Shown one piece after another: positions 1-64,000 of a stretch of DNA of 64,000 nt. The first letter of the stretch is position 1; each line of letters starts with the position of its first letter. Origin of the DNA: an uncultured Chitinophagales bacterium (GTDB taxonomy: Bacteria > Bacteroidota > Bacteroidia > Chitinophagales > JABDMM01). Under the pieces are notes generated by a model, which saw only the letters and a program-made list of their open reading frames with translations, ran no database searches and was not told where the DNA came from. The DNA is taken from the NCBI GenBank assembly GCA_963991145.1, contig CAXDOZ010000001.1, forward strand, positions 6,617-70,616, read 5' to 3'. Position numbers and translations under genes: made by a program.

Positions 1-470
1 TCAAAAAGCAGGATGATTATTGTTGAGCAAATAGTGCTTAATAAAACTTTTAAAAGGGTGTAAAGGGGATTATAGAAAGTTCCAATTTCCAGAAAGAAGT
101 AAGCCAAATGATGGAAAAGGCAACCAATTGAAACATACAAAACAAACCAACCCGGTCCCTGAATACGCATGTTTGGCTCATCCTCTAATTCATACTTTGT
201 ACTTGAGATCACATTGATCAGGAAAGGTCTGATAAAGGCAAGCAATGTGGTGGCGGCCGCATTTAAACCGTAAGTTCCGGTAAAGAGATCAATTGTCAAT
301 CCAGAAAAGAAACCCAGTAATAAGAGCTGCCACCTTGGAATATTAAATGGCAATAGAAGGATAAACATTGGGTAAACCAATGGATTAACCAGAGAGGCTA
401 AATTCACATTCTTCAGCATTAACACCTGAACCAGGGTCAGCAAAATGAAGCGAATAAGATTTATGACCAA
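1..470 (-). CDS. mreD: Rod shape-determining protein MreD (partial; the 3' end runs off the left window edge)
   Basis: Absent from the ORF track because it is open at the window edge and has no ATG at its start. The minus strand read from TTG 470-468 (alternative ATG 419-417) is uninterrupted and hydrophobic: 'LVINLIRFILLTLVQVLMLKNVNLASLVNPLVYPMFILLLPFNIPRWQLLLLGFFSGLTIDLFTGTYGLNAAATTLLAFIRPF...'. It starts 4 nt after the mreC stop and completes the mreB-mreC-mreD order. Confidence 0.75.
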   Translation of the reverse strand, partial: MVINLIRFILLTLVQVLMLKNVNLASLVNPLVYPMFILLLPFNIPRWQLLLLGFFSGLTIDLFTGTYGLNAAATTLLAFIRPFLINVISSTKYELEDEPNMRIQGPGWFVLYVSIGCLFHHLAYFFLEIGTFYNPLYTLLKVLLSTICSTIIILLF

Positions 471-474
471 TTGA

Positions 475-1314
475 TTATTCAATTCCCAATTCCTCCTCTA
501 GTTTATTCAATTCTTCAATCCGCAAATGGTCTACAACATAGACATAGGAAAGGGAATTAAAATTCATATTCAACCGAACATCAACTTCAACAAAATTGGT
601 TCCCTCCATTCTTCTAAAATCTTCCACATGTCCAATTGAAATATCAGCAGGGAAAATATTGGAGTAGCCATTTGTTACTACTTCATCTCCAATATCAATT
701 CTGGTTGATTTTGGAATATCGATCAATCGCACCAGTCCAATATCACTTCCATCCCAATTAAGGATTCCGTTTGCATTTTGCTCCTTTAGCTTGGCACTCA
801 AAGAAATGTTTTGGTGCAGCAAAGACATGGCTACCGAGTAATTCTTCGAAACATCTACCACAATACCGGCAATTCCATTATTGGTTACTACACCCATTTC
901 CTTATCGATACCATGCTTAGTCCCACGGTTAATAAAGAAATAGTTTGCAGTAGCATTTGTAGTGTTACTAATTACACTCGCTTCAATAAATTCAAAAACC
1001 TGCTGGAAATTCTCACTCAAAGAATCGTAGATCACTGTTCTTCTGATCCCATCATCAGTATAAGAGTTTGCAAGTTGCGAGCGCAGTCTTGCATTCTCAC
1101 TGAGAAGGCTGTCATTTACCTCTTGAAGATTGAAGTAGTTGACCATCCCTGAGTAGTTTTCATACACAGATCCAGTGACTCCATTCGCAGCATGAAGGAA
1201 TCTGGAACGATGGTAATTCTGATTTTGAACGATAAGAATCCCTGATACCACTTCCAGAAATACAAAAAGGAAGAAGGCATGATAGCGAATCAGAAATCTG
1301 AACAGTTCACGCAT
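475..1314 (-). CDS. mreC: Rod shape-determining protein MreC
   Basis: 279-aa ORF with an N-terminal TM segment 'YHAFFLFVFLEVVSGILIV', a coiled-coil stretch 'LLSENARLRSQLA' and a beta-rich C-terminal region. It lies directly downstream of mreB (20-nt gap). Confidence 0.9.
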   Translation of the reverse strand: MRELFRFLIRYHAFFLFVFLEVVSGILIVQNQNYHRSRFLHAANGVTGSVYENYSGMVNYFNLQEVNDSLLSENARLRSQLANSYTDDGIRRTVIYDSLSENFQQVFEFIEASVISNTTNATANYFFINRGTKHGIDKEMGVVTNNGIAGIVVDVSKNYSVAMSLLHQNISLSAKLKEQNANGILNWDGSDIGLVRLIDIPKSTRIDIGDEVVTNGYSNIFPADISIGHVEDFRRMEGTNFVEVDVRLNMNFNSLSYVYVVDHLRIEELNKLEEELGIE

Positions 1315-1334
1315 CCGCCGTGTGGGATTTTATT

Positions 1335-2360
1335 TTAACTGATCAAGAAGGTAAATCGGTCCATATTCTTCAGGGCAATTCCTGTCCCTCTTGCAACAGC
1401 GCGAAGAGGATCGTCTGCCACATGAACCGGCAACTTGGTCTTTTGAGAAATTCGCTTGTCTAATCCGCGAAGCAATGCTCCACCACCGGTTAAATAAAGA
1501 CCGGTCTTATAAATATCCGCCGCTAATTCCGGTGGAGTAGTCTCAAGTGCTTTCAGGATCGCTTCTTCGATCTTAGCAATAGACTTATCAATTGCATGCG
1601 CTACTTCAGAATAAGAAATGATGATCTGCTTTGGAATACCAGTCATCAGATCTCTACCATTTACTGGATAATCCTCTGGAGGAACTTCCAGGTCGGTAAG
1701 AGCAGACCCAATATTTATTTTGATTTGCTCAGCTGTTCTTTCCCCGATCAGCATGTTATGCTGACGGCGCATATAATCTACAATGTCATTTGTGAACTCA
1801 TCACCCGCAACTCTGATCGATTGATCGCAAACGATTCCACTTAAAGCGATCACAGCGATCTCAGTGGTACCTCCTCCAATATCAATGATCATGTTTCCTT
1901 CCGGCTCCTCAACGTCAATACCGATACCAATCGCGGCTGCCATTGGCTCCTGTATAAGCTTCACCTCTTTCCCTCCGGCCTGCTCGGCCGAATCAATAAC
2001 TGCTCTCTTTTCCACTTCTGTAATCCCCGAAGGAATACAGATCACCATTCTGTAAGAGGGAGGAAAAACAAAGTTCTTTCCCTTGTACATCATGCGCATC
2101 ATCCCCCTGATCATGTCCTCAGCAGCCTTGAAATCTGCGATTACTCCATCTTTTAGTGGCCTGATGGTCTTAATATTCTCGTGGGTCTTCTCGTGCATCT
2201 GCATCGCCTTTTGACCAACCGCGATCACTTTTTCAGTCCTGCGATCTATCGCCACAATGGAAGGCTCGTCCACAACAACCTTGTCATTTCTAACTACAAT
2301 AGTGTTTGCCGTCCCGAGGTCGATGGCTATTTCATGCGTGAGTAGGTTGAATAAACCCAT
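1335..2360 (-). CDS. mreB: Actin-like rod shape-determining protein MreB
   Basis: 341 aa with actin-fold phosphate and adenosine motifs 'IAIDLGTANTIVV', 'DIGGGTTEIAVI' and 'GLYLTGGGALLRGLD'. Confidence 0.98.
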   Translation of the reverse strand: MGLFNLLTHEIAIDLGTANTIVVRNDKVVVDEPSIVAIDRRTEKVIAVGQKAMQMHEKTHENIKTIRPLKDGVIADFKAAEDMIRGMMRMMYKGKNFVFPPSYRMVICIPSGITEVEKRAVIDSAEQAGGKEVKLIQEPMAAAIGIGIDVEEPEGNMIIDIGGGTTEIAVIALSGIVCDQSIRVAGDEFTNDIVDYMRRQHNMLIGERTAEQIKINIGSALTDLEVPPEDYPVNGRDLMTGIPKQIIISYSEVAHAIDKSIAKIEEAILKALETTPPELAADIYKTGLYLTGGGALLRGLDKRISQKTKLPVHVADDPLRAVARGTGIALKNMDRFTFLIS

Positions 2361-2482
2361 ATATCTTATTGGAAATTAATATGTTATGTAACTATTTCGG
2401 GGGTGTTATGCACTTCTGCTAAATATACGTTGCTTTAACTAAAAAGATGCTCTAAGGCCTAGGAATATTAGGCGTCAGGAAA

Positions 2483-4000
2483 TTAATGCTTAAAGTGACG
2501 AACTCCGGTAAACACCATTGCCATATCATGAGCATTGCAATAATCAATGCTATCCTGATCCTTTATTGATCCTCCAGGCTGAACTACCGCAGTTACTCCT
2601 TCACCATCTGCTATCTCTACGCAGTCAGGGAATGGGAAGAATGCATCAGATGCCATTACCGATCCCTGTAAGTCGAATCCAAATGATTTTGCCTTTGCTG
2701 CTGCCTGTCTCAAAGCATCAACTCTTGAGGTTTGCCCGCAGCCCATACCGATCATTTGTTGACCTTTTGCCAAAACAATTGTATTTGATTTCAAATGCTT
2801 CGCACACTTTAATGCGAATTCAAGATCTTTCAACTCTTCAGCATTAGCCTGGCGATTCGTTTTAGATTCAAAGTCAGCTGCACCTTCAATATTTTTATCC
2901 TGATCCTGACTCAAAACACCGTTTAGGAGACTCTTGAATTGCTTTGGAGGAAATTCAAACATCTTCTGGCGAAGTAGAATTCTATTCTTTTTCCCCTTCA
3001 GAATTTCCAAAGCATCTTCATCAAAATCTGGAGCGATCACAACCTCACAAAATAGCTTGTGGATCTCCTCAGCAGTTTCTGCATCAATTTTTCTGTTTGA
3101 GATCAATATCCCGCCGAAGGCGGAAACATTATCGCAAGCTAAGGCAGCCAAATAAGCGTCTTTCAATGTCGATCTCGTTGCGACACCGCAGGGATTGGTA
3201 TGCTTAAGAATGGCAAAACTTGTATCCTCAAACTCTGCGATCAGATGAACAGCCGCATCGATATCAACCAGGTTGTTATAGCTCAAAGCCTTGCCGTGAA
3301 GCTTGTCAAAAACCTGATCGAAGTCTCCGTAAAATGTTCCGGTCTGATGCGGGTTCTCTCCATATCTCAAACCATGTCCAATCATCTGACTTGACTTGAA
3401 AAAATTGAATGCCTGAGCCTGATTGAACCAGTTGAAAATTGCCGAGTCGTAATGAGAACTCACTCCAAAAGCATAGATGGCAAACTTTTGTCTAAGCTGA
3501 ATGTCAGCTCTGGCGCCATGCTCATTTAAGTGTTCAAGAACTTCAGCGTATTGAGATCGCTCTGAAACGATCCAGGTGTCTCTGTAATTCTTCGCAGCTG
3601 CGCGGATAAGTGAGATACCTCCAATATCGATCTTCTCAATTATTGCTTGTTCGTCGTCCGTGGTTTTTACAGTCTCTTCAAATGGATATAGGTCAACTAT
3701 GATCAGATCAATCTCCGGAATTCCGTACTCCATCATCTCTTTTACATCAGAAGCTTCGTGGCGACGACCAAGGATTCCACCAAAGATCTTTGGATGAAGA
3801 GTTTTTACTCGACCACCGAGAATAGATGGATACTCTGTGAGCCCTTCCACAGGTTTAACCGGAATTCCCAGATCCTCAATAAATTTTTGAGTTCCTCCGG
3901 TGGAGTATAACTCAACACCTTCTTTATGTAATTTTTGAACGATTGGCCCCAAGCCGTCTTTGTGAAAAACGGATATTAAGGCAGACTGCAGCTTTTTCAT
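2483..4000 (-). CDS. purH: Bifunctional AICAR formyltransferase / IMP cyclohydrolase PurH
   Basis: 505 aa. The N-terminal MGS-like domain begins 'ALISVFHKDGL'; also 'TLHPKIFGGILGRR' and a C-terminal AICARFT region ending 'MVFTGVRHFKH'. Confidence 0.97.
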   Translation of the reverse strand: MKKLQSALISVFHKDGLGPIVQKLHKEGVELYSTGGTQKFIEDLGIPVKPVEGLTEYPSILGGRVKTLHPKIFGGILGRRHEASDVKEMMEYGIPEIDLIIVDLYPFEETVKTTDDEQAIIEKIDIGGISLIRAAAKNYRDTWIVSERSQYAEVLEHLNEHGARADIQLRQKFAIYAFGVSSHYDSAIFNWFNQAQAFNFFKSSQMIGHGLRYGENPHQTGTFYGDFDQVFDKLHGKALSYNNLVDIDAAVHLIAEFEDTSFAILKHTNPCGVATRSTLKDAYLAALACDNVSAFGGILISNRKIDAETAEEIHKLFCEVVIAPDFDEDALEILKGKKNRILLRQKMFEFPPKQFKSLLNGVLSQDQDKNIEGAADFESKTNRQANAEELKDLEFALKCAKHLKSNTIVLAKGQQMIGMGCGQTSRVDALRQAAAKAKSFGFDLQGSVMASDAFFPFPDCVEIADGEGVTAVVQPGGSIKDQDSIDYCNAHDMAMVFTGVRHFKH

Positions 4001-4043
4001 ATTAGGGAGAGAATTTGCTGCAAAATTAAGGATTTACAAAGCT

Positions 4044-4631
4044 TTAATTATCGCTTTTGCGCACATCTGTTAGCAGCTTATCAATGACTCTTGGGAAGTG
4101 ATAATGTTCGAGTTTCAGAACCTTTGAAGCGATCTCTTCAGGACTATCATTTGGCAGAATTTCCACCTTCTCCTGGAGTATATGTTCACCCTCGTCATAG
4201 TGCTCATTTACAAAGTGTATCGTGATCCCACTTTCTTTTTCATTTTGGGCCTTAACGGCCCGATGGACATTGATACCGTACATTCCCTTCCCTCCATACT
4301 TTGGCAAAAGGGCAGGGTGAATATTGATGATCTGGTTTGGAAATGCCTCGATCAGTTTTGATGGGATCAGTTTTAAATAGCCGGCCAGAATTATCAGCTC
4401 AATATTTCTTTCACGTAGGTAAGCAATCAAATTCTCTGTATCTGGAAAATTCGTCTTATTGAGAATTACGGCTTCGATTCCCTCTTTCTCAGCTCTTTGT
4501 AAAACCCCTGCTTCTGCTCTGTTTGAAGCAATGAGATCTACATTGATATCATCGCGACCTTTAAAGTATTCGATTATCGCCTGGGCATTAGACCCGTTTC
4601 CCGAAGCAAAAATGGCAATGTTTGAGGGCAT
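4044..4631 (-). CDS. purN: Phosphoribosylglycinamide formyltransferase PurN
   Basis: 195 aa with 'IAIFASGNGSNAQAI' and the formyltransferase motif 'INIHPALLPKYGGKGMYG'. Confidence 0.95.
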   Translation of the reverse strand: MPSNIAIFASGNGSNAQAIIEYFKGRDDINVDLIASNRAEAGVLQRAEKEGIEAVILNKTNFPDTENLIAYLRERNIELIILAGYLKLIPSKLIEAFPNQIINIHPALLPKYGGKGMYGINVHRAVKAQNEKESGITIHFVNEHYDEGEHILQEKVEILPNDSPEEIASKVLKLEHYHFPRVIDKLLTDVRKSDN

Positions 4632-4715
4632 AGGGCAAAGGTAGAAGAACCTTCGAAGCGACTAAGAATAAATCTTCTTCAAGTTTCAAGATTTTCTTTA
4701 ACCTTGAATTGAAGA

Positions 4716-5852
4716 ATGAAAGTCCCCTTTTTAAAACTTCATAGATCTGAGAATGATAGTGCTGCTATTCAGGAAGCCCTTCAGAGCGGCTCTTTAGCTG
4801 GTGGAGGGGTTTTTTATGAGCGAGCTAAAGAACTTTTGTCCTCTAAATTTGGATTTAAGGACCTGATCTTAACTCAGAGCTGCACCTCCGCTCTGGAGTT
4901 TTCGGCAGAACTACTTGATATTAAGCCAGGTGATGAAGTAATTGTTCCTTCCTACGCCTATGTCTCCACTGCAGGGGCATTCGCAAATAAAGGGGCACGA
5001 TTAAGGTTTGCTGATAGCACAAGTGAGCATCCAAACATTGACCCCGATTCAGTAGCAGATCTTATTAGCGATCAGACCAAAGCTATTGTTGCTCTTCATT
5101 ATGGAGGTGACTCATGTGAGATGGATAAGCTAACAAGTCTGGCCAGTGAGCAGAATATTGCACTGGTTGAAGATGCGGCACATTGTATTGGCTCAAAGTG
5201 GAGGGATTCCTATTTGGGATCAATTGGCGATCTCGGAGCCTTGTCTTTTCAGGAAACAAAGAATGTAAGTTCCGGAGAGGGTGGGGCATTAATAATAAAT
5301 GATCCGGAGCTGATACAAAGATCAAGAGTCTACTCAGAGAAGGGAACTAATAGATCAGATTTCCTTGAAGGGAAGATTGATAGATACGACTGGGTTGGAA
5401 GAGGTACTTCTGTAAAACCTGGAGAATTGATTTGTGCCGCTCTTTGGTCTCAACTTACTGAGGTTGATCTTATAAACAGTAAAAGGAAGAGCATTTGTCA
5501 GACCTACTCTGATGAATTATCCGGATTAGAATCTTCCGGTAGAATCACAATACCAATGTCTTACACGGAATCTACTGGGAATGGACATATCTTCTCCATA
5601 GTCCTCAACTCCCTGGCCGAGCGTGATCAACTTATTAATTATTTAAGTTCAAATGGGATTCAGGCATTCTTTCATTACGGAGCATTACACAATAGTCCTT
5701 TTTCAAAGAAGGAATTTAATGAGGGAAATGACCTTAAGAATGCAGAGCGATTTGCAATTGGTCTCATACGACTTCCTGTCTATCCCTCTTTAACTGAGCA
5801 GGAACTTGAATACGTAATTGAAAAAGTAAAACTTGGAATTCCTAGCGGATAG
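4716..5852 (+). CDS. wecE: DegT/DnrJ/EryC1-family PLP aminotransferase, WecE-like (dTDP-4-keto-6-deoxyhexose 4-aminotransferase)
   Basis: 378 aa. It aligns along its length with E. coli WecE as I recall that sequence: 'LTQSCTSALEFSAELLDIKPGDEVIVPSYAYVSTAGAF', the PLP-lysine region 'SFQETKNVSSGEGGALIIND', and 'EKGTNRSDFLEGKIDRYDWVGRGTS'. Confidence 0.8.
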   Translation: MKVPFLKLHRSENDSAAIQEALQSGSLAGGGVFYERAKELLSSKFGFKDLILTQSCTSALEFSAELLDIKPGDEVIVPSYAYVSTAGAFANKGARLRFADSTSEHPNIDPDSVADLISDQTKAIVALHYGGDSCEMDKLTSLASEQNIALVEDAAHCIGSKWRDSYLGSIGDLGALSFQETKNVSSGEGGALIINDPELIQRSRVYSEKGTNRSDFLEGKIDRYDWVGRGTSVKPGELICAALWSQLTEVDLINSKRKSICQTYSDELSGLESSGRITIPMSYTESTGNGHIFSIVLNSLAERDQLINYLSSNGIQAFFHYGALHNSPFSKKEFNEGNDLKNAERFAIGLIRLPVYPSLTEQELEYVIEKVKLGIPSG

Positions 5853-8800
5853 TGAAAGTCTTCTTGATCGGTTTTGAATCTGTTTTAATTTCGAAGTAGT
5901 AGTTCCCACTTGCATATGGAAGAACTGACAATGAAAGTGAGTTTTGCCCCTCTTCTAAAATCACCCCTTTATTCTGATAGACCAATTCTCCGTAACTACT
6001 ATAGATTCTAATATCTACCTGTTGTGAGCTGCTAACTACCAGCTCCATATTTACCGTGGTGCTTGTCGGGCTCGGATAGGGCCCAATAACCTGAACGACA
6101 TCATCAGTTGCAATACAAATAGAGTTATTATCAAGAGTATTTTCTCCTCCTCCATTTACATTAATTGCTTCAATGCATAATGCTTCTGAGTTGGCATTTG
6201 TATTAACCAAAACTTCAGAGTTTAATTGATACATCATCTGTTGGCCAACATCCAGAAATCCACTCCACGATTCAACGATCCTTGTGTTCTCACCATATCT
6301 GACAACCAGATCTGCTGAAACTATTGGTGTAGTGGCCAGATTCAAAAGTCTAACAGAAGGAGATAATGCTGATAGATCTGCCCCTACGATTCTCTCGGAA
6401 TAAGTTAGATCATCCAATGCAAGGTCAATGTCCGGTACTTCGAGAGTTATGCTCTGATTCGACATACTCAGGCAACCTTGATCTGAAATGGTTTGAAGCT
6501 CAATTTCAAAACTTCCGTTTGATTGATATGTATGAGTTGGATTTTCATCATTACTACCTGAGCTTCCATCCCCGAAATCCCAATTGTACTGGTCCCCTCC
6601 ACTACTTTCATTGGTGAATTGAATTTGAATAGGGGCATTGCCAAACTGCGGTGAGAATGTGAATCCTGAAACTGGATTTGGATAGACATTAAATCTCTGT
6701 GATGCTGAATCAAAGCATCCACCTTCTGTACTTATTGAAAGTGAAATAGATTGGCTTCCCGTATCTGAAAGGAAAATTGAATCTATTGGCTTGGTAGAAA
6801 AATTGATCCCATTGTAAGCCCAAACCTGAGAAATGATTGGATCTTGAGGAGATAAGCTTTGATTTTCAAGAATTAGGTAATTGTCCAGACAAGCAGTGTC
6901 CAAGTTAAAAACTGCAGCAGGGGGAGCCGTAATTCCAACCGTATCAGTGATGGAGTTTACACAGCCAATAGCATTGGTTACAGTAAGAGTAACCTCGAAA
7001 TCTCCAATGGAAGGAAAACTATTGCTCGGGTTTTGAGTATTGTAAACTGAGCCATCTCCCATTACCCAATTCCAGGATACTATTGACAATGAATTTGTCT
7101 CATCAAAGAAGTTTGTAGTGGCCCCGATGCAGGTATTTTCAAATGAGAATTCCGGTATGAGAGATGGAAAGATCTCGATCCTTTGGGCAAATGTATCTGG
7201 GCAAGCTTTATCTGAAATTGTAACCAGCTCAATAGTGTCAAAACCTGTCCCTGAGAATGAATAATTGAGATTGGAATTTGTACCAACGAGCAATCCATTA
7301 CGATACCAAAAATTCTGACTGATAGTATCTGGTGCCTGAACACTGGAGAGATTTATGAATTCACTCTCAACATTGGCGCAGATTACGGAAGATTGGAATA
7401 ATGCAGTAGGACTTTGATTGACGGGTACAAATCCAATGAAATTATCCGAACATCCCGAGTCAGTAATAACAACTAAGCTAACCTGATAGGAACCTGCATT
7501 AGGAAAAATGAAGCTTGGATTTTGAATTGAAGAGCTATCTAATCCATCAAAATCCCATTGCCAGGTTATAATGTTTTCTCCTGGTCCAGCCGAGGACTGG
7601 TCATTAAATGAACTGGAGGTCCCAAGACAGGCGGTATCAAAAGTGAAAGAAGCATTTGGCTTGTTCCCTTTTACTCTTACAAAGGAGCTATCAATTCCAA
7701 GACATCCATTTATAGATGTGGCCTGAAGGAAATAAACTCCAGTGACACTAACCTCTGCACTTAATCCCGTGTCTCCAGTATTCCATAGAGTTGATTGGAC
7801 TTCACTTGTGTCACTTACTATGAAAATCCTATCTCCAGAACATAGTGTGGTATCTGGACCAATATCGACAGAGATAGCAAATGAGTCAATTCTCAATCTG
7901 GTGGTATCAAGCACTCTTCTGCAACCTTGCTGGTTCTTGATTTGAACATAATAATCTCCATCAATGGATGTCGTAATGGAGCTAGATGTATCTCCTATAT
8001 TCCATAAGAATGAGTACGGCCCTGTTGCTCCAGCAAAAATTCGAATTGAATCTCCAAGGCAAATTGAGGTGTCTGTAGTCTCAGGAAGAAGGTCTCCTCG
8101 TACAAGAACTGTATCTGATTTTATCAATCCAAAAACATCTATCACACTTACCCAGTACTTTCCATTTGCCTGTATTGTAATAGATTGACTTGTGTCTCCG
8201 GTAGACCAGAGATAGGACACAAAACCATCTGCTGCAGCCAGGACACTATCGCATAAATTATCCAGGTTAAGGTCCTTCCCAAGGCTTAAAATGGGCGAGA
8301 GTTGTTGATACTGCCATTTTGATAAGATCTCCCTCTTTTCAGGGTCTATGTGACCTTTTAAGATCAATAGATTGTAAAGACTCCCATTAAAGTACTGGTT
8401 TGTGTTATTGACTGTACTCCAACCAATTCTAAAATTGGATGTCGCTGACATTGCAGTAGCAGGAGAGTCAATGCCCTGCGATACTTCATTTATTACGAGC
8501 TCAATATTTCCCTGGCTGTCAACAATCCCATTTACCAGACTAACTTTTGTGCTGTCAATTCCAGATATAGAATTCACAGAACTGCCTGTTGTAGCATCTC
8601 GAAATTGCCATATCCCTGTACTTAAGGTTCTAAGCAGAAGACCTCCTCCAGATGAACTTCCATTATTGAATACTCCAAATAGGGAACCGTTCAATGAGTT
8701 CTGATCAGGAATAACAGAGCTATAGACTGCAATAGGGTCAGAGGCCGAACCATTAAAAGGCAAATTAAAAAACTGGGAAGAACCATCGAACTTTACTACT

Positions 8801-11499
8801 GGCCTTCCAGCCAATTTTGGTTCAGAAGAAATTAGAATTGGCCTTCGCGAAGAGTTGCTTTGAGAGGCATCATTCATAAATATCCCTGCGTCAAGCCAGG
8901 TATTTATCTGACCATTACTGGTATCGATGATTAGAGAATCATTTGCTGATAAATAAACACAAACAGCACTGTCATTTTTCGGGTCAAAAAATAAAACCTC
9001 AACTGTCTCAGAAGAGATCGAGTCTAAGCAGGAATTAAAAGACCAAACTCTAATGAACAATGAGCTGATCCCTGCTGGGAAAGTAAAGTTTCCAGACAGG
9101 TCTCTACTGTAAGATGAGTTTTGGACAGTATTGGCAAATTGACTATCAAGTGCGATCTCCAATCGATAGTATTCGGCATTTAATACACTGTTCCATCCAA
9201 TAAAGAATGAAGCATTAGAAGATACCTGTCCATCAACCGGGGAATAAACTTCTGTAGAGAGCGGTAAATCTGGAGAAGCTTCAACATCTATCTGAAAACT
9301 GCTATCTATTGAACAGAATTCAGAGCTTGTTACAGTAAGACTTGCATTAAAGATTCCTGCAGTTGGGTAATTATAAATAGGATTTTGAATGAGGCTGCTA
9401 TCACCATTTCCAAACCTCCAAATCCATGAATTAATGCTACCAGTGCCACTAATAGAGCTCATGTCTATGAAAGAAACTGGAAGGAAACTGCAAACAACAT
9501 TTCCAGGATCGATTTGAAGTCCAACTTCAGGAACTGGGTTAACAAGGACAGTATCTGTAGTTTCTCCCACGCATCCTGAATCAGAGCTTACAAGGAGATT
9601 GACAATTTGAATCCCCGAATTTTGGAATACATGACCTGGATTTTGTTGGATGCTTTGGTTTCCATCCCCAAAATCCCATTGCCATGAGATGACAGTGCTG
9701 GGAGGTATAGTTGAACTCTGGTCAATGAAGAATGTCGTATCTCCAAGGCAAACAGTATCTGCAACAAAGCTCACCACAGGTGCCTGACCTGAGATTGTAA
9801 CATTGATTGTGTCTCTGGCTTCGCATCCTGCATTGTTTACCCCACGAAGCCAATATGGTCCGCTTGTGTCAACCTGAATTGTACTATTGCTAGAACCAGT
9901 ACTCCATAAGTAGGAAACAGTAAGACTATCTCCAATAAAAAGTCCTATGGAGTTCATAGCGCATAATGAAGTATCGTTTCCTAGTGAAAAGTTTACACTG
10001 TAGAGGTCAAAATCAATATATATAGTGTCGGAGTAGCGAGAGCATCCAATTGAGTCGGTAACTACTACGAAGTACATACCTGTATCAGCAATCAAAATAG
10101 AAGGACTTGTATCTCCTGTCGACCATTGGAAGCTGAAGCTACTATCAGAAATATTTATTGCTGTCCATTCAATGGTATCACCTTCACAGATGGTTGAATC
10201 CGAAAAGTTGTTTACTTCCGTGGGGAATGAAAGGGTGATGGTATCAAATTGGACCAGGCCAAGATGACTTTCCGCTTGAACATAGTATGTTCCTGAGCTT
10301 GAAACATTAATACTATCGATTGTAGACCCCGTACTCCAGCTTATAGATTTAAAATCCCCATCCACCTTAAGGGTTTGATCACAGAATCCATATTGCTCGC
10401 GACTTTTACCTAGTTCGAGCACTGGGCTATATTTTGATTGGAGGTAAACCTGAACTCTCTCCTGATCAAAGGAGATTAGTGATGTATCATATACAATCAC
10501 CTCGGCAATTTCCCCGAAGAGATACTGGTTTGAATTGCTAAGACCCGACCAACCAATTCTTATTGAATCGCTCAGTCCTTCAGGAGAAACATTATTTGCA
10601 CTTCCCTGTACATTGCCATCTCTGGAGAAAATCAGATTGGAATCTGACTGGATCCTAAGTTCAAACATATCCGCACTCGAGGTGTCATTTGCTTGTAGTG
10701 AAAACAGAAAAGTTGAGCCAGCTGGATACGAAAACTGCCAATCACCGGAAACATGATTCCTTATCAAATAGCCTCCTTGAGCTGGGACTCCATTTTGAAA
10801 TTGACCTATTACAGGTCCAAAATTTGTATTGTTAGCTGATCTGCAAATCACAAAATAGTGCGCAGCAGTAAAGGAATCGGAATCAAGTCCTAACTCCAAA
10901 TACTCGCCCCCTTGAAACTCAATGGATGGTTTGCCATTGAATCTAGAGGATGAAGGAACTATAATGGGTTCAAAACTTACACCGCCAGCCTGAGCATGAC
11001 GCCCGTTAGATGAGCGGTCTAACCAATTTGAAACCTGACCTGGTGTGTTTTCAATGATACCGGTATCGGCGGAGTACCAGGCTCTTGGGGCTACTCCGTT
11101 CCTTGGGGTAAAGATTGAAAATTTGCAGGTCTTGCTCCAGGGGCTGAAAACTCCAGCCGAATCTCCCCGGACTCTCCAGAAATAGCTATCTCCCATGAAA
11201 GGAAGGACCAGGTTGGTATCCATAGAGTTAAGGGAAATACTGATAATCGGACTACTAAATGATTGAGCAGTATCTATTTCAAGCTCATATGAATCGAATG
11301 TTTTTAAAGTGCCCCAGGAGAACTCAATACTGTCTGACTCAAAGGATTGCTGATTGTTTGGGGATGCCGGAATTGGGAGATTGCTCTGAGCTTGAATGGC
11401 AAAGCATTGAAACAGCATGGACAACCCAATGAGAAGTGCAGATTTTAGCTTATATATCTCTATGTAGCAAATAGCTTTTGAGGTTGGGATTGGTATCAA
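5842..11499 (-). CDS. Giant secreted multidomain surface protein and T9SS cargo. Architecture: signal peptide; 2x [FN3-like + LamG/concanavalin-like + 3 Ig-like 'W(S/N)TGDT' units + PKD]; extended PKD array; CARDB-like domain; T9SS C-terminal sorting domain
   Basis: 1885-aa ORF with TTG start at 11499. Signal peptide 'KLKSALLIGLSMLFQCFAIQAQ'. PKD signatures 'WQWDFGDGN', 'WIWRFGNGD', 'WQWDFDGLD', 'WNWVMGDGS', 'YNWDFGDGS'. LamG-type stretches 'VSNWLDRSSNGRHAQ..FNGKPSIEFQGG' and 'INTWLDAG..LAGRPVVKFDGS'. The last ~85 aa ('VIGPYPSPTSTTVNMELV...GNYYFEIKTDSKPIKKTFTIR') look like a Por_Secre_tail CTD. Confidence 0.9.
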   Translation of the reverse strand: MIPIPTSKAICYIEIYKLKSALLIGLSMLFQCFAIQAQSNLPIPASPNNQQSFESDSIEFSWGTLKTFDSYELEIDTAQSFSSPIISISLNSMDTNLVLPFMGDSYFWRVRGDSAGVFSPWSKTCKFSIFTPRNGVAPRAWYSADTGIIENTPGQVSNWLDRSSNGRHAQAGGVSFEPIIVPSSSRFNGKPSIEFQGGEYLELGLDSDSFTAAHYFVICRSANNTNFGPVIGQFQNGVPAQGGYLIRNHVSGDWQFSYPAGSTFLFSLQANDTSSADMFELRIQSDSNLIFSRDGNVQGSANNVSPEGLSDSIRIGWSGLSNSNQYLFGEIAEVIVYDTSLISFDQERVQVYLQSKYSPVLELGKSREQYGFCDQTLKVDGDFKSISWSTGSTIDSINVSSSGTYYVQAESHLGLVQFDTITLSFPTEVNNFSDSTICEGDTIEWTAINISDSSFSFQWSTGDTSPSILIADTGMYFVVVTDSIGCSRYSDTIYIDFDLYSVNFSLGNDTSLCAMNSIGLFIGDSLTVSYLWSTGSSNSTIQVDTSGPYWLRGVNNAGCEARDTINVTISGQAPVVSFVADTVCLGDTTFFIDQSSTIPPSTVISWQWDFGDGNQSIQQNPGHVFQNSGIQIVNLLVSSDSGCVGETTDTVLVNPVPEVGLQIDPGNVVCSFLPVSFIDMSSISGTGSINSWIWRFGNGDSSLIQNPIYNYPTAGIFNASLTVTSSEFCSIDSSFQIDVEASPDLPLSTEVYSPVDGQVSSNASFFIGWNSVLNAEYYRLEIALDSQFANTVQNSSYSRDLSGNFTFPAGISSLFIRVWSFNSCLDSISSETVEVLFFDPKNDSAVCVYLSANDSLIIDTSNGQINTWLDAGIFMNDASQSNSSRRPILISSEPKLAGRPVVKFDGSSQFFNLPFNGSASDPIAVYSSVIPDQNSLNGSLFGVFNNGSSSGGGLLLRTLSTGIWQFRDATTGSSVNSISGIDSTKVSLVNGIVDSQGNIELVINEVSQGIDSPATAMSATSNFRIGWSTVNNTNQYFNGSLYNLLILKGHIDPEKREILSKWQYQQLSPILSLGKDLNLDNLCDSVLAAADGFVSYLWSTGDTSQSITIQANGKYWVSVIDVFGLIKSDTVLVRGDLLPETTDTSICLGDSIRIFAGATGPYSFLWNIGDTSSSITTSIDGDYYVQIKNQQGCRRVLDTTRLRIDSFAISVDIGPDTTLCSGDRIFIVSDTSEVQSTLWNTGDTGLSAEVSVTGVYFLQATSINGCLGIDSSFVRVKGNKPNASFTFDTACLGTSSSFNDQSSAGPGENIITWQWDFDGLDSSSIQNPSFIFPNAGSYQVSLVVITDSGCSDNFIGFVPVNQSPTALFQSSVICANVESEFINLSSVQAPDTISQNFWYRNGLLVGTNSNLNYSFSGTGFDTIELVTISDKACPDTFAQRIEIFPSLIPEFSFENTCIGATTNFFDETNSLSIVSWNWVMGDGSVYNTQNPSNSFPSIGDFEVTLTVTNAIGCVNSITDTVGITAPPAAVFNLDTACLDNYLILENQSLSPQDPIISQVWAYNGINFSTKPIDSIFLSDTGSQSISLSISTEGGCFDSASQRFNVYPNPVSGFTFSPQFGNAPIQIQFTNESSGGDQYNWDFGDGSSGSNDENPTHTYQSNGSFEIELQTISDQGCLSMSNQSITLEVPDIDLALDDLTYSERIVGADLSALSPSVRLLNLATTPIVSADLVVRYGENTRIVESWSGFLDVGQQMMYQLNSEVLVNTNANSEALCIEAINVNGGGENTLDNNSICIATDDVVQVIGPYPSPTSTTVNMELVVSSSQQVDIRIYSSYGELVYQNKGVILEEGQNSLSLSVLPYASGNYYFEIKTDSKPIKKTFTIR
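7414..11379 (-). repeat. Intragenic tandem duplication of a ~620-700-aa super-module (FN3-like / LamG / 3 Ig-like units / PKD) inside the giant gene
   Basis: By my residue count, aa 41-742 (nt 9274-11379) and aa 743-1362 (nt 7414-9273) have the same domain order. Paired motifs include 'FSWGTL..YELEIDTAQSF' / 'IGWNSV..YRLEIALDSQF', 'IRIGWSGLSNSNQYLFGEIAEVIVY' / 'FRIGWSTVNNTNQYFNGSLYNLLIL', and 'SISWSTGSTIDSINV' / 'SYLWSTGDTSQSITI'. The copies are diverged and similarity is at protein level only. Confidence 0.7.
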
Positions 11500-11526
11500 A
11501 ATTCTCCTTTCTTTGCATCAATAGTA

Positions 11527-12381
11527 ATGGAAGCAGAAAAGATACAATCCTGGGATCGTGAAATCAAATCTACAAAGGGATTACTAGATATAAACCTGGG
11601 TGAAATTTGGAGGTATAGAGACCTTCTTTGGCTGTTTGTACGAAGAGACTTTGTCGCAATGTACAAGCAGACGATTCTGGGTCCGATCTGGTTTTTTATA
11701 CAACCGCTTTTAACCACCATTACATTCACAATAATATTCGGTCGTTTAGCTAAGATAAGCACTGACAGTATTCCGCCCTTAGCTTTCTATTTGGCAGGGG
11801 TCACTCTTTGGAACTACTTTGCCGATTGTATTGTAAAGACCTCAAACACATTTACTATAAATGCCAACATCTTCGGAAAGGTCTATTTCCCAAGAATGAT
11901 TGTCCCTTTATCAGTAGTGGTCTCCAATTTGTTAAAGCTAGGAGTCCAGCTAATTCTCTTTATCGCTGTATGGGGATATTATTACTCACAGGGAAGCATT
12001 AGCCCTACCTGGGCCCTTGTAATGCTTCCTTTTTTGATTTTGATTATGGCAGGACTGGGGCTGGGCTCGGGTATCCTGATTAGTTCGCTTACTACTAAGT
12101 ATAGGGATCTTCAGTTTTTGGTGCAATTTGGGGTTCAGCTTCTAATGTATGGATCACCAGTAGTTTTCCCTTATTCTGTTGCGAAAGGAACAAAGTTTGA
12201 AATTCTATTGCAGATCAATCCTGTGACTGGGGTGATTGAAGCATTTAGATATGCTACTCTGGGAACAGGAGAGCTAAGCATGTCATTATTGGCTTACAGT
12301 GTTGTGTTCATGATTATCCTACTCTTTGCAGGTGTTGTTTCCTTCAATAAAGTAGAGAAGAATTTCATGGATACTGTTTAA
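11527..12381 (+). CDS. wzm: ABC-2 type polysaccharide/O-antigen export permease (Wzm)
   Basis: 284 aa with 6 predicted TM segments. The N-terminal signature is 'EIWRYRDLLWLFVRRDFVAMYKQTILGPIWFFIQP'. The ATPase gene follows directly. Confidence 0.9.
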   Translation: MEAEKIQSWDREIKSTKGLLDINLGEIWRYRDLLWLFVRRDFVAMYKQTILGPIWFFIQPLLTTITFTIIFGRLAKISTDSIPPLAFYLAGVTLWNYFADCIVKTSNTFTINANIFGKVYFPRMIVPLSVVVSNLLKLGVQLILFIAVWGYYYSQGSISPTWALVMLPFLILIMAGLGLGSGILISSLTTKYRDLQFLVQFGVQLLMYGSPVVFPYSVAKGTKFEILLQINPVTGVIEAFRYATLGTGELSMSLLAYSVVFMIILLFAGVVSFNKVEKNFMDTV

Positions 12382-12397
12382 ATCGATCAAGCTTAAG

Positions 12398-13702
12398 ATG
12401 TCAGAAATTGCTTTAGATATAAAAAACCTGTCCAAACAGTATCGACTTGGATTAGTAGGCGTCAGAACTCTGAGTGATGACCTAAAGCGATTCTACTATA
12501 AGATCAGAGGAAAGGAAGATCCTTTCCGATTAGTTGGAGATGAAAATGATAGAACTTCAGTTGGGGGAGATTATGTTTGGGCCTTGCGCGACATAAATCT
12601 CAGTATTTCAAAAGGAGAAGTTGTTGGAATTATTGGAAGGAATGGTGCAGGGAAATCCACTCTTCTGAAGATCTTATCCCAGGTTACAGGACCTACCGAG
12701 GGCTCGATCAAGGTAAAAGGAAGAATATCGTCTCTTTTAGAAGTTGGTACGGGCTTTCATCCTGAACTTACCGGTAAGGAGAATGTCTATCTGAATGGAG
12801 CAATCCTTGGGATGGATAGAAAAGAGATTGCTGCGAAGTTTGATGCAATAGTTGATTTTGCAGGGATCAGGAAGTATATCGATACGCCAACTAAGCGATA
12901 TTCAAGCGGAATGAAAGTTAGACTTGGATTTGCTGTGGCTGCATTTCTCGAGCCAGACATCATGATCGTAGATGAGGTACTCGCTGTAGGTGATGCGGAG
13001 TTTCAAAGAAAAGCAATTGCGAAAATGAGAGAGATCAGCAAGCAAAAGGATCGCACTGTTCTTTTTGTAAGCCACAATATGAACTCGATCAGGAATCTTT
13101 GCAGCAGAGGAGTCCTGTTAGAAATGGGGCAGGTGAAACTTGATGGAGATGTAGATACAATTGTATCTCACTACTTATCTGCAAACTCCACTTCAGAGGA
13201 TAGATCTCAGATTCAACGAACTGGAATAGGTCAGATCAAGATCACAGGAATGAAAATTCTTGATGATCAGGAAAGAGAGATTGATCAATTAATCTCAGGG
13301 GATAAGATTTCTCTTCAATTTGCTTTTGAGAATAATGACCCAACTATCAATTCATCTGAGTTCATCTTTAGTCTGCAGATACGAGATGAGTTTGGTAGTC
13401 CAATCGCCTCCTATATTTCAGATGAGATGAAGATTTCATTCCAGGGCGAAAAGATCCCTCCTACCGGTATAATTGTAGTTGATATACCTAGTTTGATGCT
13501 AAGAGGTGGTAAGTATATCGTAAAAACCAGGATAAATCTCAAAGAAACCGGTTTCAAGCATATGCAGGATGAGATTAATAATCTTGGAGATCTAATTGTT
13601 TTACCTGGAGATCATTGGGATGTAGGCAAGGATAATCGAACTGGGCACCAGGCTCTGTTAGAAGGATCCATCTCAATCAAGGAGAATGCGGACTCTAATT
13701 GA
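12398..13702 (+). CDS. wzt: ABC polysaccharide export ATP-binding protein (Wzt) with a ~180-aa C-terminal extension (Wzt_C-like glycan-cap-binding domain)
   Basis: 434 aa with Walker A 'GRNGAGKST', ABC signature 'YSSGMKVRLGFA' and Walker B 'IMIVDEVLAVGD'. Residues ~255-434 (nt ~13160-13699) extend beyond the NBD, as in the Wzt proteins of ABC-dependent O-antigen systems. Confidence 0.9.
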   Translation: MSEIALDIKNLSKQYRLGLVGVRTLSDDLKRFYYKIRGKEDPFRLVGDENDRTSVGGDYVWALRDINLSISKGEVVGIIGRNGAGKSTLLKILSQVTGPTEGSIKVKGRISSLLEVGTGFHPELTGKENVYLNGAILGMDRKEIAAKFDAIVDFAGIRKYIDTPTKRYSSGMKVRLGFAVAAFLEPDIMIVDEVLAVGDAEFQRKAIAKMREISKQKDRTVLFVSHNMNSIRNLCSRGVLLEMGQVKLDGDVDTIVSHYLSANSTSEDRSQIQRTGIGQIKITGMKILDDQEREIDQLISGDKISLQFAFENNDPTINSSEFIFSLQIRDEFGSPIASYISDEMKISFQGEKIPPTGIIVVDIPSLMLRGGKYIVKTRINLKETGFKHMQDEINNLGDLIVLPGDHWDVGKDNRTGHQALLEGSISIKENADSN

Positions 13703-14498
13703 TAAATATCTGGTAGATCAAAAGAGGTCAATTCTTGAGGGGGTAAGATATACAGCCATTGTCTCCACAGGTCGCACGGGCACAAAGTTCCTGGGGAATT
13801 CATTCTCCCATATACCTTATGTTCTCAGCATTCACGAGCCTAAACCAGTTCTGAATGATGTTGGTAGAGATCTTACTGTGGGTAAATTAAATTCGGTTCA
13901 GGTCCAAAAGAGATTCTTAAATGGCCGACAACAAATTATAAAGGAAGCAAAAGGAAATAAGGTCAATCATATAATTGAATCGAATGGAGGCCTTACCTTT
14001 TTATTGGATGAACTGAATTCAATTATTCCTGACTTTAAGGTCATTCATATAATTAGAGATCCATTTGACATGATCTCATCTGGGGTTTCACGCATGGATA
14101 ATCAAAACGAGCAGCGATACTCAAAGGACTCCAATTGGTTATTCAAGACTCGGGATTATCCCAATGACCCTAATTTTCGCAACTGGAACTCTTTAGATAT
14201 CTATGAGCGCTTTGCATGGATATGGCAGTTTAAAAACCAGCACTTATCTGAATGGTGTGAGTCAAACGAGAATGGTATTTCAGTAAAGTTTGAAGAGATA
14301 TTTCATTCGGGATCTGCATGGTCACAGATTTTAAGTTTTCTAGACCTTGAATATTTCGATTTGTCGAATGAAAAGAAGTTTAAGAACTCAAATGAAGTTC
14401 AATTTGCTGATGATAGATCAACCTGGCCTTCTGCAAGGAAAGAGAAAGTTAGGGCCCTGATAGAGAGTCTCGCCAGGAAATTTGACTACAAGATCTGA
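13686..14498 (+). CDS. PAPS-dependent sulfotransferase (1 of 4; tandem paralogue A)
   Basis: 270 aa with a 5'-PSB-like P-loop 'IVSTGRTGTKFLGNSF', a 3'-PB-like 'VIHIIRDPFDMISS' and 'VKFEEIF'. The ATG overlaps the wzt 3' end by 17 nt. Confidence 0.8.
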   Translation: MRTLIDKYLVDQKRSILEGVRYTAIVSTGRTGTKFLGNSFSHIPYVLSIHEPKPVLNDVGRDLTVGKLNSVQVQKRFLNGRQQIIKEAKGNKVNHIIESNGGLTFLLDELNSIIPDFKVIHIIRDPFDMISSGVSRMDNQNEQRYSKDSNWLFKTRDYPNDPNFRNWNSLDIYERFAWIWQFKNQHLSEWCESNENGISVKFEEIFHSGSAWSQILSFLDLEYFDLSNEKKFKNSNEVQFADDRSTWPSARKEKVRALIESLARKFDYKI

Positions 14499-14499
14499 C

Positions 14500-15348
14500 A
14501 TGAAAGGACTGAAGTCAATTTTTAATTTGTTTAGTAATTCATCATCTGACTCATTTGATGATATTGACTATAAATGTATAGTTAGCTCGGGGAGAACCGG
14601 GACTCAGTTTTTTGGACAATTCTTTGATCATTTCTACGAGAACCTGATTTCTAGGCATGAACCTAGGCCTGACCTGTTCAACATTTTTATCGAGAAATAC
14701 AGGAATAAGGCTGGGACTGAAGAATTGGTGACCTTTCTCAGGAAGGATAGGCTTGCTTTAGTAAATGAGTGTAGGAAATCTCCTTCACAGGTTTTGATAG
14801 AAAGTAATCCTAATGCCAGTTTACTGATTCCGGAGCTTAAACTGACTTTCCCAAGTCATAAATTTTTGTGGATTGTTAGAGATCCAAAAACTTATTTGAA
14901 ATCAGCCTATTCTAAATCTCCTGATGGATCGGGGGAGATGATGTTTTATGGAGAGAATGATCATCGGGATAGGCTGAAACCATCAGATCTGACAGAGTCA
15001 GAAAACGTAGATTGGGATCGCTTTGACCGATTTCAAAAGATATGCTGGTATTGGAATGCGATTAATAAGATTCTATATTCCAACCTTAAGGATGATAACA
15101 ATTGCTTGATGCTTAGGTATGAGGACCTTTTTAGTAAAGAAGATAACTTGCATTACCTTTTGAAGGTTCTCGATTTTTTTGAACTAGATCATTCAGAAAT
15201 AGATCTGGACAGAGTTAATTCAAGAATGTTGGTGCCAAGCAATCAAACTAAATTCAGTATGATAAGATCATACGATGATTGGGATAAAAATAAAACAGAC
15301 TCATTTGAAGCCTTAACTTCTGAAATGAGAAGTATTTTAAACTATTAG
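14500..15348 (+). CDS. PAPS-dependent sulfotransferase (2 of 4; tandem paralogue B)
   Basis: Motifs 'IVSSGRTGTQFFGQFF', 'LWIVRDPKTYLKSAYS' and 'LRYEDLF'. It is colinear with the upstream paralogue ('HEPKP/HEPRP', 'IESNGG/IESNPN'). The ORF track starts at TTG 14482. I prefer ATG 14500, which lies 1 nt after the upstream stop. Confidence 0.8.
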   Translation: MKGLKSIFNLFSNSSSDSFDDIDYKCIVSSGRTGTQFFGQFFDHFYENLISRHEPRPDLFNIFIEKYRNKAGTEELVTFLRKDRLALVNECRKSPSQVLIESNPNASLLIPELKLTFPSHKFLWIVRDPKTYLKSAYSKSPDGSGEMMFYGENDHRDRLKPSDLTESENVDWDRFDRFQKICWYWNAINKILYSNLKDDNNCLMLRYEDLFSKEDNLHYLLKVLDFFELDHSEIDLDRVNSRMLVPSNQTKFSMIRSYDDWDKNKTDSFEALTSEMRSILNY

Positions 15349-15350
15349 AA

Positions 15351-16334
15351 ATGAAAGTTCTTGTTACCGGAGCAGATGGGTTTATTGGAAGCCATTTAGT
15401 TGAAGAATTATTAGATGCTGGATATGAGGTAAAAGCATTCGCATATTATAATTCATTTAATAGCTGGGGTTGGTTAGACACACTTCCGAAAGAGAAGTTG
15501 GACCAAATAGAAATTTTTACTGGAGATATAAGAGACCCAAATGGGGTTAAGACTGCAATGCAAGGAGTTGATCAGGTCTTCCACTTAGCTGCCCTGATTG
15601 CCATTCCATTCAGTTATCACAGTCCTGACAGTTATGTTGATACGAATGTGAAAGGGACACTCAATGTTCTTCAGGCAGGAAGAGATTTAGGACTTGATAG
15701 AATTTTGGTTACTTCTACATCTGAAGTTTATGGAACAGCACAGTTTGTTCCAATTACCGAAGAACACCCAAAACAGGGTCAATCGCCATATTCAGCAACT
15801 AAGATCGGAGCTGATGTATTGGCCGATTCCTTTTTCAGAAGTTTTGACCTGCCAATAACAATTGTTAGGCCCTTTAATACCTACGGTCCCCGACAATCTG
15901 CAAGAGCAGTTATCCCAACAATCATTTCACAACTCCTAAATGAAATGGATGAGATCAAGTTAGGAGACTTGACGCCTACTCGTGACCTTCTTTATGTAAA
16001 AGATACTGCGAGAGGTTTTATTGAGATCTCTAAATCAAATTCTTTGATCGGACAGGAGTGTAATATTGCTACAAACTCTGAGATCAGTATTGGAGATCTT
16101 GCACAGAATCTAATCGATCAAATCCGGCCTCAGGCGAAAATTATTCAAGACGAACAAAGGCTCAGGCCAGGTAAAAGTGAGGTTTTTAGGCTTTTTGGAA
16201 GTAATGCCAGGATCCTGGAGAATACTGATTGGAAGCCTGAATATGATTTGACAAAAGGATTAGCTGAAACAATAGAATGGTTCTCAAATTCAGAGAACTT
16301 GAAAGCCTACAAAGCTCATATCTACAATGTCTAA
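15351..16334 (+). CDS. NAD-dependent sugar-nucleotide 4,6-dehydratase/epimerase (SDR), LegB-like
   Basis: 327 aa with Rossmann motif 'VLVTGADGFIGSHL' and catalytic 'SPYSATKIGAD' (YxxxK). It resembles the dehydratase that pairs with a DegT aminotransferase in legionaminic-acid-type cassettes. Confidence 0.75.
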   Translation: MKVLVTGADGFIGSHLVEELLDAGYEVKAFAYYNSFNSWGWLDTLPKEKLDQIEIFTGDIRDPNGVKTAMQGVDQVFHLAALIAIPFSYHSPDSYVDTNVKGTLNVLQAGRDLGLDRILVTSTSEVYGTAQFVPITEEHPKQGQSPYSATKIGADVLADSFFRSFDLPITIVRPFNTYGPRQSARAVIPTIISQLLNEMDEIKLGDLTPTRDLLYVKDTARGFIEISKSNSLIGQECNIATNSEISIGDLAQNLIDQIRPQAKIIQDEQRLRPGKSEVFRLFGSNARILENTDWKPEYDLTKGLAETIEWFSNSENLKAYKAHIYNV

Positions 16335-17472
16335 TTCAGATGTAATAGAATTCATTAGGGAACTCTACAATGAACCAGATGGATTCATTCCTTTACATAT
16401 TCCACGATTTCGTGGGAGAGAGAAGGAGTATTTAATGAATTGCATTGATTCCACCTTTGTTTCAAGTGTGGGTGAGTATGTAAATCAATTTGAAGAAGAT
16501 ATTGCTTGCATTACAGGCGCCAGGTATGCCATTGCAGTTGTAAATGGCACAAATGCCTTACAGGTAGCCTTACGGCTGGCAGGTGTAAAAACAGAAGAAG
16601 AAGTTATAACACAGGCATTTAGCTTTGTCGCTACAGCCAATGCAATTTCCTATCTGGGAGCAAAACCAGTTTTTATTGATGTCGACAGGCAGCGAATGGG
16701 TATGTCGGCAGAAGCCCTAAGATCTTTTCTACAAGAGAGCACCGAGAGGAAAAATGGTCAGGTTTTTAATAAGAAGACAGGACGCCGAATTGCCGCTATA
16801 GTTCCTATGCACACCTTTGGCTTTGCTGCAGAGATTGACAGTTTAGTTTCTATTGCCAAGGAATGGGGTATTCCTTTAGTTGAAGATGCAGCGGAATCAC
16901 TTGGAACTACTTACAAGGGAAAACATACTGGAACTTTTGGTCTCTTTGGAACGATGAGTTTTAATGGGAATAAGATTGTTACTTGTGGTGGCGGTGGTGT
17001 AATAATTACCGATAGTGAAGAGCTTGCTAAAAAAGCCAAGCATCTTACAACTACTGCAAAGGTTCCTCACAAATGGGCATATGAGCATGATATGATGGGC
17101 TACAATTTTAGAATGCCCAATCTGAATGCAGCTTTGGCATGTGCTCAGCTTGAAATGCTTGATGAATTTTTAGCTAGCAAGAAGAAACAGGCAGATCAAT
17201 ATTCTAACTTTTTCTCTCAAACAGAGGATTACTCCTTTATCGGTGAGCAAGAGAATTCATCATCTAACTTCTGGTTGATGACGATTATTCTTTCTGATAA
17301 AACACACAGAGATAAGTTTCTCAAAGAAACCAATGAAGCAGGAGTAATGACGCGCCCAGCCTGGAATCTTCTCAACACTCTGGATATGTATAGAGACTGC
17401 CAATCTGATGATTTGCTAAATTCAAATTGGTTGTTCGAAAGGGTGGTGAATGTCCCAAGTTCTGTAGTTTAG
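16327..17472 (+). CDS. DegT/DnrJ/EryC1-family PLP aminotransferase (LegC/PglE-like sugar 4-aminotransferase)
   Basis: 381 aa with 'AIAVVNGTNALQVAL', 'VEDAAESLG' and the lysine region 'SFNGNKIVTCGGGGVIITD'. Overlaps the upstream gene by 8 nt. Confidence 0.85.
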   Translation: MSNSDVIEFIRELYNEPDGFIPLHIPRFRGREKEYLMNCIDSTFVSSVGEYVNQFEEDIACITGARYAIAVVNGTNALQVALRLAGVKTEEEVITQAFSFVATANAISYLGAKPVFIDVDRQRMGMSAEALRSFLQESTERKNGQVFNKKTGRRIAAIVPMHTFGFAAEIDSLVSIAKEWGIPLVEDAAESLGTTYKGKHTGTFGLFGTMSFNGNKIVTCGGGGVIITDSEELAKKAKHLTTTAKVPHKWAYEHDMMGYNFRMPNLNAALACAQLEMLDEFLASKKKQADQYSNFFSQTEDYSFIGEQENSSSNFWLMTIILSDKTHRDKFLKETNEAGVMTRPAWNLLNTLDMYRDCQSDDLLNSNWLFERVVNVPSSVV

Positions 17473-17475
17473 AGT

Positions 17476-18126
17476 ATGGCAAAAGATCTCTATATCATTG
17501 GTGCTGGCGGAATGGCAAAAGAAATCCTTCCTTTGGTAAATGATATAAACTACTCTGAGAACCTTTATAGATTAAAGGGATTTATTGATAAGTCTTCAGA
17601 ACTAAAGGAATTAAAAATTGGGGGTTCTAAGTTTCCTGTCTTAGAGGAGGATTTTTTTCTTGAAGAATTCAGGGGGTTTGATGTTGCATGTTGTCTAGGG
17701 ATTGGAGCAAGTCCTTATAACCCATCAATCATTAAGAGATTTGAAGATTTTGAGTTTCCTAATCTGGTCCATCCAAATGTAACTGGTGACCGAAAAAGTA
17801 TAAAGATTGGTAAAGGGAATCTGTTTTGCTCCAATTCTCAGTTTACAGTTAATTTATCAGGTGGCGATTTTAACATCTTTAATCGTGGCAGTCAGGTTGG
17901 CCATGATGTAGAAATTGGAAGTTTTAATCTATTTAATCCTGGCTCTATAGTTTCTGGATCGGTTTCAATTGGTGATTCAAATTTGATTGGGGCTGGATCG
18001 GTTATTCTCCAAAACTTAAAGATTAAGTCTAATTCTATTCTTGGAGCAGGAGCTGTTTTGACCAAAGATCTGGAATCAAATGTAATGGCTATGGGAGTTC
18101 CTGCAAAAGTTGTCAATAATCCTTGA
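17476..18126 (+). CDS. NeuD/PglD-family sugar N-acetyltransferase (left-handed beta-helix)
   Basis: 216 aa. The N-terminal 'LYIIGAGGMAKEILPLV' is followed by hexapeptide repeats ('IGSFNLFNPGSIVSGSVSIGDSNLIGAGSVIL'). Confidence 0.8.
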   Translation: MAKDLYIIGAGGMAKEILPLVNDINYSENLYRLKGFIDKSSELKELKIGGSKFPVLEEDFFLEEFRGFDVACCLGIGASPYNPSIIKRFEDFEFPNLVHPNVTGDRKSIKIGKGNLFCSNSQFTVNLSGGDFNIFNRGSQVGHDVEIGSFNLFNPGSIVSGSVSIGDSNLIGAGSVILQNLKIKSNSILGAGAVLTKDLESNVMAMGVPAKVVNNP

Positions 18127-18136
18127 AAAGATAAAA

Positions 18137-18805
18137 ATGAAAAATGTAGTTGTTGTGGCTGTCCATCCCGATGATGAGACTCTAGCTTGTGGAGGAACCT
18201 TATTGCGCCACAAGAATGAGGGAGATAAAGTCCATTGGATTATTGTAACAAATATTTCTGAAGATCAGGGCTTCTCTAAAGAGAAAGTAAAGTCAAGACA
18301 GGAGGAAATAAATCGAGTGGCAAGAGAATTTAATTTTGATTCAGTAGTGAAGTTTGATTTCCCAACAACTCAACTTGAAGAGTTTTCAAAGGGAAAGTTG
18401 ATTGCCTCTCTTTCAAAAGCCTTTCAGGATATTAAACCCAATGTAGTTTACCTTCCTTTCCCAGGGGACGCTCATAGCGAACACAAGTTTACATTTGAAT
18501 GTGCATTTGCATGTACGAAAACTTTTAGGTACCCATTTGTTGAGGAAGTGTATGCAATGGAAACTATAAGTGAAACGGAGTTTGGGCCCTCTTTTCAGAA
18601 CCAAGTATTTAACCCAAATTATTTTGTAGACGTAACAGAATATTTGCAAAGGAAGGTTGAGATCTTCTCAATTTTTGAATCTGAAATTGGAGAACATCCG
18701 TTCCCTCGTAGTAAAAGGAATCTTAAGGCTCAAGCCACTTTCAGAGGTGCTCAATCAGGTTTCGAATATGCTGAATCATTTATGTTGCTGAAACAAAGGA
18801 GATAA
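18137..18805 (+). CDS. PIG-L/LmbE-family N-acetyl-sugar deacetylase
   Basis: Signature 'VVVVAVHPDDETLACGGTLL' plus a later 'GDAHSEH'. The ORF track starts at TTG 18110. ATG 18137 places the HPDDE motif at the usual N-terminal position. Confidence 0.8.
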   Translation: MKNVVVVAVHPDDETLACGGTLLRHKNEGDKVHWIIVTNISEDQGFSKEKVKSRQEEINRVAREFNFDSVVKFDFPTTQLEEFSKGKLIASLSKAFQDIKPNVVYLPFPGDAHSEHKFTFECAFACTKTFRYPFVEEVYAMETISETEFGPSFQNQVFNPNYFVDVTEYLQRKVEIFSIFESEIGEHPFPRSKRNLKAQATFRGAQSGFEYAESFMLLKQRR

Positions 18806-19692
18806 TGAAAGCTATTTTTATCGGCACTGTAGAATTTAGCTTAAGAGCTCTTGAGGAGCTAATTAAGAGTGATTTAGATTTAGTGGGGGTGATCACAGCT
18901 GAAACAAGTTCCATCAATTCAGATTTTGTGGATTTAGAGCCAATTTGTCAGAAACATTGTATCCCAGTTAGAAAGACAAATAATGTTAATTCTCAGGAAT
19001 CTCTGGATTGGATTTCTTTAAAGAAGCCTGATGTTATTTTTTGTTTTGGATGGTCCAGATTATTAAAGAAACAATTGCTTGATATTCCCTTGCATGGGGT
19101 GATTGGCTTCCATCCTGCTGCCTTACCAAAGAATAGAGGTAGACATCCAATTATCTGGGCTCTTTTCCTTGGATTACAAGAAACTGGCACTACATTTTTT
19201 AGGATGGATGAATTTGCTGACAGTGGGGATATCTTATCCCAAAGTATTATTGAAATTGATCCAGCAGATGATGCAGGTTCTCTTTATGCCAAGATTGTAG
19301 ATACTGCATTGATACAGATAAGGTCATTTGTTCCAGATTTGATTTCAGGAAATGCTTCTTTCCAAAATCAAAGTGACAAGGGGTCCAATAATTGGAGAAA
19401 AAGAGCTATTCCAGATGGAAGAATAGATTTCCGTATGAGTATTACGGCAATCTACAATCAGGTGAGAGCATTGACTAAGCCTTACGTTGGTGCTCATATT
19501 GAATTCAAAGGCAAGGCCTATCAGGTTTGGAAAGTCAGAATCGAACGATCAGTAGAAGATAATATTGAACCTGGGAAAATCTTAAAAGTCAATGAGTCAG
19601 AGATTTTAGTAAAGGCCTATGATGGCGGAGTTTGGCTAATAGACTATGATGTTTCATTTTTACCTAAAGAAGGTGAATATATATTGCCATGA
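18805..19692 (+). CDS. Fmt-like (N10-formyl-THF dependent) sugar N-formyltransferase
   Basis: 295 aa with 'MKAIFIGTVEFS', the catalytic region 'GVIGFHPAALPKNRGRHPIIWAL' and a C-terminal Fmt_C-like beta domain. The start overlaps the upstream stop (TAATG). Confidence 0.75.
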   Translation: MKAIFIGTVEFSLRALEELIKSDLDLVGVITAETSSINSDFVDLEPICQKHCIPVRKTNNVNSQESLDWISLKKPDVIFCFGWSRLLKKQLLDIPLHGVIGFHPAALPKNRGRHPIIWALFLGLQETGTTFFRMDEFADSGDILSQSIIEIDPADDAGSLYAKIVDTALIQIRSFVPDLISGNASFQNQSDKGSNNWRKRAIPDGRIDFRMSITAIYNQVRALTKPYVGAHIEFKGKAYQVWKVRIERSVEDNIEPGKILKVNESEILVKAYDGGVWLIDYDVSFLPKEGEYILP

Positions 19693-20774
19693 TAGATAAC
19701 ACAGCACGCGTTAGATCTATAAGTATTGATTGCAGAGAAAGTCTCCTTTCAGCTATAAAGCAAATGGATAAGGAGTCATGCAAACTTCTCTTAGTGAAGA
19801 AAAATGGAGAATTCTTTTCCCTTATCAGTATTGGCGATATTCAAAGAGCCATATTGAATGAAGTCGACCTTGGGGATTCTATCGAGAATAATATCAGACC
19901 AAAAATACATGTTTGCTCAAGCTCCGATTCCGAGATCGAGATTAGAGAATCAATGAAAAAGTTCCGATCTGAGTTTATGCCAATCCTAAATTCTGGAGGG
20001 AAATTGACTCAGGTAGTCTTTTGGGATGAAGTATTTGAACAAAGTTTTAATCGTCATTCAAATACTGAATTTGACCTACCAGTAGTGATTATGGCAGGGG
20101 GAAAAGGAACTAGACTACAACCCATCACCAATATTATTCCTAAGCCGTTAGTTCCCTTGGGTGAAAAGCCGATTATGCAGGTCATAATTGATGATTTCGT
20201 AAATCTTGGGGTTTCTAAGTTCTACGCTTCCGTCAACTACAAATCAGAAATGATTGAGCAATTTTTCGACTCTATTCCGGAACGAAATTATAGTATCGAA
20301 TACTTTAAGGAAGATCAACCTTTAGGAACAGCAGGAAGTTTATCCTTGTTAAAGGATAAAATTTCCACCACCTTCTTTGTGAGTAATTGTGATATTCTTA
20401 TTGACCAGGATTATTCTGAGGTTCTCAAATTTCATAGAGAAAAAAAGAATGAGTTAACAGCTATGGCAGCCTTGAGGCATTATAAAATTCCATATGGCAC
20501 AATGGATATTGGAGAAGGAGGTCAACTGTTAAGACTAAGTGAAAAGCCTGAGCTTACCTTCACAGTAAACGCAGGTGTTTATATTCTAGAACCTCATCTC
20601 ATAGACGAGATTCCTGCGGGGGAATTTTTTCACATAACACACCTAATGGAACAAATTATGGCAAGAGATGGCCGTGTAGGAGTTTTTCCTGTAAGTGAAA
20701 AGAGTTGGATGGATATAGGTGAATGGAAAGAGTATGACAGAACCCAGGAACTTTTTAAACGTTGGGATCGATGA
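19689..20774 (+). CDS. CBS-domain sugar-phosphate nucleotidyltransferase (PtmE-like)
   Basis: 361 aa. An N-terminal CBS pair region (~aa 1-115) is followed by the NTP-transferase signature 'VVIMAGGKGTRLQPITNIIPKPLVPLGEKPIM'. ATGA overlap with the upstream gene. Confidence 0.8.
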   Translation: MIDNTARVRSISIDCRESLLSAIKQMDKESCKLLLVKKNGEFFSLISIGDIQRAILNEVDLGDSIENNIRPKIHVCSSSDSEIEIRESMKKFRSEFMPILNSGGKLTQVVFWDEVFEQSFNRHSNTEFDLPVVIMAGGKGTRLQPITNIIPKPLVPLGEKPIMQVIIDDFVNLGVSKFYASVNYKSEMIEQFFDSIPERNYSIEYFKEDQPLGTAGSLSLLKDKISTTFFVSNCDILIDQDYSEVLKFHREKKNELTAMAALRHYKIPYGTMDIGEGGQLLRLSEKPELTFTVNAGVYILEPHLIDEIPAGEFFHITHLMEQIMARDGRVGVFPVSEKSWMDIGEWKEYDRTQELFKRWDR

Positions 20775-22006
20775 AAGTGCTTTTCCTTGGTAGTAATCGC
20801 TTTGAAACAGTTAGAATTATTGCTGAGCACATCAAATCAAAGTATCCAGATTGGCAAATTGATGCTGTTGATCTAGTCCTTTTGCGTGAGGGAATGGATA
20901 TAGAACCTTTTAATAATAATTTGATCTCTACTGAATGGACAAAAGGTGAAAGGAGCACATTATTTCATTTTAGATTCCTTCTTAGAAAAGGGAAATTCTT
21001 TGGGGCTATAAAGAATGCTATAATAGACAGGAAACATGGTTTCTTTAATTCAATAAAGCACCTGTCAGAGTCCATTATGTTTGAGGAGAAAGCAGGTCAG
21101 TTGTTTTCGACTTATGACTTTTTTCATTTTCATTTCATAAGCCGAAAGGCTAGTAATTGGTTGAATTTCATTCCTTTAGAAAGTAAAGTAATTGCTTCCT
21201 TTTGGGGGTCAGATGCTTACAGAGTTCCAGATGAACCTACAATTTTTGCCCAAAGAGAGATCTTGAACCGGTCTAATATTGCCACTTGCCATTTTAACCA
21301 GATGCTTGAGGAAATCTTGATGAATTTAGGTGAAGAGTACAGGCCTAAATTCAAAACCATGCTTTTTGGTATGAAAGATTGGATGCGGGATAAAATTCTC
21401 CATTTTGATCAAATGAAGGGAAGGGATGCCTTTTTCCAACGATACTCTATCCCGTCAGGAAAAATTGCTATTCAGATTGCATATAGCAAAGCGAGAATAA
21501 TGCAACACCTTAAAGTGTTAAAAGGACTCGCTCCTTTGTCAGATGATGCTAAGGAACGATTTCACCTTGTCATTCCACTTACTTATGGCGAAGTTCATGA
21601 TTGGAATGAGTATAGATCAGAGATTGAGAAGGAAGCAGAGAAATCTGGTATATCCTTCACTTGCCTCTTTGATTATATGACTGATGATGAGGTTCTTGAA
21701 ATGGAAAGTGCTTGCGAAATCTTTATCAATTCGAGAACAACTGATGCCCTGAATGGAACAATGATGGAGCATTTTACTTTGTCTCATTTAGTTATTTCTG
21801 GGGGCTGGCTAAAGTATCAGATTTTAAAAGACTATGGCCTTTATATGCCAACATTTGATGAGTTTCAGGAACTGCCTGCTATCTTGGAATCATATCTAAT
21901 TAAACGGGAAGAATTAAGTGCAAAGTTTGAGTCTAACTCAAGAATTATTTCCGAAAGTTTTGTTTCATCAGCCTGGAGAGATCATTGGTTAAGTTTGTAT
22001 GACTAA
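20771..22006 (+). CDS. Putative glycosyltransferase, weakly WecF/GT56-like (tentative)
   Basis: About 411 aa. 'FHFHFISRKASNWLNFIPLESKVIASFWGSDAYR' resembles E. coli WecF 'FFHGQFNPTLWLALLSG..FWHIWGADLYE' as I recall it. A later 'HLVIPLTYGE..' region resembles WecF 'KVVVPMGYPP'. ATG 20771 (ATGA overlap) is preferred over the track's TTG 20762. Confidence 0.4.
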   Translation: MKVLFLGSNRFETVRIIAEHIKSKYPDWQIDAVDLVLLREGMDIEPFNNNLISTEWTKGERSTLFHFRFLLRKGKFFGAIKNAIIDRKHGFFNSIKHLSESIMFEEKAGQLFSTYDFFHFHFISRKASNWLNFIPLESKVIASFWGSDAYRVPDEPTIFAQREILNRSNIATCHFNQMLEEILMNLGEEYRPKFKTMLFGMKDWMRDKILHFDQMKGRDAFFQRYSIPSGKIAIQIAYSKARIMQHLKVLKGLAPLSDDAKERFHLVIPLTYGEVHDWNEYRSEIEKEAEKSGISFTCLFDYMTDDEVLEMESACEIFINSRTTDALNGTMMEHFTLSHLVISGGWLKYQILKDYGLYMPTFDEFQELPAILESYLIKREELSAKFESNSRIISESFVSSAWRDHWLSLYD

Positions 22007-23012
22007 GACCATGGAAGTATCTGTAGTAATCCCAGTATATAATGCCGGTAGGTATATTGAAGAGGCTGTTAGGTCTGCCCTCGATCAGAAAGAAACTATG
22101 GAGGTGATCCTGGTTGAAGACGGAAGTCCGGATGGCTCTCTTAAAGTTTGCAAAGAACTTGAAAAACTCGATTCCAGAGTTAAGCTCTTTACTCATCCCA
22201 ATAATGAGAATCGGGGGCCGGGCGAAACGCGGAATCTGGCATTATCTAAAGCATCACAGGAATGGATCGCATTTCTTGATGCCGATGATTTCTTTGATAA
22301 GAACCGATTCAGAGCAGAATTAGACTTGCTTAAAGAAGGGAATCTTTTAGATGGCTGCTATGGTGCCACTGGTTCTATTTTTGAAGAAAACATGTCTGAA
22401 GAAGAATTGAGTAAGTCAGGCATTTTAAAAGTGACCACATTTAAAAAGAAGATTCCGCCAGAAAGGTTGATCTATTCTATGCTTAGGGCAGATAAAGAGT
22501 ATTCAGGATTAGGCTACTTTTCAATTATTTCCCTCTTAGTAAATAGAAGAGTTGTAGATGATGGCATGATCTCATTCCCTGTTGATATGTATTATCACCA
22601 GGATACTTTCTTCAAATTGGCTGTAGCTGCCCTCTATAAATTGAATGCGGGGGATATTGAAAAACCAGTGGTTTATAGAAGAGTGCATCCGGAGAATAGA
22701 ATTACCAAAGTCAAGAATATTTCAAGAACAAAGGCCATTATGTTTGCCGAATTTGAAAAATGGTGCAAAGCTACTCCTACAGTCCCTCTAGATATATCTG
22801 AACTCGCCTGCGATCAGAAAGTCAATCATCAGTTAAGAGATCCAGACCAAAAAGGGAAGCTTGGAATTTTCCTCCGAAGGACGTTTAAATCAAAATCTTT
22901 TGTGTCCAACACTAACTTTTTTAATTCTGGAATTAGGAGTGCACTTGGGAATAATTTCCTTTCAAACTCTGTCATCAAGATAAAAGAGAAGATTCAATTT
23001 AGTGCTGTCTAG
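21999..23012 (+). CDS. GT2-family glycosyltransferase
   Basis: 337 aa with 'VSVVIPVYNAGRYIEEAVRSALDQ', 'VILVEDGSPDGS' and the DxD motif 'FLDADDFF'. Confidence 0.9.
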   Translation: MTKTMEVSVVIPVYNAGRYIEEAVRSALDQKETMEVILVEDGSPDGSLKVCKELEKLDSRVKLFTHPNNENRGPGETRNLALSKASQEWIAFLDADDFFDKNRFRAELDLLKEGNLLDGCYGATGSIFEENMSEEELSKSGILKVTTFKKKIPPERLIYSMLRADKEYSGLGYFSIISLLVNRRVVDDGMISFPVDMYYHQDTFFKLAVAALYKLNAGDIEKPVVYRRVHPENRITKVKNISRTKAIMFAEFEKWCKATPTVPLDISELACDQKVNHQLRDPDQKGKLGIFLRRTFKSKSFVSNTNFFNSGIRSALGNNFLSNSVIKIKEKIQFSAV

Positions 23013-23014
23013 AG

Positions 23015-23989
23015 ATGAAGTCATTAATCTGCATAAATACCTGTAATCGTCTGGATCTTTTAAGGTTCTACTCAGAGAGTTATTACAGGTTTTGTCTTTC
23101 GAATCCTGAGTTTGATTTCATTGTTTCCTTAGATGGAAACGAGCAGGATTATCTCAATTTTTTTGAGGAGCGGAAGATCCCTTATATCTCATCTGAAGAA
23201 AGAGCAGGAATTGGTATAGCTAAGAATAGAGTTCTTGACAAACTGCCAGATTATGATTTCTACTTTTTCATTGAGGACGATACTGAGATCAAAGATCTGA
23301 GCTATTTTGATGAGCAGATCAGAATTTCCCAAAAGACTGCAATTCCTCATTTCTCAGCCTTCGAGAAGAGCAGAATCCTGGATAAAAAGTCAGAGTTTGA
23401 ATTAGGAGAACAGAAAATAATCCAATCAATGCAAGGCTCCGCTCAAGTTAATTTTTTCTCTGGTGAAGGACTTCGAAAAGTAGGTGGCTGGCATACTGAA
23501 TTTGCCAAATACAAAAGATTTGGTCACACTGAGCATAGCTATCGTTTTGTAAATGCAGGATTGATGGATTACCCATTCAATGTTGTCGAATCTTTCATCA
23601 CCGATTGCTTCGATTTTCACGATCCACCTACTGTTACACGATCTACGAAGTTCGAGTTAAACCCAAAAACCAATTTAGCACTGGTAGAGGAGGCGATCAT
23701 CGATCAGAAGCTATCCTCCTTTCCAATAGAAGTTCCTGGATCATACAGTTTTGGAAACCTTGATTCCTGGCGTGATCAGCCACAGCCCGAGCCATTTTTA
23801 ACAGTACAGGAGAGAAAAGCATTTCTTTCTGAACGATATTTTGAAGAGGGTAGTAACAAGCTTTTCAGGAGGGACAAGGATGGACTTGGAATGCTATGGA
23901 AGTCAATTGTCTATAGCCCTTCCGGGCCAGATACAGGTAAGAAGATCAAAACATTGATGCGTCACCTGCCTCTTTTGTTCAATCGTTAA
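23015..23989 (+). CDS. GT-A-fold glycosyltransferase-like protein
   Basis: 324 aa with 'LICINTCNRLDLL', 'FIVSLDGNEQDY', 'GIGIAKNRVL' and a DxD-like 'FFIEDDTEI'. The family assignment is approximate. Confidence 0.5.
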   Translation: MKSLICINTCNRLDLLRFYSESYYRFCLSNPEFDFIVSLDGNEQDYLNFFEERKIPYISSEERAGIGIAKNRVLDKLPDYDFYFFIEDDTEIKDLSYFDEQIRISQKTAIPHFSAFEKSRILDKKSEFELGEQKIIQSMQGSAQVNFFSGEGLRKVGGWHTEFAKYKRFGHTEHSYRFVNAGLMDYPFNVVESFITDCFDFHDPPTVTRSTKFELNPKTNLALVEEAIIDQKLSSFPIEVPGSYSFGNLDSWRDQPQPEPFLTVQERKAFLSERYFEEGSNKLFRRDKDGLGMLWKSIVYSPSGPDTGKKIKTLMRHLPLLFNR

Positions 23990-24036
23990 TTTTTCGTCAA
24001 TTTAAATCATTGTGAGCCTAGCCGGAACCAATTATA

Positions 24037-24044
24037 TAAATTTG
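24037..24044 (+). promoter_or_regulatory. Candidate internal -7 box (TAAATTTG) in the 77-nt gap upstream of the GT2/7C-like gene
   Basis: An exact TAnnTTTG match lies 23 nt upstream of ATG 24067. The nearest upstream TTG (24010-24012) gives a 24-nt spacer, which is longer than typical. Confidence 0.3.
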
Positions 24045-24066
24045 GCTCCCGTTAAACGACTGAAGT

Positions 24067-25200
24067 ATGAATGCAGATCTAAGTCTCGTATTTTCTTATC
24101 GAGACAGAGAGGTAGATAGGGTAAAAAGATGTCTTGATTCCCTTTCTACTCAAACCGATGCCAATTTCAAGGTGATCTTCGTGGATTACGGTTCCAATGA
24201 TCAGTTCAGAAAGGAGATTGAGAGCCTGGTAAATTCGTATGATTTCTGCGAGTACATTTATTCTCATACTTATCAGCAGTTTTGGAATCGGTCCAAAGCC
24301 TTGAACATAGGTATTCAGCTAGTAGACACTCCTTATTACGCTACTACAGATATCGACCTGATCTTTGAGCCAAACTTTATCGAGGTAATGAGGTCAGAGA
24401 TGGGCCCGGATAAATTTGTGCATGGTCATGCTTTGTTTCTTGAAGAGGGGTTTTCAGATTATAAGAATCTCGACAAGCTTAATAAGAGTAATCTAGATCA
24501 ATCTAAGGCTGGAGTTCAGTACGGCCTTTTCCAGCTTGTTCCTACAAAGGTAATCAGGCAGCTTGACGGCTTTGATGAGTTCTTTAGAATATGGGGATTA
24601 GAAGATGTCGATCTAAATAAGAGATTACTCGCTCTTGGATTAAAGGAAAATTGGATCGATCCTTTGAAAACTCATGCCTGGCATCAATGGCACCCTCATA
24701 TTGGAGATCCACTTTTTACAAGAGATTGGTATCGTTTTATGGAGGATTATTTCTTTAGACAAACAAGCTCGAAAAGAAATAATGGAAACTGGGGTCAAAC
24801 TAAAGGTGAACAAGAAAGAAAAGTACTGAATCTGAAGTCTGATGAAGCTACTGTTCAAATTGAAAGAGACTTCCCCAGTAAAACCTCTGCCTTATATGAG
24901 TATCACATCCTTGAGCAGGTCTTTGATGAATTATCAGCTGGAGAGGTATTATCTGTGAAGTTCAATGACAAAGCCAGTGATATTAGTTTTTTTGAAAAAC
25001 TAAGAAACTCCTTGGTTCACAGAATAGGAGTCGACCTGAAAGTTGATATTGACAAGTACTATCAAAAACGAACTGACTTTATTGATGCATGCCGGGGATT
25101 GGTTTGGTTAATCGCTAAGAAGGAAAATCAGGGTACAATTGCCGACTATTGCTTTTATCGTGAAGGCAGATCATTTTACGTAAAACTTGAACGTAGATGA
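24067..25200 (+). CDS. GT2-like glycosyltransferase with a galactosyltransferase-type (Glyco_transf_7C-like) C-terminal motif
   Basis: 377 aa with 'LSLVFSYRDREVDRVKRCLDSLSTQ', 'KVIFVDYGSND', 'TTDIDLIF' and 'FFRIWGLEDVDLNKRL', which is a beta-1,4-GalT/chondroitin-GalNAcT-like WGxEDxD motif. Confidence 0.65.
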   Translation: MNADLSLVFSYRDREVDRVKRCLDSLSTQTDANFKVIFVDYGSNDQFRKEIESLVNSYDFCEYIYSHTYQQFWNRSKALNIGIQLVDTPYYATTDIDLIFEPNFIEVMRSEMGPDKFVHGHALFLEEGFSDYKNLDKLNKSNLDQSKAGVQYGLFQLVPTKVIRQLDGFDEFFRIWGLEDVDLNKRLLALGLKENWIDPLKTHAWHQWHPHIGDPLFTRDWYRFMEDYFFRQTSSKRNNGNWGQTKGEQERKVLNLKSDEATVQIERDFPSKTSALYEYHILEQVFDELSAGEVLSVKFNDKASDISFFEKLRNSLVHRIGVDLKVDIDKYYQKRTDFIDACRGLVWLIAKKENQGTIADYCFYREGRSFYVKLERR

Positions 25201-26099
25201 TTTTCGGACTCTCAAATGTTTCCTATTGCGATGATAGCGCCGTTAAGTTTGAAGAGTTATGCGAACTCGAGTACTTAGAGGGGATTTTTTCAAATTTGAG
25301 ATCAGACCTTGGGAGTACATTTGAAGGCTATGATTTTCAAATTTATTCCGCAAATAATACAAAAGGACCAACTCAAAAGACAAGTTCAAAGAAGACTGTA
25401 TTGATCTACATTTCAGATGAGACAATGCGAATCCCTGAACACCTGTCGGATAAGTACCATGCCATCTTTAAGTGTTACATCCCTGTTGATAGAATAGGAA
25501 ATATATTCTCACTTCCACTAGGATATGTGAATGGTAGAAAACAAAGTGATAGAGTTGAAATACTAAATAGAGATAACAATGTTTTCTTCTCTGGAAACCT
25601 CAATGAGAACAGATTCCCATTGTATCAGCATTTTAATTTATTCCGCTATTTACCTACCTGGGTTTTTACCAGATTATATTATAGGATCAAATCAAAATTA
25701 AAGTTTAATTACTCCGACTACTTCCCCAACTCCTATATAAACTTCACACACAAGTTTAACTCTGGTTTAAGTCCAGAGGAGTATACCAGGTACCTCTATA
25801 ACAGTAAGATCATTTTATGTCCCAAAGGATTTACTAGTGCGGAGACCTTTAGACATTATGAAGCAATGCAATCCGGCGGCATTGTCATTTCCCAGAGACT
25901 ACCAGATGTATTCTATTACAAGAACAGTCCAATAATTCAAATCGACTCCTGGGCGCAACTAGACGAGAAGGTAGGTGAATTGATTGGTGATGATGACAGG
26001 ATGAAAAAGATTCAACAGCAGACTTATAAGTGGTGGGATGAGGTTTGCTCAGAAAAAGCTGTTTCGAAGTATATTGCACAATCGCTTTCCCAATTGTAA
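25197..26099 (+). CDS. Exostosin-like (GT47-like) glycosyltransferase
   Basis: 300 aa with 'NVFFSGNLNENRFPLYQHF' and the exostosin C-terminal pattern 'SKIILCPKGFTSAETFRHYEAMQSGGIVIS'. ATGA overlap with the upstream gene. Confidence 0.6.
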   Translation: MIFGLSNVSYCDDSAVKFEELCELEYLEGIFSNLRSDLGSTFEGYDFQIYSANNTKGPTQKTSSKKTVLIYISDETMRIPEHLSDKYHAIFKCYIPVDRIGNIFSLPLGYVNGRKQSDRVEILNRDNNVFFSGNLNENRFPLYQHFNLFRYLPTWVFTRLYYRIKSKLKFNYSDYFPNSYINFTHKFNSGLSPEEYTRYLYNSKIILCPKGFTSAETFRHYEAMQSGGIVISQRLPDVFYYKNSPIIQIDSWAQLDEKVGELIGDDDRMKKIQQQTYKWWDEVCSEKAVSKYIAQSLSQL

Positions 26100-26104
26100 C
26101 ACCT

Positions 26105-26971
26105 GTGAATCCTATATTCTTATTAGCAGTATCCCCTAGATCAGGAAGTAACTACCTCTTCAGGTTACTATCTCGTCACCCAGATATTTGTCCGACGGGA
26201 ATCACAGGAGAGGACTTTCTTTTACGTTACAGTGATTCCCTAATCAACCATATTGATAAAGTTTCTGGCAATTGGAAAGAGAGTTGGGGGAATAGCAAAC
26301 AGGAACTTCAGGATTGCATGGCAGAAGGATGGATCAATTTTCTTCTCCCCGAGAAGATCCGAGATGATCAAAGATTAATAACTAAGACCCCAATGCCCTA
26401 TGGGGCGGAAAACTTCTTCCGCCTGTTTCCCAAAGGACAACTTCTTATCATAATCAGAAATGGTCCAGATGCCGTGGAATCATACCAAAAGACATTTGAT
26501 AAGAGCTTTGAAGCCTCAGTTAATAATTGGGCTCTTGGAGCCAGGACGATTCTTGAGTTAAGAAAGAATCACGCTGCTCTGGAGAATAAAAGCTTTAAGA
26601 TCGTCAGGTATGAGGATCTGTATTCAAATACTTCTGATAGCATAAAGGAGATCTTTAGCTTCCTCAATCTTGACCCTTCAAAATTTGACATGGAAGAAGC
26701 CCTTTCACAAGGAGTTATAGGCTCATCATCCCAAAGAGACAAGGGAGAAGAAGTTTCATGGAAGCAGGAAGAGGTTAAATCTCCGGACTTTGACCCAACG
26801 AGCAGGGCAAAAAACTGGACCAATGCAGAGAGATCAAGGTTTGATTATCTGGCGGGAACTGAACAAGCAGAATTGGGATATTCAAAGCTTTTGGAAAGGA
26901 AGTCACCTTTGTTTTTGATACAGAATTGGGCAAAAAGTGCATTCATTCGCTTCGGCCTCTCTAAAGCTTGA
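26105..26971 (+). CDS. PAPS-dependent sulfotransferase (3 of 4)
   Basis: Motifs 'FLLAVSPRSGSNYLFRLL' (5'-PSB), 'LLIIIRNGPDAVESY' (3'-PB) and 'KIVRYEDLYSN'. The track start TTG 26045 overlaps the upstream gene by 55 nt. GTG 26105, 5 nt after the upstream stop, puts the P-loop at the N-terminus. Confidence 0.8.
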   Translation: MNPIFLLAVSPRSGSNYLFRLLSRHPDICPTGITGEDFLLRYSDSLINHIDKVSGNWKESWGNSKQELQDCMAEGWINFLLPEKIRDDQRLITKTPMPYGAENFFRLFPKGQLLIIIRNGPDAVESYQKTFDKSFEASVNNWALGARTILELRKNHAALENKSFKIVRYEDLYSNTSDSIKEIFSFLNLDPSKFDMEEALSQGVIGSSSQRDKGEEVSWKQEEVKSPDFDPTSRAKNWTNAERSRFDYLAGTEQAELGYSKLLERKSPLFLIQNWAKSAFIRFGLSKA

Positions 26972-27014
26972 TGATAAAGAAACCTTAGGGAGGCTTCCAG
27001 GGAATCTAATTGCA

Positions 27015-27022
27015 TATATTTG
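27015..27022 (+). promoter_or_regulatory. Candidate internal -7 box (TATATTTG) in the 76-nt gap upstream of gmd
   Basis: An exact TAnnTTTG match lies 26 nt upstream of ATG 27048. I found no convincing -33 TTG at the usual spacing. Confidence 0.3.
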
Positions 27023-27047
27023 TTGCCCCTCAAATGCACTATAGTCA

Positions 27048-28160
27048 ATGAAAAAGGCACTTATTACAGGAATTACAGGGCAAGATGGTGCCTATCTTGC
27101 CAAATTTCTCCTTTCAAAGGGATATGAGGTTCACGGAATCAAGCGCCGTAGCTCTCTTTTCAATACTGGAAGGATCGATGATATCTATACAGATCCACAT
27201 ACAGACAACCAAAAGTTCATTCTCCATTTCGGAGATCTTTCCGACAGTGGGAACCTGATTCGATTGGTTCAGGAGATCCAACCCGATGAGATCTACAATC
27301 TGGGAGCGATGTCTCATGTTAAGGTGAGTTTCGATATGCCGGATTATACAGCAAACGTAGATGCAGTTGGAGCACTAAGGATCCTTGAAGCAATTCGTCT
27401 GCTAAACCTTCAGGATAAAACAAGATTCTATCAGGCCTCTACTTCTGAACTTTATGGTAAGGTTCAGGAGATCCCTCAATCTGAAACAACTCCATTCTAT
27501 CCAAGGTCACCTTATGCAGTTGCTAAGATGTATGCCTACTGGATCACTGTGAATTATAGAGAGGCTTATGACCTTTACGCCTGTAACGGAATTCTTTTCA
27601 ATCATGAATCTCCACTGCGGGGCGAGACATTTGTAACGCGTAAGATCACTCGTGCAATCTCAAGAATTGCTTTAGGTCTTCAGAAGACATGCTATCTGGG
27701 AAATCTGGATGCCAAGAGGGACTGGGGACATGCTAAAGATTATGTAGAAGCCATGTGGTTGATGCTGCAGCAAGATGAAGCTGAAGACTTTGTAATTGCT
27801 ACAGGTAAAACAACTACCGTAAGAGACTTTGTTGTAGAAAGCTGCAAGCAAGTTGGATGGGAGATCGAGTTCTCAGGAGAAGGAGAGGCAGAAAAGGGTA
27901 AAGTGGTTTCTTCTAATAACCCGGATTATCCAATTGAACCCGGTACCGTGATCATTGAAGTTGATCCAGCCTACTTTAGACCAACCGAAGTAGATCTGCT
28001 ACTTGGAGATCCAACAAAAGCAAAGCAGAAATTGAATTGGGAACCTAAGTATGACCTGGCAGAGATGGTCAGGGAAATGATGGAATCCGATATCGATCTA
28101 TTCAAAAGAGAGAAACTATTACTTGAAGGAGGACATATCGTTCACGAGGTAAAGGAGTAA
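27048..28160 (+). CDS. gmd: GDP-mannose 4,6-dehydratase
   Basis: 370 aa with '[35 protein letters not shown]', '[12 protein letters not shown]' and '[17 protein letters not shown]'. Confidence 0.97.
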
Positions 28161-28161
28161 A

Positions 28162-29142
28162 ATGGAATCGCTGAAGAATAAGAGAATACTGATTACAGGA
28201 GGAGCAGGATTCTTGGGAAAACATACGGTTGCTGCTTTTAAAAATGCCGGTGTAAAAGAAGAAGATATAATCATTCCAAGATCATCTGATTTTGATCTTC
28301 GATCGCTCGATAAAGCAAACGAACTAATTGAAGCAACTTCTCCGGATCTTGTAGTGAATATCGCTGCCAGACTTGGAGGAATTGGTGATAACAGAAGATA
28401 CCCCGCTTCATATTTCTACGACAACCTAATGATCGGGATCAACATGATCGAAGCCTGTCGTAAGCACCAAATTGGAAAACTCGTCAACATTGGGACTGTA
28501 TGTAGTTATCCCAAGATCCTTGAAGCACCATTCAAAGAAGAGGATCTTTGGAATGGCTATCCCGAAGAGACAAATGCACCTTACGGAGTTTCAAAAAAGT
28601 CGGTAATGGTCTATGGAGAGGCTGTTTATAGACAATATGGATTCAATAATGTAAACCTGCTTCTCACAAACCTTTACGGTCCCGGTGATGATTTCCGTGA
28701 AGCCACTTCTCATGTTATTCCGGCTATCATTAAGAAAATCGCAAATGCTAAGGATAATGGAGATGCTTTTATCGAAGCCTGGGGCGACGGCTCACCATCA
28801 AGGGATTTCCTTTACGTAGAGGATGCAGCACTTGCAATAGTAAAAGCCACCGCTTCACACGATGATCCTATGCCTGTAAATATTGGCGCAGGGAAAGAGA
28901 TCACTGTAAAAGAACTGATCGAGCTACTTGCAAAGTTGATCGGTTTTGATGGTGAAGTGAGATGGGATACTTCAAAGCCTAATGGGCAGCCAAGAAGGCT
29001 TCTTGATGTTTCAAAAGCAAAAGAAGGATTTGATTTTAGTTCTAATACAGATTTTGAAGACGGTTTGAGAAATACCATCGATTGGTACCTTTCAAACAGA
29101 TCGGAGATCGATCAATTACCTCCTAAATTTCAAATGGCATAA
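28162..29142 (+). CDS. fcl: GDP-L-fucose synthase (GDP-4-keto-6-deoxymannose 3,5-epimerase/4-reductase)
   Basis: 326 aa with 'ILITGGAGFLGKH', 'YPASYFYDNLMIGINMIEA', 'GTVCSYPK', 'NAPYGVSKK' and 'TNLYGPGDDF..SHVIPAII'. It starts 1 nt after the gmd stop. Confidence 0.88.
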   Translation: MESLKNKRILITGGAGFLGKHTVAAFKNAGVKEEDIIIPRSSDFDLRSLDKANELIEATSPDLVVNIAARLGGIGDNRRYPASYFYDNLMIGINMIEACRKHQIGKLVNIGTVCSYPKILEAPFKEEDLWNGYPEETNAPYGVSKKSVMVYGEAVYRQYGFNNVNLLLTNLYGPGDDFREATSHVIPAIIKKIANAKDNGDAFIEAWGDGSPSRDFLYVEDAALAIVKATASHDDPMPVNIGAGKEITVKELIELLAKLIGFDGEVRWDTSKPNGQPRRLLDVSKAKEGFDFSSNTDFEDGLRNTIDWYLSNRSEIDQLPPKFQMA

Positions 29143-30125
29143 TGGCTGATCAGAAAAGAGCACTTGTAACAGGAGGCGGAGGTTTTATTGGGTCTCACCT
29201 GGTGAAAAAGCTGAAGAAAGAAGGGTTTTGGGTAAGAGTAGCAGACTTGAAGTATCCTGAGTTTTCTCCTACGGTGGCCGATGACTTTATGCAGGGAGAT
29301 TTGAGAGATCAGGAATTCTGCGCAAGAGTCATAGATCAACCTTTCGACCATCTTTATACCCTTGCAGCTGACATGGGTGGGGCAGGTTATCTGTTCACCG
29401 GTGAGAACGATGCTGATGTGATGCACAACTCGGCGATGATCAATCTAAACGTGGCTCATTTAGCTGTAAAGCATAATGTTGGAAGAGTATTTTACTCCTC
29501 TAGCGCCTGTATTTACCCTGAATTCAATCAGCTTGACCCAGATAATCCAAACTGCGAAGAGAGCACTGCATATCCAGCTCAACCGGATAGTGAATACGGA
29601 TGGGAAAAACTGTTCAGCGAAAGGATGTTCCTGAATTTTGCAAAGAACTATGGGCTTGATGTTAAGATTGCCCGCTTTCACAACATTTTTGGACCTGAAG
29701 GAACCTGGACAGGAGGAAAGGAAAAAGTACCGGCTGCAATGTGCAGAAAAGTGGCAGAAGCAGAAGATGGTTCTTCTATTGAGGTTTGGGGGGATGGTCT
29801 TCAAACGAGATCATTTCTTTACATCGATGAGTGCCTTGAAGGAGTATGGAACCTTATGAATAGCGACAAATCCGGACCATTCAATATTGGTTCAGAAGAG
29901 ATGGTAAGTATCAATGAGCTCGCTGAAATTGTAATTGCTATATCAGGAAAGAACCTTTCATTAGATCACATTCCTGGTCCACAAGGAGTAAGAGGAAGAA
30001 CCTCGGATAATAAGCTCATTCAGGAGCAGATCGGCTGGAAGCCAAACTATCCTCTCAAAAAAGGACTGGAGAAGACTTTCTCATGGATCAATGAGCAGGT
30101 TCATGCTCATAGTACAAAGAGTTAA
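29142..30125 (+). CDS. gme: GDP-mannose 3,5-epimerase (plant GME-type; makes GDP-L-galactose/GDP-L-gulose)
   Basis: 327 aa, colinear with Arabidopsis GME as I recall that sequence: 'LAADMGGAGY', 'SSACIYPEFNQL' (catalytic Cys), 'SEYGWEKL' (Tyr), 'RFHNIFGPEGTWTGGKEKVPAAMCRK' (Lys), 'VWGDGLQTRSFLYIDECLEGV', 'HIPGPQGVRGRTSDN'. Confidence 0.85.
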   Translation: MADQKRALVTGGGGFIGSHLVKKLKKEGFWVRVADLKYPEFSPTVADDFMQGDLRDQEFCARVIDQPFDHLYTLAADMGGAGYLFTGENDADVMHNSAMINLNVAHLAVKHNVGRVFYSSSACIYPEFNQLDPDNPNCEESTAYPAQPDSEYGWEKLFSERMFLNFAKNYGLDVKIARFHNIFGPEGTWTGGKEKVPAAMCRKVAEAEDGSSIEVWGDGLQTRSFLYIDECLEGVWNLMNSDKSGPFNIGSEEMVSINELAEIVIAISGKNLSLDHIPGPQGVRGRTSDNKLIQEQIGWKPNYPLKKGLEKTFSWINEQVHAHSTKS

Positions 30126-30126
30126 G

Positions 30127-31305
30127 ATGACAGATAAGGGAATCCTTGGACATATTTTAAGGAAGTCGACCTATATCTGGCTTCATCTTGATATGGCTTT
30201 CTGTAAGACAGTAGCTAGAGTCTACGCTGCAATTCATGCGAAGAAGCCCAAGAAAGAAATTAAAAAAATTGCTGCTGTCTGGTATTGGCCAGAGAACTTC
30301 AATTCAGACGAATTGAGATTGGCCTATTGGGGAAAGTACTTCGAGAAAGACGGCTATCAATTTGACAATTTTAAAATTCTCGATGTAAAAGAATTTGTCG
30401 AGGAATATGAGAAGGGAACCTGGCCACAGAAGTACCTTTTCTACCGAAGAAACTACCTGAGACGTTGGAGGCAATTTTTTAAAATGAAGGATTACGATGT
30501 CGTTTGGATCGATCGTGCCTTCATGCCTTTTTATCCTTTTAAGTCAGCTGTTTATGAGCCATTGATCAAAAAGATGGGTGCTCATTTGGTTATGGATACC
30601 ACAGATGCATCTGACTATGAGAATAATCCGGATCTGGTTCTCTCAACGCTATCTCAGGCAGATAGAATTACGGCCGCATTTAAAAAGCTTGTAGAGTTTT
30701 ATCAACCCAAGTATCACAATGTTACTCGTCTAAATTGGACAGTACCTATTGAAGGATATGTTGTGAAGGATAATTGGAAACTAAAGGATCCGATCATCAT
30801 TGGTTGGATGGGCAGCCCGGGTAACTTTGAGTATTTAAGAGAAACCCTGGAACAGTTAAAGGAAGTAGCGAAAGAAGTCCCATTTACTTTTAGATATATC
30901 TGCAGGATCAAGCAGGATATTGATATCCCCGGAGCAACAATAGAACATCACTATTACGGAGATGATTATCACGATATCATTGGGACATTCGATATTGGAT
31001 TGGCTCCATTTACCAAGGTGTCTTTTGCCACAGAAGGTAAGATCGGAATGAAGCATCAGGAATTTATGATCTGCAAGATTCCGCAGGTTTGTAGTCCGGT
31101 TGCGATCTCTGAGCATGCTAAACATGAGGAGCATGTCCTTATCGCAAAGGATATAAGTGACTGGAAAGGCCTTATCTTAAGATTGCTTTCCGATGAAGAT
31201 CTAAGGACCAGATTGGGCAATAACAGCCGAGAGCTATTTGATGAGCACTATAATTATGACACCTGGTATCCAACTCTGAAGGAAGTCCTCACCGATTTTG
31301 ATTAA
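30127..31305 (+). CDS. GT-B-fold glycosyltransferase (GT4/GT1-like), paralogue of the 48164-49252 gene
   Basis: 'IIIGWMGSPGNFEYLRETLEQLKEV' and 'FDIGLAPF..GKIGMKHQEFMICKIPQVCSPV' parallel 'ITIGWTGSHSTLKYL' and 'IDIGLYPL..GKSGCKTITYMSIAIPSV' in the other gene. The track start 30091 overlaps gme. ATG 30127 lies 1 nt after the gme stop. Confidence 0.7.
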   Translation: MTDKGILGHILRKSTYIWLHLDMAFCKTVARVYAAIHAKKPKKEIKKIAAVWYWPENFNSDELRLAYWGKYFEKDGYQFDNFKILDVKEFVEEYEKGTWPQKYLFYRRNYLRRWRQFFKMKDYDVVWIDRAFMPFYPFKSAVYEPLIKKMGAHLVMDTTDASDYENNPDLVLSTLSQADRITAAFKKLVEFYQPKYHNVTRLNWTVPIEGYVVKDNWKLKDPIIIGWMGSPGNFEYLRETLEQLKEVAKEVPFTFRYICRIKQDIDIPGATIEHHYYGDDYHDIIGTFDIGLAPFTKVSFATEGKIGMKHQEFMICKIPQVCSPVAISEHAKHEEHVLIAKDISDWKGLILRLLSDEDLRTRLGNNSRELFDEHYNYDTWYPTLKEVLTDFD

Positions 31306-31311
31306 GAAGTA

Positions 31312-32418
31312 ATGGCAGACCGAATCCGAGTGCTTGTATATCCAAACTGGAAACGTGGAAGCGTTTACATGAATAAGCTGGAGGAAGCTGTTGAGGAGAA
31401 TGATATTGGCCTGGACTACACGAGTTTTCACGGAGCGATCTTCCCTCTTTCTAAGCAGTACATGAAGGGCTATCATTCAGTTCTTCAAATTCATTGGGTT
31501 AGTGTGCTCTTTGCCGCAGAAGTCAGGAACCCTGTTAAATTTTGGATAAGATACATTCTGGCATATCTCGACATCTGGTACGTTAGAAATATCCTCTCTG
31601 CCAAAATTGTATGGACAGTTCACAATCTTTATTCCCATGATGCAATCAGGAAAAACCTGGACCTTCGAGCGCGTAGATTTCTTGCTAAGCAATCTGATAT
31701 CCTTTTGTTACATGGACCCAGCGCTATCCCTCTGGTGACAGAAGCCTATAAAGTCGATAAGTCGAAATGCGTTTGTATTCCTCATGGAAATCAAAAAGGG
31801 GCCTTCCCCATGGAGATCTCCAAATTCGACGCAAGAGAAAAGCTCCAGATCGGTCAAAATAAAAAGGTGCTTCTGTTCTTCGGAACTTTAAGAAAGTATA
31901 AAGGGGTTGAGGAATTGATAGAGGCTTTTAAGTCAATTGATGATGAGAACCTCTTCCTGCTGATTGCAGGAAAGTGCCGAGACGAGTCTTACAGAAAAGA
32001 ATTAATGGGAATGGCAGATGATCGCACCTTGATCACTGACTCCTTTGTTCCGATTGATGAGGTTCAGGTATATATGGCTGCCGCGGATATTGTGGTCTTA
32101 CCGTTTAAAGAGATCCTCACTTCAGGATCGCTCTTGCTGGCAATGACCTTTGGAAAAATGATTGTGGCACCGAGGATGGGTACACTCCCGGATTATCTTC
32201 TGCCAGAAGGAGGTATTCTTTATGATGAGAAGAATGAAAACTTGAAAATTGCCTTGAACAGGGCAATGGAAATGGATACTGAGAAAGCGGGTGACTTTAA
32301 TAAAGAGAAAGTTGATCTATTTGACTGGGACAGAATTGGCGACTCAGTTGCCGATTGGTATAGAAAGCTGATCGATTCAAATAACCCTCATCCGAAAAAG
32401 AAGAATTGGTTCCAGTGA
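31312..32418 (+). CDS. GT4-family glycosyltransferase
   Basis: 368 aa with 'KKVLLFFGTLRKYKGVEELIEAF', 'LLIAGKC' and 'ADIVVLPFKEILTSGSLLLAMTFGKMIVAPRMG'. Confidence 0.85.
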   Translation: MADRIRVLVYPNWKRGSVYMNKLEEAVEENDIGLDYTSFHGAIFPLSKQYMKGYHSVLQIHWVSVLFAAEVRNPVKFWIRYILAYLDIWYVRNILSAKIVWTVHNLYSHDAIRKNLDLRARRFLAKQSDILLLHGPSAIPLVTEAYKVDKSKCVCIPHGNQKGAFPMEISKFDAREKLQIGQNKKVLLFFGTLRKYKGVEELIEAFKSIDDENLFLLIAGKCRDESYRKELMGMADDRTLITDSFVPIDEVQVYMAAADIVVLPFKEILTSGSLLLAMTFGKMIVAPRMGTLPDYLLPEGGILYDEKNENLKIALNRAMEMDTEKAGDFNKEKVDLFDWDRIGDSVADWYRKLIDSNNPHPKKKNWFQ

Positions 32419-33365
32419 TTGAAGGATTGAAATATCGGGTCTCTAAAATTCAGGGGAAAATTGAAGCCAAAAAGATCGCTTCAGAGTTCAAAGACCAGAG
32501 TTTGAGAACTCCCCCGGTTTTTATTTTGGGTGCCCCAAGAACTGGCAGTACGATCCTATACCAATTACTAAGTTCACAGGGCGATTTTTTTTATTTCAAT
32601 AATTATCTGGCTAAGAATCATCAAACTCCTGCAAAAGCTTTAAAGACCTTTGCAAGTAAAGGAGGACAATTTAAGCACGACTCTTTTAACTCCAAATTCG
32701 GAGAGACTTCAGGAGACAATGCCCCAAGTGAGGCTGGATACTTTTGGTACAGATGGATCCCAGAAGGACATCATGAATTGAAAAAATCCGATCTAAGTAA
32801 AGATGACCTGGACCAGATCTCGTCCTACTTTAAATTCTTTGAATCCCAATCTCAACTCCCGATCCTCATTAAGAACCTAAACATGGGATTGAGGATGGAT
32901 CTGATAAGGTCAATTCACCCGCAAGCAAGAATCATTCACATTGTAAGGAATACCCTTGACAACTCAAGGTCAATACTGAAGGGAAGAATTAAGTATGGGA
33001 ATTCAGAGGATTTTTGGTTTGGATCAAAACCCAATGAATGGCAGGACTGGCAAAATGGCTCAGTAGCCGAGCAAATCGTGGGACAGATTGAGTGGATGAA
33101 TAATTCTATCCTGAAGGGTGCCAAACAGTTAGGTGATGAGTGTTATTTGCGAATCCGATATGAGGATCTGGTGAAGGACACTGATTCCACGATCAAAGAG
33201 ATCAAGAACTTTTTAAAGAATGGAAACATAGAAATTGAGCATGGATTTCCATCTTTGAGCAAAGAATCCCAAAATGAAGAGCAGCTTGAGCTCTCTGATT
33301 TTGATAAAGAAGTAATTGAATTGGTTAAGAGTAAGGGTACAGAAAGCAATACCCTTTATCTATAG
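32415..33365 (+). CDS. PAPS-dependent sulfotransferase (4 of 4)
   Basis: Motifs 'VFILGAPRTGSTILYQLL' (5'-PSB), 'ARIIHIVRNTLDNSRSIL' (3'-PB) and 'LRIRYEDLVKD'. The track start is TTG 32406. GTG 32415 gives a GTGA overlap with the upstream stop. Confidence 0.8.
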   Translation: MIEGLKYRVSKIQGKIEAKKIASEFKDQSLRTPPVFILGAPRTGSTILYQLLSSQGDFFYFNNYLAKNHQTPAKALKTFASKGGQFKHDSFNSKFGETSGDNAPSEAGYFWYRWIPEGHHELKKSDLSKDDLDQISSYFKFFESQSQLPILIKNLNMGLRMDLIRSIHPQARIIHIVRNTLDNSRSILKGRIKYGNSEDFWFGSKPNEWQDWQNGSVAEQIVGQIEWMNNSILKGAKQLGDECYLRIRYEDLVKDTDSTIKEIKNFLKNGNIEIEHGFPSLSKESQNEEQLELSDFDKEVIELVKSKGTESNTLYL

Positions 33366-33382
33366 CTAATATCACCCCAAGT

Positions 33383-34324
33383 ATGAGCAGCCAGAACAGC
33401 CCCAAAAACTGGAAAGAAGAATACATCAATAGTGCCAGGGATGATTGGTATCTCTATCATCAACCATACTATTTAGATGCAGTTACAAATGGAAACTGGG
33501 ATGTAGTTAGATTCCCGGAAGAGGGTCAGGCAAAGGCTTTTTTACCCTATGTGACGAGGAAAGAGAGAGATGGCAATGCTATTGTCATGCCTCCCTACAC
33601 TGCATTTCTAGGCCCTGTTTTCCTGGAAGATCTTAGTACCTCCAAACAATATGCTGCCATTGAAGGCCTGTTGGATAATTTGCCTGATTGTCCTTTCATT
33701 GAGCAGAGATGGAATCCATCGATTGAAAATTGGCTGCCTGCTTATTGGAAGAATTTCGAACAGCAGACCAGGTACACCTACATTATTGACTGCCCCGGAG
33801 ATGAAGAACAGATCTGGAAAGAGATCTCATCCAAGAAGCGAAATGCGATCCGTAAGGCAGAAAAGAATCTGACAATTGAAGAGGCGCCCAAAGATGTACT
33901 CCTAGAAAAGACATCATGGATGGCCTTCCTGAATCACGATAAGAATGCCCTTTCAAATATCATTGATACTCTTGGTGAGCGAGGTCAAATGAAGATCCTG
34001 GGAACAAAGAATGATCAGGGAGAGTGGAGTAATCTGGCCCTGTTTGTTTGGGATAAGAGCAGGATGTACTATTTGGTTGGCTTGAGAGATAATTCTAAAA
34101 AGGACGATGAAGGGATGAATCTTCTCCTTTGGACAGCCATGAAAGATGCACCTGAAGGAATTGAGATATTCGATTTCGAAGGAAGCATGATCAAAGGAAT
34201 TGAGACCTTCTTCAGATTGTTGGGAGGGAAGCCGCAAGCATATTTTCAGATCTCAAAGTCATTTTCCAGATATCGTAACTTTAGAAAAGGAGTTTCATTC
34301 CTGCTCAAAGCACTAAAGGGTTAA
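33383..34324 (+). CDS. FemAB/Acetyltransf_6-like GNAT-fold acyl- or aminoacyl-transferase (VimA-like candidate)
   Basis: 313 aa with 'IWKEISSKKRNAIRKAEKN' (typical of the FemAB-related/CelD-like family), 'LALFVWDKSRMYYLVG' and 'NLLLWTAMKDA'. Confidence 0.6.
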   Translation: MSSQNSPKNWKEEYINSARDDWYLYHQPYYLDAVTNGNWDVVRFPEEGQAKAFLPYVTRKERDGNAIVMPPYTAFLGPVFLEDLSTSKQYAAIEGLLDNLPDCPFIEQRWNPSIENWLPAYWKNFEQQTRYTYIIDCPGDEEQIWKEISSKKRNAIRKAEKNLTIEEAPKDVLLEKTSWMAFLNHDKNALSNIIDTLGERGQMKILGTKNDQGEWSNLALFVWDKSRMYYLVGLRDNSKKDDEGMNLLLWTAMKDAPEGIEIFDFEGSMIKGIETFFRLLGGKPQAYFQISKSFSRYRNFRKGVSFLLKALKG

Positions 34325-35598
34325 TGTCTGATCTTTCAACCGAACAATTATCTATCTACCTCAAAGCCCAAACCTTTGAATGGCTGGTCAGCTATTCTAA
34401 TGAAACTGAATGGCAGGTAATTGTTGAAGGAGATTCAATTTCCATCGGCCTGAAAGGCCAGATCTATAAGGAGGATTTGCCAGAGAAAATACCTGACAGA
34501 AATCAAATCACCTCTCTTTTAAATTCCTTAGAATCCAATCAAAGCTTAAAGCAGGATCTTCCATTTATCTCTTTGCTGGATTTCTTTTGGCGTGAACAGT
34601 ATTTAAAGAAACCCCTTCAACTTGATGCTCATAAACGAGTTTCTAAAGATTCAATTCAACCCGAATATCTTGAAATTCTAGGCTGGCCGATCTTTGATAT
34701 TCTAATGCACTCTCTGCTGGATCAATTTGGAGTAAAGCCTCAAAGGGGAAAGACTGTTACGCTAAGCTGTGATTATGATTTCGCCAATATCTGGAATCAG
34801 CTGAACGAGTTATCTGCGGCTAAGCAATTATTGAGAATAGGCGCAGGAAAAGGTCTTAGCGCTTTTTATAAGTCATTTCAGTCAATGTCAAATGCTGAGA
34901 AAGAATTGAAATGGAATGGCTCTTTGAACAGAGAAATGTTTTCACCAGATCTGGATCTGGGAAATGAAATTGAAATAAATCGGATTGCATTCCTCCTAAT
35001 TCATCAGACCAATAAAAATTTCGATCCAAAGAATAATACTAGCAGCAATTCATATTCAAACTTCCTATCTCAACTAGCTAAAGAGGGAATTGAAGTTGGT
35101 CTTCATCCGGGATATGATACCAGATATCAGGGAGAGGAAAGTATGATTCTTCAAAAGGATATGCTCCAATCAATTTCTTCCTCAATTATTCAGAAGTTGA
35201 GATTCCATTATTTGAATGCTGATCTCCCTCATGACCTGCGTTTGTTGGAGGCTGCAGGAATTAAGGAGGATTATTCATTTGCTTTTGCAGACACCCTCCT
35301 CTTTAGATCGGGAAGGTCCACTCCCTGCAGGTACTGGGATTTTGAATTAGAAAGAATGATTGATGTCCTTTCTGTTCCTCTTACAATAATGGATACAACA
35401 TTGGTAGAATACTCAGCTGGAAATGGTAACATGAGCAGCCATTTAGAGAGAGCCTGGACCTTTGGGCAATCCATAAATATTCTGTTTCACAATCAATACT
35501 TTGACCCCTTTATCGAATACCCCAAAGCCGCCGAGGTTCAATCATTGTATTCCCAATGCATAGAACACTTACAAGCTTTAAGTTCAGGCAACATTTGA
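34324..35598 (+). CDS. Conserved hypothetical protein (candidate VimE-like/divergent sugar deacetylase; function not established)
   Basis: 424 aa, with its start overlapping the upstream stop (TAATG). There are no TM segments. Possible metal or acid-base patches are 'TLSCDYDF' and 'VGLHPGYDT'. I recognise no firm family signature. Confidence 0.45.
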   Translation: MSDLSTEQLSIYLKAQTFEWLVSYSNETEWQVIVEGDSISIGLKGQIYKEDLPEKIPDRNQITSLLNSLESNQSLKQDLPFISLLDFFWREQYLKKPLQLDAHKRVSKDSIQPEYLEILGWPIFDILMHSLLDQFGVKPQRGKTVTLSCDYDFANIWNQLNELSAAKQLLRIGAGKGLSAFYKSFQSMSNAEKELKWNGSLNREMFSPDLDLGNEIEINRIAFLLIHQTNKNFDPKNNTSSNSYSNFLSQLAKEGIEVGLHPGYDTRYQGEESMILQKDMLQSISSSIIQKLRFHYLNADLPHDLRLLEAAGIKEDYSFAFADTLLFRSGRSTPCRYWDFELERMIDVLSVPLTIMDTTLVEYSAGNGNMSSHLERAWTFGQSINILFHNQYFDPFIEYPKAAEVQSLYSQCIEHLQALSSGNI

Positions 35599-35636
35599 GG
35601 GTCAATTTTTTCTAAGTTTGCACCAAATTTGAATTG

Positions 35637-37484
35637 ATGTCGAAGAATTATACTCTTGGTATCCATATTGGACACGACTCTACGGTTTGCCTTATTGACG
35701 AACAGGGTGAAGTAATTTACGCTGTAGCTGAAGAGAGAGTAACAAGAATAAAGTATCATCTGGGTTTCCCTTATGATGGAGTCAAAGAAATGCTTAGATA
35801 CACCGGGGTTGATCCTAAGGATATCAAGTACGTTGCTGGCTCGACAAAGCGTCTGGTCTTCCACGGACAGGATGCCTATAATGACCTTCTATTTACCGAG
35901 GACAAAGACAAACTGAGATCAGTAGATTTCGGTAATCAGGCTTTGAACCCTTCTCCTGTGGGGAGAGTAATGGAAGTGATATCCGCAAATCTTGGCAATC
36001 AGAAAGCCTTAAGTCCAGAGGAATTCAAGTCAAAGAGCGAAGCATTGACTTTAGAGATGATGAGCGATGCTTTGAAGAAAGTTGGACTTGGCCATGCCGA
36101 GATAAAGACCTTTGATCATCACCTTTGCCATGCTGCAAGTGCATATTACTGCTCTGGCCAGGGTGATGCCCTGATCATTACTATGGATGGAGCAGGAGAT
36201 GGTCTCTGTGCTTCAGCAAATGTGATCAAAGACGGCAAGGTTACAAGGATCTCTGGCGCAAGCGCCGATGTCTCACCTGGTCGATTGTACTCTGAAGTAA
36301 CAGGCTTTGTTGGATTCAAAAGACTGCGTCACGAAGGAAAGATCACCGGTTTGGCAGCTTACGGAGATCCGGATAGATTTTATGCTGATTTCAAGAAGTT
36401 CCTTCGCTTTAATCCCGAGACTGAGCAATTTGATTTTGATATACCTAAGCGCTCCGCCCTTGCATCAAAATGGAAAACTCTGAACAGAGTTGTTGCAGGA
36501 ATTCAAACTGGCCGTCCACATATTGCTGAATTCTCAGATCACCTTTCAAAAATTGCAGATCCAAAAGATGATATGCAGGATTTGGCAGCTGCAGCTCAAA
36601 GGGTGCTGGAAGAAATTTCAGTCGAATACGTAAAGCATTTCCTACAAAAATCTACCAGTAAGAAAGTACTTCTCGCTGGAGGTGTTTTTGCCAATGTCCG
36701 GGTTAACCAATTGATAGCTGAGATTCCCGGAGTTGAATTCGTCTACATCCATCAGAACATGGGTGATGGAGGATTGGCTTTAGGTGCAGCTATGCTTGAT
36801 TACTATGAAGAGAATGGTCGACCTTATAATGGATACCAACCATTAAATGTATACTTCGGTAGCGCATACACAGATGATGAAATTGAAAAAGACATCATCG
36901 AATCAGGCATCCCTTATGAGAAGTTTGACAATGTAGAGAAGAAGATCGCTGAACTGATCCACGATGGAAAGGTAATCGGACGATTCAATGGCGGAATGGA
37001 ATACGGTCCAAGAGCTCTTGGGAACAGAACCATTATGGCCCGCACTACGGATAGAAGCATCAATGACTGGCTGAACAAGCAGCTGAACAGAACTGAATTC
37101 ATGCCTTTCGCTCCAAGTGTTTACGGTCCGGAAGCAGGCAATATACTTGTTGATTACGATCGCAAGGTGGCCAACTTTGCTGATCGCTTTATGACCATTA
37201 CTTATCACGTAATTCCTGAGTGGAGAGATAAATTGCAGGCAGTAACTCACGTAGATGGAACTGCTCGTCCGCAAGTGGTTTGGGAAGAAGGGAATCCTTC
37301 TTACTACAAGATCCTGGAGGAGTATTTCAAATTGAGTGGAATACCTGCAGTGATCAACACCAGCTTTAATATGCACGAAGAGCCAATCGTTCGTACTCCT
37401 GCAGAAGGTATCAAGTCTTATAATCAGGGTTGTCTTGATTACTTAGCTATTGGTAGCTTTATAGTAGGCCAGCCAAGATCCTAA
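35637..37484 (+). CDS. NodU/CmcH-family carbamoyltransferase
   Basis: About 615 aa with 'YTLGIHIGHDSTVCLIDEQGEVIYAVAEERVTRIKY', 'DHHLCHAASAYY', 'ITMDGAGDG' and the C-terminal 'THVDGTARPQVV', 'VINTSFNMHEEPIV'. The track start TTG 35634 is immediately followed by ATG 35637. Confidence 0.9.
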   Translation: MSKNYTLGIHIGHDSTVCLIDEQGEVIYAVAEERVTRIKYHLGFPYDGVKEMLRYTGVDPKDIKYVAGSTKRLVFHGQDAYNDLLFTEDKDKLRSVDFGNQALNPSPVGRVMEVISANLGNQKALSPEEFKSKSEALTLEMMSDALKKVGLGHAEIKTFDHHLCHAASAYYCSGQGDALIITMDGAGDGLCASANVIKDGKVTRISGASADVSPGRLYSEVTGFVGFKRLRHEGKITGLAAYGDPDRFYADFKKFLRFNPETEQFDFDIPKRSALASKWKTLNRVVAGIQTGRPHIAEFSDHLSKIADPKDDMQDLAAAAQRVLEEISVEYVKHFLQKSTSKKVLLAGGVFANVRVNQLIAEIPGVEFVYIHQNMGDGGLALGAAMLDYYEENGRPYNGYQPLNVYFGSAYTDDEIEKDIIESGIPYEKFDNVEKKIAELIHDGKVIGRFNGGMEYGPRALGNRTIMARTTDRSINDWLNKQLNRTEFMPFAPSVYGPEAGNILVDYDRKVANFADRFMTITYHVIPEWRDKLQAVTHVDGTARPQVVWEEGNPSYYKILEEYFKLSGIPAVINTSFNMHEEPIVRTPAEGIKSYNQGCLDYLAIGSFIVGQPRS

Positions 37485-38029
37485 TGCTTAAGCAGCTTAA
37501 AGAGATTTACTACGAGAATGAGGTTTACAGATTTCTGATTAACCTGATTTTCCTTGTAGGACTTTATGAGCTGGCTATCTACATCTTTTCAATTATTCCC
37601 GGATTCTACTACTGGGATCTATTCCATCTGAAAGTAATTTACAACGGAGTTGATATTGCAGAATGGGTGCTTTCATTAATGGGATACGAGCTGGGCGAAT
37701 TTGACAATCAGCAGTATTTCCAAATTATTGGAGGTAGTGTTCTAAAGGCTGGTAAGCCTTGTTCAGGAGTAAACCTGATGGCTTATTATACCATCATCAT
37801 TCTTGCTTACCCAGGTACTATTAAGAGCAAGATGATCTTCATTCCTGTTGGTATTCTCCTGATCCATTTGGTCAATGTTGGTCGCTATGTAGCACTGGCA
37901 TTATCCGACCTGTACACCAAAGAGTATTTCGAATTACATCATCATGTTATCTTCAAAGCAGTAGCCTACATACTGATATTTATTTTCTGGCTGGTGTATG
38001 TAAAGGTGAACTCAAGAGCGAAAAGTTAA
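37484..38029 (+). CDS. Exosortase/archaeosortase-family polytopic membrane protein (short, XrtF-like)
   Basis: 181 aa with ~5 TM segments. It carries an ordered candidate Cys-Arg-His triad: 'GKPCSGVNLM', 'HLVNVGRYVAL', 'ELHHHVIFK'. The size matches the short Bacteroidota exosortase class. TAATG overlap with the carbamoyltransferase stop. Confidence 0.6.
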   Translation: MLKQLKEIYYENEVYRFLINLIFLVGLYELAIYIFSIIPGFYYWDLFHLKVIYNGVDIAEWVLSLMGYELGEFDNQQYFQIIGGSVLKAGKPCSGVNLMAYYTIIILAYPGTIKSKMIFIPVGILLIHLVNVGRYVALALSDLYTKEYFELHHHVIFKAVAYILIFIFWLVYVKVNSRAKS

Positions 38030-38039
38030 GCTCAGGAAA

Positions 38040-39332
38040 ATGGAACCGGTTTTAATTCTATCCTACTTCTATCCTCCATGCAATCTAACTGCATCACAGC
38101 GCACAGATGCATGGGTGAGGTACTTTCCTGAATTTGGCCTTGAGCCGATTTTAATTACCCGCAACTGGGACATCCCGATAAAGAACCAGTACGATATTAA
38201 TCTCCCTACAGGAGAGAAAGAAAGGGTCGAGAAGCTTGATATTGGTGAAGTTCATTACCTGCCATTCAAGGGAAACTTAAGAGACAGGATTCAGGCCAAG
38301 CACGGTCCGGATAGCAAGAAACTCATTCGAAGACTTTTGACGATGTGGGAGCTTTTTGCCCAGAATTATACAAATTCAGCTATCCCGTATAACAACATGC
38401 TGGATAAAGCTCGCGAGATCTTAAAGGCTAGACCAGAGATCAAAAAGCTCATCGTGAGCACGAATCCTTATCAGCAATTTGCCTTCGCCTATCAACTTAA
38501 GAAAGAGTTTCCGAGACTTGAGTGGTATGCTGATTACCGAGATGATTGGACAACAAGAGAACTTAATGCCCAATCGGGAACGCTATTTAAGATCATTCGA
38601 TCCATTGAAGCTAAAAGTGAAAAGAAGTGGTTATCAAACTCCACTGGGATCATTTCGGTTACAGAGGTCCTAACGGACCGAATTTCCAGGTTTCTCAATA
38701 AGCCGGGATTCACTGCCCTCAATGGTTTTTTTGAAGAAGACTTCACTGAACTGAGTAGTCAGAACAAGTCTGATTCTTTTGTTTTCAACTATACCGGTTA
38801 TCTCTACAATGATCAACCTGTAGAGCAGGTGACAGAGGCTTTTAAGAAATTGATTGAAAAGTATAGTGGAATGATAGATATCGTATTTCGCTTTCTCGGA
38901 ACTGCCTATCACCCTCCATCAAAAGAGCGTATACTTTTAGCGGCAAACGGTATCGAATCCAATATGGATGTAACGGAGAGGATCTCGCGCCAGGAGTGTC
39001 TTCAATTCGAAGCTGATGCAGATGCATTTATCATGATGCCATACATCGGGCATAAGGGAATACCCGGCTCCAAGCTCTATCAATATTTGGGGCACAATAA
39101 ACCGATCATTCTTTATCCTTCCGATGATGATATCATTGAAAGAACAATTAAAGACGCTAATTCCGGCTTTGTTTGTCGCAGTGAAGAGGAGTTCATTGAG
39201 CAGTGCTCAAGACTCATTGACCATAAGATCGAGAGCGGAAGCAATTTAAAACTGGACTCTCATCCCGAGCTCTATTCGCGCCGTTATTCTACGAAGCAAA
39301 TAGCTGAGCTACTCAAGGGTTCAAATAGCTGA
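38040..39332 (+). CDS. GT-B-fold glycosyltransferase (GT4-like; VimF-like candidate)
   Basis: 430 aa. The N-terminus 'VLILSYFYPPCNLTASQRTDAWVRYFPEFGLEPILITRN' is typical of GT4-like EPS transferases. The C-terminal region has 'ADAFIMMPYIGHKGIPGSKLYQYLGHNKPII'. Confidence 0.65.
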   Translation: MEPVLILSYFYPPCNLTASQRTDAWVRYFPEFGLEPILITRNWDIPIKNQYDINLPTGEKERVEKLDIGEVHYLPFKGNLRDRIQAKHGPDSKKLIRRLLTMWELFAQNYTNSAIPYNNMLDKAREILKARPEIKKLIVSTNPYQQFAFAYQLKKEFPRLEWYADYRDDWTTRELNAQSGTLFKIIRSIEAKSEKKWLSNSTGIISVTEVLTDRISRFLNKPGFTALNGFFEEDFTELSSQNKSDSFVFNYTGYLYNDQPVEQVTEAFKKLIEKYSGMIDIVFRFLGTAYHPPSKERILLAANGIESNMDVTERISRQECLQFEADADAFIMMPYIGHKGIPGSKLYQYLGHNKPIILYPSDDDIIERTIKDANSGFVCRSEEEFIEQCSRLIDHKIESGSNLKLDSHPELYSRRYSTKQIAELLKGSNS

Positions 39333-39345
39333 ATATATTTGCAGG

Positions 39346-40440
39346 ATGAAACGCATCCTTACTTGCGTTGGAACTCGCCCCAACCTCATTAAGATCTCTA
39401 AGCTTCAAAGCTGTATTTCCAATTACGATAATCTAGAGCATAAGCTTCTGCATACCGGTCAGCACTTTGATCATCAAATGAATGAGATCTTCTTTAAACA
39501 GCTTGGGATGAAGGAGCCTGATGTCTTTCTGAATATTCAGGGCTCCGGGCAAATTCAGGTGATCGCAGAGATCATGAAGGCTTTTGAGAAGGAGCTTCTG
39601 GAGATCAAACCTGATCTGGTATTGGTGCCAGGAGATGTGAATAGTTCTCTTGCCTGTGCACTCGTTGCCCAGCGACATGGAATTCCGGTTGGGCACATTG
39701 AGAGCGGATTGCGCTCAGGTGATATGACTATGCCCGAAGAGGTAAACAGGATCTTGATCGATGAGCTGAGTTCGATCTTTTTCATCACAGAGAAATCAGG
39801 TCAGGAAAATCTGGAGAAGCTTGGGAAAGATAAGAGCAGTCTTGTCTTCACGGGAAATACAATGATTGACAGCCTTGAATTAAGTAAGGAAATGATTGCT
39901 CAGTCATCTGTATTGGATGAACTGAAGCTAAAGCCTAAAGAATATGCTTTGGTGACTTTTCACCGTCCGCAGAATGTAGATAGACCTGAGGATCTTCAAA
40001 AGGTCATCGACATTCTCAAAATGGCTGCAAACAAGATCCATGTTGTCTTTCCAATGCACCCAAGAACGAGAAAGAACCTGGAGCAATTCGGCATGCAGGC
40101 AGAGCTGGACCACCCCAACATAACCACAGTTGGACCGCTCGGTTACATTGATTTTATGTCTTTGATCCAGAATTCAAGACTTGTACTTACTGATTCAGGA
40201 GGTGTTCAGGAAGAGACTACCTATCTGGAAGTTCCATGTTTGACCGTGCGTCCAAACACTGAAAGACCTATCACCATTGAGCTTGGAACCAATACTTTGG
40301 TAAATCTGGATGTCGATAGAATAAGCTCATTGATTGACGATATCATCCAAGGATCTTATAAGTCGGGAAGCATTCCTCCAATGTGGGATGGGAATGCCAC
40401 TGAACGTATGGTAAAAGCCATAAATGATTTCCTTTCCTAA
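39346..40440 (+). CDS. UDP-N-acetylglucosamine-type 2-epimerase (WecB/WbpI family)
   Basis: 364 aa with 'ILTCVGTRPNLIKISKL', 'HIESGLRSGDMTMPEEVNRILID' and 'LTDSGGVQEETTYLEVPCLTVRPNTERP'. Confidence 0.9.
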   Translation: MKRILTCVGTRPNLIKISKLQSCISNYDNLEHKLLHTGQHFDHQMNEIFFKQLGMKEPDVFLNIQGSGQIQVIAEIMKAFEKELLEIKPDLVLVPGDVNSSLACALVAQRHGIPVGHIESGLRSGDMTMPEEVNRILIDELSSIFFITEKSGQENLEKLGKDKSSLVFTGNTMIDSLELSKEMIAQSSVLDELKLKPKEYALVTFHRPQNVDRPEDLQKVIDILKMAANKIHVVFPMHPRTRKNLEQFGMQAELDHPNITTVGPLGYIDFMSLIQNSRLVLTDSGGVQEETTYLEVPCLTVRPNTERPITIELGTNTLVNLDVDRISSLIDDIIQGSYKSGSIPPMWDGNATERMVKAINDFLS

Positions 40441-40522
40441 GCGAATTTATCCTCGCTATTTGCCTATCTTGCGTACCTTGAAATTTCAATGTTTATAAGC
40501 CTTTCGCAAGTCTAAAGCGCCT

Positions 40523-41656
40523 ATGAAACCAATTAGAATGGTCGATCTTGAAGGACAATATCTCAAGATCAAAGAGGAGATCGATTCAGCGATCCAGGAA
40601 GTAATAGATTCCACAATTTATATTGGAGGAGAACAAGTGAAATCATTTGGCCAGGAACTGGCCGATTACTGTAATGTTCCTCATGTAATTCCATGCGCGA
40701 ATGGTACGGATGCCCTTCAAATTGCAATGATGGCTCTTGACCTTCAGCCGGGTGATGAGGTGATCCTTCCGGTTTGGACCTATGTTGCCACAGCAGAGGT
40801 CATTGCTTTATTAAGACTTAAGCCTGTCTTTGTCGATGTTGAGCCTGATTACTTCAATATTGATCCAAATAAGATCGAGGAGCTGATCACCGATCGTACC
40901 AGATGCATCGTACCCGTTCACCTTTACGGTCAGTGCGCTGATATGGAGCCGATACTAAGAATTGCTCAAAAGCATCAGTTGTATGTGATTGAGGATACCG
41001 CTCAGGCAATTGGAGCTGATTACACCTTTTCAGATGGTGACACCATGAAAGCCGGCACCATGAGCCAGGTAGGAACAACATCATTCTTCCCTTCGAAGAA
41101 TCTTGGTTGCTATGGCGACGGCGGGGCCATGATCGTTCCGGATGATGGACTTGCTGCTCAGATCAGGATTGTAGCAAACCACGGTCAAACAAGAAGATAT
41201 TATCACGATTTCATTGGTGTGAATAGCAGACTAGATGCCATTCAAGCCGCAGTTCTAAGACAGAAACTTCCTCATTTGGATGAGTATGCAGCTGCCAGGA
41301 ATAAAGTAGCAAGCTCTTATGATGAAGCATTCGCTGATATCGATAGATTGATTACTCCAAAGAGAGATCCTAAATCAACCCACGTATTCCATCAATACAC
41401 GATGAAAACAAGTGGCATCGATAGAAATCATATGCAAAGTTGGTTGGCTGAGAAGGAAGTTCCTTCGATGATCTACTACCCGGTTCCACTTCATAAGCAG
41501 AAAGCCTATGAAATGTACAATACTGATGGTAGAGACTTTGAGGTGTCGAACGACCTGGCCGATAGAGTGATCAGCTTGCCGGTTCACACCGAAATGCAGG
41601 ATGATCAATTAGCTCACATTATTGATTGCGTGCAGGAGTACTTTAAAACTCATTAA
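40523..41656 (+). CDS. wbpE: UDP-2-acetamido-2-deoxy-3-oxo-glucuronate aminotransferase (WbpE-like, DegT family)
   Basis: 377 aa with '[36 protein letters not shown]', '[16 protein letters not shown]' and '[18 protein letters not shown]'. Confidence 0.85.
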
Positions 41657-41657
41657 T

Positions 41658-42245
41658 ATGTCTCAAGACTTTTTCGCCCACGAAACAGCAGTAATTGACG
41701 AAGGATCCGAGATCGGCGCAGGAACGAAGATCTGGCACTTTAGTCATGTAATGCCTAATTGTAAGATCGGTGAGAAGTGCAATATTGGTCAGAATGTAGT
41801 TATCTCACCTGAAGTGATTCTTGGCAAGAATGTGAAAGTCCAGAACAACGTATCCATCTACACCGGAGTGATTTGTGAAGACGATGTTTTCTTAGGCCCA
41901 AGCATGGTATTTACCAATATTGTCAATCCAAGATCCGGAGTTGTTCGAAGAGGTCAATACACCAAAACAGTAGTGAAGCACGGAGCCAGTATCGGAGCGA
42001 ATGCGACCATAGTTTGTGGACATGATATTGGAAAATTTGCATTTATCGGAGCTGGAGCGGTAGTTACAAAAGAGGTACCTGCCTACGCTTTGGTAGTTGG
42101 AAATCCCGCGAAGCAAATTGGATGGATGAGCGAATTCGGCCATCGTCTGGACTTTGATGAAAATAACATAGCCGTATGCGAGGAAAGCAATGAACGGTAT
42201 ATCTTGGAAAATAATACAGTAAGGAAACTGCCTGCTGAAAATTAA
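41658..42245 (+). CDS. wbpD: UDP-2-acetamido-3-amino-2,3-dideoxy-glucuronate N-acetyltransferase (WbpD-like, hexapeptide)
   Basis: '[43 protein letters not shown]' and '[16 protein letters not shown]'. The track start 41622 overlaps wbpE. ATG 41658 lies 1 nt after the wbpE stop. Confidence 0.85.
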
Positions 42246-42249
42246 AGAG

Positions 42250-43230
42250 ATGAAGAATTTCGTACTGATTGGAGCTGCCGGGTATATCGCCCCAAGACAT
42301 TATAAAGCAATCAAGGAAACTGATAATAAACTTCTGGCCGCGCTAGATCGCACAGATAGCGTAGGTATCATTGATAGCTTTTTCCCTAAGGCTGATTTCT
42401 TTGTAGAGTTTGAGCGATTCGATCGCCATGTTGAGAAACTAAGGAGAAACGGTACTCATATCGATTACACTACTGTATGTACACCTAATTATCTCCACGA
42501 TGCGCACATTCGATTTGGACTGCGAAACAAATCTGACGTGATCTGCGAGAAGCCACTTGTGCTTAATCCATGGAATATCGATGCCCTGAAAGATATCGAG
42601 GAGGAGACTGGCCAGAAAGTCTACAATATCCTTCAACTGAGACTTCATGAAAGCATCATTGCCCTTAAAAAGAAGGTAGACGAAGGTCCAAAGGATAAGA
42701 TCTATGATGTTGACCTTACCTACATTACCTCCCGAGGACATTGGTACTACACTTCCTGGAAGGGCGATCTAAAAAAATCTGGCGGTATCGCCACAAATAT
42801 TGGCGTTCACTTCTACGATATGCTGGGTTACATTTTTGGAGACCTGAAAGAGAATATCGTTCATGTTCACACGCATGATCGCGCTGCGGGTTATCTCGAG
42901 TTTGAAAGAGCTCGCGTAAGGTGGTTCCTGAGCATTAATGCTGATACTCTTCCTCAGGAAGTTAAAGATGAAGGGCTAACCACTTTCAGAAGTCTAACAA
43001 TGGAAGGAGAAGAAGTAGAATTCTCAAAAGGCTTCACAGATCTTCATACCAGAAGTTATGAAGCGATCTTAAATGGAAATGGCTATGGACTGGATGAGGC
43101 TTATCCTTCAATCAATATTGTGCATGGAATTCGCCATGCTGAGCCAGTGGGACTCAAGGGAGAATATCACCCCTTTGCTGCTTTAGCGACGGAAAAACAT
43201 CCTTTTTCCATTAAGCCGAAATCTAATTAG
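42250..43230 (+). CDS. wbpB: UDP-N-acetylglucosaminuronate 3-dehydrogenase (WbpB-like, Gfo/Idh/MocA)
   Basis: 326 aa. 'MKNFVLIGAAGYIAPRHYKAIKETDNKLLAALDRTDSVGIIDS', 'CTPNYLH' and 'VICEKPLVLNP..YNILQLRLH' closely parallel P. aeruginosa WbpB as I recall it. Confidence 0.88.
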   Translation: MKNFVLIGAAGYIAPRHYKAIKETDNKLLAALDRTDSVGIIDSFFPKADFFVEFERFDRHVEKLRRNGTHIDYTTVCTPNYLHDAHIRFGLRNKSDVICEKPLVLNPWNIDALKDIEEETGQKVYNILQLRLHESIIALKKKVDEGPKDKIYDVDLTYITSRGHWYYTSWKGDLKKSGGIATNIGVHFYDMLGYIFGDLKENIVHVHTHDRAAGYLEFERARVRWFLSINADTLPQEVKDEGLTTFRSLTMEGEEVEFSKGFTDLHTRSYEAILNGNGYGLDEAYPSINIVHGIRHAEPVGLKGEYHPFAALATEKHPFSIKPKSN

Positions 43231-43232
43231 AG

Positions 43233-45080
43233 ATGTGCGGGATCGCAGGATTCGTCCTTAAAAACTGCGACAACTCAAAAGAGCTGATTGATGGAATGAC
43301 ATCGGCTCTATCACACAGAGGCCCTGATGCACAGGGAACTTATCTGGATGGAGATCTGGCTTTTGGCCATCGACGATTAAGTATTCTTGACCTTAGAGAT
43401 TCTGCCAATCAGCCCATGCATTCTGAGGATGGGCGATATACAATGGTCTTCAATGGCGAGGTCTACAATTTCCAGGAAATTGCCACTGAGCTCGGTTCTG
43501 AAATGCAAACCACTGGCGACTCAGAAGTGATCCTGAAAGCATTTCAGAAATGGGGTCCGGATTGTCTCCAAAGGTTCAATGGGATGTTTTCATTGGCTAT
43601 TTGGGACAGAGAAGAACAGTCGTTATTCATTGCTCGTGATAGAATTGGAATTAAACCATTGTATGTCTACCAGCAAGATGGCGAAATAGCCTTCGCTTCA
43701 GAGTTAAAAAGTTTTGGTGCTTGCGCACCGATTAAAGAAAAGCTGAGCATTGATCACGAAGCCATCTATCACTATCTCTATCTGAGCTTTATTCCTGCTC
43801 CATATTCTGCTTATAAGCAGATCAGAAAATTCCCCAAAGGCTCATACGGCATCTTTAAGAATGGGGAATTAAGTATTCAAAGCTATTGGAATCTCGAAGA
43901 TCAAATTGATGGGAAACTCATAAGCGATGAGAGATCTGCGATCGAGCAGCTTGATGAAGCGCTTCAAAAATCTATCAGTTACAGAATGATCAGTGATGTT
44001 CCATTTGGAGCATTTCTTTCAGGTGGAACCGATAGCTCAACTGTTTGCGCGGTAGCTCAGGCATGCTCAGATAAGAATTTAAAAACCTTCTCCATCGGTT
44101 TTAAGGAGAGCAAGTTCAATGAAGCTCCTTTTGCCAAAGAGGTAGCCAAAGCAATTGGAACCGAGCATACTGAGTTCATGCTTTCTGAAATGGATGCGCT
44201 GGATATGTTTCCCCAGATCCTTGATACCTACGACGAGCCATTTGCAGATAGCTCTTCAATTCCTACAATGCTGGTTTCAAAGCTTGCAAGAAAGGATGTT
44301 ACCGTTGTCCTTACCGGTGATGGGGGCGATGAGCTTTTCCATGGTTATGGATCATATAATTGGGCTCAGCGAATTCAAAATCCTCTTTTAAGAGCAGGGA
44401 GAAAACTGATCGGACCGGCAATGTCTTTAGCCGGTGAGCGATTTGAACGGGCCGGAAAGCTGATCAACTACTCAGATAAAAATAGGCTCAAGAGCCACAT
44501 CTTCTCTCAGGAACAATACGCTTTTACTGATAAGGAGCTTTCTGAGATGTGGAATGGAAGGGGTGAAATTAAATTGGATGAGCTTGTAAAGTCCTCCAAA
44601 AGAGACTTGAGTCCTGTAGAAGAACAGGCCCTTTTTGATCTCCGATATTATATGCCTGATGATTTATTGGTCAAAGTAGATAGAGCCAGCATGCTTACTG
44701 CCCTGGAAGCAAGAGTGCCAATTTTGGACCACCATGTGGTAAGCCTTGCATTGAATATCGATCCCAGTTTAAAGATCAAAAATGGCGATTCAAAGTGGGT
44801 CCTGAAGCAGGTGCTTTACAGGTATCTCCCGGAATCTCTTTTTGATCGCCCTAAATGGGGATTTGGAATGCCATTGGTAAACTGGCTCAAAGGCCCGCTA
44901 TCAGGCTGGATCGACCTGTATCTATCCGATGAGATCGTGGAAGAAGCAGGTCTGGTGAACTTGCAATTTGTTAAAGCTCTGCGGACTTCTTTTTTTGAGG
45001 GTAAGACATATCTTTACCACCGCTTATGGCTGCTGATACTGCTACACAAGTGGTATAGCGAAACTAGTTTGGTAAAATGA
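43233..45080 (+). CDS. Glutamine-hydrolysing asparagine-synthase-family amidotransferase (WbpS-like; probable uronic acid to uronamide)
   Basis: 615 aa with the Ntn glutaminase start 'MCGIAGFV', 'GHRRLSILD', the PP-loop 'FLSGGTDSS' and 'LTGDGGDELF'. Its context is directly after wbpB. Confidence 0.8.
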   Translation: MCGIAGFVLKNCDNSKELIDGMTSALSHRGPDAQGTYLDGDLAFGHRRLSILDLRDSANQPMHSEDGRYTMVFNGEVYNFQEIATELGSEMQTTGDSEVILKAFQKWGPDCLQRFNGMFSLAIWDREEQSLFIARDRIGIKPLYVYQQDGEIAFASELKSFGACAPIKEKLSIDHEAIYHYLYLSFIPAPYSAYKQIRKFPKGSYGIFKNGELSIQSYWNLEDQIDGKLISDERSAIEQLDEALQKSISYRMISDVPFGAFLSGGTDSSTVCAVAQACSDKNLKTFSIGFKESKFNEAPFAKEVAKAIGTEHTEFMLSEMDALDMFPQILDTYDEPFADSSSIPTMLVSKLARKDVTVVLTGDGGDELFHGYGSYNWAQRIQNPLLRAGRKLIGPAMSLAGERFERAGKLINYSDKNRLKSHIFSQEQYAFTDKELSEMWNGRGEIKLDELVKSSKRDLSPVEEQALFDLRYYMPDDLLVKVDRASMLTALEARVPILDHHVVSLALNIDPSLKIKNGDSKWVLKQVLYRYLPESLFDRPKWGFGMPLVNWLKGPLSGWIDLYLSDEIVEEAGLVNLQFVKALRTSFFEGKTYLYHRLWLLILLHKWYSETSLVK

Positions 45081-46027
45081 GAATAACCCTCACCGGAGCA
45101 GCCGGATTCATCGGTTCACATACTTGCAAAAGACTTCTTGATCAGGGGCATGAGATTGTAGGAATAGACAATTACGATCCATTCTACGACCGCGGAATCA
45201 AGCAGAAGAATCTTGAGGCTCTAATTGAGCATCCCAACTTTACTTTCAAAGAGATCGACTTCCGCTTTGCGGATCAACTTCAGGAATTAGAGGGATCGGA
45301 TATGCTGATCCATTTAGCTGCAAAAGCAGGTGTACTTCCTTCAAAGAAAGATCCATCTGGTTATGTAGAAACCAATATTGGAGGTACAATGAACTTGCTG
45401 GAGTGGATGCGCTCCCGCGATATGAAAAAGCTTCTTTTTGCAAGTTCATCATCCGTTTACGGAAACAATAAGAAGATCCCTTTCAATGAGGATGACTTTG
45501 TAGGAGAGCCTATCTCACCATACGCTTTCACCAAGAGGTCATGCGAGCTGATGAACCATAGCTATCATCACCTTTATGATTTTGATATCCTCAACCTAAG
45601 ATTCTTTACAGTTTATGGTCCGGCCCAAAGACCGGATCTCGCAATACACAAGTTTGTGCGCCTTTTTGATGAGGGCAAAACAATTCAAATGTATGGCGAT
45701 GGTACCACTGCCAGAGACTACACTTATGTTCAGGATACCGTTACAGGAATCGTCTCAGCAGTAAAATATCTTCAGGAACACGATAATGTTTTTGAGATCA
45801 TCAATCTTGGAAATAATCAGCCTGTGAAACTGAAAATATTGATAGACAGTATCGCAGAAGCAATGAACATCACTCCAAAGATTGAACAGGTTCCCCCAAA
45901 ATCTGGTGATGTAGATATTACCTTTGCCGACATTAGCAAGGCTAAAGAACTACTGAACTACAATCCCCAAACCAGTCTTCAGGAAGGTCTGAAGAATTTC
46001 TTAGAATGGTATGAGCACAACCGCTAA
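45077..46027 (+). CDS. NAD-dependent SDR epimerase, UDP-uronate 4-epimerase-like
   Basis: 316 aa with 'ITLTGAAGFIGSH', 'SPYAFTKRSCE' (YxxxK) and 'RFFTVYGPAQRPDLA', typical of Cap1J/LpsL-type uronate 4-epimerases. ATGA overlap with the upstream gene. Confidence 0.7.
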   Translation: MRITLTGAAGFIGSHTCKRLLDQGHEIVGIDNYDPFYDRGIKQKNLEALIEHPNFTFKEIDFRFADQLQELEGSDMLIHLAAKAGVLPSKKDPSGYVETNIGGTMNLLEWMRSRDMKKLLFASSSSVYGNNKKIPFNEDDFVGEPISPYAFTKRSCELMNHSYHHLYDFDILNLRFFTVYGPAQRPDLAIHKFVRLFDEGKTIQMYGDGTTARDYTYVQDTVTGIVSAVKYLQEHDNVFEIINLGNNQPVKLKILIDSIAEAMNITPKIEQVPPKSGDVDITFADISKAKELLNYNPQTSLQEGLKNFLEWYEHNR

Positions 46028-47255
46028 ACCGCGTATCCTTTACATTGCCTACGACGGATTAACTGACAACCTGGGCCAATCACAGATTCTGGCTTACATA
46101 AAGCTTCTGGCTCAAAAAGGTCTTAGCTATACAGTTTTTAGTCATGAAAAGCCTGAGCTCTACGAAGCAAATAAGCAAACGGTTCTAGATGCGATTGAAG
46201 GACTTGATATCAAGTGGGTTCCAAATACCTATCATAAGTCTCCACCCGTGCTTTCTACTTATGGAGATGTGCAGAGAGGATGGAAAAACCTTCAGGAACT
46301 GGTAAAGACCGATGGAGTTTTTGACGTGGTCCATTGTCGCTCTTATATAGCTTCCATCTTAGGATTGCGCCTGAAACGGAAGTATGGAACCAAGTTCTAC
46401 TTTGATATGCGTGGTTGGTTCGCAGATGAAAGGAAAGAGAGTGGCTTCTGGTCGGGCTTTCCCTACAATTTCGTCTACAACTACTTCAAAGATCTGGAGA
46501 AGACCTTCTTCAGAGAATGTGATTACGCCAATAGTCTGACTTTCGTAGGTCAAAGAGAGATCGAGAAACAAGGATTGAAATCACCTGACCTGGTAAGTGT
46601 GATCCCTACCTGTGTTGACCTCAATCTATTCAAAGAATATAATGACGCCCTCCGGGCGGATGTCCGTTCAGAGTTGAATATTAAAGAGGGAGCCAGAGTG
46701 CTCGTTTACTCCGGCACCATCGAAGGAAAGTATAGAGAAGAGTCGATCATGAATGTCTACAAGGCTCTTTTAAATATCGATCCTGACGCTTACTTCCTTC
46801 TTTTGACAACTACGCCGGAAGACTATGTCAGGAATTGTGTTGACGAATACGATCTGCCTCAGGATAAGGTGAGAATTACTTACTCGCAGTTTAAGAATGT
46901 GCACCGTTATCTGATCGCTTCAGATATTGGATTGATCATGTATGATAATGCCTTTTCCGTCATCGGGCGGAGCCCAACAAAACTGGGTGAATACTGGGCA
47001 TGTGGCGTACCGGCAATTTCACATGGTGATTTTGGAGACCTTAGATTCCTGATGGAGAAGTATCCTGCAGGAGGAGCTCTCTTTGAGGATTTCAATGTTG
47101 AGTCCTATCAAAAAGCTCTTCAATCCTGTATTGATTCTAATCCTGCAAAAGAAACCTTGAGATCTTATGCTGAGGATTATTTTGATGTAGGGAAGGGCGC
47201 AGATAACTATAAGATTTACCTCGATAAAATGCTTAACGATGTCACAGGGTCTTAG
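46011..47255 (+). CDS. GT4-family glycosyltransferase
   Basis: 414 aa with 'RILYIAYDGLTDNLGQSQILAYIKLLAQKG', 'RVLVYSGTIEGKY' and 'SPTKLGEYWACGVPAISHG'. Confidence 0.8.
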   Translation: MSTTAKPRILYIAYDGLTDNLGQSQILAYIKLLAQKGLSYTVFSHEKPELYEANKQTVLDAIEGLDIKWVPNTYHKSPPVLSTYGDVQRGWKNLQELVKTDGVFDVVHCRSYIASILGLRLKRKYGTKFYFDMRGWFADERKESGFWSGFPYNFVYNYFKDLEKTFFRECDYANSLTFVGQREIEKQGLKSPDLVSVIPTCVDLNLFKEYNDALRADVRSELNIKEGARVLVYSGTIEGKYREESIMNVYKALLNIDPDAYFLLLTTTPEDYVRNCVDEYDLPQDKVRITYSQFKNVHRYLIASDIGLIMYDNAFSVIGRSPTKLGEYWACGVPAISHGDFGDLRFLMEKYPAGGALFEDFNVESYQKALQSCIDSNPAKETLRSYAEDYFDVGKGADNYKIYLDKMLNDVTGS

Positions 47256-48162
47256 CTGGAACTATGAAGAAGTAGGTTGCCCGGTTTGTGGTCAGGCAGC
47301 ATATGAAAAGCTGGGTATTCGCGGAAACAGAGAGTACAGTGGAGCGGATCCAAAGGCTGAGCCCCATATGGTTACCAATGTAGCTCGATGCAAAAATTGT
47401 GGCTTCATCTACACCAATCCAATGATTCGTGGGGTAGAGCATCTTGAACTCGAGCATTACAGAAATGCAGAAGCATATCAGTCCAGCAGGATTGATGATG
47501 TTTCAGGGATGTTCAGGTCCAGGGTAGATGTACTGAAGAAAATCAAGCCAGCAGGAGATCTCTTAGATGTTGGTGCAGGCAAAGGGGAATTCCTCAGTGA
47601 GGCTATTAAGGCCGGATTTACTGGCGAAGGAGTTGAACCTTCAGGAGTTTTCTGTGAGTTTGCAAGGAAGAATTACGGCGTTACAATGCATCAGGGTCTG
47701 TTGGGACAAACAGATTCAGTGGATGGTAAAACCTATGATCTGATTTCATTACTCCATGTTCTTGAGCATGTGGATGACCCAAATTCTTTGATGGAGACCT
47801 TCAAGAATTACTTGAAAAAGGATGGGGTCTTATTTATCGAAGTCCCTAATACTGAGTCTACCTTCCTGAAGATCATCGATCGCTATTACAAGATGAAAGG
47901 TCTGAACTGGTCCAGCCGATTGTCGCCGCTTCATCCTCCATTTCATAAGTATGGATACAATCCCAGGAGCTTGAGGTACATATTGGAGAGTCATGGCTTT
48001 GAGGTATTAAAAATGTGGACGCTCAGCGGCAAAGACAGAGGCTTTGAAAAGAAGAAAGGTGTCGCCGGATTGGAAGTTGGACTAAGAGATCTGGCAACGA
48101 ATATGATCGATATGTGGGGTAACCGTGAACTTCTATGCGCAGTTGCGCGTCAAAAGCAGTAG
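47239..48162 (+). CDS. Class I SAM-dependent methyltransferase with an N-terminal Cys4 zinc ribbon
   Basis: 307 aa with 'CPVCGQ...CKNCGF', SAM motif I 'LLDVGAGKGEF' and 'LISLLHVLEHVDDP'. Confidence 0.85.
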   Translation: MSQGLSWNYEEVGCPVCGQAAYEKLGIRGNREYSGADPKAEPHMVTNVARCKNCGFIYTNPMIRGVEHLELEHYRNAEAYQSSRIDDVSGMFRSRVDVLKKIKPAGDLLDVGAGKGEFLSEAIKAGFTGEGVEPSGVFCEFARKNYGVTMHQGLLGQTDSVDGKTYDLISLLHVLEHVDDPNSLMETFKNYLKKDGVLFIEVPNTESTFLKIIDRYYKMKGLNWSSRLSPLHPPFHKYGYNPRSLRYILESHGFEVLKMWTLSGKDRGFEKKKGVAGLEVGLRDLATNMIDMWGNRELLCAVARQKQ

Positions 48163-48163
48163 C

Positions 48164-49252
48164 ATGGCTAAGAAGAAAAGGATACTTGTTTTAAGCCCAT
48201 CCCCCGAAGGGGTAAATCCCGGACAGAGACTGAAGTACGAGCAGTATTATGACTACCTGCGTGAGAACGGGTATGAGCTCACTCTTTCCTCTTTCCAGAC
48301 CATGCGATTCTGGAACATCATTTACAAGCCCGGTAGGTTTTTCGAGAAGGTCTTTTGGACACTTTGGGGCTATACAAAGAGATTGTACGATATCATGCGT
48401 GCTCCATTCTATGATGGGGTTTACATGTTCTTATGGGTGACTCCATTTGGGACTCCACTATACGAATGGCTGCTTCACAAAATGAATAGCAAGATCATTT
48501 TTGATCTTGACGATATGGTTTTTCTCGGCCATAAGAGTGAGGCAAATGCCCTGATTGCACCTTTGAAGGGCAAATCAAAAATGCTCTACATGATGAAAGT
48601 GTCGAAGCATGTGATCATTTGCACGCCCAAGCTTGAAGAGATCGCCAGGCAGTATAATGATCGTGTAACCGATATCTCCAGCACCTTTGACACCGACCGT
48701 TTTATCCCAGTCAAGGAGTATAAGAATAATGGTAGGATCACCATTGGCTGGACCGGTAGTCACAGTACGCTTAAGTATTTGCACCTCCTCGACGATGTAA
48801 TTCAGGAAGTGGCAAAGCAGCGAGATATCAAGTTGCGGGTAATTGCAGATAAAGAATTTGAACTGGATGGGGTTGATGTAGAATACATTCCATGGACCAG
48901 CGAGAATGAAGTAGCAGACCTGCATGCCATTGACATTGGGCTCTATCCACTACCTATCGAGGATTGGGTACTTGGGAAGAGCGGCTGTAAGACCATAACC
49001 TATATGTCCATTGCTATTCCATCCGTATCGACGGGCTATGGTACCATCTTCAGAGTAGTTGAAGATGAGAAGGAAGGACTGCTTGTGGTAGAGAAGGAAG
49101 AATGGGTTGAAGCCATAATTCGCCTGATTGATGATGTCGAGCTGAGAGAGCGAATTGGAAAAGCAGGCCGGGAAAAGGTTCTCAATAATTTTTCTGTCTA
49201 CGCTAATAGAGATAAGTACCTCTCCATCTATCGCGAAGTCTACGGAGCATAA
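48164..49252 (+). CDS. GT-B-fold glycosyltransferase (GT4/GT1-like), paralogue of the 30127-31305 gene
   Basis: 'KKKRILVLSPSPEG', 'ITIGWTGSHSTLKYL' and 'EKEGLLVVEKEEWVEAIIRLIDDVELRERIGKAGRE'. ATG 48164 lies 1 nt after the upstream stop. The track start 48125 overlaps the upstream gene. Confidence 0.75.
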   Translation: MAKKKRILVLSPSPEGVNPGQRLKYEQYYDYLRENGYELTLSSFQTMRFWNIIYKPGRFFEKVFWTLWGYTKRLYDIMRAPFYDGVYMFLWVTPFGTPLYEWLLHKMNSKIIFDLDDMVFLGHKSEANALIAPLKGKSKMLYMMKVSKHVIICTPKLEEIARQYNDRVTDISSTFDTDRFIPVKEYKNNGRITIGWTGSHSTLKYLHLLDDVIQEVAKQRDIKLRVIADKEFELDGVDVEYIPWTSENEVADLHAIDIGLYPLPIEDWVLGKSGCKTITYMSIAIPSVSTGYGTIFRVVEDEKEGLLVVEKEEWVEAIIRLIDDVELRERIGKAGREKVLNNFSVYANRDKYLSIYREVYGA

Positions 49253-49324
49253 CAAAGCCTGCCTTTAATGTTTTATTAAGTTTTGGGATGTCATTTTATT
49301 CTATTTTAGCCGCCTGAAACCCCT

Positions 49325-50254
49325 ATGAGTATGAGATCTGAAAGAGTTTTGATTACAGGCTGCGGTGGAATGTTAGGAAGAGCGGCCTATGAGATCTTTT
49401 CTTCTAAGTATGAAACTGTAAAAGCCACTGATATCGATCTGAATCAGGATTGGCTTTCCTATTTAGATGTTCGCAAGCTGGATGAGTGTATTGCTGTGTT
49501 TGAGGACTTCAAACCCGACCTTGTTTTGCACCTTGCTGCTCATACAGACCTAGAGTACTGTGAGCAGAATGAGGAGGATTCCTGGTTAACAAATGCCCTG
49601 GGGACTGAGAATATCGCTTTACTTGCTGAGAAGCACGGCTGTGAGATGGTTTATATCTCTACCGCTGGGATCTTTGGTGGTGAGCAGGAGTACTTTACAG
49701 ACTTTGACGCCCCAAATCCTTTGAGCCATTATGCCAAAGGAAAGTATTACGGGGAGCTATTTGTGTTGAATAGAGTTTCTAAATCTTATGTTTTCCGTCC
49801 GGGATGGATGATGGGTGGCGGTCCTGATAAGGATAAGAAGTTTGTAAACAAGATCTTCAAGCAGATCACGGCTGGTCAGAAAGAGCTTTTTGTTGTTGAC
49901 GATAAACTGGGAACTCCGACCTATACCTACGATTTTGCCGGTTCTATATCAAAGGTGATTGAAACCGGTTTCTACGGATTATACAATCAGGTTTGTGGAG
50001 GTTCATGCAGCCGATATGATGTCGCTGTTGAGTTTGTAAAACTCCTGGGCCTTGATGACGAGATCAAAGTGACCAAGGTTGATTCAGATTATTTCAAGAA
50101 CGACTATTTCGCGCCAAGACCTTATTCTGAAAAACTCATCAACCTAAAGCTTGATGCTCGTGGAATTAACCACATGCGCGATTGGAAAGTATGTCTTGAG
50201 GAGTATGCTGAGGTATACAAAGAGTATCTGGTAGAACACGGAATTCAGGCCTAG
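49325..50254 (+). CDS. RmlD-like NAD(P)-dependent sugar-nucleotide reductase (SDR, RmlD substrate-binding family)
   Basis: 309 aa with 'RVLITGCGGMLGRA', 'VLHLAAHTDLEYCE', 'YAKGKYYGE' (YxxxK) and 'VVDDKLGTPTYTYDFA'. Confidence 0.75.
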   Translation: MSMRSERVLITGCGGMLGRAAYEIFSSKYETVKATDIDLNQDWLSYLDVRKLDECIAVFEDFKPDLVLHLAAHTDLEYCEQNEEDSWLTNALGTENIALLAEKHGCEMVYISTAGIFGGEQEYFTDFDAPNPLSHYAKGKYYGELFVLNRVSKSYVFRPGWMMGGGPDKDKKFVNKIFKQITAGQKELFVVDDKLGTPTYTYDFAGSISKVIETGFYGLYNQVCGGSCSRYDVAVEFVKLLGLDDEIKVTKVDSDYFKNDYFAPRPYSEKLINLKLDARGINHMRDWKVCLEEYAEVYKEYLVEHGIQA

Positions 50255-51567
50255 CCAGGCTGGATTCTTCCTTTCTTTATTTCCCATAAGTAAGCCAATA
50301 CCATTGCATAGAATGGTAAGCAGGGGATCTTATATCTAACCAGTGCTCCGAAATTGTAGGAGGTGAAACCCACTCCAAATGCAAAGATCAAAGCAAAGAT
50401 CAGGGCGAACACGATGTATGGGTTTGACCATATGTGCGCGAAGGCTTTAAAGGGCCGGAGAAGAATCAGAATTATAGTGAAATAGAGAAAGAGGTTTGAT
50501 TCCAGGAATGCAAGAAAGAGTACTGGGTTTCCAGCTTCCCAGAGATAGGGTCTGAAAAGAGTAACATTAACAGCCTGAGGGAATTTTGAAGCTAATCCTG
50601 CTGGAGTAAATGAAACATCCCCAAGAGAATAATGCGAACCCTCATCGATCTTCTCCTCAACCACAGTATGCCAGCGCTGCATGTCTGTGGCCTTAGTTTC
50701 GATATTTTCAATCGAGAATTTCTGAAACTGATTTGCTAAAACCTGGAGAGTGACCGAGCCCAGGCCAAGTGATATGGCTATAACTACTGGCATAAGTACC
50801 CATCTGAATGCCGCACTCTTGATTCTATACTGGAATCTTAGGAATAGGAGAAAGAAAATTGATGGCATAAGTACCATCAGGATATAGCTTTTGATTACTC
50901 CAATTAGCCAAATAGAAACAATAAGAATAAACCACCTAAGGGGGGTCGTTCGTCCCTTTTCGACCAGATCATGGGCTATTGCAAAGACCCAACACAAACA
51001 TGAATAGGTTATAGTATCCTTAAATATTCCTGATCCCCAAAAGAAAGTTGAGGGCACAAACAGCGCTGCTACAGCAATTGCTGTTCCTCCTTTTGGAAAG
51101 ATCTTATGCCAGGCAACGAACATGGCCCAAACACCCAGGTAAGAAATACAGGCAAAGATTACAGCGATGGCGAAGTAACTTCCTAAAGAGAACAGATAAA
51201 AGATCGAGGCAATTTTGGGCACAATTACGGAGCTTTGATCTCTTGATACGATGGCATCAAGATGCACCTGAACATATGGATCCATAGATTCAGCCCCACT
51301 GAACATCACCTCAATGTACGTTCCAATATCATCGAGAAACAGGTCGGCGAGATAAGATGCCCGCTTATAATAGAAAACCGTATCTCCTGATTCGTAATAG
51401 TAGAAGTAAATGACTCCAGTTGCCAGGGCTCCTATAAGCTTGACCTGCAGACCTCTAACAAAGTACTTTTTCAGAAATGGATCATTGATTCCATTTTGAA
51501 TACCCTTTGCAAAGAAGTTTGCAAAAACGGCTAAGATGATCCCAAAAAGCAGGTCGAAAATTCCCAC
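50251..51567 (-). CDS. Polytopic inner-membrane protein of unknown function (candidate Wzy-like polymerase or ligase)
   Basis: 438 aa with a GTG start and ~11-12 hydrophobic segments. A ~60-aa hydrophilic loop reads 'QFQKFSIENIETKATDMQRWHTVVEEKIDEGSHYSLGDVSF...RPYLWE'. It is the only minus-strand gene inside the glycan locus. I recognise no family motif. Confidence 0.4.
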   Translation of the reverse strand: MGIFDLLFGIILAVFANFFAKGIQNGINDPFLKKYFVRGLQVKLIGALATGVIYFYYYESGDTVFYYKRASYLADLFLDDIGTYIEVMFSGAESMDPYVQVHLDAIVSRDQSSVIVPKIASIFYLFSLGSYFAIAVIFACISYLGVWAMFVAWHKIFPKGGTAIAVAALFVPSTFFWGSGIFKDTITYSCLCWVFAIAHDLVEKGRTTPLRWFILIVSIWLIGVIKSYILMVLMPSIFFLLFLRFQYRIKSAAFRWVLMPVVIAISLGLGSVTLQVLANQFQKFSIENIETKATDMQRWHTVVEEKIDEGSHYSLGDVSFTPAGLASKFPQAVNVTLFRPYLWEAGNPVLFLAFLESNLFLYFTIILILLRPFKAFAHIWSNPYIVFALIFALIFAFGVGFTSYNFGALVRYKIPCLPFYAMVLAYLWEIKKGRIQPG

Positions 51568-51656
51568 AGTCCAAATATCCTTAAATAAGCTTGTTCAAGG
51601 TGAATTAGATGCTCATTATTTAATTCCCCCAGACTATTGAAACTAGAAGGATTGCA

Positions 51657-51687
51657 TTGGGTTTATAGGTCATTCCTTCTATTTTTG
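51657..51687 (+). promoter_or_regulatory. Candidate Bacteroidota sigma-A-type promoter (-33 TTG / -7 TATTTTTG) for the 51713-58446 block
   Basis: 'TATTTTTG' at 51680-51687 matches the TAnnTTTG -7 consensus exactly. 'TTG' at 51657-51659 lies 20 nt upstream. The TTG start codon of the methyltransferase is at 51713. Confidence 0.4.
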
Positions 51688-51712
51688 ACCTCAAGTAAAT
51701 CAACCCCTGCTT

Positions 51713-52468
51713 TTGGACTCTCAGAATAATCAGGCGAAGGAATTCTTTAACGATATCGCCGATACCTACAAAGACAAGTACAAGAATTACAATAAGTTCC
51801 ACCATTACTTTTTCAATGAGAGGCTTAGAAAAGCATCTGAGGGATTCGATTTCCGAAATGCCACCATTCTGGATATTGGAACTGGTACCGGGGACCTTTA
51901 CGACCATCTTAAGTCAATAGATCTAAGCATAAATTTTTACGGCTCTGATATCGCTGAGAAGATGATTGCGGAAAGCAATATTCCAAAGGAAAATCAATTC
52001 GTGGGTAAGATCACTGAAATCGACCTGCCAAGGTCCGACTTTGATTATATCTATATGCTTGGGGTTACGACTTATCTTCCGGAGGATGAAATGGTTGAGA
52101 CATTGAAGACCATTGAGGCAAATCTTGCTCAGAATGGAAAGGCAATTTTGACTTTTACCAATTCAAACTCTTTCGACAATTTCAATCGAACTCTATTAAA
52201 GCTTCCAGTGAAACTGATGAAGTCAAAGAGGTCTGTTCTTGGTCAGGGGTTTAAGATCTATAAGTATAGTGTTTCGTCTGCAAAGGAGCTTGTAAATCCT
52301 TGGTTCAATGTGCAAGAGGTTAGGTATTTGAATCATACAGTTTTCCCCTGGAACCTGATTCTTAAGTCGGCAAGTGTTTCTTTGGCTAATCAGATAGATA
52401 AAATGGATGAGGGTCCTTTGCTTAGATCTTTATCTTCTGACTTTATGCTAGTCCTGTCTAAAAAGTAG
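51713..52468 (+). CDS. Class I SAM-dependent methyltransferase
   Basis: 251 aa with a TTG start; an in-frame stop lies at 51686-51688. SAM motif I 'ILDIGTGTGDL', then 'YIYMLGVTTYLPEDE' and 'NGKAILTFTN'. Confidence 0.8.
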   Translation: MDSQNNQAKEFFNDIADTYKDKYKNYNKFHHYFFNERLRKASEGFDFRNATILDIGTGTGDLYDHLKSIDLSINFYGSDIAEKMIAESNIPKENQFVGKITEIDLPRSDFDYIYMLGVTTYLPEDEMVETLKTIEANLAQNGKAILTFTNSNSFDNFNRTLLKLPVKLMKSKRSVLGQGFKIYKYSVSSAKELVNPWFNVQEVRYLNHTVFPWNLILKSASVSLANQIDKMDEGPLLRSLSSDFMLVLSKK

Positions 52469-52470
52469 AA

Positions 52471-53640
52471 ATGCCCAGAGTTCTAAGAATCATAAATCGA
52501 TTAAATCTGGGTGGACCTACATTCAATGCTTCCTATCTCAGTCGTTACCTACCGGATCAGTATGAGACGCTCTTGGTTGCCGGGATGAAAGATGCCACAG
52601 AAGCCAGCTCTGATTTTATTCCCTTAAGCATGGGCCTGGAACCGCATTATGTAAAGCATATGCACCGGGAGATTAATCCTTTGAAAGACAGGAAGGCGTA
52701 TAAGGAAATGAAGGGGATCATCAAGGACTTTAGGCCTGACATTGTTCATACCCACGCCGCAAAAGCTGGAGCATTAGGAAGGTTAGCAGCTGCAAATTGC
52801 AAAGTTCCGGTAATCGTACACACATTCCATGGTCATGTGTTTCATTCCTATTTCAATCCAGTCAAGACAAGGGCATTTGTGAAGATTGAGCAATATCTGG
52901 CCTCGAAAAGCTCCAAAATCATAGCTATTTCAAATAAGCAGAAGAAAGAGATCGGAGAGGATTTCGGAGTTGCGCCCTTAGATAAGATCGAAGTTATTCC
53001 CCTCGGTTTTGACCTTAGTCGCTTTCAGGAGAATATTGATCTGAAGAGAAAGAAATTCAGAGAGGAATGGGGAATTGAGGATGAAGAGGTTGCAATTGGG
53101 ATCATTGGAAGGCTCGTTCCAATAAAGAACCACCAGTTCTTTCTGGAAGCAATTCAAAGCTTGAGTGAAAAGACCAATATCCCATTTAAGGCATTCATCA
53201 TTGGAGATGGAGAAGATAGAGCTGTCATAGAGAACAAGGCTCGTGAACTGGGATTGATTGATTCAGAGAAGATAATTTTCACCTCCTGGATAAAGGATGT
53301 TGATGAAGCAAATGCCGGGATGGATATTATTGCTTTGACAAGTTTTAATGAGGGCACCCCTGTTTCATTGATTGAAGCACAAGCAGCCAATAAGCCTATT
53401 GTATCGACAAATGTTGGTGGGATTCAGGATATAATACTTGAAAATGATACTGGCTTTCTTAGCGAGCTAAACGAACAAGAAAAATTCGTTTCGGATCTTC
53501 AAAAATTGGTTGAAGATGCCGACCTGAGGAAAAGAATGGGGCAACAGGGATTTGACCATGTAAAAGAGAAGTTTAGCTACCAAAGATTGGTCAATGATAT
53601 GGATAGACTTTATACAAAGCTTCTTAAGGGAGATACTTAA
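52471..53640 (+). CDS. GT4-family glycosyltransferase
   Basis: 389 aa with 'RVLRIINRLNLGGPTFNA', 'IVHTHAAKAGALGR', 'IGRLVPIKNHQFFLEA' and 'SFNEGTPVSLIEAQAANKPIVSTNVGG'. Confidence 0.88.
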   Translation: MPRVLRIINRLNLGGPTFNASYLSRYLPDQYETLLVAGMKDATEASSDFIPLSMGLEPHYVKHMHREINPLKDRKAYKEMKGIIKDFRPDIVHTHAAKAGALGRLAAANCKVPVIVHTFHGHVFHSYFNPVKTRAFVKIEQYLASKSSKIIAISNKQKKEIGEDFGVAPLDKIEVIPLGFDLSRFQENIDLKRKKFREEWGIEDEEVAIGIIGRLVPIKNHQFFLEAIQSLSEKTNIPFKAFIIGDGEDRAVIENKARELGLIDSEKIIFTSWIKDVDEANAGMDIIALTSFNEGTPVSLIEAQAANKPIVSTNVGGIQDIILENDTGFLSELNEQEKFVSDLQKLVEDADLRKRMGQQGFDHVKEKFSYQRLVNDMDRLYTKLLKGDT

Positions 53641-53666
53641 GAGGTGTTAGGTCTAATTTATTAGTT

Positions 53667-54461
53667 TTGTCAAACATCAAAAGAGTGCAATTGAAGTCTT
53701 ATCACATCCGCTATTTTCTACTTCTGGTAGGACTTGCCTTTTTCCTTAATTCATGTAAACTTTTCTATCCTAACAGGATGTTCAAGCAGAAGGATTACCA
53801 ATCTTTCGCTTTAGACCAACCACCTCCTGATGAATATATCATTCAACCAGGAGATGAGCTTTCTTTGAGAGTTTTCTCAAGATCAGGATTTGATCTTGTA
53901 GATGTAGTTGGGAGGTCCAATCAGGGAGGAGCAATGAGACAGGGCAATAATCAATCCTTAGGATTTCCATATTATGTTGATGTCGATGGTTATGTAGATC
54001 TTCCATTACTAGGAATGTACTATGTGGAGGGCTTTACTCAGGCTCAATTGGAAGAGCAACTGGAATCAGAATTCTCTTCTCAATTCAATGATCCTTTTGT
54101 TATGCTCAGGGTCTCAAACAGAAGGGCTTTTGTTTATTTGGGATCAAGTGCAAAAGTGGTCAGGCTAAATAACGCCCCGACCAATCTACTTGAGGTGATT
54201 GCATCTGCAGGAGGATTGGGTAGGGATCTTAAGGCATATAAGATCAAAATCATCAGAGGGGATCTAAGCAATCCTCAGATTATTAAGGTAGACCTTTCAA
54301 CAATTGCAGGTCTAAGAGATGCAGATTTACTTATACAAACAAATGATGTGGTCTATGTAGAGGAGAGATATAAGGTTGTCTCTACTCTTCTAAAAGAACT
54401 TACTCCACTTATCGGACTACTTACTCTTACACTTACCACTATTGCACTTATAAAGAACTAG
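53667..54461 (+). CDS. wza: Outer-membrane polysaccharide export lipoprotein (Wza/OPX family)
   Basis: 264 aa with lipoprotein signal 'LLLVGLAFFLNSC', Poly_export motif 'YIIQPGDELSLRVF' and an SLBB-like 'IKIIRGD...VVYV'. The start is TTG 53667 (alternative GTG 53685). Confidence 0.85.
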   Translation: MSNIKRVQLKSYHIRYFLLLVGLAFFLNSCKLFYPNRMFKQKDYQSFALDQPPPDEYIIQPGDELSLRVFSRSGFDLVDVVGRSNQGGAMRQGNNQSLGFPYYVDVDGYVDLPLLGMYYVEGFTQAQLEEQLESEFSSQFNDPFVMLRVSNRRAFVYLGSSAKVVRLNNAPTNLLEVIASAGGLGRDLKAYKIKIIRGDLSNPQIIKVDLSTIAGLRDADLLIQTNDVVYVEERYKVVSTLLKELTPLIGLLTLTLTTIALIKN

Positions 54462-54473
54462 AGACTTAGGAAC

Positions 54474-56954
54474 GTGAGTCAACCCCAAACAGATAATAAT
54501 ACTCAACAGGAAACCAAGGAAGAAGTAAGATCCACGGTTGTCCAGGATTTCAATCTCGGACTATTAATCTTTGTCTTTAAGGAGAACTGGATCTGGTTGG
54601 TTGTTCTAATTGCTGTCTCTTTTTCTTTTGCTCATATCTATCTGAGATACACACCAGATACCTATCAATCTTCTGCAGAAATAATGCTTACTACCAAGGC
54701 TGAACAGCAGATTCTTGGGGTTGGAGACATTCTGGCAGATAATCAGTTGGAGATAAATAGAGAGATGCAATTGATCAAGTCATCTCTAATTCTTTCAAGG
54801 CTTATAGATAAGCTTCCTTTGAGTGTTTCCTATTTCTCTCAAGGGAGATCAAAGTTTGTTACAACTGACCTCTATAGAAAGTCTCCAGTCACTGTCATTC
54901 CAGGAGATATTGCAAATCCGGCTTTTTCAATTCCAATTACTGTTGAGATTCTTAATGATAAAGAGTATTTGCTGAGTTATGAATTGAATAATGATAATAT
55001 CGGTCTTACCAAAGAATTTGGTGACCAGTATTCTACTCCTCATTTCACAGTAACTATTGTAAAGGAGGAAGATTTTTTTGATGAGTATAATGGCCAATCA
55101 ATTTTCTTCAAGTTTAACTCCGATGACCAGATCGTGAATGATCTATCTAAGAGAATTGAAGTCACACCCATAAACAAGGTGACCAGGTCATTTAACATTT
55201 TATATACAGATCAAACTCCTCAAAAAGCACTTGATATTACAGCAGAACTTACTGAAGAGTTTATCCTTTATGACAAGGAGACCAAGGCTCAAAATATTGA
55301 CCAAATCTTAGGATTCTTAAATATTCAAATTGACACCTTCTCCAAAGGTTATAATATCTATCAGGATTCTATCACAGATTTTCAGACCAGACTGGGGTAT
55401 ATGGGTCCTGATCAAAGGATGAGCAATCTAGTAAGTGATATGAGATCACTTGAAGGAGGGATTACAAAACTTGAGTTGGAGAAAAGTATGCTAAACTGGT
55501 TGTTAAATTATACCAGAACAACAACAGACCTTCAACCGGTAATGGTTTTTGATGAAGCCAATGTCTTTAATAATTTTTCAAAGCAGGTATCTGAGATAAA
55601 CAGACTTGAAACTGAGATTGCCACTCTTAAACTCGACGTTTCTAACAATTACCCAGAGTTAAAGCTGTCAGAGGACCTGCTTTCAAAAGCGAGGCAGAAC
55701 CTGGAGTTGTCTATTGAGAATGCCTTGATAGCCAATGATTCATCAAAAAATCAGGCTCTCTCAAATCTTCAGGAGATCATGCAGAATCTCAACGTGATGC
55801 CTGAAGAACAAAAAGATTATAGCCGAATAGATCGGCAAAAGGGATTTCAGGAAGAGTTCTATGTTGACCTGATCGGGAAAAGAACTAGCTATCAAATTGC
55901 CAAAGCGGGAATTGTAGAGGATTATGTAATTCTTACTAATCCCAAATTACCGAGATCACCAATTGCCCCAAACAAGTTCCTTATTAGATTAGCCAGTATA
56001 GGTGTCGGGATTTTTCTTGGGATTCTATTGATTGCTATTAGATACCTACTTCACCAAAGTATTATCTCAGTACAGGATATTGCGAATAGAACATCCGCCG
56101 CAATCCTCGGTATCATCCCGCGACATAAAGAGAAGCTGGAAAGATCAGCGATCGTAGTTACTCAGAATCCAAAGTCTACGATCTCTGAGTCATTTAGATC
56201 GATCAGAACTAACCTTAAGTTCTTATCAAGTGATGATGGAACTAAAGTGCTTACAGTTACCTCTACTATTCCTGGTGAAGGGAAAACATTCGTTGCGCTA
56301 AATCTAGGGGCTATCTTAAGCCTTTTGCAGAAAAAAGTGATAATGATCGATTGCGATCTTAGAAAGCCTCGTTTGGATAAGATCTTTAAGATCGATTCAC
56401 ATAAAGGAGTTTCTACGATTCTTAGCGGTCAAAGTGATTGGAAGGATTGCATCTATGAAAGTGGAGAAGAGTTTCTGGATTTCATTCCTTCAGGACCTGT
56501 TCCACCAAACCCTTCAGAGCTTATCATGAGGCCAGAGATGCAGCAAATGGTTGATGAGCTGAAGGAGCACTACGATTATATAATAATTGATACACCTCCT
56601 GTTGGTCTTGTTACCGATGCTATCGATTTGATGCACAAAGCCGACATTCCTATCTACATAACACGTGCTGATTATTCCCAGAGATCATTCGTTGAGAATA
56701 TCAATAAGATCATTTATGATAATGATGTAAAGAATATCTCTGTAGTTCTGAATGACTTTGGATCAGGAGCCTCAGGATATGCCTACGGTTATGGTTATAG
56801 CTATGGTTACGGTTACGGTTACGGTTATGGCTATGGCTACGGATATGGTTACGGCTACGGATATGGCGGCTACGGATATGGCCAGGGTTACTATAGTGAT
56901 GATGATGAAGTGAGACCGGGATTCTTTAAACGATTATTCCGACGAAAGAAGTAG
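54474..56954 (+). CDS. wzc: Polysaccharide co-polymerase / BY-kinase (Wzc, PCP-2a) with an extended Tyr/Gly C-terminal tail
   Basis: 826 aa with a GTG start and two TM segments flanking a long coiled-coil periplasmic domain. Walker A is 'STIPGEGKTFVALNLG', Walker A' is 'VIMIDCDLRKPRL' and Walker B is 'YDYIIIDTPPVG'. The C-terminal tyrosine cluster follows. Confidence 0.92.
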   Translation: MSQPQTDNNTQQETKEEVRSTVVQDFNLGLLIFVFKENWIWLVVLIAVSFSFAHIYLRYTPDTYQSSAEIMLTTKAEQQILGVGDILADNQLEINREMQLIKSSLILSRLIDKLPLSVSYFSQGRSKFVTTDLYRKSPVTVIPGDIANPAFSIPITVEILNDKEYLLSYELNNDNIGLTKEFGDQYSTPHFTVTIVKEEDFFDEYNGQSIFFKFNSDDQIVNDLSKRIEVTPINKVTRSFNILYTDQTPQKALDITAELTEEFILYDKETKAQNIDQILGFLNIQIDTFSKGYNIYQDSITDFQTRLGYMGPDQRMSNLVSDMRSLEGGITKLELEKSMLNWLLNYTRTTTDLQPVMVFDEANVFNNFSKQVSEINRLETEIATLKLDVSNNYPELKLSEDLLSKARQNLELSIENALIANDSSKNQALSNLQEIMQNLNVMPEEQKDYSRIDRQKGFQEEFYVDLIGKRTSYQIAKAGIVEDYVILTNPKLPRSPIAPNKFLIRLASIGVGIFLGILLIAIRYLLHQSIISVQDIANRTSAAILGIIPRHKEKLERSAIVVTQNPKSTISESFRSIRTNLKFLSSDDGTKVLTVTSTIPGEGKTFVALNLGAILSLLQKKVIMIDCDLRKPRLDKIFKIDSHKGVSTILSGQSDWKDCIYESGEEFLDFIPSGPVPPNPSELIMRPEMQQMVDELKEHYDYIIIDTPPVGLVTDAIDLMHKADIPIYITRADYSQRSFVENINKIIYDNDVKNISVVLNDFGSGASGYAYGYGYSYGYGYGYGYGYGYGYGYGYGYGGYGYGQGYYSDDDEVRPGFFKRLFRRKK
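56778..56894 (+). repeat. Imperfect hexanucleotide (TAY-GGN)n repeat encoding the (YG)n tail of Wzc
   Basis: The 39 codons 'YAYGYGYSYGYGYGYGYGYGYGYGYGYGGYGYGQGYY' contain 19 Tyr. The codons alternate tat/tac and ggt/ggc/gga. Confidence 0.95.
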
Positions 56955-56956
56955 TC

Positions 56957-58072
56957 ATGCTTGCCCTCTCAGATTATCTATACCCCTTTTACACCGTAGT
57001 ACTGTTGATGTCAGTGCTCTTTTCGGTTTTGATTAATCGATTGATGCTGAAGTTCTCCACTAATCTGGGTGTTAGAAATAAGGATAATATACAACAGGTG
57101 AGATGGTCATCAACCTCAAAACCCGCTCTAGGAGGAATCTCCTTTTTTATCATTTTTCTTATTTCAATCAGCCTTTTAGGAGCTATCCCAACAGAGAATT
57201 CAGACGTTTTTGATCAAAGGGTACTTGGTATTGTAACAGCCTGTATTCTTGGATTCCTTTTGGGTCTGGCAGACGATGCATATAACACTAATCCTCTTGT
57301 GAAATTTATTGGTCAGCTTACCTGTGCATTCATTTTGATCACAACAGGAGTGTCAATTGAATTAACAGGTATCGCCTCTGTGGACTTCATTTTTACAACG
57401 GTTTGGGTTATTGGGCTAATGAACTCGATAAACATGTTGGACAACATGGATGCCATTACCACCACAACATCCATTTTCATCATTCTTGGAGCCATAGTTA
57501 TTCTTGCTGTTTCAGGTCAGTATAACAGCATGTATATGGTTCTGCTGTTAGGAGTACTTGGTGCCTTGATCGGCTTTCTATTCTTCAACTGGAACCCATC
57601 AAGCATGTATATGGGTGATACCGGAAGTCAGTTTCTGGGAGTATATCTGGCAGCTATTTCCATTATTTTCATGTGGAATGGCTTTAAACTGCAGAATGCG
57701 GAAATACTTCAGGTAAAGCAATTCGTTATTCCTGCTTTGCTATTCATTGTTCCTTTAATCGACACAACGACAGTTACCTTTAGAAGACTAATGAGGAAAC
57801 AATCCCCATTCGTAGGAGGCAAGGATCATATAACTCATCAATTAGCAATTCTTGGTCTTTCTGATCGTGGGGTGGCAATAGCTTTAAGTTCCGTTTCTGC
57901 TTTTTCAGTTGTAATAGTAGGATTGCTGGTAAGCGGAACTATAGAGTGGACCTATCAGGTCACATTTGCCTGTGTAATTTATTTCTTCGCCATGCTTGCT
58001 TTCATGCAAGTATTATACAATCGAGCTCAGGCAAAGCTCAAAGCCCGGGAAGCTGATAATCAGGGATCGTGA
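56957..58072 (+). CDS. Polyprenyl-phosphate HexNAc-1-phosphate transferase (WecA/MraY family, initiating transferase)
   Basis: 371 aa with ~10-11 TM segments. Motifs: 'GLADDAYNTNP' (DDxxN), 'LMNSINMLDNMDAI' (a variant of NxxDGxDGL that keeps both Asp) and 'MGDTGSQFLG'. Confidence 0.85.
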   Translation: MLALSDYLYPFYTVVLLMSVLFSVLINRLMLKFSTNLGVRNKDNIQQVRWSSTSKPALGGISFFIIFLISISLLGAIPTENSDVFDQRVLGIVTACILGFLLGLADDAYNTNPLVKFIGQLTCAFILITTGVSIELTGIASVDFIFTTVWVIGLMNSINMLDNMDAITTTTSIFIILGAIVILAVSGQYNSMYMVLLLGVLGALIGFLFFNWNPSSMYMGDTGSQFLGVYLAAISIIFMWNGFKLQNAEILQVKQFVIPALLFIVPLIDTTTVTFRRLMRKQSPFVGGKDHITHQLAILGLSDRGVAIALSSVSAFSVVIVGLLVSGTIEWTYQVTFACVIYFFAMLAFMQVLYNRAQAKLKAREADNQGS

Positions 58073-58446
58073 ATTTATTAGCAGTCTTTATTGGAGGTGG
58101 ATTAGGTAGCGTTTGTCGATACCTTCTTACCATTGCATATCCACTTCAGCCAAATAGCTTCCCCTTTGCAACATTCTTTGCAAACCTGATCAGCTGTTTT
58201 GTTCTAGGCATAGCATTTTACTTCTTCCTAAATAAAGCTGAGGTAAATGAGCCTTTTAAATTGCTTTTAACGGTAGGATTCTGTGGCGGTTTTTCCACCT
58301 TTTCAACCTTCAGTCTGGAGAACCTTCAATTGTATGAGAATGGCAATTATCAAATGCTCATTCTGAATATTGTTCTAAGTATTCTATTAGGAGTAGCCTT
58401 ATGCTGGCTGGGAGTTAAAACAGGAAAGCTTGCTTTTGGCGCTTAG
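58069..58446 (+). CDS. crcB: Fluoride ion channel CrcB/Fluc
   Basis: 125 aa with 'FIGGGLGSVCRY' and 'GFCGGFSTFSTFS'. The GTG start overlaps the upstream stop (GTGA). Confidence 0.92.
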   Translation: MNLLAVFIGGGLGSVCRYLLTIAYPLQPNSFPFATFFANLISCFVLGIAFYFFLNKAEVNEPFKLLLTVGFCGGFSTFSTFSLENLQLYENGNYQMLILNIVLSILLGVALCWLGVKTGKLAFGA

Positions 58447-58874
58447 TCCTGTATCGCAGCGATACACTTTAGCTCAATTGCTATCGGCGTAGGTAGCGCA
58501 TTGATCTCCATGGTTGTACGACAAGGTTGATTATCCTTAAAGTATTCAGCGTACAAGCGGTTAAAAGTTTGGAAGTCGCGCTTCATATCTACTAGAAAGA
58601 CAGTCACGTCAACAAGGTCTTCCCATTTGGAACCACTAGCTTCTAATATTGATCTCACATTATTGAAGACCGAGTGCACCTGAGCTTCGAAATCGAACTC
58701 TTTGAAATTGCCATTGTGATCTAATTCCAGGCCTGGGACTCCGCTGTCATTTGCACCTGATCCTGCAATTCTTGGGCCTACGCCACTTAAAAAAAGAAGG
58801 TTTCCAACTCGTCTCGCATGCGGGTATGAGCCCACTGCCTTTGGTGCTTTATCTGTAGAGATTCTATCGCTCAT
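58443..58874 (-). CDS. RidA/YjgF/TdcF-family enamine/imine deaminase (2-aminomuconate deaminase-like context)
   Basis: 143 aa with 'TDKAPKAVGSYPHARRVGNLLFLSG', 'RTTMEINALP' and 'IELKCIA'. It lies downstream of the ALDH8-like gene. Confidence 0.8.
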   Translation of the reverse strand: MSDRISTDKAPKAVGSYPHARRVGNLLFLSGVGPRIAGSGANDSGVPGLELDHNGNFKEFDFEAQVHSVFNNVRSILEASGSKWEDLVDVTVFLVDMKRDFQTFNRLYAEYFKDNQPCRTTMEINALPTPIAIELKCIAAIQD

Positions 58875-58902
58875 GTCAATTTTTTTTAGTGCTTCGCACC
58901 GA

Positions 58903-60345
58903 TTAGTGATACTTTATGCATACGTTCTTTGGCTCCGTAAAAAAGCGCAGGGCTTCCCATCCTCCTTCACGTCCAACTCCTGATTGCTTTACACCACCAA
59001 ATGGAGTTCTAAGATCGCGCAGCAACCAGCAATTGATCCATACAATACCTGATTGAAGATTCTCAGCTACTCGATGCGCTCTGTTCAGATCCTGAGTCCA
59101 CACCGTTGCAGATAATCCATAAGGAGTGCTATTTGCCATTTCAAGGGCTTCCTCTTCTGTCTCAAAAGGCATAAGAGTTACAACCGGACCAAAGATCTCT
59201 TCCTGATTTGTTCGGCAGGTATGAGCCAGCCCCTCAATGATTGTAGGTCTTAGGAAAAATCCATTCTCACATCTGCCCCCGGGATTCACTTTCTCTCCTC
59301 CGGTTAATACTGTTCCCCCTTCCTCCTTTGCAAGTTGAATGTAACTGTAAACCTTTTCCATATGATCCCTGGAAACGATAGCACCTATATTGGTGTCTCC
59401 CTCGTTTGGATCTCCAACTTTTGCCTTGGAGGTTTTCTCTACCAGGGCATCTCTAAACTTCTCATAGATTCCTTTCTGGATCAGGATCCTACTTCCGCAT
59501 AAGCAGATCTGACCCTGATTTGCAAATGAAGATCGCAGGGTTGTAGCAAGAGCTTCTTCAAAATTGCAATCATCAAAAATGATGTTGGGGTTCTTGCCTC
59601 CAAGTTCAAGTGATAACTTCTTGAACATAGGAGCTGCCGTTCTTGCAAGATGTTCTCCAGTCTTGGTTCCTCCGGTAAAAGAGATCGCTTTAATATCGGG
59701 GTGTTCCACTATGGCCTGGCCGGCCGATGGACCAAGGCCATGAACGATATTCAACACTCCGGGAGGCATTCCTGCTTCAATGCAGATCTCGCTTAGGAGA
59801 TATGCAGTCATTGGAGTTACTTCTGATGGTTTTGCAACAACTGTGTTTCCTGCTGCAATTGCAGGAGCTATTTTCCAGGTAAACAGATAAAGAGGGAGAT
59901 TCCATGGTGAAATACATCCCACTACTCCTATCGGTCTTCTCAGAGTGTAGTTGATCGCTGTTGCTTCCATGAAATGCGACTCCGAAGCAAAATGCATAAT
60001 GGAAGTAGCAAAGAATCTGAAATTACTCGATGCTCTAGGGATGTCAATTGCTGTGGCCAGCTTAACAGGTTTCCCATTGTCCTTCGACTCAGCTGCGGCA
60101 AGGGTAGAAAGCTTTGCTTCAATTAGATCTGCAACCTTTGTCATGATGCGAGATCTTTCAGCTGCCGGTGTATTAGACCATTTAGGAAAAGCAGCTTTCG
60201 CAGCTTCGTAAGCCTTCTGAATATCCTCTGATTGAGAATCAGGGATCTCGGAGTAGACCTCTCCGGTAGCAGGCTCAACATTAGGAAGGTATTGTCCACC
60301 TAAAGGAGCGATAAGCTCACCGTTTATGTAATTCTTCAATTGCAT
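58903..60345 (-). CDS. NAD-dependent aldehyde dehydrogenase, ALDH8A1-like / 2-aminomuconate-(or 2-hydroxymuconate-)semialdehyde dehydrogenase-like
   Basis: 480 aa, colinear with human ALDH8A1 as I recall it: 'SPWNLPLYLFTWKIAPAIAAGNTVVAKPSE', 'LSLELGGKNPNIIF' (catalytic Glu), 'FANQGQICLCGSRI' (catalytic Cys) and 'EEIFGPV'. Confidence 0.8.
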   Translation of the reverse strand: MQLKNYINGELIAPLGGQYLPNVEPATGEVYSEIPDSQSEDIQKAYEAAKAAFPKWSNTPAAERSRIMTKVADLIEAKLSTLAAAESKDNGKPVKLATAIDIPRASSNFRFFATSIMHFASESHFMEATAINYTLRRPIGVVGCISPWNLPLYLFTWKIAPAIAAGNTVVAKPSEVTPMTAYLLSEICIEAGMPPGVLNIVHGLGPSAGQAIVEHPDIKAISFTGGTKTGEHLARTAAPMFKKLSLELGGKNPNIIFDDCNFEEALATTLRSSFANQGQICLCGSRILIQKGIYEKFRDALVEKTSKAKVGDPNEGDTNIGAIVSRDHMEKVYSYIQLAKEEGGTVLTGGEKVNPGGRCENGFFLRPTIIEGLAHTCRTNQEEIFGPVVTLMPFETEEEALEMANSTPYGLSATVWTQDLNRAHRVAENLQSGIVWINCWLLRDLRTPFGGVKQSGVGREGGWEALRFFTEPKNVCIKYH

Positions 60346-60346
60346 T

Positions 60347-61231
60347 CTAAGCCGATTTCTTTGGCCACGGAATTAAGTTAGAAGTTCTGTCGAGATACTC
60401 CTGATAACCAGGTCGACGCTCAAGACTTCTTTTGTCTAACATTGGAATTGAGGCAAAGATGAACATCACTGTAATGGCAAATGCTCCGATGGCTGTCCAC
60501 CAGTATGCTGGATTAGCAGCAATAGCGAATATTACCAGACCCCACCAGAACATGATCTCCCCAAAGTAATTTGGATGAGCTGAGTATGCCCAAAGGCCTT
60601 TATCCATAATGTCGCCTTTCTTTTTTGTTTTGGCAAAGTCTCTCATTTGCTCATCGGAAACAAGCTCAATGGTTACAGCTCCAAAAGTTACGATTGCAGC
60701 TAGAATATCTAAAGCTCCAAATGAATTTACCGCATCAAGCATGGCTGGGTACATAGGAAGACATCCAAGGTATACCATAACTGTAGGGAATAAATGAACC
60801 CCACTTAAGCTCACCAGCCAATAGGTTTTAGGGAACTGGGTTCTAAAATCCGCGTAGCGCCAATCTTCATGAACCAGACCTGGCCAACCTCTAAGGAAGT
60901 TATAGGTAAGACGTATTCCATAATACCAGGACAAGCCAATAACAAGCCAGGATCTAATATCAACTTCTCCGGTAGTTTCATAGGCTACAAAGCCAAGGTA
61001 AGCGGCAATAACCATTGGTTTAACACTCCAATATGGATCATACATGGAGCTGTTATTTACGGCAACACTAAATCCAAAGATCACAAAGGTTGCGGCGATG
61101 TCGGCAATTGCAATAACCCAGAATGGATGCATTTCTGCAGGAAGTTGTTTCCCAACAATGATCGCTACAGAAATCGCAGTAAGGTAGGCGAGGGTCTGAG
61201 TAAGTACTCCTCTGGTTTTAACACTATTCAT
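60347..61231 (-). CDS. DUF1295 / steroid-5-alpha-reductase-like polytopic membrane protein
   Basis: 294 aa, multi-TM, with the C-terminal motif 'GLWAYSAHPNYFGEIMFWWGL'. Its stop lies 1 nt before the ALDH start. Confidence 0.7.
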   Translation of the reverse strand: MNSVKTRGVLTQTLAYLTAISVAIIVGKQLPAEMHPFWVIAIADIAATFVIFGFSVAVNNSSMYDPYWSVKPMVIAAYLGFVAYETTGEVDIRSWLVIGLSWYYGIRLTYNFLRGWPGLVHEDWRYADFRTQFPKTYWLVSLSGVHLFPTVMVYLGCLPMYPAMLDAVNSFGALDILAAIVTFGAVTIELVSDEQMRDFAKTKKKGDIMDKGLWAYSAHPNYFGEIMFWWGLVIFAIAANPAYWWTAIGAFAITVMFIFASIPMLDKRSLERRPGYQEYLDRTSNLIPWPKKSA

Positions 61232-61316
61232 GCAGCCAAAATAGCCAAATTTTGACCTTTGACTTTCAGCTGAACAGATTTAGAAAAGCACTGTCGTGCG
61301 TTGTTTAAAATGCTAA

Positions 61317-62030
61317 TTATCTGCTTCGAAGTTTTGCGAGTAGTCTTAGTATTTCGAGGTATAGCCAAATCAGGGTAACCATCAGGCCGAAGGCCGCATA
61401 CCACTCCATGTATTTTGGGGCTCCTGAGGCAGATCCTTTCTCGAAAAAATCAAAATCTAAGAGAAGATTGAAGGATGCGATTCCAACTACAACTACTGAG
61501 AAACCAATTCCAATCCAGCCATTGCTATGGATATATGGTATTGAGATCCCAAACAATCCAAGAACTAAAGTGATGATATAAACCAGAGCAATTGCTCCGG
61601 TAGCCATTATGATCCCCGCCCGAAGACCCGCTGTCACTTTAATTATTCTTGACTTATACAGGAACAACATTAAGAACAAAACACCCAGGGTTAACATAAC
61701 AGCCTGCATTACTATTCCGGGGAACATACTATTAAATAAGAAAGAGATCGCCCCCAGAAACAATCCTTCGAATACCGCATAAAGTGGAGCTGAAATATTT
61801 GAGTATTGGGGTTTCCAAATGGTGAACATTGCAGTTGCAAAACCTAAAATTGCCATTACCATAAGCAGGCCAGAGAAAGTATATGCATAAGTCCAACTTA
61901 TCATAGCACCACCAAGAACAATGAATGAGAGAATTATGGTCTTGTTTACACAGCCCTCAACCGTCACTACATCTCCTGCGATCTGTTCCTGTTTGATAAA
62001 AGTTTTTTCGTCTAGTACGGGGTTAGCCAT
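61317..62030 (-). CDS. Bax-inhibitor-1/YccA-like membrane protein
   Basis: 237 aa with N-terminal 'MANPVL', 7 hydrophobic segments and a basic tail 'LLAKLRSR'. Confidence 0.65.
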   Translation of the reverse strand: MANPVLDEKTFIKQEQIAGDVVTVEGCVNKTIILSFIVLGGAMISWTYAYTFSGLLMVMAILGFATAMFTIWKPQYSNISAPLYAVFEGLFLGAISFLFNSMFPGIVMQAVMLTLGVLFLMLFLYKSRIIKVTAGLRAGIIMATGAIALVYIITLVLGLFGISIPYIHSNGWIGIGFSVVVVGIASFNLLLDFDFFEKGSASGAPKYMEWYAAFGLMVTLIWLYLEILRLLAKLRSR

Positions 62031-62140
62031 TTTCTTAAGTTTTGATTAAAGATAAGTGTCGATGTGAAAAATCTAAATATGTTTTAGGGCTTTCAAAGCC
62101 TGTGGTTTTTTTCGTATCCTAGACATTAAAATAAAGATTA

Positions 62141-62974
62141 ATGGATAAGTATATAGAAATGATCAAGGAGGGAGCAGCCTTATATGCTCCAAAAGTGGTA
62201 ATCGCGATATTGATCCTGGTAGTTGGATTCTGGGTGATCAAAAGAATCGCTAAGTATGCCGATAAAGGAATGGCAGCCAGAGGAGTGGAAATTTCCCTTA
62301 GGAAGTTCTTAGATAGCCTCATTAATATTGGTCTTAAGCTATTACTCATTATTACAGCTGCAGGGGTTTTAGGTTTTCAAACAACATCATTTGTAGCAAT
62401 CCTGGGTGCAGCTTCTCTTGCTGTTGGTTTAGCTCTTCAGGGTAGTTTGAGCAATTTTGCCGGAGGAGTTTTGATCTTAATATTCAAACCATACAAGGTT
62501 GGAGATCTTATAGATGCTCAGGGGCAGTTTGGTGAGGTCAAGGAGATACAGATATTCAATACGATCATCTTAACACCTACACTTAAGACTGTGATCATTC
62601 CAAATGGATTAATCAGCAATGGTGTGATCACTAATGTGAGTGCAAAGGGAGAATTGAGAGTTGATCTAAGTATTGGAATTTCATACGATTCTGATATTCA
62701 GAAGGCTAAGGATATCTGCATGGAGGTGATGAAAAACCATGCTGCAGTTTTAGAATCACCTGCTCCTGAGGTACATGTAGAAACGCTTGCAGACAGTTCT
62801 GTAAATCTGGCCGTAAGGCCATATGCTACGCCTGCAAATTACTGGCATGCATACTTTGGAATAACGGAAGAGTGCAAGATCGCACTAGATAAGGCGGGGG
62901 TTGAAATTCCATTCCCTCAGAGAGATCTGAATATTAAAAGTCCACTTGGGAAGATGACAGATCTCCTTAAGTAA
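62141..62974 (+). CDS. Small-conductance mechanosensitive channel (MscS family)
   Basis: 277 aa with 3 N-terminal TM segments and the pore helix 'ILGAASLAVGLALQGSLSNFAGGVLILIFKPYKVGD', followed by a beta-domain. Confidence 0.88.
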   Translation: MDKYIEMIKEGAALYAPKVVIAILILVVGFWVIKRIAKYADKGMAARGVEISLRKFLDSLINIGLKLLLIITAAGVLGFQTTSFVAILGAASLAVGLALQGSLSNFAGGVLILIFKPYKVGDLIDAQGQFGEVKEIQIFNTIILTPTLKTVIIPNGLISNGVITNVSAKGELRVDLSIGISYDSDIQKAKDICMEVMKNHAAVLESPAPEVHVETLADSSVNLAVRPYATPANYWHAYFGITEECKIALDKAGVEIPFPQRDLNIKSPLGKMTDLLK

Positions 62975-62981
62975 TTGAAAC

Positions 62982-63020
62982 AAAAAACCCCGACCAATTG
63001 GACGGGGTTTTCTATTTTAT
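62982..63020. terminator. Bidirectional rho-independent terminator between convergent mscS and tsf
   Basis: A-tract 62982-62987; stem CCCCG (62988-62992) / CGGGG (63003-63007) extended by CC/GG (62994-95 / 63000-01) around an AATT loop; T-tract from 63008 ('ttttctatttt'). The reverse strand also reads hairpin plus 'tttttt'. Confidence 0.8.
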
Positions 63021-63032
63021 CTCAGATGAGAA

Positions 63033-63866
63033 TTAGTCAGCAAGACTAACTCTGCTGAAAGAATTAACGGTTAGTCCGTTATGTGATTCGTTCAATGCCT
63101 GAGCAACAGTTTTCTTAGCATCCTTTACGAAAGGTTGGTTAAGAAGCGTGTTCTCTTTCAAGAACTTGTTCACTGATCCTTCAGCGATCTTGTCTACGAT
63201 ATTTTCAGGTTTACCTTCAGCAAGAGCTTTTTCTCTTCCGATTGCCATTTCGCGATCGATAGTCTCTTGAGGAACCTGATCTTTATCAACTGCTACCGGA
63301 TTCATTGCAGCTACTTGCATAGCAACATCTCTTCCGATCTCATTAACACCGTTCTCAACTGCAGCGTTTACTTCAACAAGAACACCGATTCTATATCCAG
63401 CGTGGATATAAGGTACGATGCCTGCTCCTGTAATGTACTCGTATTTAGAAAGGCTAACGTTTTCACCGATTGCAGCGATTTTCTCAGCCATGATATCCTT
63501 AATAACTGTACCGTCAAGTTCAGCTTCCATAAGGCTATCAAGATCTTTGATATCATTTGCAAGAGCCATGTCAGCAACAGACTGGGCGAAATCGATGAAT
63601 TCCTGGTTCTTCGCAACGAAGTCAGTTTCGCAGCTTAGACGAAGGATAATTCCTTTGGTAGCATCCTCGTTAGTTTGAGCGATAACAACACCTTCATTGG
63701 CGTCGCGACCAGCACGTAGCTCAGCTACCTTTGCTCCTTTCTTTCGAAGAAGGTCGATAGCAGCTTCGAGATCCCCATTTGTTTCGGTTAGGGCTTTTTT
63801 ACAGTCCATCAAACCTGCACCAGTTTTTTTGCGCAGCTCATTGACTTCTTTAGCACTAATAGCCAT
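63033..63866 (-). CDS. tsf: Translation elongation factor Ts
   Basis: 277 aa with the UBA-like N-terminus 'ISAKEVNELRKKTGAGLMDCKKALTETNGDLEAAIDLLRKKG', plus 'LSCETDFVAKN'. Confidence 0.97.
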   Translation of the reverse strand: MAISAKEVNELRKKTGAGLMDCKKALTETNGDLEAAIDLLRKKGAKVAELRAGRDANEGVVIAQTNEDATKGIILRLSCETDFVAKNQEFIDFAQSVADMALANDIKDLDSLMEAELDGTVIKDIMAEKIAAIGENVSLSKYEYITGAGIVPYIHAGYRIGVLVEVNAAVENGVNEIGRDVAMQVAAMNPVAVDKDQVPQETIDREMAIGREKALAEGKPENIVDKIAEGSVNKFLKENTLLNQPFVKDAKKTVAQALNESHNGLTVNSFSRVSLAD

Positions 63867-63962
63867 GATTAATTCCTTATTTGGTTTTTAAATGAATTGT
63901 CAAATTAAAAAAATTGGGAAGCCGAAATCGACGTTCCCAATTTGATTACAGTTTAATAAGAA

Positions 63963-64000
63963 TTAGGTCTTCTTATTTTTTTGTTTTGCGAACGACTTTC
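63963..64000 (-). CDS. rpsB: Probable 3' end of 30S ribosomal protein S2 gene (only the last 12 codons are in the window)
   Basis: The minus strand reads '..KSFAKQKNKKT*' with stop TAA at 63965-63963. The call rests mainly on the conserved rpsB-tsf order. The sequence evidence alone is minimal. Confidence 0.35.
   Translation of the reverse strand, partial: KSFAKQKNKKT

Follow-up and report, generated by a model that had tools for sequence, protein, structure and literature searches.

A surface-glycan locus of an uncultured Chitinophagales-type bacterium pairs Wzm/Wzt with Wza/Wzc, suggesting an undescribed export route

Results

An uncultured freshwater Chitinophagales-type bacterium carries a 47-kb surface-sugar cluster with Wzm/Wzt at one end and Wza/Wzc at the other. 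We analyzed it within a 64-kb window, the whole stretch of DNA at hand, and assigned the protein contents by Pfam and NCBIfam. The features are listed in window coordinates.

11527-12381, +: g1, Wzm, ABC-2 permease (PF01061, ABC2_membrane, 2e-14)
12398-13702, +: g2, Wzt, ABC ATPase with C-terminal carbohydrate-binding Wzt_C (PF00005, ABC_tran; PF14524)
13686-14498 and 14482-15348, +: g3 and g4, sulfotransferase-like (Sulfotransfer_3/_1; GRTGT P-loop and RDP motifs)
15351-20774, +: g5-g10, LegB, LegC, NeuD/PglD-type acetyltransferase, PIG-L deacetylase, formyltransferase, nucleotidyltransferase (Pfam/NCBIfam)
20762-26099, +: g11 probable GT-B, g12 GT2, g13 soluble protein, g14 GT2, g15 weak GT-like (Pfam)
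26045-26971, +: g16, sulfotransferase (Sulfotransfer_3, 2e-15; PRSGS motif; start probably GTG at 26105)
27048-30125, +: g17-g19, GDP-6-deoxyhexose pathway: Gmd, Fcl-like, third SDR (TIGR01472, 588 bits, cutoff 415)
30091-32418, +: g20 and g21, GT1-family glycosyltransferases (Pfam)
32406-33365, +: g22, sulfotransferase (Sulfotransfer_3, 4.6e-20; PRTGST motif)
33383-35598, +: g23 FemAB/VimA-like acyltransferase (TIGR03019, 1.5e-7), g24 VimE-like deacetylase (NF053580, 5.9e-21)
35634-37484, +: g25, carbamoyltransferase, NodU/CmcH type (PF02543, PF16861)
37484-38029, +: g26, small exosortase-family membrane protein, 181 aa (TIGR04178, 58.4 bits, cutoff 23)
38040-46027, +: g27-g33, GT1-like, WecB 2-epimerase, DegT aminotransferase, hexapeptide acetyltransferase, GFO oxidoreductase, AsnB-type amidotransferase, GalE/TviC-like epimerase (Pfam, NCBIfam)
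46011-49252, +: g34 GT4, g35 methyltransferase, g36 GT1 (Pfam)
49325-50254, +: g37, RmlD-like reductase (PF04321, 5.9e-52)
50251-51567, -: g38, polytopic GT-C-like membrane protein (AF2 model, pLDDT 86.9; Foldseek)
51713-53640, +: g39 methyltransferase, g40 GT4 (Pfam)
53667-54461, +: g41, Wza, short OPX lipoprotein, 264 aa (PF02563, Poly_export; SLBB_2; start possibly ATG at 53691)
54474-56954, +: g42, Wzc, PCP-2a tyrosine autokinase (Wzz, GNVR, AAA_31)
56957-58072, +: g43, PNPT-family (WecA/WbpL-like) initiating transferase (PF00953, 1.7e-25)
24037, 27015, 35613, 39334, 51680 and 53662 (range 24037-53669), +: six intergenic TAnnTTTG boxes, candidate internal promoters

The ORF map reproduced the 37 consecutive plus-strand genes (11527-50254) reported in a first-pass annotation, followed by one minus-strand gene (50251-51567) and then plus-strand genes again (51713-58446). 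The largest gaps in the run are, as it had said, 77, 76, 82 and 72 nt (23990-24066, 26972-27047, 40441-40522 and 49253-49324). Its 14 overlapping junctions became 20 on recounting from longest-ORF starts, or 16 after four starts were shifted to downstream ATG/GTG codons. Co-oriented genes and 16 to 20 overlapping junctions were counted for a single system. Wzm/Wzt lie at the 5′ end and Wza/Wzc and the WecA-like protein at the 3′ end. The locus had been drawn to 58446, but its last gene (58069-58446) encodes a CrcB fluoride channel and not a glycan protein, so the glycan locus stops at 58072.

TAnnTTTG is the −7 promoter box of Bacteroidota. Intergenic DNA, 637 nt in all, holds six of its 20 plus-strand matches where 0.19 would be expected (Poisson P ~6e-8), and candidate internal promoters stand 5′ of g39 and wza. 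Together with a fall in G+C to 0.36-0.40 across 13.7-26 kb, these boxes point to multiple transcription units and to a mosaic origin, and were counted against a single system.

The exporter at the 5′ end is of the O-antigen type by score: g1 reaches 64.9 bits with NCBIfam Wzm/RfbD versus 36.7 with KpsM, and shares 47-56% identity with Flavobacteriia-type Wzm. The Wzt_C domain of g2 (PF14524) scores 34.3 bits, above its cutoff of 30.4. The nearest non-self homologs of g2 share 50-56% identity, and the named ones are mostly from Flavobacteriales.

The genes that follow, g3-g26, have almost no counterparts among 170 fetched loci. All four sulfotransferases claimed for the locus were found, each with a P-loop-like PAPS motif; g3 (13686-14498) scores just under the Pfam cutoff and is 26% identical to g4. 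The g5-g10 enzymes make up a 2,4-diamino-2,4,6-trideoxyhexose-type pathway (TIGR04180, 496 bits, cutoff 475; TIGR04181, 545 bits, cutoff 420), whose end product is probably not a nonulosonic acid because NeuB/NeuA-type genes are absent. Over 292 aa, g11 shares 25% identity with a Nonlabens protein that follows Wzt (weak GT56/GT1 matches), and g20 is a paralog of g36 (24% identity). Among g17-g19 the Fcl model reaches 275 bits, under its cutoff, and the g23/g24 models TIGR03019 and NF053580 are both far under theirs. The small exosortase-family protein g26 scores 107 bits with the XrtX model (cutoff 170) and has a CSG motif at residue 93; a homolog with 33% identity follows Wzc in locus L100.

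Pfam and NCBIfam also bore out the two methyltransferases and one carbamoyltransferase. The figure of about 11 glycosyltransferases needs qualification: Pfam gives nine of the Leloir type and homology adds g11, and 11 is reached only by counting g38 and the initiator. Of the nucleotide-sugar pathways, claimed to be at least five, one is without its first enzyme; the WbpA-type dehydrogenase was not found. About 10 glycosyltransferases and four to five sugar pathways are many for one polymer, and were counted against a single system.

The enzyme set of g27-g33 suggests a Wbp-type pathway whose product would be a 2,3-diacetamido uronic acid or the corresponding amide; g29-g33 follow the same order in L013 and, in part, in L007 and L023. 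The constant companion of g38 is g36, whose homolog is convergent with it in 54 of 80 loci; a g34 homolog is present in 23, and in 32 a neighbor of g38 is a g40 homolog (52-62% identity). g37 scores 183 bits with TIGR01214, under the cutoff of 224; L012 and L013, both close relatives, keep it. L013 (72% identity) has g29 to g44 in identical order, and at least 10 further Chitinophagales loci preserve the block order. A boundary between two glycan systems had been proposed at 49.3-51.7 kb. Since g38 sits inside this order-conserved block (~38-58 kb), that boundary is refuted: the minus-strand gene and the genes flanking it are one block. If there is a seam, it would lie upstream, where g3-g26 are without counterparts and G+C drops (13.7-26 kb).

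g38 has no Pfam or NCBIfam match; as a MOP or Wzy_C/RfaL protein it was rejected, with no family match. Its top Foldseek matches in the PDB are DPY19, ALG12 and ArnT; the probabilities are 0.94-0.95, yet the E values are 0.3-0.9 and the TM scores 0.38-0.45. Family members match DUF2142 in 4 of 40 cases and PMT_2 in 1 of 40. The modeled fold suggests that g38 is likely a GT-C-like membrane glycosyltransferase. Its family is large and uncharacterised (6,795 50%-identity clusters at E ≤ 1e-3), and g38, with at least 598 matched genome stretches, is more widely conserved than any other gene here.

At the 3′ end, g41 has a lipobox with Cys30, a single SLBB domain and a hydrophobic helix at its C terminus. 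g42 scores 162.6 bits with TIGR01007 (cutoff 108) and looks catalytically intact, judging by its Walker A, A′ and B motifs (PGEGKT, VIMIDCDLR and YIIIDTPP) and a (YG)n tyrosine tail. The initiator g43, with 10 predicted TM segments, is the only one in the window; it belongs to the PNPT family, but scores far under the WecA equivalog cutoff (TIGR02380, 65 bits versus 326).

The reported lack of a Wzx flippase held up, with no MOP family match at E ≤ 0.01 among ORFs of at least 100 aa, and neither Wzy nor Wzy_C was found in the window. Only five proteins of the locus are polytopic: Wzm, the 181-aa exosortase-family protein, g38, the initiator and CrcB. Wzm/Wzt is the single lipid-linked-glycan transporter in the window. 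MOP and Wzy_C are also absent from three annotated Chitinophagales core loci (L006-L008), and the examined loci linking wza-wzc with wzm-wzt hold no MOP or Wzy candidate. The polytopic ORFs in nine scanned Wzm/Wzt-Wzc loci are acyltransferase, TatC, MBOAT or unknowns.

We then considered gene neighborhoods. Of 15 loci that carry the closest Wzm/Wzt relatives (Wzm at ≥47% identity), 8 also encode a full-length Wzc with its kinase domain, on the same strand and no more than 10 kb away, or 8 of 13 when only loci with enough upstream sequence are counted; Wza is there too where annotated. In Nonlabens L095 a contiguous wza-wzc-wzm-wzt opens the locus, and upstream lie housekeeping genes on the other strand. 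The linkage recurs in Marixanthomonas L094, Flavobacterium L009 and the metagenome loci L098, L100, L102, L106 and L107. In L009, a PglC-like initiator, DegT and CapD come before wza-wzc, and an opposite-strand CpsB phosphatase gene stands between wza-wzc and wzm-wzt.

The g38/g36 pair directly adjoins Wzm/Wzt in 12 Cytophagales loci and L011, and GT4-Wza-Wzc-WecA in 11 Chitinophagales loci, so both export halves are tied to the same conserved pair. The Chitinophagales core locus L008 reads AsnB-GT4-GT1-g38-AsnB-GT4-Wza-Wzc-WecA with no Wzm/Wzt within 10 kb; loci of this type show that the core can exist without a linked ABC transporter. The Cytophagales loci, g38-GT1-Wzm-Wzt with no Wzc within 10 kb, look like a plain O-antigen system. 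No locus besides this window brings g38, Wzm/Wzt and Wzc within 10 kb of one another. All three points were counted against a single system.

Discussion

The recurring pairing of Wzm/Wzt with Wza/Wzc suggests an undescribed export route. We give about even odds (roughly 0.5) to one modular ABC-dependent surface-glycan system in which Wzm/Wzt would hand the polymer to Wzc/Wza. A hybrid route had been raised before; it gains comparative support from the 8 of 15 loci, some with contiguous cassettes, and we infer its function, that is, every biochemical step and the hand-over, from gene content, conservation and neighborhoods. A review (PMC12220298) places PCP-3 with ABC systems and PCP-2a with Wzy systems, which matches the cited rule that Wzm/Wzt systems use no BY-kinase; the Bacteroidota gene neighborhoods do not bear this rule out.

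In the proposed route, g43 would prime undecaprenyl phosphate, and the GT4/GT1 enzymes g34, g36 and g40 with the Wbp-type sugar genes would make a conserved reducing-end segment. The variable g3-g26 would act in the cytoplasm, making a strain-specific polymer and decorating it with sulfate, carbamoyl, N-formyl/N-acetyl and methyl groups, among others. The Wzt_C module may recognize a terminal modification, and Wzm/Wzt would export the finished chain. In the periplasm, g38 may modify or transfer the chain, which a Wzc octamer and the short Wza would take to the surface.

Adjacency is not coupling, and this was counted against a single system. In E. coli and Klebsiella, a Wzy-type cps locus adjoins an ABC-type rfb locus, a precedent on the same side. 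The main rival, which we find less likely, is that the window encodes two glycans that share WecA, an ABC-dependent O-antigen-type polymer and a Wzx/Wzy-dependent capsule or EPS. Wzm/Wzt and most biosynthetic genes would make a WecA-primed polymer that is joined to lipid A-core by a WaaL from another locus; Wza/Wzc would sit at a fixed chromosomal anchor by wecA-crcB-ridA, with wzx, wzy and some glycosyltransferases elsewhere; and wza-wzc near wzm-wzt would reflect clustering of surface-glycan genes rather than coupling. It fits the Wza/Wzc/WecA loci without nearby Wzm/Wzt (L008 and other Chitinophagales), the Cytophagales Wzm/Wzt without nearby Wzc, L009, which can be read as two abutting loci, and the candidate promoters before g39 and wza. 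The review's PCP-2a assignment (PMC12220298), a canonical RfaL-domain WaaL in Cytophaga hutchinsonii (PMC12860637) and a multi-transcript 76.5-kb surface-polysaccharide cluster in F. johnsoniae (PMC10936215) point the same way. Against it stand the lack of MOP/Wzy_C in the window, L006-L008 and the examined wza-wzc-wzm-wzt loci, the contiguous cassette opening Nonlabens L095, and the one initiator in the window.

It is improbable that conserved and variable glycans are made separately and joined by g38 on the periplasmic face, much as the polytopic GT-C protein WpsJ of Lactococcus lactis is proposed to attach a separately assembled side chain to a rhamnan backbone associated with the RgpC/RgpD transporter system: g38 has GT-C-like fold and DUF2142/PMT_2 family matches, lies between the Wbp/GT4 and Wza/Wzc genes and is the most widely conserved gene, and DUF2142 and GT-C polytopic proteins occur in rgp/cwps loci with RgpC/RgpD transporters (PMC9746298), but the fold matches are statistically weak and the conserved block lacks both another flippase system, be it Wzx, GtrA-like or ArnE/F-like, and a GT2 polyprenyl-phosphate sugar synthase.

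The single modular system would resemble several known ones in part. Lactococcus/Streptococcus rhamnose cell-wall loci (RgpC/RgpD) also combine an ABC exporter with a polytopic GT-C-like, DUF2142-type protein, but are Gram-positive, without OPX/PCP, and have their own Wzx-like side-chain flippase (PMC9746298). PEP-CTERM/exosortase EPS loci (Haft's XrtA) likewise group exosortase-family, FemAB-like and AsnB-type amidotransferase proteins with a Wzc-type kinase; here all XrtA-system models are under cutoffs and the exosortase is a 181-aa minimal form. With the Wzx/Wzy-dependent group 1 capsule and colanic acid (Wza-Wzb-Wzc) the locus shares a Wza-family lipoprotein and a Wzc that has the Walker A, A′ and B motifs and clustered tyrosines at its C terminus, but its Wza has one SLBB domain versus two, and the window is without Wzx, Wzy and a Wzb/CpsB phosphatase. 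The E. coli O8/O9a-type pathway (WecA, WbdA-D, Wzm/Wzt) has the same ABC-2 permease with a Wzt_C ATPase, PNPT-family initiator, GT4-family transferases (a possible adaptor) and methyltransferases and other candidate chain-capping enzymes, and no Wzx/Wzy. Unlike it, this locus has a PCP-2a tyrosine kinase, an OPX protein and a conserved GT-C-like membrane protein, with no WaaL recognized in the window and no WbdD-like terminator identified. The E. coli group 2 capsule (KpsMT, KpsE PCP-3, KpsD OPX) differs in that the transporter here scores as Wzm/Wzt, not KpsMT, and carries Wzt_C; its PCP carries a kinase and is of the PCP-2a rather than the PCP-3 type; the OPX protein is short (264 aa); Pfam finds no KpsS/KpsC-type family in the locus proteins; and initiation would be by PNPT on undecaprenyl phosphate. 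Both have an ABC exporter, a PCP and an OPX protein, and both set conserved export genes around a variable biosynthetic center, as regions 1 and 3 flank region 2.

Gene content and limits of the locus

Our list of open reading frames (ORFs), with a table of gaps and hydropathy, gave the same layout at 11527-58446 as the first-pass annotation; with the left neighbor and g26 added, it reads as follows:

5842-11499, minus strand: 1885-aa PKD protein with a Por_Secre_tail, directly upstream of wzm
11527-50254, plus strand: 37 consecutive genes
37484-38029, plus strand: g26, an exosortase-family protein of 181 aa, directly after the carbamoyltransferase gene
50251-51567, minus strand: g38, a membrane protein, the single minus-strand gene between the two plus-strand runs
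51713-58446, plus strand: genes resume

The widest gaps in the 37-gene run (77, 76, 82, and 72 nt) lie at the positions reported before. Of overlapping junctions, 14 had been counted; we find 20 with longest-ORF starts, or 16 when four starts are moved downstream to ATG or GTG codons, where these genes probably begin. The end of the locus had been set at 58446. Because the last gene, crcB (58069-58446, plus strand), encodes a fluoride channel, the glycan locus ends at 58072. This gene overlaps the end of the PNPT-family initiator gene by 4 nt and also follows that gene in four of the loci fetched for comparison (L006, L012, L013, and L019). Rfam models, that of the fluoride riboswitch included, have no match in the window.

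The flanking genes are housekeeping genes. To the left are mreC, mreB, purH, purN, a gene for a WecE-type aminotransferase, and the PKD protein gene with its type IX secretion tail; to the right are ridA, aldehyde dehydrogenase, DUF1295, BaxI, mscS, and tsf. The WecE-type gene (4716-5852, plus strand; dTDP-4-amino-4,6-dideoxygalactose transaminase, 423 bits against a cutoff of 375) was outside the coordinates first annotated. It is parted from the locus by the 5.7-kb PKD gene, which it overlaps convergently by 11 nt, and the glycan region may once have reached further left. Proteins identical to those of the window occur on freshwater-type metagenome scaffolds, and g38 homologs bear Chitinophagales names; from these two points the source is taken to be an uncultured Chitinophagales-type member of the Bacteroidota.

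Pfam and NCBIfam searches bore out the gene content first described, with small corrections. Wzm (g1) and Wzt (g2) match PF01061 and PF00005, with Wzm/RfbD, Wzt/RfbE, and TagH as the top NCBIfam matches, and Wzt carries a Wzt_C domain (PF14524, residues 273-401, 34.3 bits against a cutoff of 30.4). The two methyltransferases, the carbamoyltransferase, and the four sulfotransferase-like proteins are all present, and every one of the four has a P-loop-like PAPS motif. About 11 glycosyltransferases had been reported; nine of the GT2 and GT1/GT4 types have Pfam support, and a tenth, g11, is homologous to a GT-like protein encoded directly after Wzt in Nonlabens. The locus also encodes a LegB/LegC/acetyltransferase/deacetylase/formyltransferase/nucleotidyltransferase set, Gmd with two related reductases/epimerases, an RmlD-like reductase, a FemAB/VimA-like and VimE-like pair, and a Wbp-type set (WecB, DegT, hexapeptide acetyltransferase, GFO oxidoreductase, AsnB amidotransferase, and epimerase).

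At the 3′ end, Wza (g41) is a 264-aa lipoprotein (PF02563) that has a single SLBB domain and, at its C terminus, a hydrophobic helix. Wzc (g42) scores 162.6 bits against TIGR01007 (cutoff, 108) and has Walker A, A′, and B motifs. Its tail (residues about 765-808, window positions 56800-56900), in which at least 10 of the last 40 residues are tyrosines, is a (YG)n repeat of unusual length that leads into an acidic stretch and, after it, a basic one. The PNPT-family protein (g43) is the single initiator in the window, as Wzm/Wzt is its single lipid-linked-glycan transporter. By hydropathy, the only polytopic proteins of the locus are Wzm, the exosortase-like protein, g38, the initiator, and CrcB.

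In the 637 nt of intergenic DNA, the Bacteroidota −7 promoter box TAnnTTTG occurs six times, where only 0.19 occurrences would be expected (P of about 6e-8). The sites precede g14, g17, g25, g28, g39, and wza and suggest that the locus comprises several transcription units, a point that weighs against a single system. A sigma-70 promoter scan gave no enrichment and no intrinsic terminator was found in the plus-strand gaps, both scans being uninformative for Bacteroidota.

A conserved block spans the proposed seam

A seam between two glycan systems had been placed at 49.3-51.7 kb. We examined the neighborhoods of g38 homologs in annotated contigs and ran every protein of the window by tblastn against 80 genome loci; a genome-contig scan with Wzc alone as the query found no relatives. 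Gene order runs straight across the seam, and we reject it. In L013, a relative at 72% identity, g29 through g44 follow exactly the order of the window. At the level of the order, the core consists of AsnB-GT4-(MT)-GT1, g38 convergent with that GT1, and (MT or AsnB)-GT4-Wza-Wzc-WecA-(CrcB)-RidA-ALDH, and it is present in L006/L014, L008, L015, L019, L027, L029, L032, L051, L056, L062, and L064. Among the 80 loci, g38 is accompanied by a GT1 of the g36 type in 54, a GT4 of the g40 type in 32, AsnB in 30, and a GT4 of the g34 type in 23. Judged by this gene order and these companions, g38 belongs to a block, at about 38-58 kb, that has been inherited vertically.

The putative mosaic edge is upstream of about 38 kb, because the genes there mostly lack counterparts and G+C content drops. 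Most of g3-g26 have no match in the 170 fetched loci, the exceptions being weak, paralog-level matches to SDR, aminotransferase, and GT families and single matches for g11 and g26. G+C content is 0.36-0.40 at 13.7-26 kb; the conserved core has 0.42-0.45 and the flanks have 0.40-0.43, a pattern that would fit a variable region replaced by horizontal transfer. The G+C step coincides with a candidate promoter at 27015. No tRNA, significant repeat, Rfam family, or mobile-element gene was found at the ends of the variable region.

Wzc is linked to Wzm/Wzt in related loci

Outside this species, the nearest homologs of Wzt reach only 50-56% identity, and most of those that carry a name are from Flavobacteriales. 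In Nonlabens (L095), the genes wza, wzc, wzm, and wzt follow one another without interruption on a single strand, Wza having 276 aa, Wzc 818 aa, and Wzt a Wzt_C domain; this cassette begins the locus, after divergently oriented housekeeping genes, and an MBOAT protein is the only further polytopic protein in 21 kb. In Marixanthomonas (L094), wza-wzc is followed after a 0.9-kb gap by wzm-wzt, and in a Flavobacterium sp. (L009) an opposite-strand CpsB gene and one small gene stand between the two pairs. Four metagenome loci (L098, L102, L106, and L107) have a full-length Wzc, matched over residues about 25-770 with the kinase domain included, just upstream of Wzm. In L100, Wzc is downstream of Wzm/Wzt and is followed by a homolog of g26. 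The metagenome scan with the Wzt alignment relied on generic ABC motifs and brought in many non-Bacteroidota loci, so our tally was restricted to loci in which Wzm shares at least 47% identity with that of the window. A same-strand, full-length Wzc lies within 10 kb in 8 of these 15 loci, or in 8 of 13 when only those with adequate upstream sequence are counted. No MOP protein was present among the polytopic ORFs of the nine loci scanned (eight of the Wzc-linked loci and L010).

Two further observations concern these neighborhoods. Small genes of the 23S_rRNA_IVP family (PF05635) occur within polysaccharide loci, at 19327-19683 in L007 and at 9596-9958 in L094, where the gene separates wzm from wzt. 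In L132 and L154, a Wzc-like PCP that includes a kinase domain is encoded within a few kilobases upstream of Wzm/Wzt, and in L148 and L157 it is encoded immediately upstream. These four metagenome loci, with G+C contents of 0.54-0.60, are presumably not from Bacteroidota, and the linkage may reach beyond that phylum.

The pair of g38 and its GT1 connects the two export halves in another way: Wzm/Wzt is its immediate neighbor in 12 Cytophagales loci and L011, and it adjoins Wza/Wzc/WecA in 11 Chitinophagales loci. The halves also occur apart. The Chitinophagales core of L008, with type IX genes at its bounds, has no Wzm/Wzt within 10 kb; the Cytophagales g38-GT1-Wzm-Wzt loci, which look like ordinary O-antigen clusters, have no Wzc within 10 kb; and g38, Wzm/Wzt, and Wzc are found together in no fetched locus within its 10-kb flanks. 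Such separation is what would be seen if the window encoded two glycans that share WecA, with wzx and wzy elsewhere in the genome. Simple juxtaposition has a precedent in Klebsiella and E. coli, where a Wzy-type cps locus abuts an ABC-type rfb locus. Large multi-transcript surface-polysaccharide clusters are likewise known, such as the 76.5-kb one of Flavobacterium johnsoniae (PMC10936215). We regard two separate glycans as possible, the strongest competitor to a single route. On sequence grounds we favor a functional link between the export halves, because Wzc is linked to Wzm in relatives, the g38/GT1 pair is shared by both halves, and the window has one initiator and one lipid-linked-glycan transporter.

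g38 weakly resembles GT-C glycosyltransferases

The g38 protein has no Pfam or NCBIfam match even at an E value of 10. Its homologs are numerous: there were 2492 matches among 8000 candidates scored, some named "Chitinophagales bacterium," and at least 598 matched stretches in a genome scan with the alignment as the query. When a profile was run against 1.84 billion cluster representatives (50%-identity clusters), the number of matching clusters was 6795 at E ≤ 1e-3 and still 2108 at the stricter E ≤ 1e-30; against PDB sequences, a profile search returned chance matches only. An AlphaFold model built from 40 sequences was confident (pLDDT, 86.9). Its top Foldseek matches in the PDB were the GT-C enzymes DPY19, ALG12, and ArnT, with probabilities of 0.94-0.95 and weak scores (E values of 0.3-0.9 and TM-scores of 0.38-0.45); RodA was matched at a probability of 0.08. 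DUF2142 is matched in 4 of 40 family members and PMT_2 in 1 of 40; both are GT-C-type families. All 40 sequences have the G61-D62 pair, which falls within an acidic, putatively extracytoplasmic loop of 55 residues that comes after the second hydrophobic segment.

We considered other roles for g38. A Wzx function was rejected, with a probability of only 0.02 for a match to a MATE transporter structure and no MOP match in Pfam. A canonical WaaL or Wzy is unlikely: there is no Wzy_C match, and WaaL is absent among the 50 listed of 71 Foldseek matches. The family is kept at 35-47% identity across orders, a degree of conservation unlike that of a serotype-specific Wzy. The Cytophagales species C. 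hutchinsonii, moreover, has a separate WaaL with a recognizable RfaL domain (PMC12860637). The g38 protein represents a very large uncharacterized membrane-protein family in surface-glycan loci across Chitinophagales and Cytophagales.

Sulfation, exosortase, and type IX leads

Sulfotransferase-like genes are located at 13686-15348, 26045-26971, and 32406-33365, and genes for PAPS synthesis are absent from the window. The four sulfotransferase-like genes, with their PAPS-loop motifs, imply that the predicted glycan is sulfated. A sulfotransferase is also encoded in the Wzm/Wzt locus of Winogradskyella (L010). A statement in the synechan paper describes sulfated extracellular polysaccharides as unique, among bacteria, to cyanobacteria (PMC8205485); the window would hold a candidate pathway outside that group.

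The exosortase-family protein g26 scores 58.4 bits against TIGR04178 (cutoff, 23) and has a CSG motif at residue 93. It is closest to the XrtX model, yet reaches 107 bits against a cutoff of 170. Its homolog in L100 (16287-16790), 33% identical, is directly 3′ of Wzc.

The FemAB/VimA-like and VimE-like deacetylase pair (33383-35598) and the Wbp-type genes with the AsnB amidotransferase (39346-45080) resemble the Porphyromonas A-LPS linking-sugar enzymes for type IX cargo. With all family scores far below equivalog cutoffs, this likeness is only a lead. The core locus of L008 adjoins PorP/SprF and type IX cargo genes.

A proposed export route

The most likely reading, to which we give a probability of about 50%, is a single route in which the Wzm/Wzt-exported polymer is passed to Wzc and Wza. 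The PNPT protein would prime undecaprenyl phosphate, and the conserved GT4 and GT1 enzymes, with Wbp-type sugars, would build a conserved reducing-end segment. The variable genes would then make, in the cytoplasm, a polymer decorated with sulfate, carbamoyl, N-acyl, and methyl groups. Wzt_C would read a terminal cap, Wzm/Wzt would export the chain, g38 would modify or transfer it in the periplasm, and it would cross the envelope via Wzc and Wza. A dual-chain scheme, with g38 linking two polymers as has been proposed for lactococcal WpsJ (PMC9746298), is improbable.

Extending the single route, we offer as a tentative suggestion, itself on the doubtful side, that Bacteroidota commonly use a fourth, undescribed scheme. 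An O-antigen-type Wzm/Wzt with a cap-reading module would deliver a fully polymerized Und-PP-glycan to a Wzc/Wza translocon, phosphorylation would gate export rather than Wzy polymerization, and the g38 family would be periplasmic transferases. The product would be sulfated and carbamoylated, and possibly an anchor for type IX cargo.

A review assigns PCP-3 proteins to ABC systems and PCP-2a proteins (BY-kinases) to Wzy systems (PMC12220298), and an OPX survey finds PCP and OPX proteins in both pathway types (bioRxiv 2022.02.11.480155). For Synechocystis, mutants of separately named genes led to the hypothesis of cross-talk between KpsM and Wzc/Wza (PMC7885315). In the full-text literature we searched, which covers few subscription journals and is thus a weak guide, neither a wza-wzc-wzm-wzt cassette nor a BY-kinase with Wzm/Wzt is described. 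Every part comes from a known family, but the parts appear to be combined repeatedly, in a way for which that literature has no description. If functional, a conserved wza-wzc-wzm-wzt set in Bacteroidota would break the BY-kinase/Wzy and PCP-3/ABC pairing and raise the question of what tyrosine phosphorylation regulates without a periplasmic polymerase. If the genes are merely neighbors, this is an ordinary large polysaccharide region like that of F. johnsoniae.

Comparison with known export pathways

The window shares with the ABC O-polysaccharide pathway an ABC-2 permease, its cognate ATPase, and Wzt_C of the terminal-cap-recognizing subtype. In that pathway, a PNPT (WecA-like) protein starts a polymer that is completed on Und-PP in the cytoplasm, without Wzx or Wzy; the window has a PNPT-family gene and no MOP or Wzy_C match, so that such chemistry may apply here. 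That pathway ligates its product by WaaL, whereas the window has no Wzy_C/RfaL-type protein; WaaL may be encoded elsewhere in the genome.

With the Wzx/Wzy pathway it shares a PCP-2a tyrosine autokinase and an OPX protein. The reported lack of Wzx is confirmed: no window ORF of at least 100 aa matches Polysacc_synt/MOP, and all five membrane proteins of the locus are otherwise assigned. The pathway has a Wzy, for which the only candidate in the window is g38, without a Wzy_C match; a divergent polymerase role for g38 is possible but unlikely. It also has a Wzb/CpsB phosphatase, whereas no LMW-PTP or PHP family match was found in the window.

Group 2/3 capsule systems use the PCP-3 protein KpsE, a KpsD-type OPX protein, and the Kdo-linker transferases KpsS and KpsC. 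In the window, by contrast, the PCP is of the PCP-2a type with a kinase domain, the OPX protein has 264 aa and no reported GfcC-type domain, and Pfam detects no such transferases among the locus proteins. Although the window differs from E. coli group 2 capsule loci in its O-antigen-type transporter, kinase-bearing co-polymerase, and short OPX protein, it resembles them in having conserved export genes around a variable region.

Follow-up and report, generated by a model that had tools for sequence, protein, structure and literature searches.

The window, a stretch of 64,000 nucleotides, contains a 46 kb surface-glycan cluster of 43 genes (11.5–58 kb) that encodes four PAPS-type sulfotransferases, ST1–ST4. 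The cluster is predicted, with a probability of roughly 0.7, to direct the synthesis of a sulfated O-antigen-like or capsular polysaccharide, which would be assembled on a lipid carrier, sulfated by the four enzymes in the cytoplasm, and then exported. The host is an uncultured gliding Bacteroidota whose nearest named relatives are Chitinophagales.

Organization of the surface-glycan cluster

11527–12381, + strand: wzm, ABC-2 permease, glycan exporter (Pfam ABC2_membrane, 54.1 bits; at least four hydrophobic segments)
12398–13702, + strand: wzt, ATPase with a C-terminal carbohydrate-binding (cap-reading) domain (ABC_tran, 83.9 bits; Wzt_C, 34.3 bits, cut-off 30.4 bits)
13686–14498, + strand: ST1, sulfotransferase of the ‘VSTGRTGTKF / HEP / IIRDPxDxxxS’ family, clade A (Sulfotransfer_3, model, paralogy with ST2)
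14500–15348, + strand: ST2, sulfotransferase of the same family, clade B (Sulfotransfer_3, Sulfotransfer_1, tree)
15351–20774, + strand: bacillosamine-type (2,4-diamino-2,4,6-trideoxyhexose) nucleotide-sugar module, comprising a LegB-type 4,6-dehydratase (NCBIfam LegB, 496.5 bits, cut-off 475), LegC-family aminotransferase (NCBIfam, 545.5 bits, cut-off 420), NeuD/PglB/VioB-type N-acetyltransferase, PIG-L de-N-acetylase (18110–18805), formyltransferase, and NTP-transferase with an N-terminal extension (Pfam PIG-L, Formyl_trans_N/C, NTP_transferase)
20762–26099, + strand: glycosyltransferases of the low-GC module, comprising a 414-aa protein whose homologue in locus L017 is GT56 (WecF)-like (Glyco_transf_56, 52.5 bits), a GT2, an unknown 324-aa protein, another GT2, and a GT-like 300-aa protein (Pfam)
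26105–26971, + strand: ST3, TPST-like sulfotransferase (Sulfotransfer_3, Sulfotransfer_1, alignment to tick TPST 8w5z)
27048–32418, + strand: GDP-mannose 4,6-dehydratase (Pfam GDP_Man_Dehyd, 506 bits), GDP-fucose-synthase-like reductase (NCBIfam GDP-L-fucose synthase, 275 bits, under cut-off), second epimerase/reductase, and two GT1-type glycosyltransferases (Pfam)
32415–33365, + strand: ST4, CurM-ST/TPST-like sulfotransferase (Sulfotransfer_3, Sulfotransfer_1, alignment to CurM/OLS)
33383–38029, + strand: FemAB-like protein, VimE-like de-N-acetylase (34324–35598, two genes past ST4), carbamoyltransferase (Pfam Carbam_trans_N/C), and small exosortase-family membrane protein (NCBIfam pepcterm_femAB 30.8, VimE 74.5, and XrtX 107 bits, each under cut-off)
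38040–50254, + strand: GT1, UDP-GlcNAc 2-epimerase, aminotransferase, hexapeptide acetyltransferase, and GFO oxidoreductase (diacetamido-uronic-acid-type route), followed by an AsnB amidotransferase, epimerase, GT4, methyltransferase, GT1, and RmlD-like reductase (Pfam; NCBIfam rmlD, 183 bits, under cut-off)
50251–51567, − strand: conserved polytopic 438-aa membrane protein (at least eight hydrophobic segments)
51713–58072, + strand: methyltransferase, GT1, Wza (outer-membrane export, Poly_export), Wzc (826-aa co-polymerase/kinase, Wzz/GNVR/AAA_31; Wza/Wzc pair at 53.7–57 kb), and WecA-type initiating transferase (Glycos_transf_4) (Pfam)

The original prediction placed the four sulfotransferases in a glycan operon, and the setting bears this out: the cluster contains wzm and a wzt with the Wzt_C domain, about ten glycosyltransferases, several sugar-nucleotide pathways, and a WecA-type initiating transferase. 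The 37 genes between 11.5 and 50.2 kb lie on the + strand with no gap longer than 82 nt, which makes their co-expression plausible. The reading frames of wzt and ST1 share 17 nt, and those of ST4 and the GT1 gene upstream of it share 4 nt. A spacer of 1 nt separates ST1 from ST2, and one of 5 nt separates ST3 from its upstream neighbour. The four genes are thus as tightly packed as had been claimed, but the claimed glycosyltransferase neighbours are missing from ST1 and ST2, which are flanked by wzt and the LegB-type dehydratase gene instead.

In the PDB, the window Wzt best matches the full-length Wzt of Aquifex aeolicus (8dku, E 3.6e-65), with an alignment that extends into the carbohydrate-binding domain of 8dku. 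Polytopic proteins are limited to Wzm, WecA, the small exosortase-like protein, and the 438-aa protein. The 438-aa protein, considered as a Wzx flippase, was rejected: it has no Pfam or NCBIfam match, and of its 2492 homologues, those with names come mostly from Chitinophagales, and a few carry PF09913. The window contains no Wzx-type protein. NeuB-type synthase, LegG-type epimerase, and CMP-transferase had no Pfam match among the scanned window ORFs.

Identification of the sulfotransferases

All four ORFs were found on the + strand where they had been predicted, and they contain every peptide quoted for the P-loop (STGRTGTKF, SSGRTGTQF, SPRSGSNYL, and APRTGSTIL) and for the middle of the protein (IIRDPFD, IVRDPKT, IIRNGPD, and IVRNTLD). 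This set of motifs is far beyond chance expectation. The (R/K)(Y/F)E(D/E)L segment, described as common to all four, is not shared by ST1, in which it reads KFEEI. A search with Pfam profiles (cut-offs of 27 bits for Sulfotransfer_3 and 22 bits for Sulfotransfer_1) placed ST2 (36.3 and 31.7 bits, respectively), ST3 (58.3 and 29.6 bits), and ST4 (73.3 and 41.0 bits) above both thresholds, whereas ST1 scored 25.7 bits against Sulfotransfer_3 (E 1.6e-5), 1.3 bits below the cut-off. Nevertheless, ST1 was accepted as a sulfotransferase because of its paralogy with ST2 and the match of its model to PAP-bound structures. ST1 and ST2 share 26% identity (E 2e-24) and are paralogues. The AlphaFold2 model of ST1 has a pLDDT of 93, and all 15 of its top 15 PDB matches are PAPS sulfotransferases, the best being CurM ST, OLS ST, and TPST1/2.

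The residues H50/E51, R124, and S132 are invariant in the ST1/ST2 family (34 members compared), and ST1 retains every family-invariant residue (H50, R124, S132, W180, and W247). The Arg-x7-Ser 3′-phosphate motif is present in all four enzymes, and that of the ST1/ST2 family profile aligns to MVRDGRASVHS of TPST1. In ST3 and ST4, the P-loop aligns to the PAPS-binding P-loops of TPST and the CurM/OLS sulfotransferases: the alignment with tick TPST 8w5z covers the P-loop and 3′-phosphate motif of ST3, and CurM and OLS sulfotransferases align to the P-loop and RYEDL segment of ST4. No catalytic base of ST3 or ST4 could be assigned from these alignments. The profiles, the PAPS-motif alignments, and the ST1 model together uphold the predicted PAPS-type identity of all four proteins. 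They represent three lineages, ST1 with ST2, ST3, and ST4, and a profile and jackhmmer scan of all window ORFs recovered exactly these four, with no fifth sulfotransferase.

Probable sulfation before export and alternative explanations

None of the four sulfotransferases contains a hydrophobic segment, and they are accordingly predicted to be cytoplasmic. The Wzm/Wzt ABC transporter is the sole inner-membrane glycan exporter in the window. Together, these features make it most likely that sulfation takes place in the cytoplasm, on the lipid-linked glycan, ahead of export. Undecaprenyl phosphate would carry one or more glycans during their assembly on the cytoplasmic side of the membrane, where ST1–ST4 would transfer sulfate from PAPS to these glycans, and export of the sulfated chains would yield the O-antigen-like or capsular polysaccharide. 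The product may also include N-acetyl/N-formyl bacillosamine-type sugars, 6-deoxyhexose, a diacetamido-uronic acid that is perhaps amidated, and methyl and carbamoyl substituents. The original suggestion that sulfate takes the place of phosphate as the source of negative charge is speculative.

The expectation that a single product is sulfated at up to four positions was not supported, given the break in GC content near 26 kb, the gene on the opposite strand at 50.2–51.6 kb that interrupts the + strand run, and the presence of both Wzm/Wzt and Wza/Wzc. It is a substantial possibility, although not the favoured one, that ST1–ST4 are divided among two or more products, so that no single glycan would have four kinds of sulfate. 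The low-GC module, which extends from wzm to 26.1 kb and includes ST1 and ST2, would then make one ABC-exported polymer, and the higher-GC part, with ST3, ST4, the exosortase-linked genes, and Wza/Wzc, would make or decorate another. Genes in the 11.5–26.1 kb region have a GC content of 0.36–0.40, compared to 0.41–0.45 for most genes at 26.1–50 kb, and the wzm-wzt-ST-LegB-NTP-GT56-like module stands alone in other Bacteroidota (L024, L069, L071, and L099). The module's dehydratase, aminotransferase, and NTP-transferase match far more strongly (E 1e-126 to 1e-174) than does its sulfotransferase or GT56-like protein, and a Wza/Wzc pair is typical for Wzy-type systems. However, there is only a single initiating transferase, the window lacks both a further inner-membrane exporter, whether Wzx or a second ABC pair, and a recognizable Wzy, and the intergenic gaps stay within 82 nt even across the GC boundary. 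Within the low-GC module, the sulfotransferases are the sole polymer-modifying enzymes, the other modifying enzymes acting on nucleotide sugars, which fits a more specific role that is nonetheless doubtful: ST1 and/or ST2 could be capping enzymes rather than repeat-unit decorators, sulfating the terminal non-reducing residue, stopping elongation, and creating the epitope to which Wzt_C has to bind before export can proceed. In E. coli O8/O9a the gene order is wzm-wzt-wbdD, with the terminator WbdD encoded right behind wzt, the position of ST1 in the window. The sulfate would perhaps be on O-3 of a terminal bacillosamine-type sugar placed by the GT56-like transferase; O-3 is the only free hydroxyl position of a bacillosamine residue, and O-sulfation would therefore be possible solely at the terminal residue. 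ST1 and ST2 belong to the two clades of a 70-member tree, one in each, to which wzt-adjacent sulfotransferases are confined, and which recur directly past a Wzt_C-bearing wzt and beside bacillosamine-type sugar genes. A gene of this family follows wzt directly in eight more loci (L008, L017, L024, L026, L041, L069, L071, and L099), and the Wzt_C cut-off is exceeded by three of four tested Wzt proteins but not by that of Salegentibacter, which scores 23 bits. In characterized systems Wzt_C, also carried by the window Wzt, pairs with a terminal cap needed for export (PMC9445017, PMC11231755). In Aeromonas salmonicida a sulfotransferase-domain gene lies directly past wzt, as ST1 does here, yet no sulfate was found in the O-antigen repeat (PMC4483657). 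This case speaks against the predicted sulfated product in general, but cap-only sulfate would explain it. On the other hand, the compact globular model of ST1 lacks the coiled-coil ruler of known terminators (PMC11231755), one enzyme would suffice for capping where the window has two in tandem, and wzt adjacency is limited to a minority of the family (nine loci by automatic count, eight without L078, of about 84 assessable genes). Relatives also occur in the Wzx-type locus L007, and a methyltransferase directly past the sulfotransferase in L008, L017, and L041 could provide a conventional methyl cap. The Wzt C-terminal domains of the sulfotransferase-linked loci are only 23–36% identical to that of the window, a level that weighs neither way. 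A sulfate cap, which would be an analogue of methyl, methyl-phosphate, and Kdo caps, was not found in the accessible literature.

At least one of the enzymes could be an N-sulfotransferase acting on an amino sugar freed by either of the two de-N-acetylases of the cluster, PIG-L and VimE-like, which would follow the logic of heparan-sulfate NDST but divided among separate proteins. A VimE-like gene adjoins ST1/ST2-family genes in L037/L088 and L086, PIG-L adjoins sulfotransferase genes in L007, and the sulfated exopolymers of Pontiella are reported to be mostly N-sulfated (PMC7356697). N-sulfation is nonetheless unlikely: the neighbouring formyltransferase, acetyltransferases, or FemAB-like protein could re-acylate the freed amines equally well, and none of the sequence features tested separates N- from O-sulfotransferases. 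That some of the four act on a lipid, protein tyrosine, or small molecule, or are inactive relics, is very improbable. Among solved structures, the nearest are those of tyrosylprotein and polyketide sulfotransferases rather than carbohydrate ones, and P0002, the homologue most similar to ST1 (40% identity), comes from an orphan gene beside cysS and a peptidase, outside any glycan cluster. However, the PAPS-binding motifs are intact in all four enzymes, their genes are tightly packed amid glycan genes, and the great majority of relatives lie amid glycosyltransferase and sugar-nucleotide genes.

Related clusters and PAPS supply

Clusters with sulfotransferases have been published for sulfated bacterial polysaccharides (PMC8205485, PMC11641403, PMC7356697), including those of Synechocystis (PMC8205485) and Vibrio sp. 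KMM 8419, whose cluster is ABC-transporter-dependent (PMC11641403). The Vibrio study considers cysNDC together with sulfotransferases within the cluster a hallmark of sulfated-polysaccharide synthesis (PMC11641403). In contrast, the window and 10 kb past either end contain no cysDN, cysC, or cysQ, the PAPS-synthesis and PAP-recycling genes that the original prediction had proposed to look for. Its description of heavily sulfated surface polysaccharides as uncommon was overstated: two to four sulfotransferase ORFs occur in 18 of the 42 independent loci bearing an ST1/ST2-family gene. The four-sulfotransferase glycan cluster is little studied rather than unique. Multi-sulfotransferase clusters recur in other metagenomic genomes, and the same gene set, with the same sulfotransferase proteins, is present on several contigs that were assembled independently from other samples.

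Four PAPS-type sulfotransferases of three lineages

The glycan cluster encodes four candidate PAPS-dependent sulfotransferases, ST1 to ST4, listed with their Pfam scores:

13686-14498, + strand: ST1; Sulfotransfer_3 25.7 bits, no Sulfotransfer_1 match
14500-15348, + strand: ST2; Sulfotransfer_3 36.3 bits, Sulfotransfer_1 31.7 bits
26105-26971, + strand: ST3; Sulfotransfer_3 58.3 bits, Sulfotransfer_1 29.6 bits
32415-33365, + strand: ST4; Sulfotransfer_3 73.3 bits, Sulfotransfer_1 41.0 bits

With Pfam cut-offs of 27 bits for Sulfotransfer_3 (PF13469) and 22 bits for Sulfotransfer_1 (PF00685), ST2, ST3, and ST4 exceed both thresholds, and ST1 is borderline, 1.3 bits under that of PF13469. An HMM and jackhmmer sweep of every open reading frame of the window recovered exactly these four proteins and no fifth sulfotransferase. 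The four reading frames lie where the original prediction had placed them, and every peptide that it quoted is present in their translations. The "(R/K)(Y/F)E(D/E)L" segment, said to be common to all four, reads RYEDL in ST2, ST3, and ST4, but is KFEEI in ST1. Close packing among glycosyltransferases had also been proposed, but the neighbors of ST1 and ST2 are wzt and a sugar dehydratase instead.

The P-loop of ST4 (GAPRTGSTIL) aligns with the SSPRSGSTLL stretch of the CurM and OLS sulfotransferases, as does its RYEDL region. That of ST3 (VSPRSGSNYL) aligns with GMPRSGTTLV of tyrosylprotein sulfotransferase (TPST), and the IIRNGPDAVES stretch of ST3 aligns with the 3'-phosphate stretch of tick TPST. 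Each of the four carries a 3'-phosphate motif spaced R-x7-S (RDPFDMISS in ST1, RDPKTYLKS in ST2, RNGPDAVES in ST3, and RNTLDNSRS in ST4). In an alignment of 34 members of the family to which ST1 and ST2 belong, VSTGRTGTKF is at least 90% conserved, ESN is nearly invariant, and R124 and S132, the ends of the R-x7-S motif, are invariant; in the family profile, it lines up with MVRDGRASVHS of human TPST1. H50, which is invariant, and E51, which is at least 90% conserved, are candidates for the catalytic base. Pairwise alignments of ST3 and ST4 with the CurM and OLS sulfotransferases and TPST gave no confident equivalent of the catalytic histidine or glutamate.

The AlphaFold2 model of ST1, built on the alignment of 34 relatives, has a pLDDT of 93 and a pTM of 0.90. 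Its top 15 Foldseek matches in the PDB are all PAPS sulfotransferases, namely the CurM and OLS sulfotransferases and TPST1/2, most of them PAP-bound, with E-values of 1e-6 to 1e-4 and TM-scores of 0.5-0.6. The assignment to PAPS-type sulfotransferases is supported by the P-loop and R-x7-S motifs for ST1-4, by Pfam for ST2-4, and by the predicted fold for ST1. ST1 and ST2 are paralogues, 26% identical across 260 residues (E 2e-24). ST3 is distant from ST4, and both are distant from ST1 and ST2; therefore, three sulfotransferase lineages are present. None of the four proteins contains a hydrophobic segment.

Gene content of the glycan cluster

The sulfotransferase genes belong to a cluster of 43 genes (11527-58072), 42 of which are on the + strand. 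Throughout the 37 + strand genes at 11.5-50.2 kb, the gaps are at most 82 nt. Scanned for promoters and terminators with models that do not cover Bacteroidota promoters, the stretch at 11-31 kb gave fewer matches than shuffled sequence and none between genes, a result that is uninformative here. Besides ST1-4, the cluster and its upstream border contain:

5842-11499, - strand: 1885-aa protein carrying five PKD domains and, at its C terminus, a sorting domain for type IX secretion (upstream of the cluster)
11527-13702, + strand: wzm (ABC2_membrane 54.1 bits), then wzt (ABC_tran 83.9 bits; Wzt_C 34.3 bits, cut-off 30.4); ST1 and ST2 lie directly 3' of wzt
15351-20774, + strand: LegB-type dehydratase, LegC-family aminotransferase, NeuD/PglB/VioB-type acetyltransferase, PIG-L de-N-acetylase, formyltransferase, and NTP-transferase
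20762-22006, + strand: 414-aa protein with a GT56 (WecF)-like homologue in the related locus L017; then GT2, an unknown protein, GT2, and a GT-like protein
between ST3 and ST4, + strand: Gmd, two reductase/epimerases, and two GT1
33383-38029, + strand: FemAB-like protein, VimE-like de-N-acetylase, carbamoyltransferase, and small exosortase-family protein; then GT1
3' of these, + strand: route of the diacetamido-uronic-acid type, AsnB amidotransferase, two methyltransferases, further glycosyltransferases, and RmlD-like reductase
50251-51567, - strand: polytopic membrane protein of 438 aa, the sole opposite-strand gene of the cluster
far end of the cluster, + strand: Wza, Wzc, and WecA-type initiator

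The LegB and LegC proteins score 496 bits (cut-off 475) and 545 bits (cut-off 420) against their NCBIfam families. Since legionaminic-acid synthase, hydrolysing epimerase, and CMP-transferase are all absent from the window, legionaminic acid was rejected as the product, and the route of the LegB/LegC genes most likely ends with a sugar of the bacillosamine type, substituted with N-acetyl or N-formyl. This sugar is possibly GDP-linked and seems to be handed to the GT56 (WecF)-like transferase. The NTP-transferase of the same module has an N-terminal extension.

The 2-epimerase, aminotransferase, hexapeptide acetyltransferase, and GFO oxidoreductase at 39346-45080 form a typical set for UDP-2,3-diacetamido-2,3-dideoxy-uronic acid. 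The AsnB-type amidotransferase encoded 3' of this set could convert the carboxylate to an amide, in which case the negative charge of the glycan would come mainly from sulfate and not from uronate. The FemAB-like protein is of the PEP-CTERM-associated type, here embedded in a glycan cluster, and the nearby exosortase-family membrane protein (181 aa) has its best match to XrtX (107 bits), below the cut-off.

Probable sulfation before export

Only four proteins of the cluster are polytopic: Wzm, WecA, the small exosortase-like protein, and the 438-aa protein. A polyprenyl-phosphate initiating transferase of the WecA type is present, and no Polysacc_synt-type Wzx flippase is encoded in the window. 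The 438-aa protein matches no Pfam or NCBIfam family; its homologues number 2492, of which those with a name are mostly from Chitinophagales with about 40-47% identity, and a few carry PF09913 (DUF2142). Given this wide conservation and the lack of a family match, it was rejected as a Wzx and is doubtful as a Wzy. Wzm/Wzt is therefore the sole glycan exporter of the inner membrane that the window encodes.

PAPS is located in the cytoplasm. In ABC-transporter-dependent pathways, the entire chain is completed at the cytoplasmic face of the membrane on undecaprenyl diphosphate (PMC9445017, PMC11231755). Because chain completion and PAPS share this compartment, cytoplasmic sulfation is the best-supported model. 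The glycan would be built in lipid-linked form at the cytoplasmic face, sulfated there from PAPS by ST1-4, and only then exported by Wzm/Wzt; we infer the steps beyond the presence of sulfotransferases in a glycan cluster.

The genes for PAPS supply were sought among the Pfam matches of window reading frames of at least 150 aa (APS-kinase, ATP-sulfurylase, and CysQ-type) and among the genes called in the 10-kb flanks. The check for cysDN, cysC, and cysQ, suggested in the original prediction, found none within the window or 10 kb past either end. A Vibrio study describes cysD, cysN, and cysC together with sulfotransferases in one cluster as the hallmark of sulfated-polysaccharide clusters (PMC11641403); none of the three lies beside the sulfotransferases of the present cluster.

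A single glycan sulfated at up to four positions had been predicted, which is not derivable from the sequence in view of a step in GC content, the self-contained first block, the Wza/Wzc pair, and the lack of PAPS genes nearby. The genes at 11.5-26.1 kb have a GC content of 0.36-0.40, whereas most genes at 26.1-50 kb have 0.41-0.45; the step lies at about 26000, between the gene at 25197-26099 and ST3, where GC rises from about 0.37-0.39 to about 0.42-0.44. This step suggests that the block from wzm to the glycosyltransferases, which holds ST1 and ST2, was acquired separately or is specific to a serotype. The 11.5-26.1 kb block recurs in other Bacteroidota as a self-contained module.

Distribution of the ST1/ST2 family

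A word-index search with ST1 recovered no more than 36 relatives, of which the nearest has 40% identity, and a full profile search of 1.84 billion representatives gave 768 clusters at E <=1e-30, indicating a family of modest size. Its 40 loci in species-representative genomes are spread over many bacterial and archaeal phyla, and nearly all of these genomes are metagenome-assembled. Neighbors in related loci were labeled by phmmer against the proteins of the window, so that an unlabeled neighbor carries no identity. At least two sulfotransferase reading frames lie within 10 kb in 18 of the 42 independent loci; L017 and L044 have four, and L007, L010, and L014 have three. The view that heavily sulfated surface glycans are uncommon in bacteria is at odds with these multi-sulfotransferase loci and with the published synechan, Vibrio, and Pontiella cases.

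Two cultured carriers were found, which could serve as experimental models. In Salegentibacter salinarum DSM 23400 (L041), wzm, wzt, a sulfotransferase gene, and an FkbM methyltransferase gene are followed by GT1/GT2 genes (7683-20057), and a second sulfotransferase gene lies on the other strand (3186-3977). In Marinobacterium profundum PAMC 27536 (L038), two sulfotransferase genes lie beside gmd (5397-12800).

In two loci from one metagenome sample (JGI 3300022700), L006 (7001-11099 and the locus end) and L007 (1292-7864), glycosyltransferase genes are interspersed with three to five sulfotransferase genes per locus. L006 includes a gene with a Sulfotransfer_2 domain and one of the GT9 heptosyltransferase family; L007 includes genes for PIG-L, a formyltransferase, an NTP-transferase, and a flippase of the Wzx type. 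P0002, the homologue closest to ST1 (40% identity; L005, 6827-7705), is encoded by an orphan gene that is flanked by cysS and the gene for a type IX secretion-tailed protein and lies outside any glycan cluster.

Possible roles of ST1 and ST2

In characterized ABC-dependent systems, the C-terminal domain of Wzt reads a cap carried by the glycan's non-reducing terminus, and the cap stops growth and licenses export; the caps known so far are methyl, methyl-phosphate, and Kdo, and the known terminators have a coiled-coil ruler (PMC9445017, PMC11231755). Like capped systems, the window encodes a Wzm permease and a Wzt with a C-terminal carbohydrate-binding domain, which spans about residues 265-434, and the alignment of this Wzt with that of Aquifex aeolicus (8dku) reaches into the 8dku binding domain. 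ST1 and ST2 may represent two clades of a previously uncharacterized sulfotransferase family that caps ABC-transporter-dependent glycans with sulfate, a reading that we consider unlikely as it stands, at roughly one chance in five. On this reading, sulfate would be added to the one hydroxyl still free on a bacillosamine-type residue at the chain terminus, thereby ending polymerization and creating the epitope that the carbohydrate-binding domain of Wzt must recognize before export. If so, sulfate would be a fourth cap chemistry, spread through Bacteroidota. Within a bacillosamine residue, O-3 alone is free, so O-sulfation of the residue would be possible solely at the chain end and would block extension.

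A family sulfotransferase gene directly follows wzt in eight further loci (L008, L017, L024, L026, L041, L069, L071, and L099), which usually also carry LegB, NTP-transferase, and GT56-like genes. L078 was excluded because the protein taken for Wzt there is a 237-aa ABC ATPase of the ordinary kind. The Wzt_C cut-off is passed by three of the four Wzt proteins scanned (47.7, 43.9, and 57.1 bits), the Wzt of Salegentibacter scoring 23 bits, and in a neighbor-joining tree of 70 members the wzt-adjacent genes fall into two clades, one with ST1 and the other with ST2. A cap-only sulfate is also compatible with Aeromonas salmonicida, which has a pair of wzt and a sulfotransferase-domain gene and no sulfate in the repeat unit (PMC4483657). 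However, the ST1 model is predicted to be compact and globular, with the longest helices of about 20 residues and no coiled-coil ruler; the majority of the family has no adjoining wzt, and some members lie in a Wzx-type locus. Furthermore, a methyltransferase gene beside the sulfotransferase gene in L008, L017, and L041 is a possible source of a conventional cap, and the window carries two sulfotransferases next to wzt although one would suffice. The C-terminal domains of Wzt proteins from sulfotransferase-linked loci have 23-36% identity to that of the window, a range uninformative about a shared cap. In full-text searches, no accessible paper named sulfate as a cap; a 2019 terminator census (Mann, Kimber, and Whitfield; Glycobiology 29:822) may list sulfotransferases. 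The recurrent wzt-sulfotransferase arrangement offers a hypothesis that is testable in culture, namely that sulfate may signal chain termination and export.

Alternatively, one or more of the enzymes could N-sulfate amino groups exposed by the PIG-L or VimE-like de-N-acetylases. In L037, L088, and L086, a gene for a VimE-like de-N-acetylase lies directly downstream of a gene of the ST1/ST2 family; L037 and L088 look like one contig. The recurrence of the pair hints that N-sulfation may follow deacetylation. As in the heparan-sulfate N-deacetylase/N-sulfotransferase NDST, de-N-acetylases and sulfotransferases are encoded in the window together with amino-sugar pathways; unlike in NDST, they are separate proteins, and the deacetylases are of unrelated families (PIG-L and VimE-like).

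Comparison with known systems

Sulfated polysaccharides are valued for their physical and biological properties, and to our knowledge very few bacterial polysaccharide-sulfating enzymes have been studied. The cluster and its related loci provide a set of candidate polysaccharide sulfotransferases, with differing specificities.

The xss cluster for synechan of Synechocystis sp. PCC 6803 likewise has PF00685/PF13469 sulfotransferases of distinct subfamilies among glycosyltransferases, and synechan was shown to carry two sulfates per eight sugars (PMC8205485). However, xss has two sulfotransferases, Wzx/Wzy with a co-polymerase, a location on a cyanobacterial megaplasmid, and a dedicated regulator set (PMC8205485), whereas the cluster described here has four sulfotransferases and Wzm/Wzt without Wzx, and belongs to Bacteroidota. 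The capsule of Vibrio sp. KMM 8419 is ABC-dependent, with three sulfotransferases across a very large glycan region, and its product is sulfated according to NMR (PMC11641403). In contrast to the window, its region includes cysNDC, and the sugars, phylum, and sulfotransferase lineages differ.

The combination of Wzm, a Wzt with a binding domain, and a small-group transferase directly 3' of wzt is shared with E. coli O9a/O8 WbdD-Wzt, K. pneumoniae O12/O4/O7, and Aquifex aeolicus WzmWzt, but in the window the enzymes encoded next to wzt are sulfotransferases that lack a coiled coil, and a capping role is suggested by gene order. In the ABC-dependent O-antigen cluster of Aeromonas salmonicida A450, the gene for a 438-aa Wzt immediately precedes that for a small sulfotransferase-domain protein, ORF19, and sulfate was not seen in the O-antigen repeat unit (PMC4483657). 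That cluster differs in having a single 216-aa protein of this type, followed by a WbbB-type multidomain enzyme, and its likeness to ST1 and ST2 is in domain and position.

Pontiella sulfatireligans F21 makes a sulfated exopolymer and has a putative sulfated-glycosaminoglycan cluster with a PF13469 sulfotransferase among GT2/GT4, aminotransferase, methyltransferase, and gmd genes (PMC7356697). This verrucomicrobial cluster has one sulfotransferase, and a link to Wzm/Wzt is not described in the passages on it (PMC7356697). The synechan paper considers sulfated polysaccharides to be exclusive to cyanobacteria among bacteria (PMC8205485), a statement that is contradicted by the Vibrio (PMC11641403) and Pontiella (PMC7356697) reports. 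The sulfotransferase-rich loci identified here point the same way; with the present cluster, they show that non-cyanobacterial lineages, including Bacteroidota, carry multi-sulfotransferase glycan clusters.

Genomic setting

The gene for the 1885-aa PKD-domain protein lies directly upstream of wzm in the divergent orientation; other genes occupy this place in the related contig L004. Genes for SprB and PorP are located just past the left end of the window. The type IX secretion-tailed protein, SprB/PorP, and the Chitinophagales homologues of the 438-aa protein place the window in Bacteroidota. The sequence of the window was assembled independently from several samples.

Follow-up and report, generated by a model that had tools for sequence, protein, structure and literature searches.

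The seven coupled genes described here, located in a stretch of 64,000 nucleotides (the window), seem on balance to encode the first half of the GDP-route legionaminic acid (Leg) pathway as an end in itself, with steps leading to GDP-2-formamido-4-acetamido-trideoxyglucose. Shown directly are the gene content, the orthology of the encoded proteins, the synteny with related loci, and that the assembled genome contains no LegG, LegI, or LegF. In the proposed pathway, PtmE would form GDP-GlcN(Ac), LegB would catalyze the C4/C6 dehydration and LegC the amination at C4, and the NeuD/LegH-like enzyme would acetylate the 4-amine, giving GDP-2,4-diacetamido-2,4,6-trideoxy-D-glucose (GDP-diNAcBac). The 2-N-acetyl group would then be taken off by the PIG-L deacetylase, the freed 2-amine would receive a formyl group from N10-formyl-tetrahydrofolate by way of an Fmt-like protein lacking the canonical catalytic Asn, and the resulting nucleotide sugar would be the direct substrate of the downstream GT4-type transferase and enter a polysaccharide exported by Wzm/Wzt. 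Four elements of this scheme are inferred: that the nucleotide is GDP, which of the nitrogens undergoes editing, that formyl is the group added, and that the editing takes place on the GDP-sugar.

Results

Calling of open reading frames bore out the six ORFs that a sequence-only reading of this DNA had described, together with their junctions of -8, +3, +10, -1, and -4 nt, legC overlapping legB by 8 nt. These figures are based on a PIG-L start at 18137, corresponding to the 222-aa form in the protein collection. All six genes are present, but the cassette extends further, as a coupled GT4-like seventh gene continues it with a 4-nt overlap with the PtmE-like gene (Table 1). All cassette ORFs are intact and translationally coupled, and the motifs quoted earlier, including AVHPDDE and MAGGKGTRL, are seen in the alignments.

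Table 1. Genes of the cassette and of the associated exporter, numbered from the first nucleotide of the window.
Feature	Position	Strand	Supporting matches
LegB-type NAD-dependent GDP-GlcNAc 4,6-dehydratase	15351-16334	+	TIGR04180
LegC-type PLP aminotransferase, 4-amino group maker	16327-17472	+	TIGR04181
NeuD/PglD/LegH-type hexapeptide N-acetyltransferase, presumed 4-N acetylase	17476-18126	+	PglD_N, Hexapep
PIG-L/LmbE-family zinc de-N-acetylase, 222 aa	18137-18805 (ORF open from 18110)	+	PF02585
Fmt/ArnA-like formyltransferase, Asn-less subfamily always paired with PIG-L	18805-19692	+	Formyl_trans_N + Formyl_trans_C
PtmE-like sugar-1-phosphate (probably GlcN/GlcNAc-1-P) guanylyltransferase with N-terminal CBS-like region of ~130 aa	19689-20774	+	NTP_transferase
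GT-B/GT4-like glycosyltransferase, presumed GDP-sugar user	20771-22006	+	Structure matches, synteny
Wzm/Wzt ABC exporter, opening the co-directional polysaccharide locus to which the cassette belongs	11527-13702	+	NCBIfam Wzm/RfbD-like and Wzt/TagH-like matches

The proteins first read as an SDR dehydratase and a DegT aminotransferase were identified as LegB and LegC, both passing equivalog cut-offs (TIGR04180, 496.5 bits versus 475; TIGR04181, 545.5 bits versus 420), and the cassette LegB is the only above-cut-off match to TIGR04180 in the genome. The assignment of the third gene to the NeuD/PglD-type acetyltransferases held for PglD_N (30 bits, above the cut-off of 23.4), with a Hexapep match in addition, but not for TIGR03570 (146 bits, below 160.8); the best relatives of this protein come from L025 and L023, full cassettes in which they follow LegC. 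For the sixth gene, read as CBS plus NTP-transferase, the NTP_transferase domain is clear (residues 133-350), whereas the CBS part matched PF00571 weakly, with one repeat and 19.9 bits versus a cut-off of 24. Mannose-1-phosphate guanylyltransferases are the best solved relatives of this PtmE-like protein, the position and length of its gene agree with those of cassette PtmE genes, and it is 51-54% identical to PtmE of two loci devoid of nonulosonate genes (G250 and L075). LegB of Tannerella forsythia accepts GDP-GlcNAc exclusively, and PtmE is specific for GTP (PMC5378307).

The PIG-L protein scored 82.8 bits on PF02585 (cut-off 28.2) and has 2885 homologs at E<=1e-20. The motifs HPDDE and D-x-H-x-x-H are conserved, and H10, D12, D13, and E14 together with D111, H113, and H116 are invariant in the family alignment, window protein included; this protein retains 47 of the 51 family-conserved columns. 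Its substitutions G17A and D115E, at sites that hardly vary in the rest of the family, count against the proposed role. The Fmt-like protein passed both Pfam domains (PF00551, 83 bits versus 26.1; PF02911, 56.5 bits versus 21.1), has Fmt and ArnA as its nearest structures, and retains 65/66 conserved columns as well as the L-P-x-x-R-G folate-loop pattern. In this protein and in 32/32 aligned orthologs, G-F-H-P is found instead of N-x-H; of the Asn-His-Asp triad, His and Asp are kept and Asn is replaced by Gly. Because the canonical catalytic Asn is missing, formyl transfer by this protein is not certain, and every named formyltransferase model scores it below cut-off. It was rejected as the housekeeping tRNA-Met Fmt, since it reached 132.4-133.3 bits on TIGR00460 (cut-off 201.5) and the genome has its own true fmt on C65 (268.6 bits).

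Among well-flanked PIG-L loci, NeuB is present in 54/58, and loci of the type LegB-LegC-NeuD-NeuB-NeuC-Fmt-PIGL-PtmE-NeuA were found, for example in Campylobacter concisus L017. Fmt and PIG-L are adjacent or overlapping in 38/38 Fmt-positive loci, all with the order Fmt->PIG-L, whereas the window has PIG-L->Fmt. In the full-cassette loci that were fetched, the pair is 44-64% identical to the window proteins, and the latter nest among the full-cassette proteins with long branches. The pair is a widespread accessory of complete Leg cassettes and not a novel extension. A separate NeuD or canonical Fmt also occurs in 25 of the 29 loci with Fmt and LegC, so that the amine freed by PIG-L is the probable target of the Asn-less Fmt.

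What makes the locus unusual is that LegG, LegI, and LegF are missing. Neither the window nor the contig beyond it, where housekeeping genes lie, yielded any of the three, and tblastn of the assembly with genuine cassette LegI, LegG, and LegF gave nothing further, with no fragment on any contig or contig edge; the true LegG query detected WecB only, at 22-24% identity. The earlier statement that the window has no NeuC, NeuB, or NeuA is right for Leg-type proteins, but one gene of the NeuC superfamily exists (Epimerase_2, 39346-40440, the only such gene in the genome), which was rejected as NeuC/LegG because it is the non-hydrolysing WecB (307.8 bits on wecB versus 99 bits on NeuC, cut-off 235.9). 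Likewise, the sole CTP_transf_3 gene of the genome is not LegF but KdsB (303 bits on KdsB models). C31 carries the sole NeuB of the genome, a short orphan of ~290 aa beside a KDN-9-P-phosphatase-like HAD protein; this NeuB was rejected as LegI in view of its length, its 34% identity to cassette LegI, and the occurrence of its orthologs in genomes where no LegB was found. Such orthologs (57-69% identical, open frames of ~284-297 aa) are present in four relatives, in none of which LegB was found, and in G007 the ortholog sits among housekeeping genes. Across the assembly, neuB and neuA candidates come down to this orphan and KdsB. With this result and the rejection of a tRNA-type Fmt, both refuting conditions set out in the sequence-only reading turned out in its favor, and the proposal that the pathway ends at a diamino-trideoxyhexose and not at a nonulosonate is supported. 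As the assembly is 89% complete and consists of 256 contigs, a LegG/LegI/LegF block could be unassembled and its absence is not proven.

The GT4-like protein gave no match in a Pfam search; among Atlas structure matches, it aligned with GT4 clusters at TM 0.72-0.78 and feature scores of 0.97-0.99, and its homolog in L075 passes PF13477 (24.7 bits versus 23.4). GT4-fold transferases take NDP-sugar donors. Homologs adjoin PtmE or PIG-L in G250 and L075. The L075 locus, in which no NeuB, NeuC, or NeuA was found, has Wzm/Wzt, PIG-L, PtmE, and GT4 in common with the window; its first two genes match the Wzm and Wzt of the window at 53% and 59% identity.

Like the window, two other Bacteroidota genomes (the GTDB representatives G250 and G380) possess colinear LegB-LegC-NeuD-PtmE cassettes without nearby nonulosonate genes, and no published description of these short cassettes was found in the literature. 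The bacterium studied here is itself a probable member of the Bacteroidota. G250 has a GT4-like gene immediately after PtmE, and its LegB, LegC, NeuD, PtmE, and GT4 are 77, 55, 33, 51, and 23% identical to the window proteins. The G380 genome is 100% complete by markers, and no hydrolysing epimerase was found in it. Unlike the window, neither cassette contains PIG-L/Fmt, so that unedited GDP-diNAcBac is the product predicted for them. G250 also has a distant NeuB-NeuC-...-NeuA locus, 1.28 Mb from the LegB cassette. At 224 bits, the NeuC of this locus scores within the span seen for LegG proteins inside cassettes (183-565 bits), and a split nonulosonate pathway is therefore possible in G250; the distant NeuB scored 197 bits on LegI, versus 413-510 bits for LegI of LegC-containing cassettes. 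The window cassette has the appearance of a short LegB-LegC-NeuD-PtmE-GT4 cassette of the G250 kind that took up the PIG-L/Fmt module found in full Leg cassettes.

Discussion

In the GDP-route CMP-legionaminic acid pathway of Campylobacter jejuni (PtmE/LegB/LegC/LegH/LegG/LegI/LegF) and T. forsythia (BFO_1063-1074; PMC5378307), as in the window, PtmE-like, LegB, LegC, and PglD/LegH-like proteins are encoded in one operon, LegB and LegC of the window score above the equivalog cut-offs, and the T. forsythia and window loci are both Bacteroidota examples. The window differs in that LegG/LegI/LegF are absent in cis and from the assembly, a GT4-like gene is coupled instead, and PIG-L and Fmt are additional. 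Halorubrum sp. PV6 forms 5-N-formyl-Leg from a cluster with a formyltransferase, no deacetylase being mentioned (PMC6137143), and formylated or free-amine CMP-nonulosonates are described for Ca. Kuenenia stuttgartiensis, which has a Leg cluster with deacetylase and formyltransferase (2026 preprint 10.64898/2026.04.20.719630). These clusters share a deacetylase and/or formyltransferase with the window, a likeness taken from cluster descriptions that does not establish the same subfamily. Full Leg clusters with PIG-L/Fmt have the same pair and the same proposed logic, one N-acetyl being exchanged for formyl, but they go on to a CMP-nonulosonate and have the opposite order of the pair, whereas the nonulosonate genes are missing from the window.

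The UDP-diNAcBac pathway (PglF/PglE/PglD), which serves N-glycosylation in C. jejuni, is UDP-linked, employs a PglF-type membrane dehydratase, and has neither a dedicated nucleotidyltransferase nor N-acyl editing. Its hexose chemistry is the same as that of the window and its end product is a glycosyl donor without nonulosonate conversion; the window cassette differs in having a PtmE-like nucleotidyltransferase, LegB, PIG-L/Fmt, and a presumed GDP link. The N-terminal domain of ArnA, responsible for UDP-Ara4N formylation, is among the nearest characterized sugar-nucleotide formyltransferases to the window Fmt (NF005998, 165 bits; PDB 8gjh, 104 bits) and shares its two-domain layout. However, the canonical Asn-His-Asp triad is intact in ArnA, whose fusion partner is a decarboxylase, whereas the window protein carries Gly in place of Asn and has a deacetylase as its partner.

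If LegG/LegI/LegF were encoded elsewhere, in the ~11% of the genome that is unassembled, the cassette would still feed a legionaminic-acid-type nonulosonate, the product being of the CMP-5-N-formyl-7-N-acetyl-Leg type as in complete cassettes. The genome is incomplete, a nonulosonate pathway is the usual context of the PIG-L module (NeuB in 54/58 loci), and the LegB cassette and NeuB/NeuC/NeuA block of G250 can be 1.28 Mb apart, but we consider this outcome unlikely, as nearly all comparators have the nonulosonate genes in cis, fragments of LegG/LegI/LegF are on no contig or contig edge, the marker-complete G380 combines a short cassette with no hydrolysing epimerase, the distant NeuB of G250 scores well below LegI of LegC-containing cassettes, and the window cassette is coupled to a GT4-like, presumably NDP-sugar-using transferase. 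That a full Leg cluster has lost its nonulosonate genes by deletion and is now decaying here, with no current function, is very improbable: the PIG-L and Fmt of the locus do nest among full-cassette proteins on long branches, yet all ORFs are intact and coupled, 47/51 and 65/66 family-conserved residues are kept, LegB shares 77% identity with its G250 counterpart, and the short architecture recurs in other genomes.

Two further alternatives concern the editing pair. The hexose end product may be right while PIG-L and Fmt act after transfer, on a polymer that is lipid-linked or still growing, on the cytoplasmic side, and not on the GDP-sugar. ABC-transporter pathways assemble the whole glycan in the cytoplasm, and characterized PIG-L relatives deacetylate aglycone-attached GlcNAc (GlcNAc-malate, chitobiose). 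This possibility is nevertheless rather unlikely given that the pair is placed between sugar-nucleotide genes, not among transferases, and that free-amine and formyl modifications are already present on CMP-activated sugars (10.64898/2026.04.20.719630). If, on the other hand, the Asn-less protein were no formyltransferase, and transferred another group or only bound folate or sugar, the sugar produced would have a free amine or some other acyl group; Gly for the catalytic Asn in the whole subfamily and scores below cut-off on every named formyltransferase model point in this direction. Against such a distinctly unlikely role stand the retained His, Asp, and folate-loop pattern, the two Pfam formyltransferase domains above cut-off, and formylated nonulosonates from clusters with deacetylase and/or formyltransferase (PMC6137143; 10.64898/2026.04.20.719630).

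With only the first half of the GDP-route pathway and the deacetylase/formyltransferase pair, the bacterium probably adds a GDP-activated diamino hexose carrying one N-formyl and one N-acetyl group directly to a surface polysaccharide.

Results

The six open reading frames that had been read from the sequence as a tightly coupled cassette were all recovered by ORF calling (Table), and with the PIG-L gene started at 18137 their junctions were the reported -8, +3, +10, -1 and -4 nt. The longest frame of the PIG-L gene begins at a TTG at 18110; the protein collection has the 222-aa form, which starts at 18137. The description of gene 6 as a CBS plus NTP-transferase protein stood for the second domain, whereas the N-terminal 130 residues gave a weak CBS match (19.9 bits, cut-off 24). 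A seventh open reading frame overlaps gene 6 by 4 nt. Its product gave no match in a Pfam search; when its structural model was compared with the protein Atlas, GT4-type GT-B glycosyltransferases were retrieved (TM 0.72-0.78, feature scores 0.97-0.99), and its homologue in L075, a locus of a Flavipsychrobacter MAG, scored over the Glyco_trans_4_2 cut-off. GT4 enzymes use NDP-sugars as donors. The cassette is embedded in a co-directional polysaccharide locus of about 39 kb, which contains Wzm/Wzt, several glycosyltransferases, gmd, two fcl-like genes, WecB, an exosortase and four sulfotransferase-like genes. The homologous locus of comparison genome G250 also has one sulfotransferase-like gene, downstream of its GT4 gene.

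Table. Features of the cassette, of its surroundings and of compared loci (window coordinates unless a locus or contig is named)
Feature	Position	Match or remark
LegB	15351-16334	TIGR04180, 496.5 bits, cut-off 475 (family search)
LegC	16327-17472	TIGR04181, 545.5 bits, cut-off 420 (family search)
NeuD/PglD type, PglD_N plus hexapeptide acetyltransferase	17476-18126	TIGR03570, 146 bits, slightly under 160.8
PIG-L	18137-18805	PF02585, 82.8 bits
Fmt-like	18805-19692	Formyl_trans_N and Formyl_trans_C; G-[FY]-H-P...N-R-G-R-H-P, also in L006-L083 orthologues
Gene 6, PtmE-like	19689-20774	NTP_transferase domain, residues 133-350
Seventh gene, GT4-like	20771-22006	
Polysaccharide locus	11527 to about 50254	
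Sulfotransferase-like genes	13686-14498, 14482-15348, 26045-26971, 32406-33365	Pfam Sulfotransfer_3/_1, two of four weak
Epimerase_2 gene, WecB	39346-40440	307.8 bits as wecB, 99 bits as NeuC
Second Fmt-like genes of full Leg cassettes	L006:1554-2444, L017:6088-6972, L029:5516-6442, L034:4849-5742, L054:11739-12659, L107:12583-13473	In the usual place of NeuD
NeuB region of contig C31	G000:C31:3-2239 (L001)	Short SAF-less NeuB (~290 aa) adjoining KDN-9-P-phosphatase-like HAD and SDR
NeuC-Fmt-PIGL trio	L108 (G325:C103:6283-9040)	No LegB, LegC or NeuB in the fetched 17.5 kb; LegB of G325 on a different contig
NeuD-GT4-PIGL-WbqC-GNAT-MaoC-PtmE	L075:8093-13478	PIG-L paired with other acyl-transfer genes

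The sequence-only reading had claimed that homologues of NeuB, NeuC and NeuA are missing from the window, and this was confirmed for its 64 kb, where neither a NeuB nor a CTP_transf_3 gene was found and the sole Epimerase_2 gene, considered as LegG, proved to encode a non-hydrolysing WecB. On both sides of the window, which occupies C1:6617-70616, contig C1 carries cell-shape and ribosomal genes and no nonulosonate genes. Within the 89 %-complete source assembly of 256 contigs, the sole NeuB gene lies on contig C31, where it follows genes for an SDR and a KdsC/KDN-9-P-phosphatase-like HAD and is cut by the contig end, and the sole CTP_transf_3 gene is KdsB. When genuine LegI, LegG and LegF sequences from four full cassettes were used as tblastn queries, nothing was detected in the assembly beyond the C31 NeuB (34 % identity), WecB (22-24 %) and KdsB (24-40 % over partial alignments). 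The C31 NeuB was weighed as a LegI acting with the cassette and rejected on this identity and on the context of its orthologues. Four relatives (97-100 % complete) possess such orthologues with 57-69 % identity and open frames of about 284-297 aa, and no LegB was found in any of them; in G007 the orthologue stands alone, flanked by genes for an Mrp-type ATPase, MetK and RNase P. This C31 gene has no relation to the window cassette, and its region may belong to a KDN-type route, though KdsB is the only cytidylyltransferase of the assembly.

The PIG-L/Fmt pair, which the sequence-only reading had described as an extension of the cassette, was compared with other loci. The well-conserved family of the window PIG-L comprises 2885 proteins at E<=1e-20; its best 120 relatives share 52-64 % identity, the closest being P0002 at 64 %, and a metagenome scan returned relatives at 31-51 % only, the P0002 contig not being among them. 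Eighty PIG-L loci from species-representative genomes were mapped with phmmer, and among the 58 with adequate flanks NeuB was present in 54, PtmE in 52, Epimerase_2 in 46 and CTP_transf_3 in 44. An orthologue of the window Fmt occurs in 32 of the 80 loci and lies directly upstream of PIG-L in each of them, an arrangement found in six further loci as well. The usual gene order is LegB-LegC-NeuD-NeuB-NeuC-Fmt-PIGL-PtmE-NeuA (for example in Campylobacter concisus, Arcobacter, Virgibacillus, Gramella and a Pelagibacteraceae genome); Fmt thus precedes PIG-L in full Leg cassettes, whereas PIG-L precedes Fmt in the window. The pair is thus an accessory often found in full Leg cassettes and does not represent a new extension. 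Among relatives of the same order none of 40 genomes contained the Fmt orthologue, and it was present in 3 genomes of a 400-genome sample of the phylum. Literature searches combining LmbE or PIG-L with legionaminic or nonulosonic returned nothing, and no biochemical characterisation of the pair from Leg clusters of many phyla was found.

In the window Fmt and all 32 aligned orthologues, the N-x-H of Fmt, ArnA and GART is replaced by G-[FY]-H-P (Ala/Ser in two orthologues), with the His, the Asp and the L-P-x-x-R-G loop retained. That it might be a tRNA-Met Fmt, a possibility raised by the sequence-only reading, was rejected, as its score of 132 bits lies below the cut-off of 201.5 and the true fmt is on contig C65. 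A role as GDP-perosamine formyltransferase for the Gmd branch of the locus was also rejected, because the enzyme belongs by orthology to the Fmt clade that is coupled to PIG-L and resembles Fmt and ArnA structures (100-108 bits) more closely than it does 5vyt, a GDP-perosamine enzyme (80 bits). Six full Leg cassettes contain a second Fmt-like gene; the canonical N-C-H is kept in the five that were aligned, and five of the six loci, all except L029, also possess the Fmt/PIG-L pair. Because a second, canonical Fmt occurs there together with the pair, a doubly N-formylated nonulosonate is predicted for such loci.

Decay of the cassette was considered as well. The window PIG-L and Fmt nest among proteins of full cassettes. 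Of the family columns with at least 90 % conservation, the PIG-L retains 47 of 51 and the Fmt 65 of 66, which argues against decay. Compared with 86 relatives, the window PIG-L carries G17A (in HPDDETL-G-CGG) and D115E (in H-S-D-H) at almost invariant sites beside the metal motifs, and these replacements could reflect an altered substrate.

LegB was detected in 26 genomes of the 400-genome sample, and maps of ±10 kb were drawn around each gene. A NeuB-type synthase is nearby in 17 loci, 14 of which have LegC and a LegI of 413-510 bits; five loci have LegB with a nucleotidyltransferase and an SDR, two are uninformative, and two (G250 and G380) show LegB-LegC-NeuD-PtmE with no nonulosonate genes nearby. 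The five loci (L156, L157, L166, L167 and L168), which lack both a LegC orthologue and nonulosonate genes, may encode a GDP-6-deoxy-HexNAc route; their nucleotidyltransferase is short and CBS-less in four and full-length in L157. G250, a single-contig genome of 6.2 Mb from the same class as the window organism, has a cassette colinear with that of the window, including GT4 (identities: LegB 77, LegC 55, NeuD 33, PtmE 51 and GT4 23 %). A NeuB-NeuC-...-NeuA block with a canonical Fmt-like gene is located 1.28 Mb from it; its NeuB scores 197 bits against LegI, and we read the block as a separate nonulosonate system, the score of its NeuC (224 bits) being non-discriminating. In G380, which is 100 % complete by markers, no hydrolysing epimerase was found genome-wide, and NeuB is accompanied by a cytidylyltransferase and a KDN-9-P-phosphatase-like HAD. 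The related Wzm/Wzt locus L075 has PIG-L (48 %), PtmE (54 %) and GT4 in common with the window and contains no NeuB, NeuC or NeuA; there, WbqC, GNAT and MaoC genes come after PIG-L, in the place that Fmt takes in the window.

Discussion

In Halorubrum sp. PV6, 5-N-formyl-legionaminic acid is produced by a gene cluster that includes a formyltransferase (PMC6137143), and in Ca. Kuenenia, whose Leg cluster has a deacetylase and a formyltransferase, CMP-nonulosonates with one amine formylated and one free were reported (2026 preprint 10.64898/2026.04.20.719630). The proposed acetyl-to-formyl exchange is consistent with this chemistry, the enzymes being likened by cluster description. Of 29 loci with an Fmt orthologue and LegC, 25 have a further acylating gene, which is a separate NeuD in 20 and, in 5, a second Fmt of canonical type located after LegC; thus a dedicated enzyme is present to acylate the 4-amine that LegC makes. 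The PIG-L-coupled Fmt would then most plausibly serve the amine freed by PIG-L, and by analogy with characterised PIG-L enzymes this amine is most plausibly that of the 2-acetamido group inherited from GlcNAc. The GlcNAc-derived 2-N would become N5 of a nonulosonate, in line with 5-N-formyl-Leg.

In our best reading, drawn from an incomplete genome and an atypical Fmt, a short GDP-bacillosamine-type cassette (PtmE, LegB, LegC, NeuD and GT4) would have received the PIG-L/Fmt module of Leg clusters by insertion, its product would be GDP-linked 2-formamido-4-acetamido-2,4,6-trideoxyglucose, and this sugar would go straight into the Wzm/Wzt-exported glycan. The pair is common in Leg clusters of many phyla, and the window represents a natural truncation: retention of the pair where all nonulosonate-specific enzymes are absent suggests that it acts on the GDP-hexose. 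A wider proposal is tentative, and we consider it somewhat less probable than its opposite: a GDP-activated, N-formylated bacillosamine-type hexose would be a genuine donor in Bacteroidota, and therefore the PIG-L/Asn-less-Fmt module would edit the GDP-hexose before LegG and LegI in all Leg pathways that carry it. If this is true, the sequence in which the steps of 5-N-formyl-Leg biosynthesis follow one another would be fixed, and a new sugar-nucleotide would be recognized together with a formyltransferase subfamily working without the canonical Asn. With six enzymes and one sugar-nucleotide, the window cassette offers a simple test system. For annotation, matches to LegB and LegC should not by themselves be taken to indicate a nonulosonate pathway. 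To our knowledge, sugars of the GDP-diNAcBac type have so far been described only as intermediates of Leg biosynthesis, and the present analysis suggests that they are also end-product donors for some surface polysaccharides of Bacteroidota.
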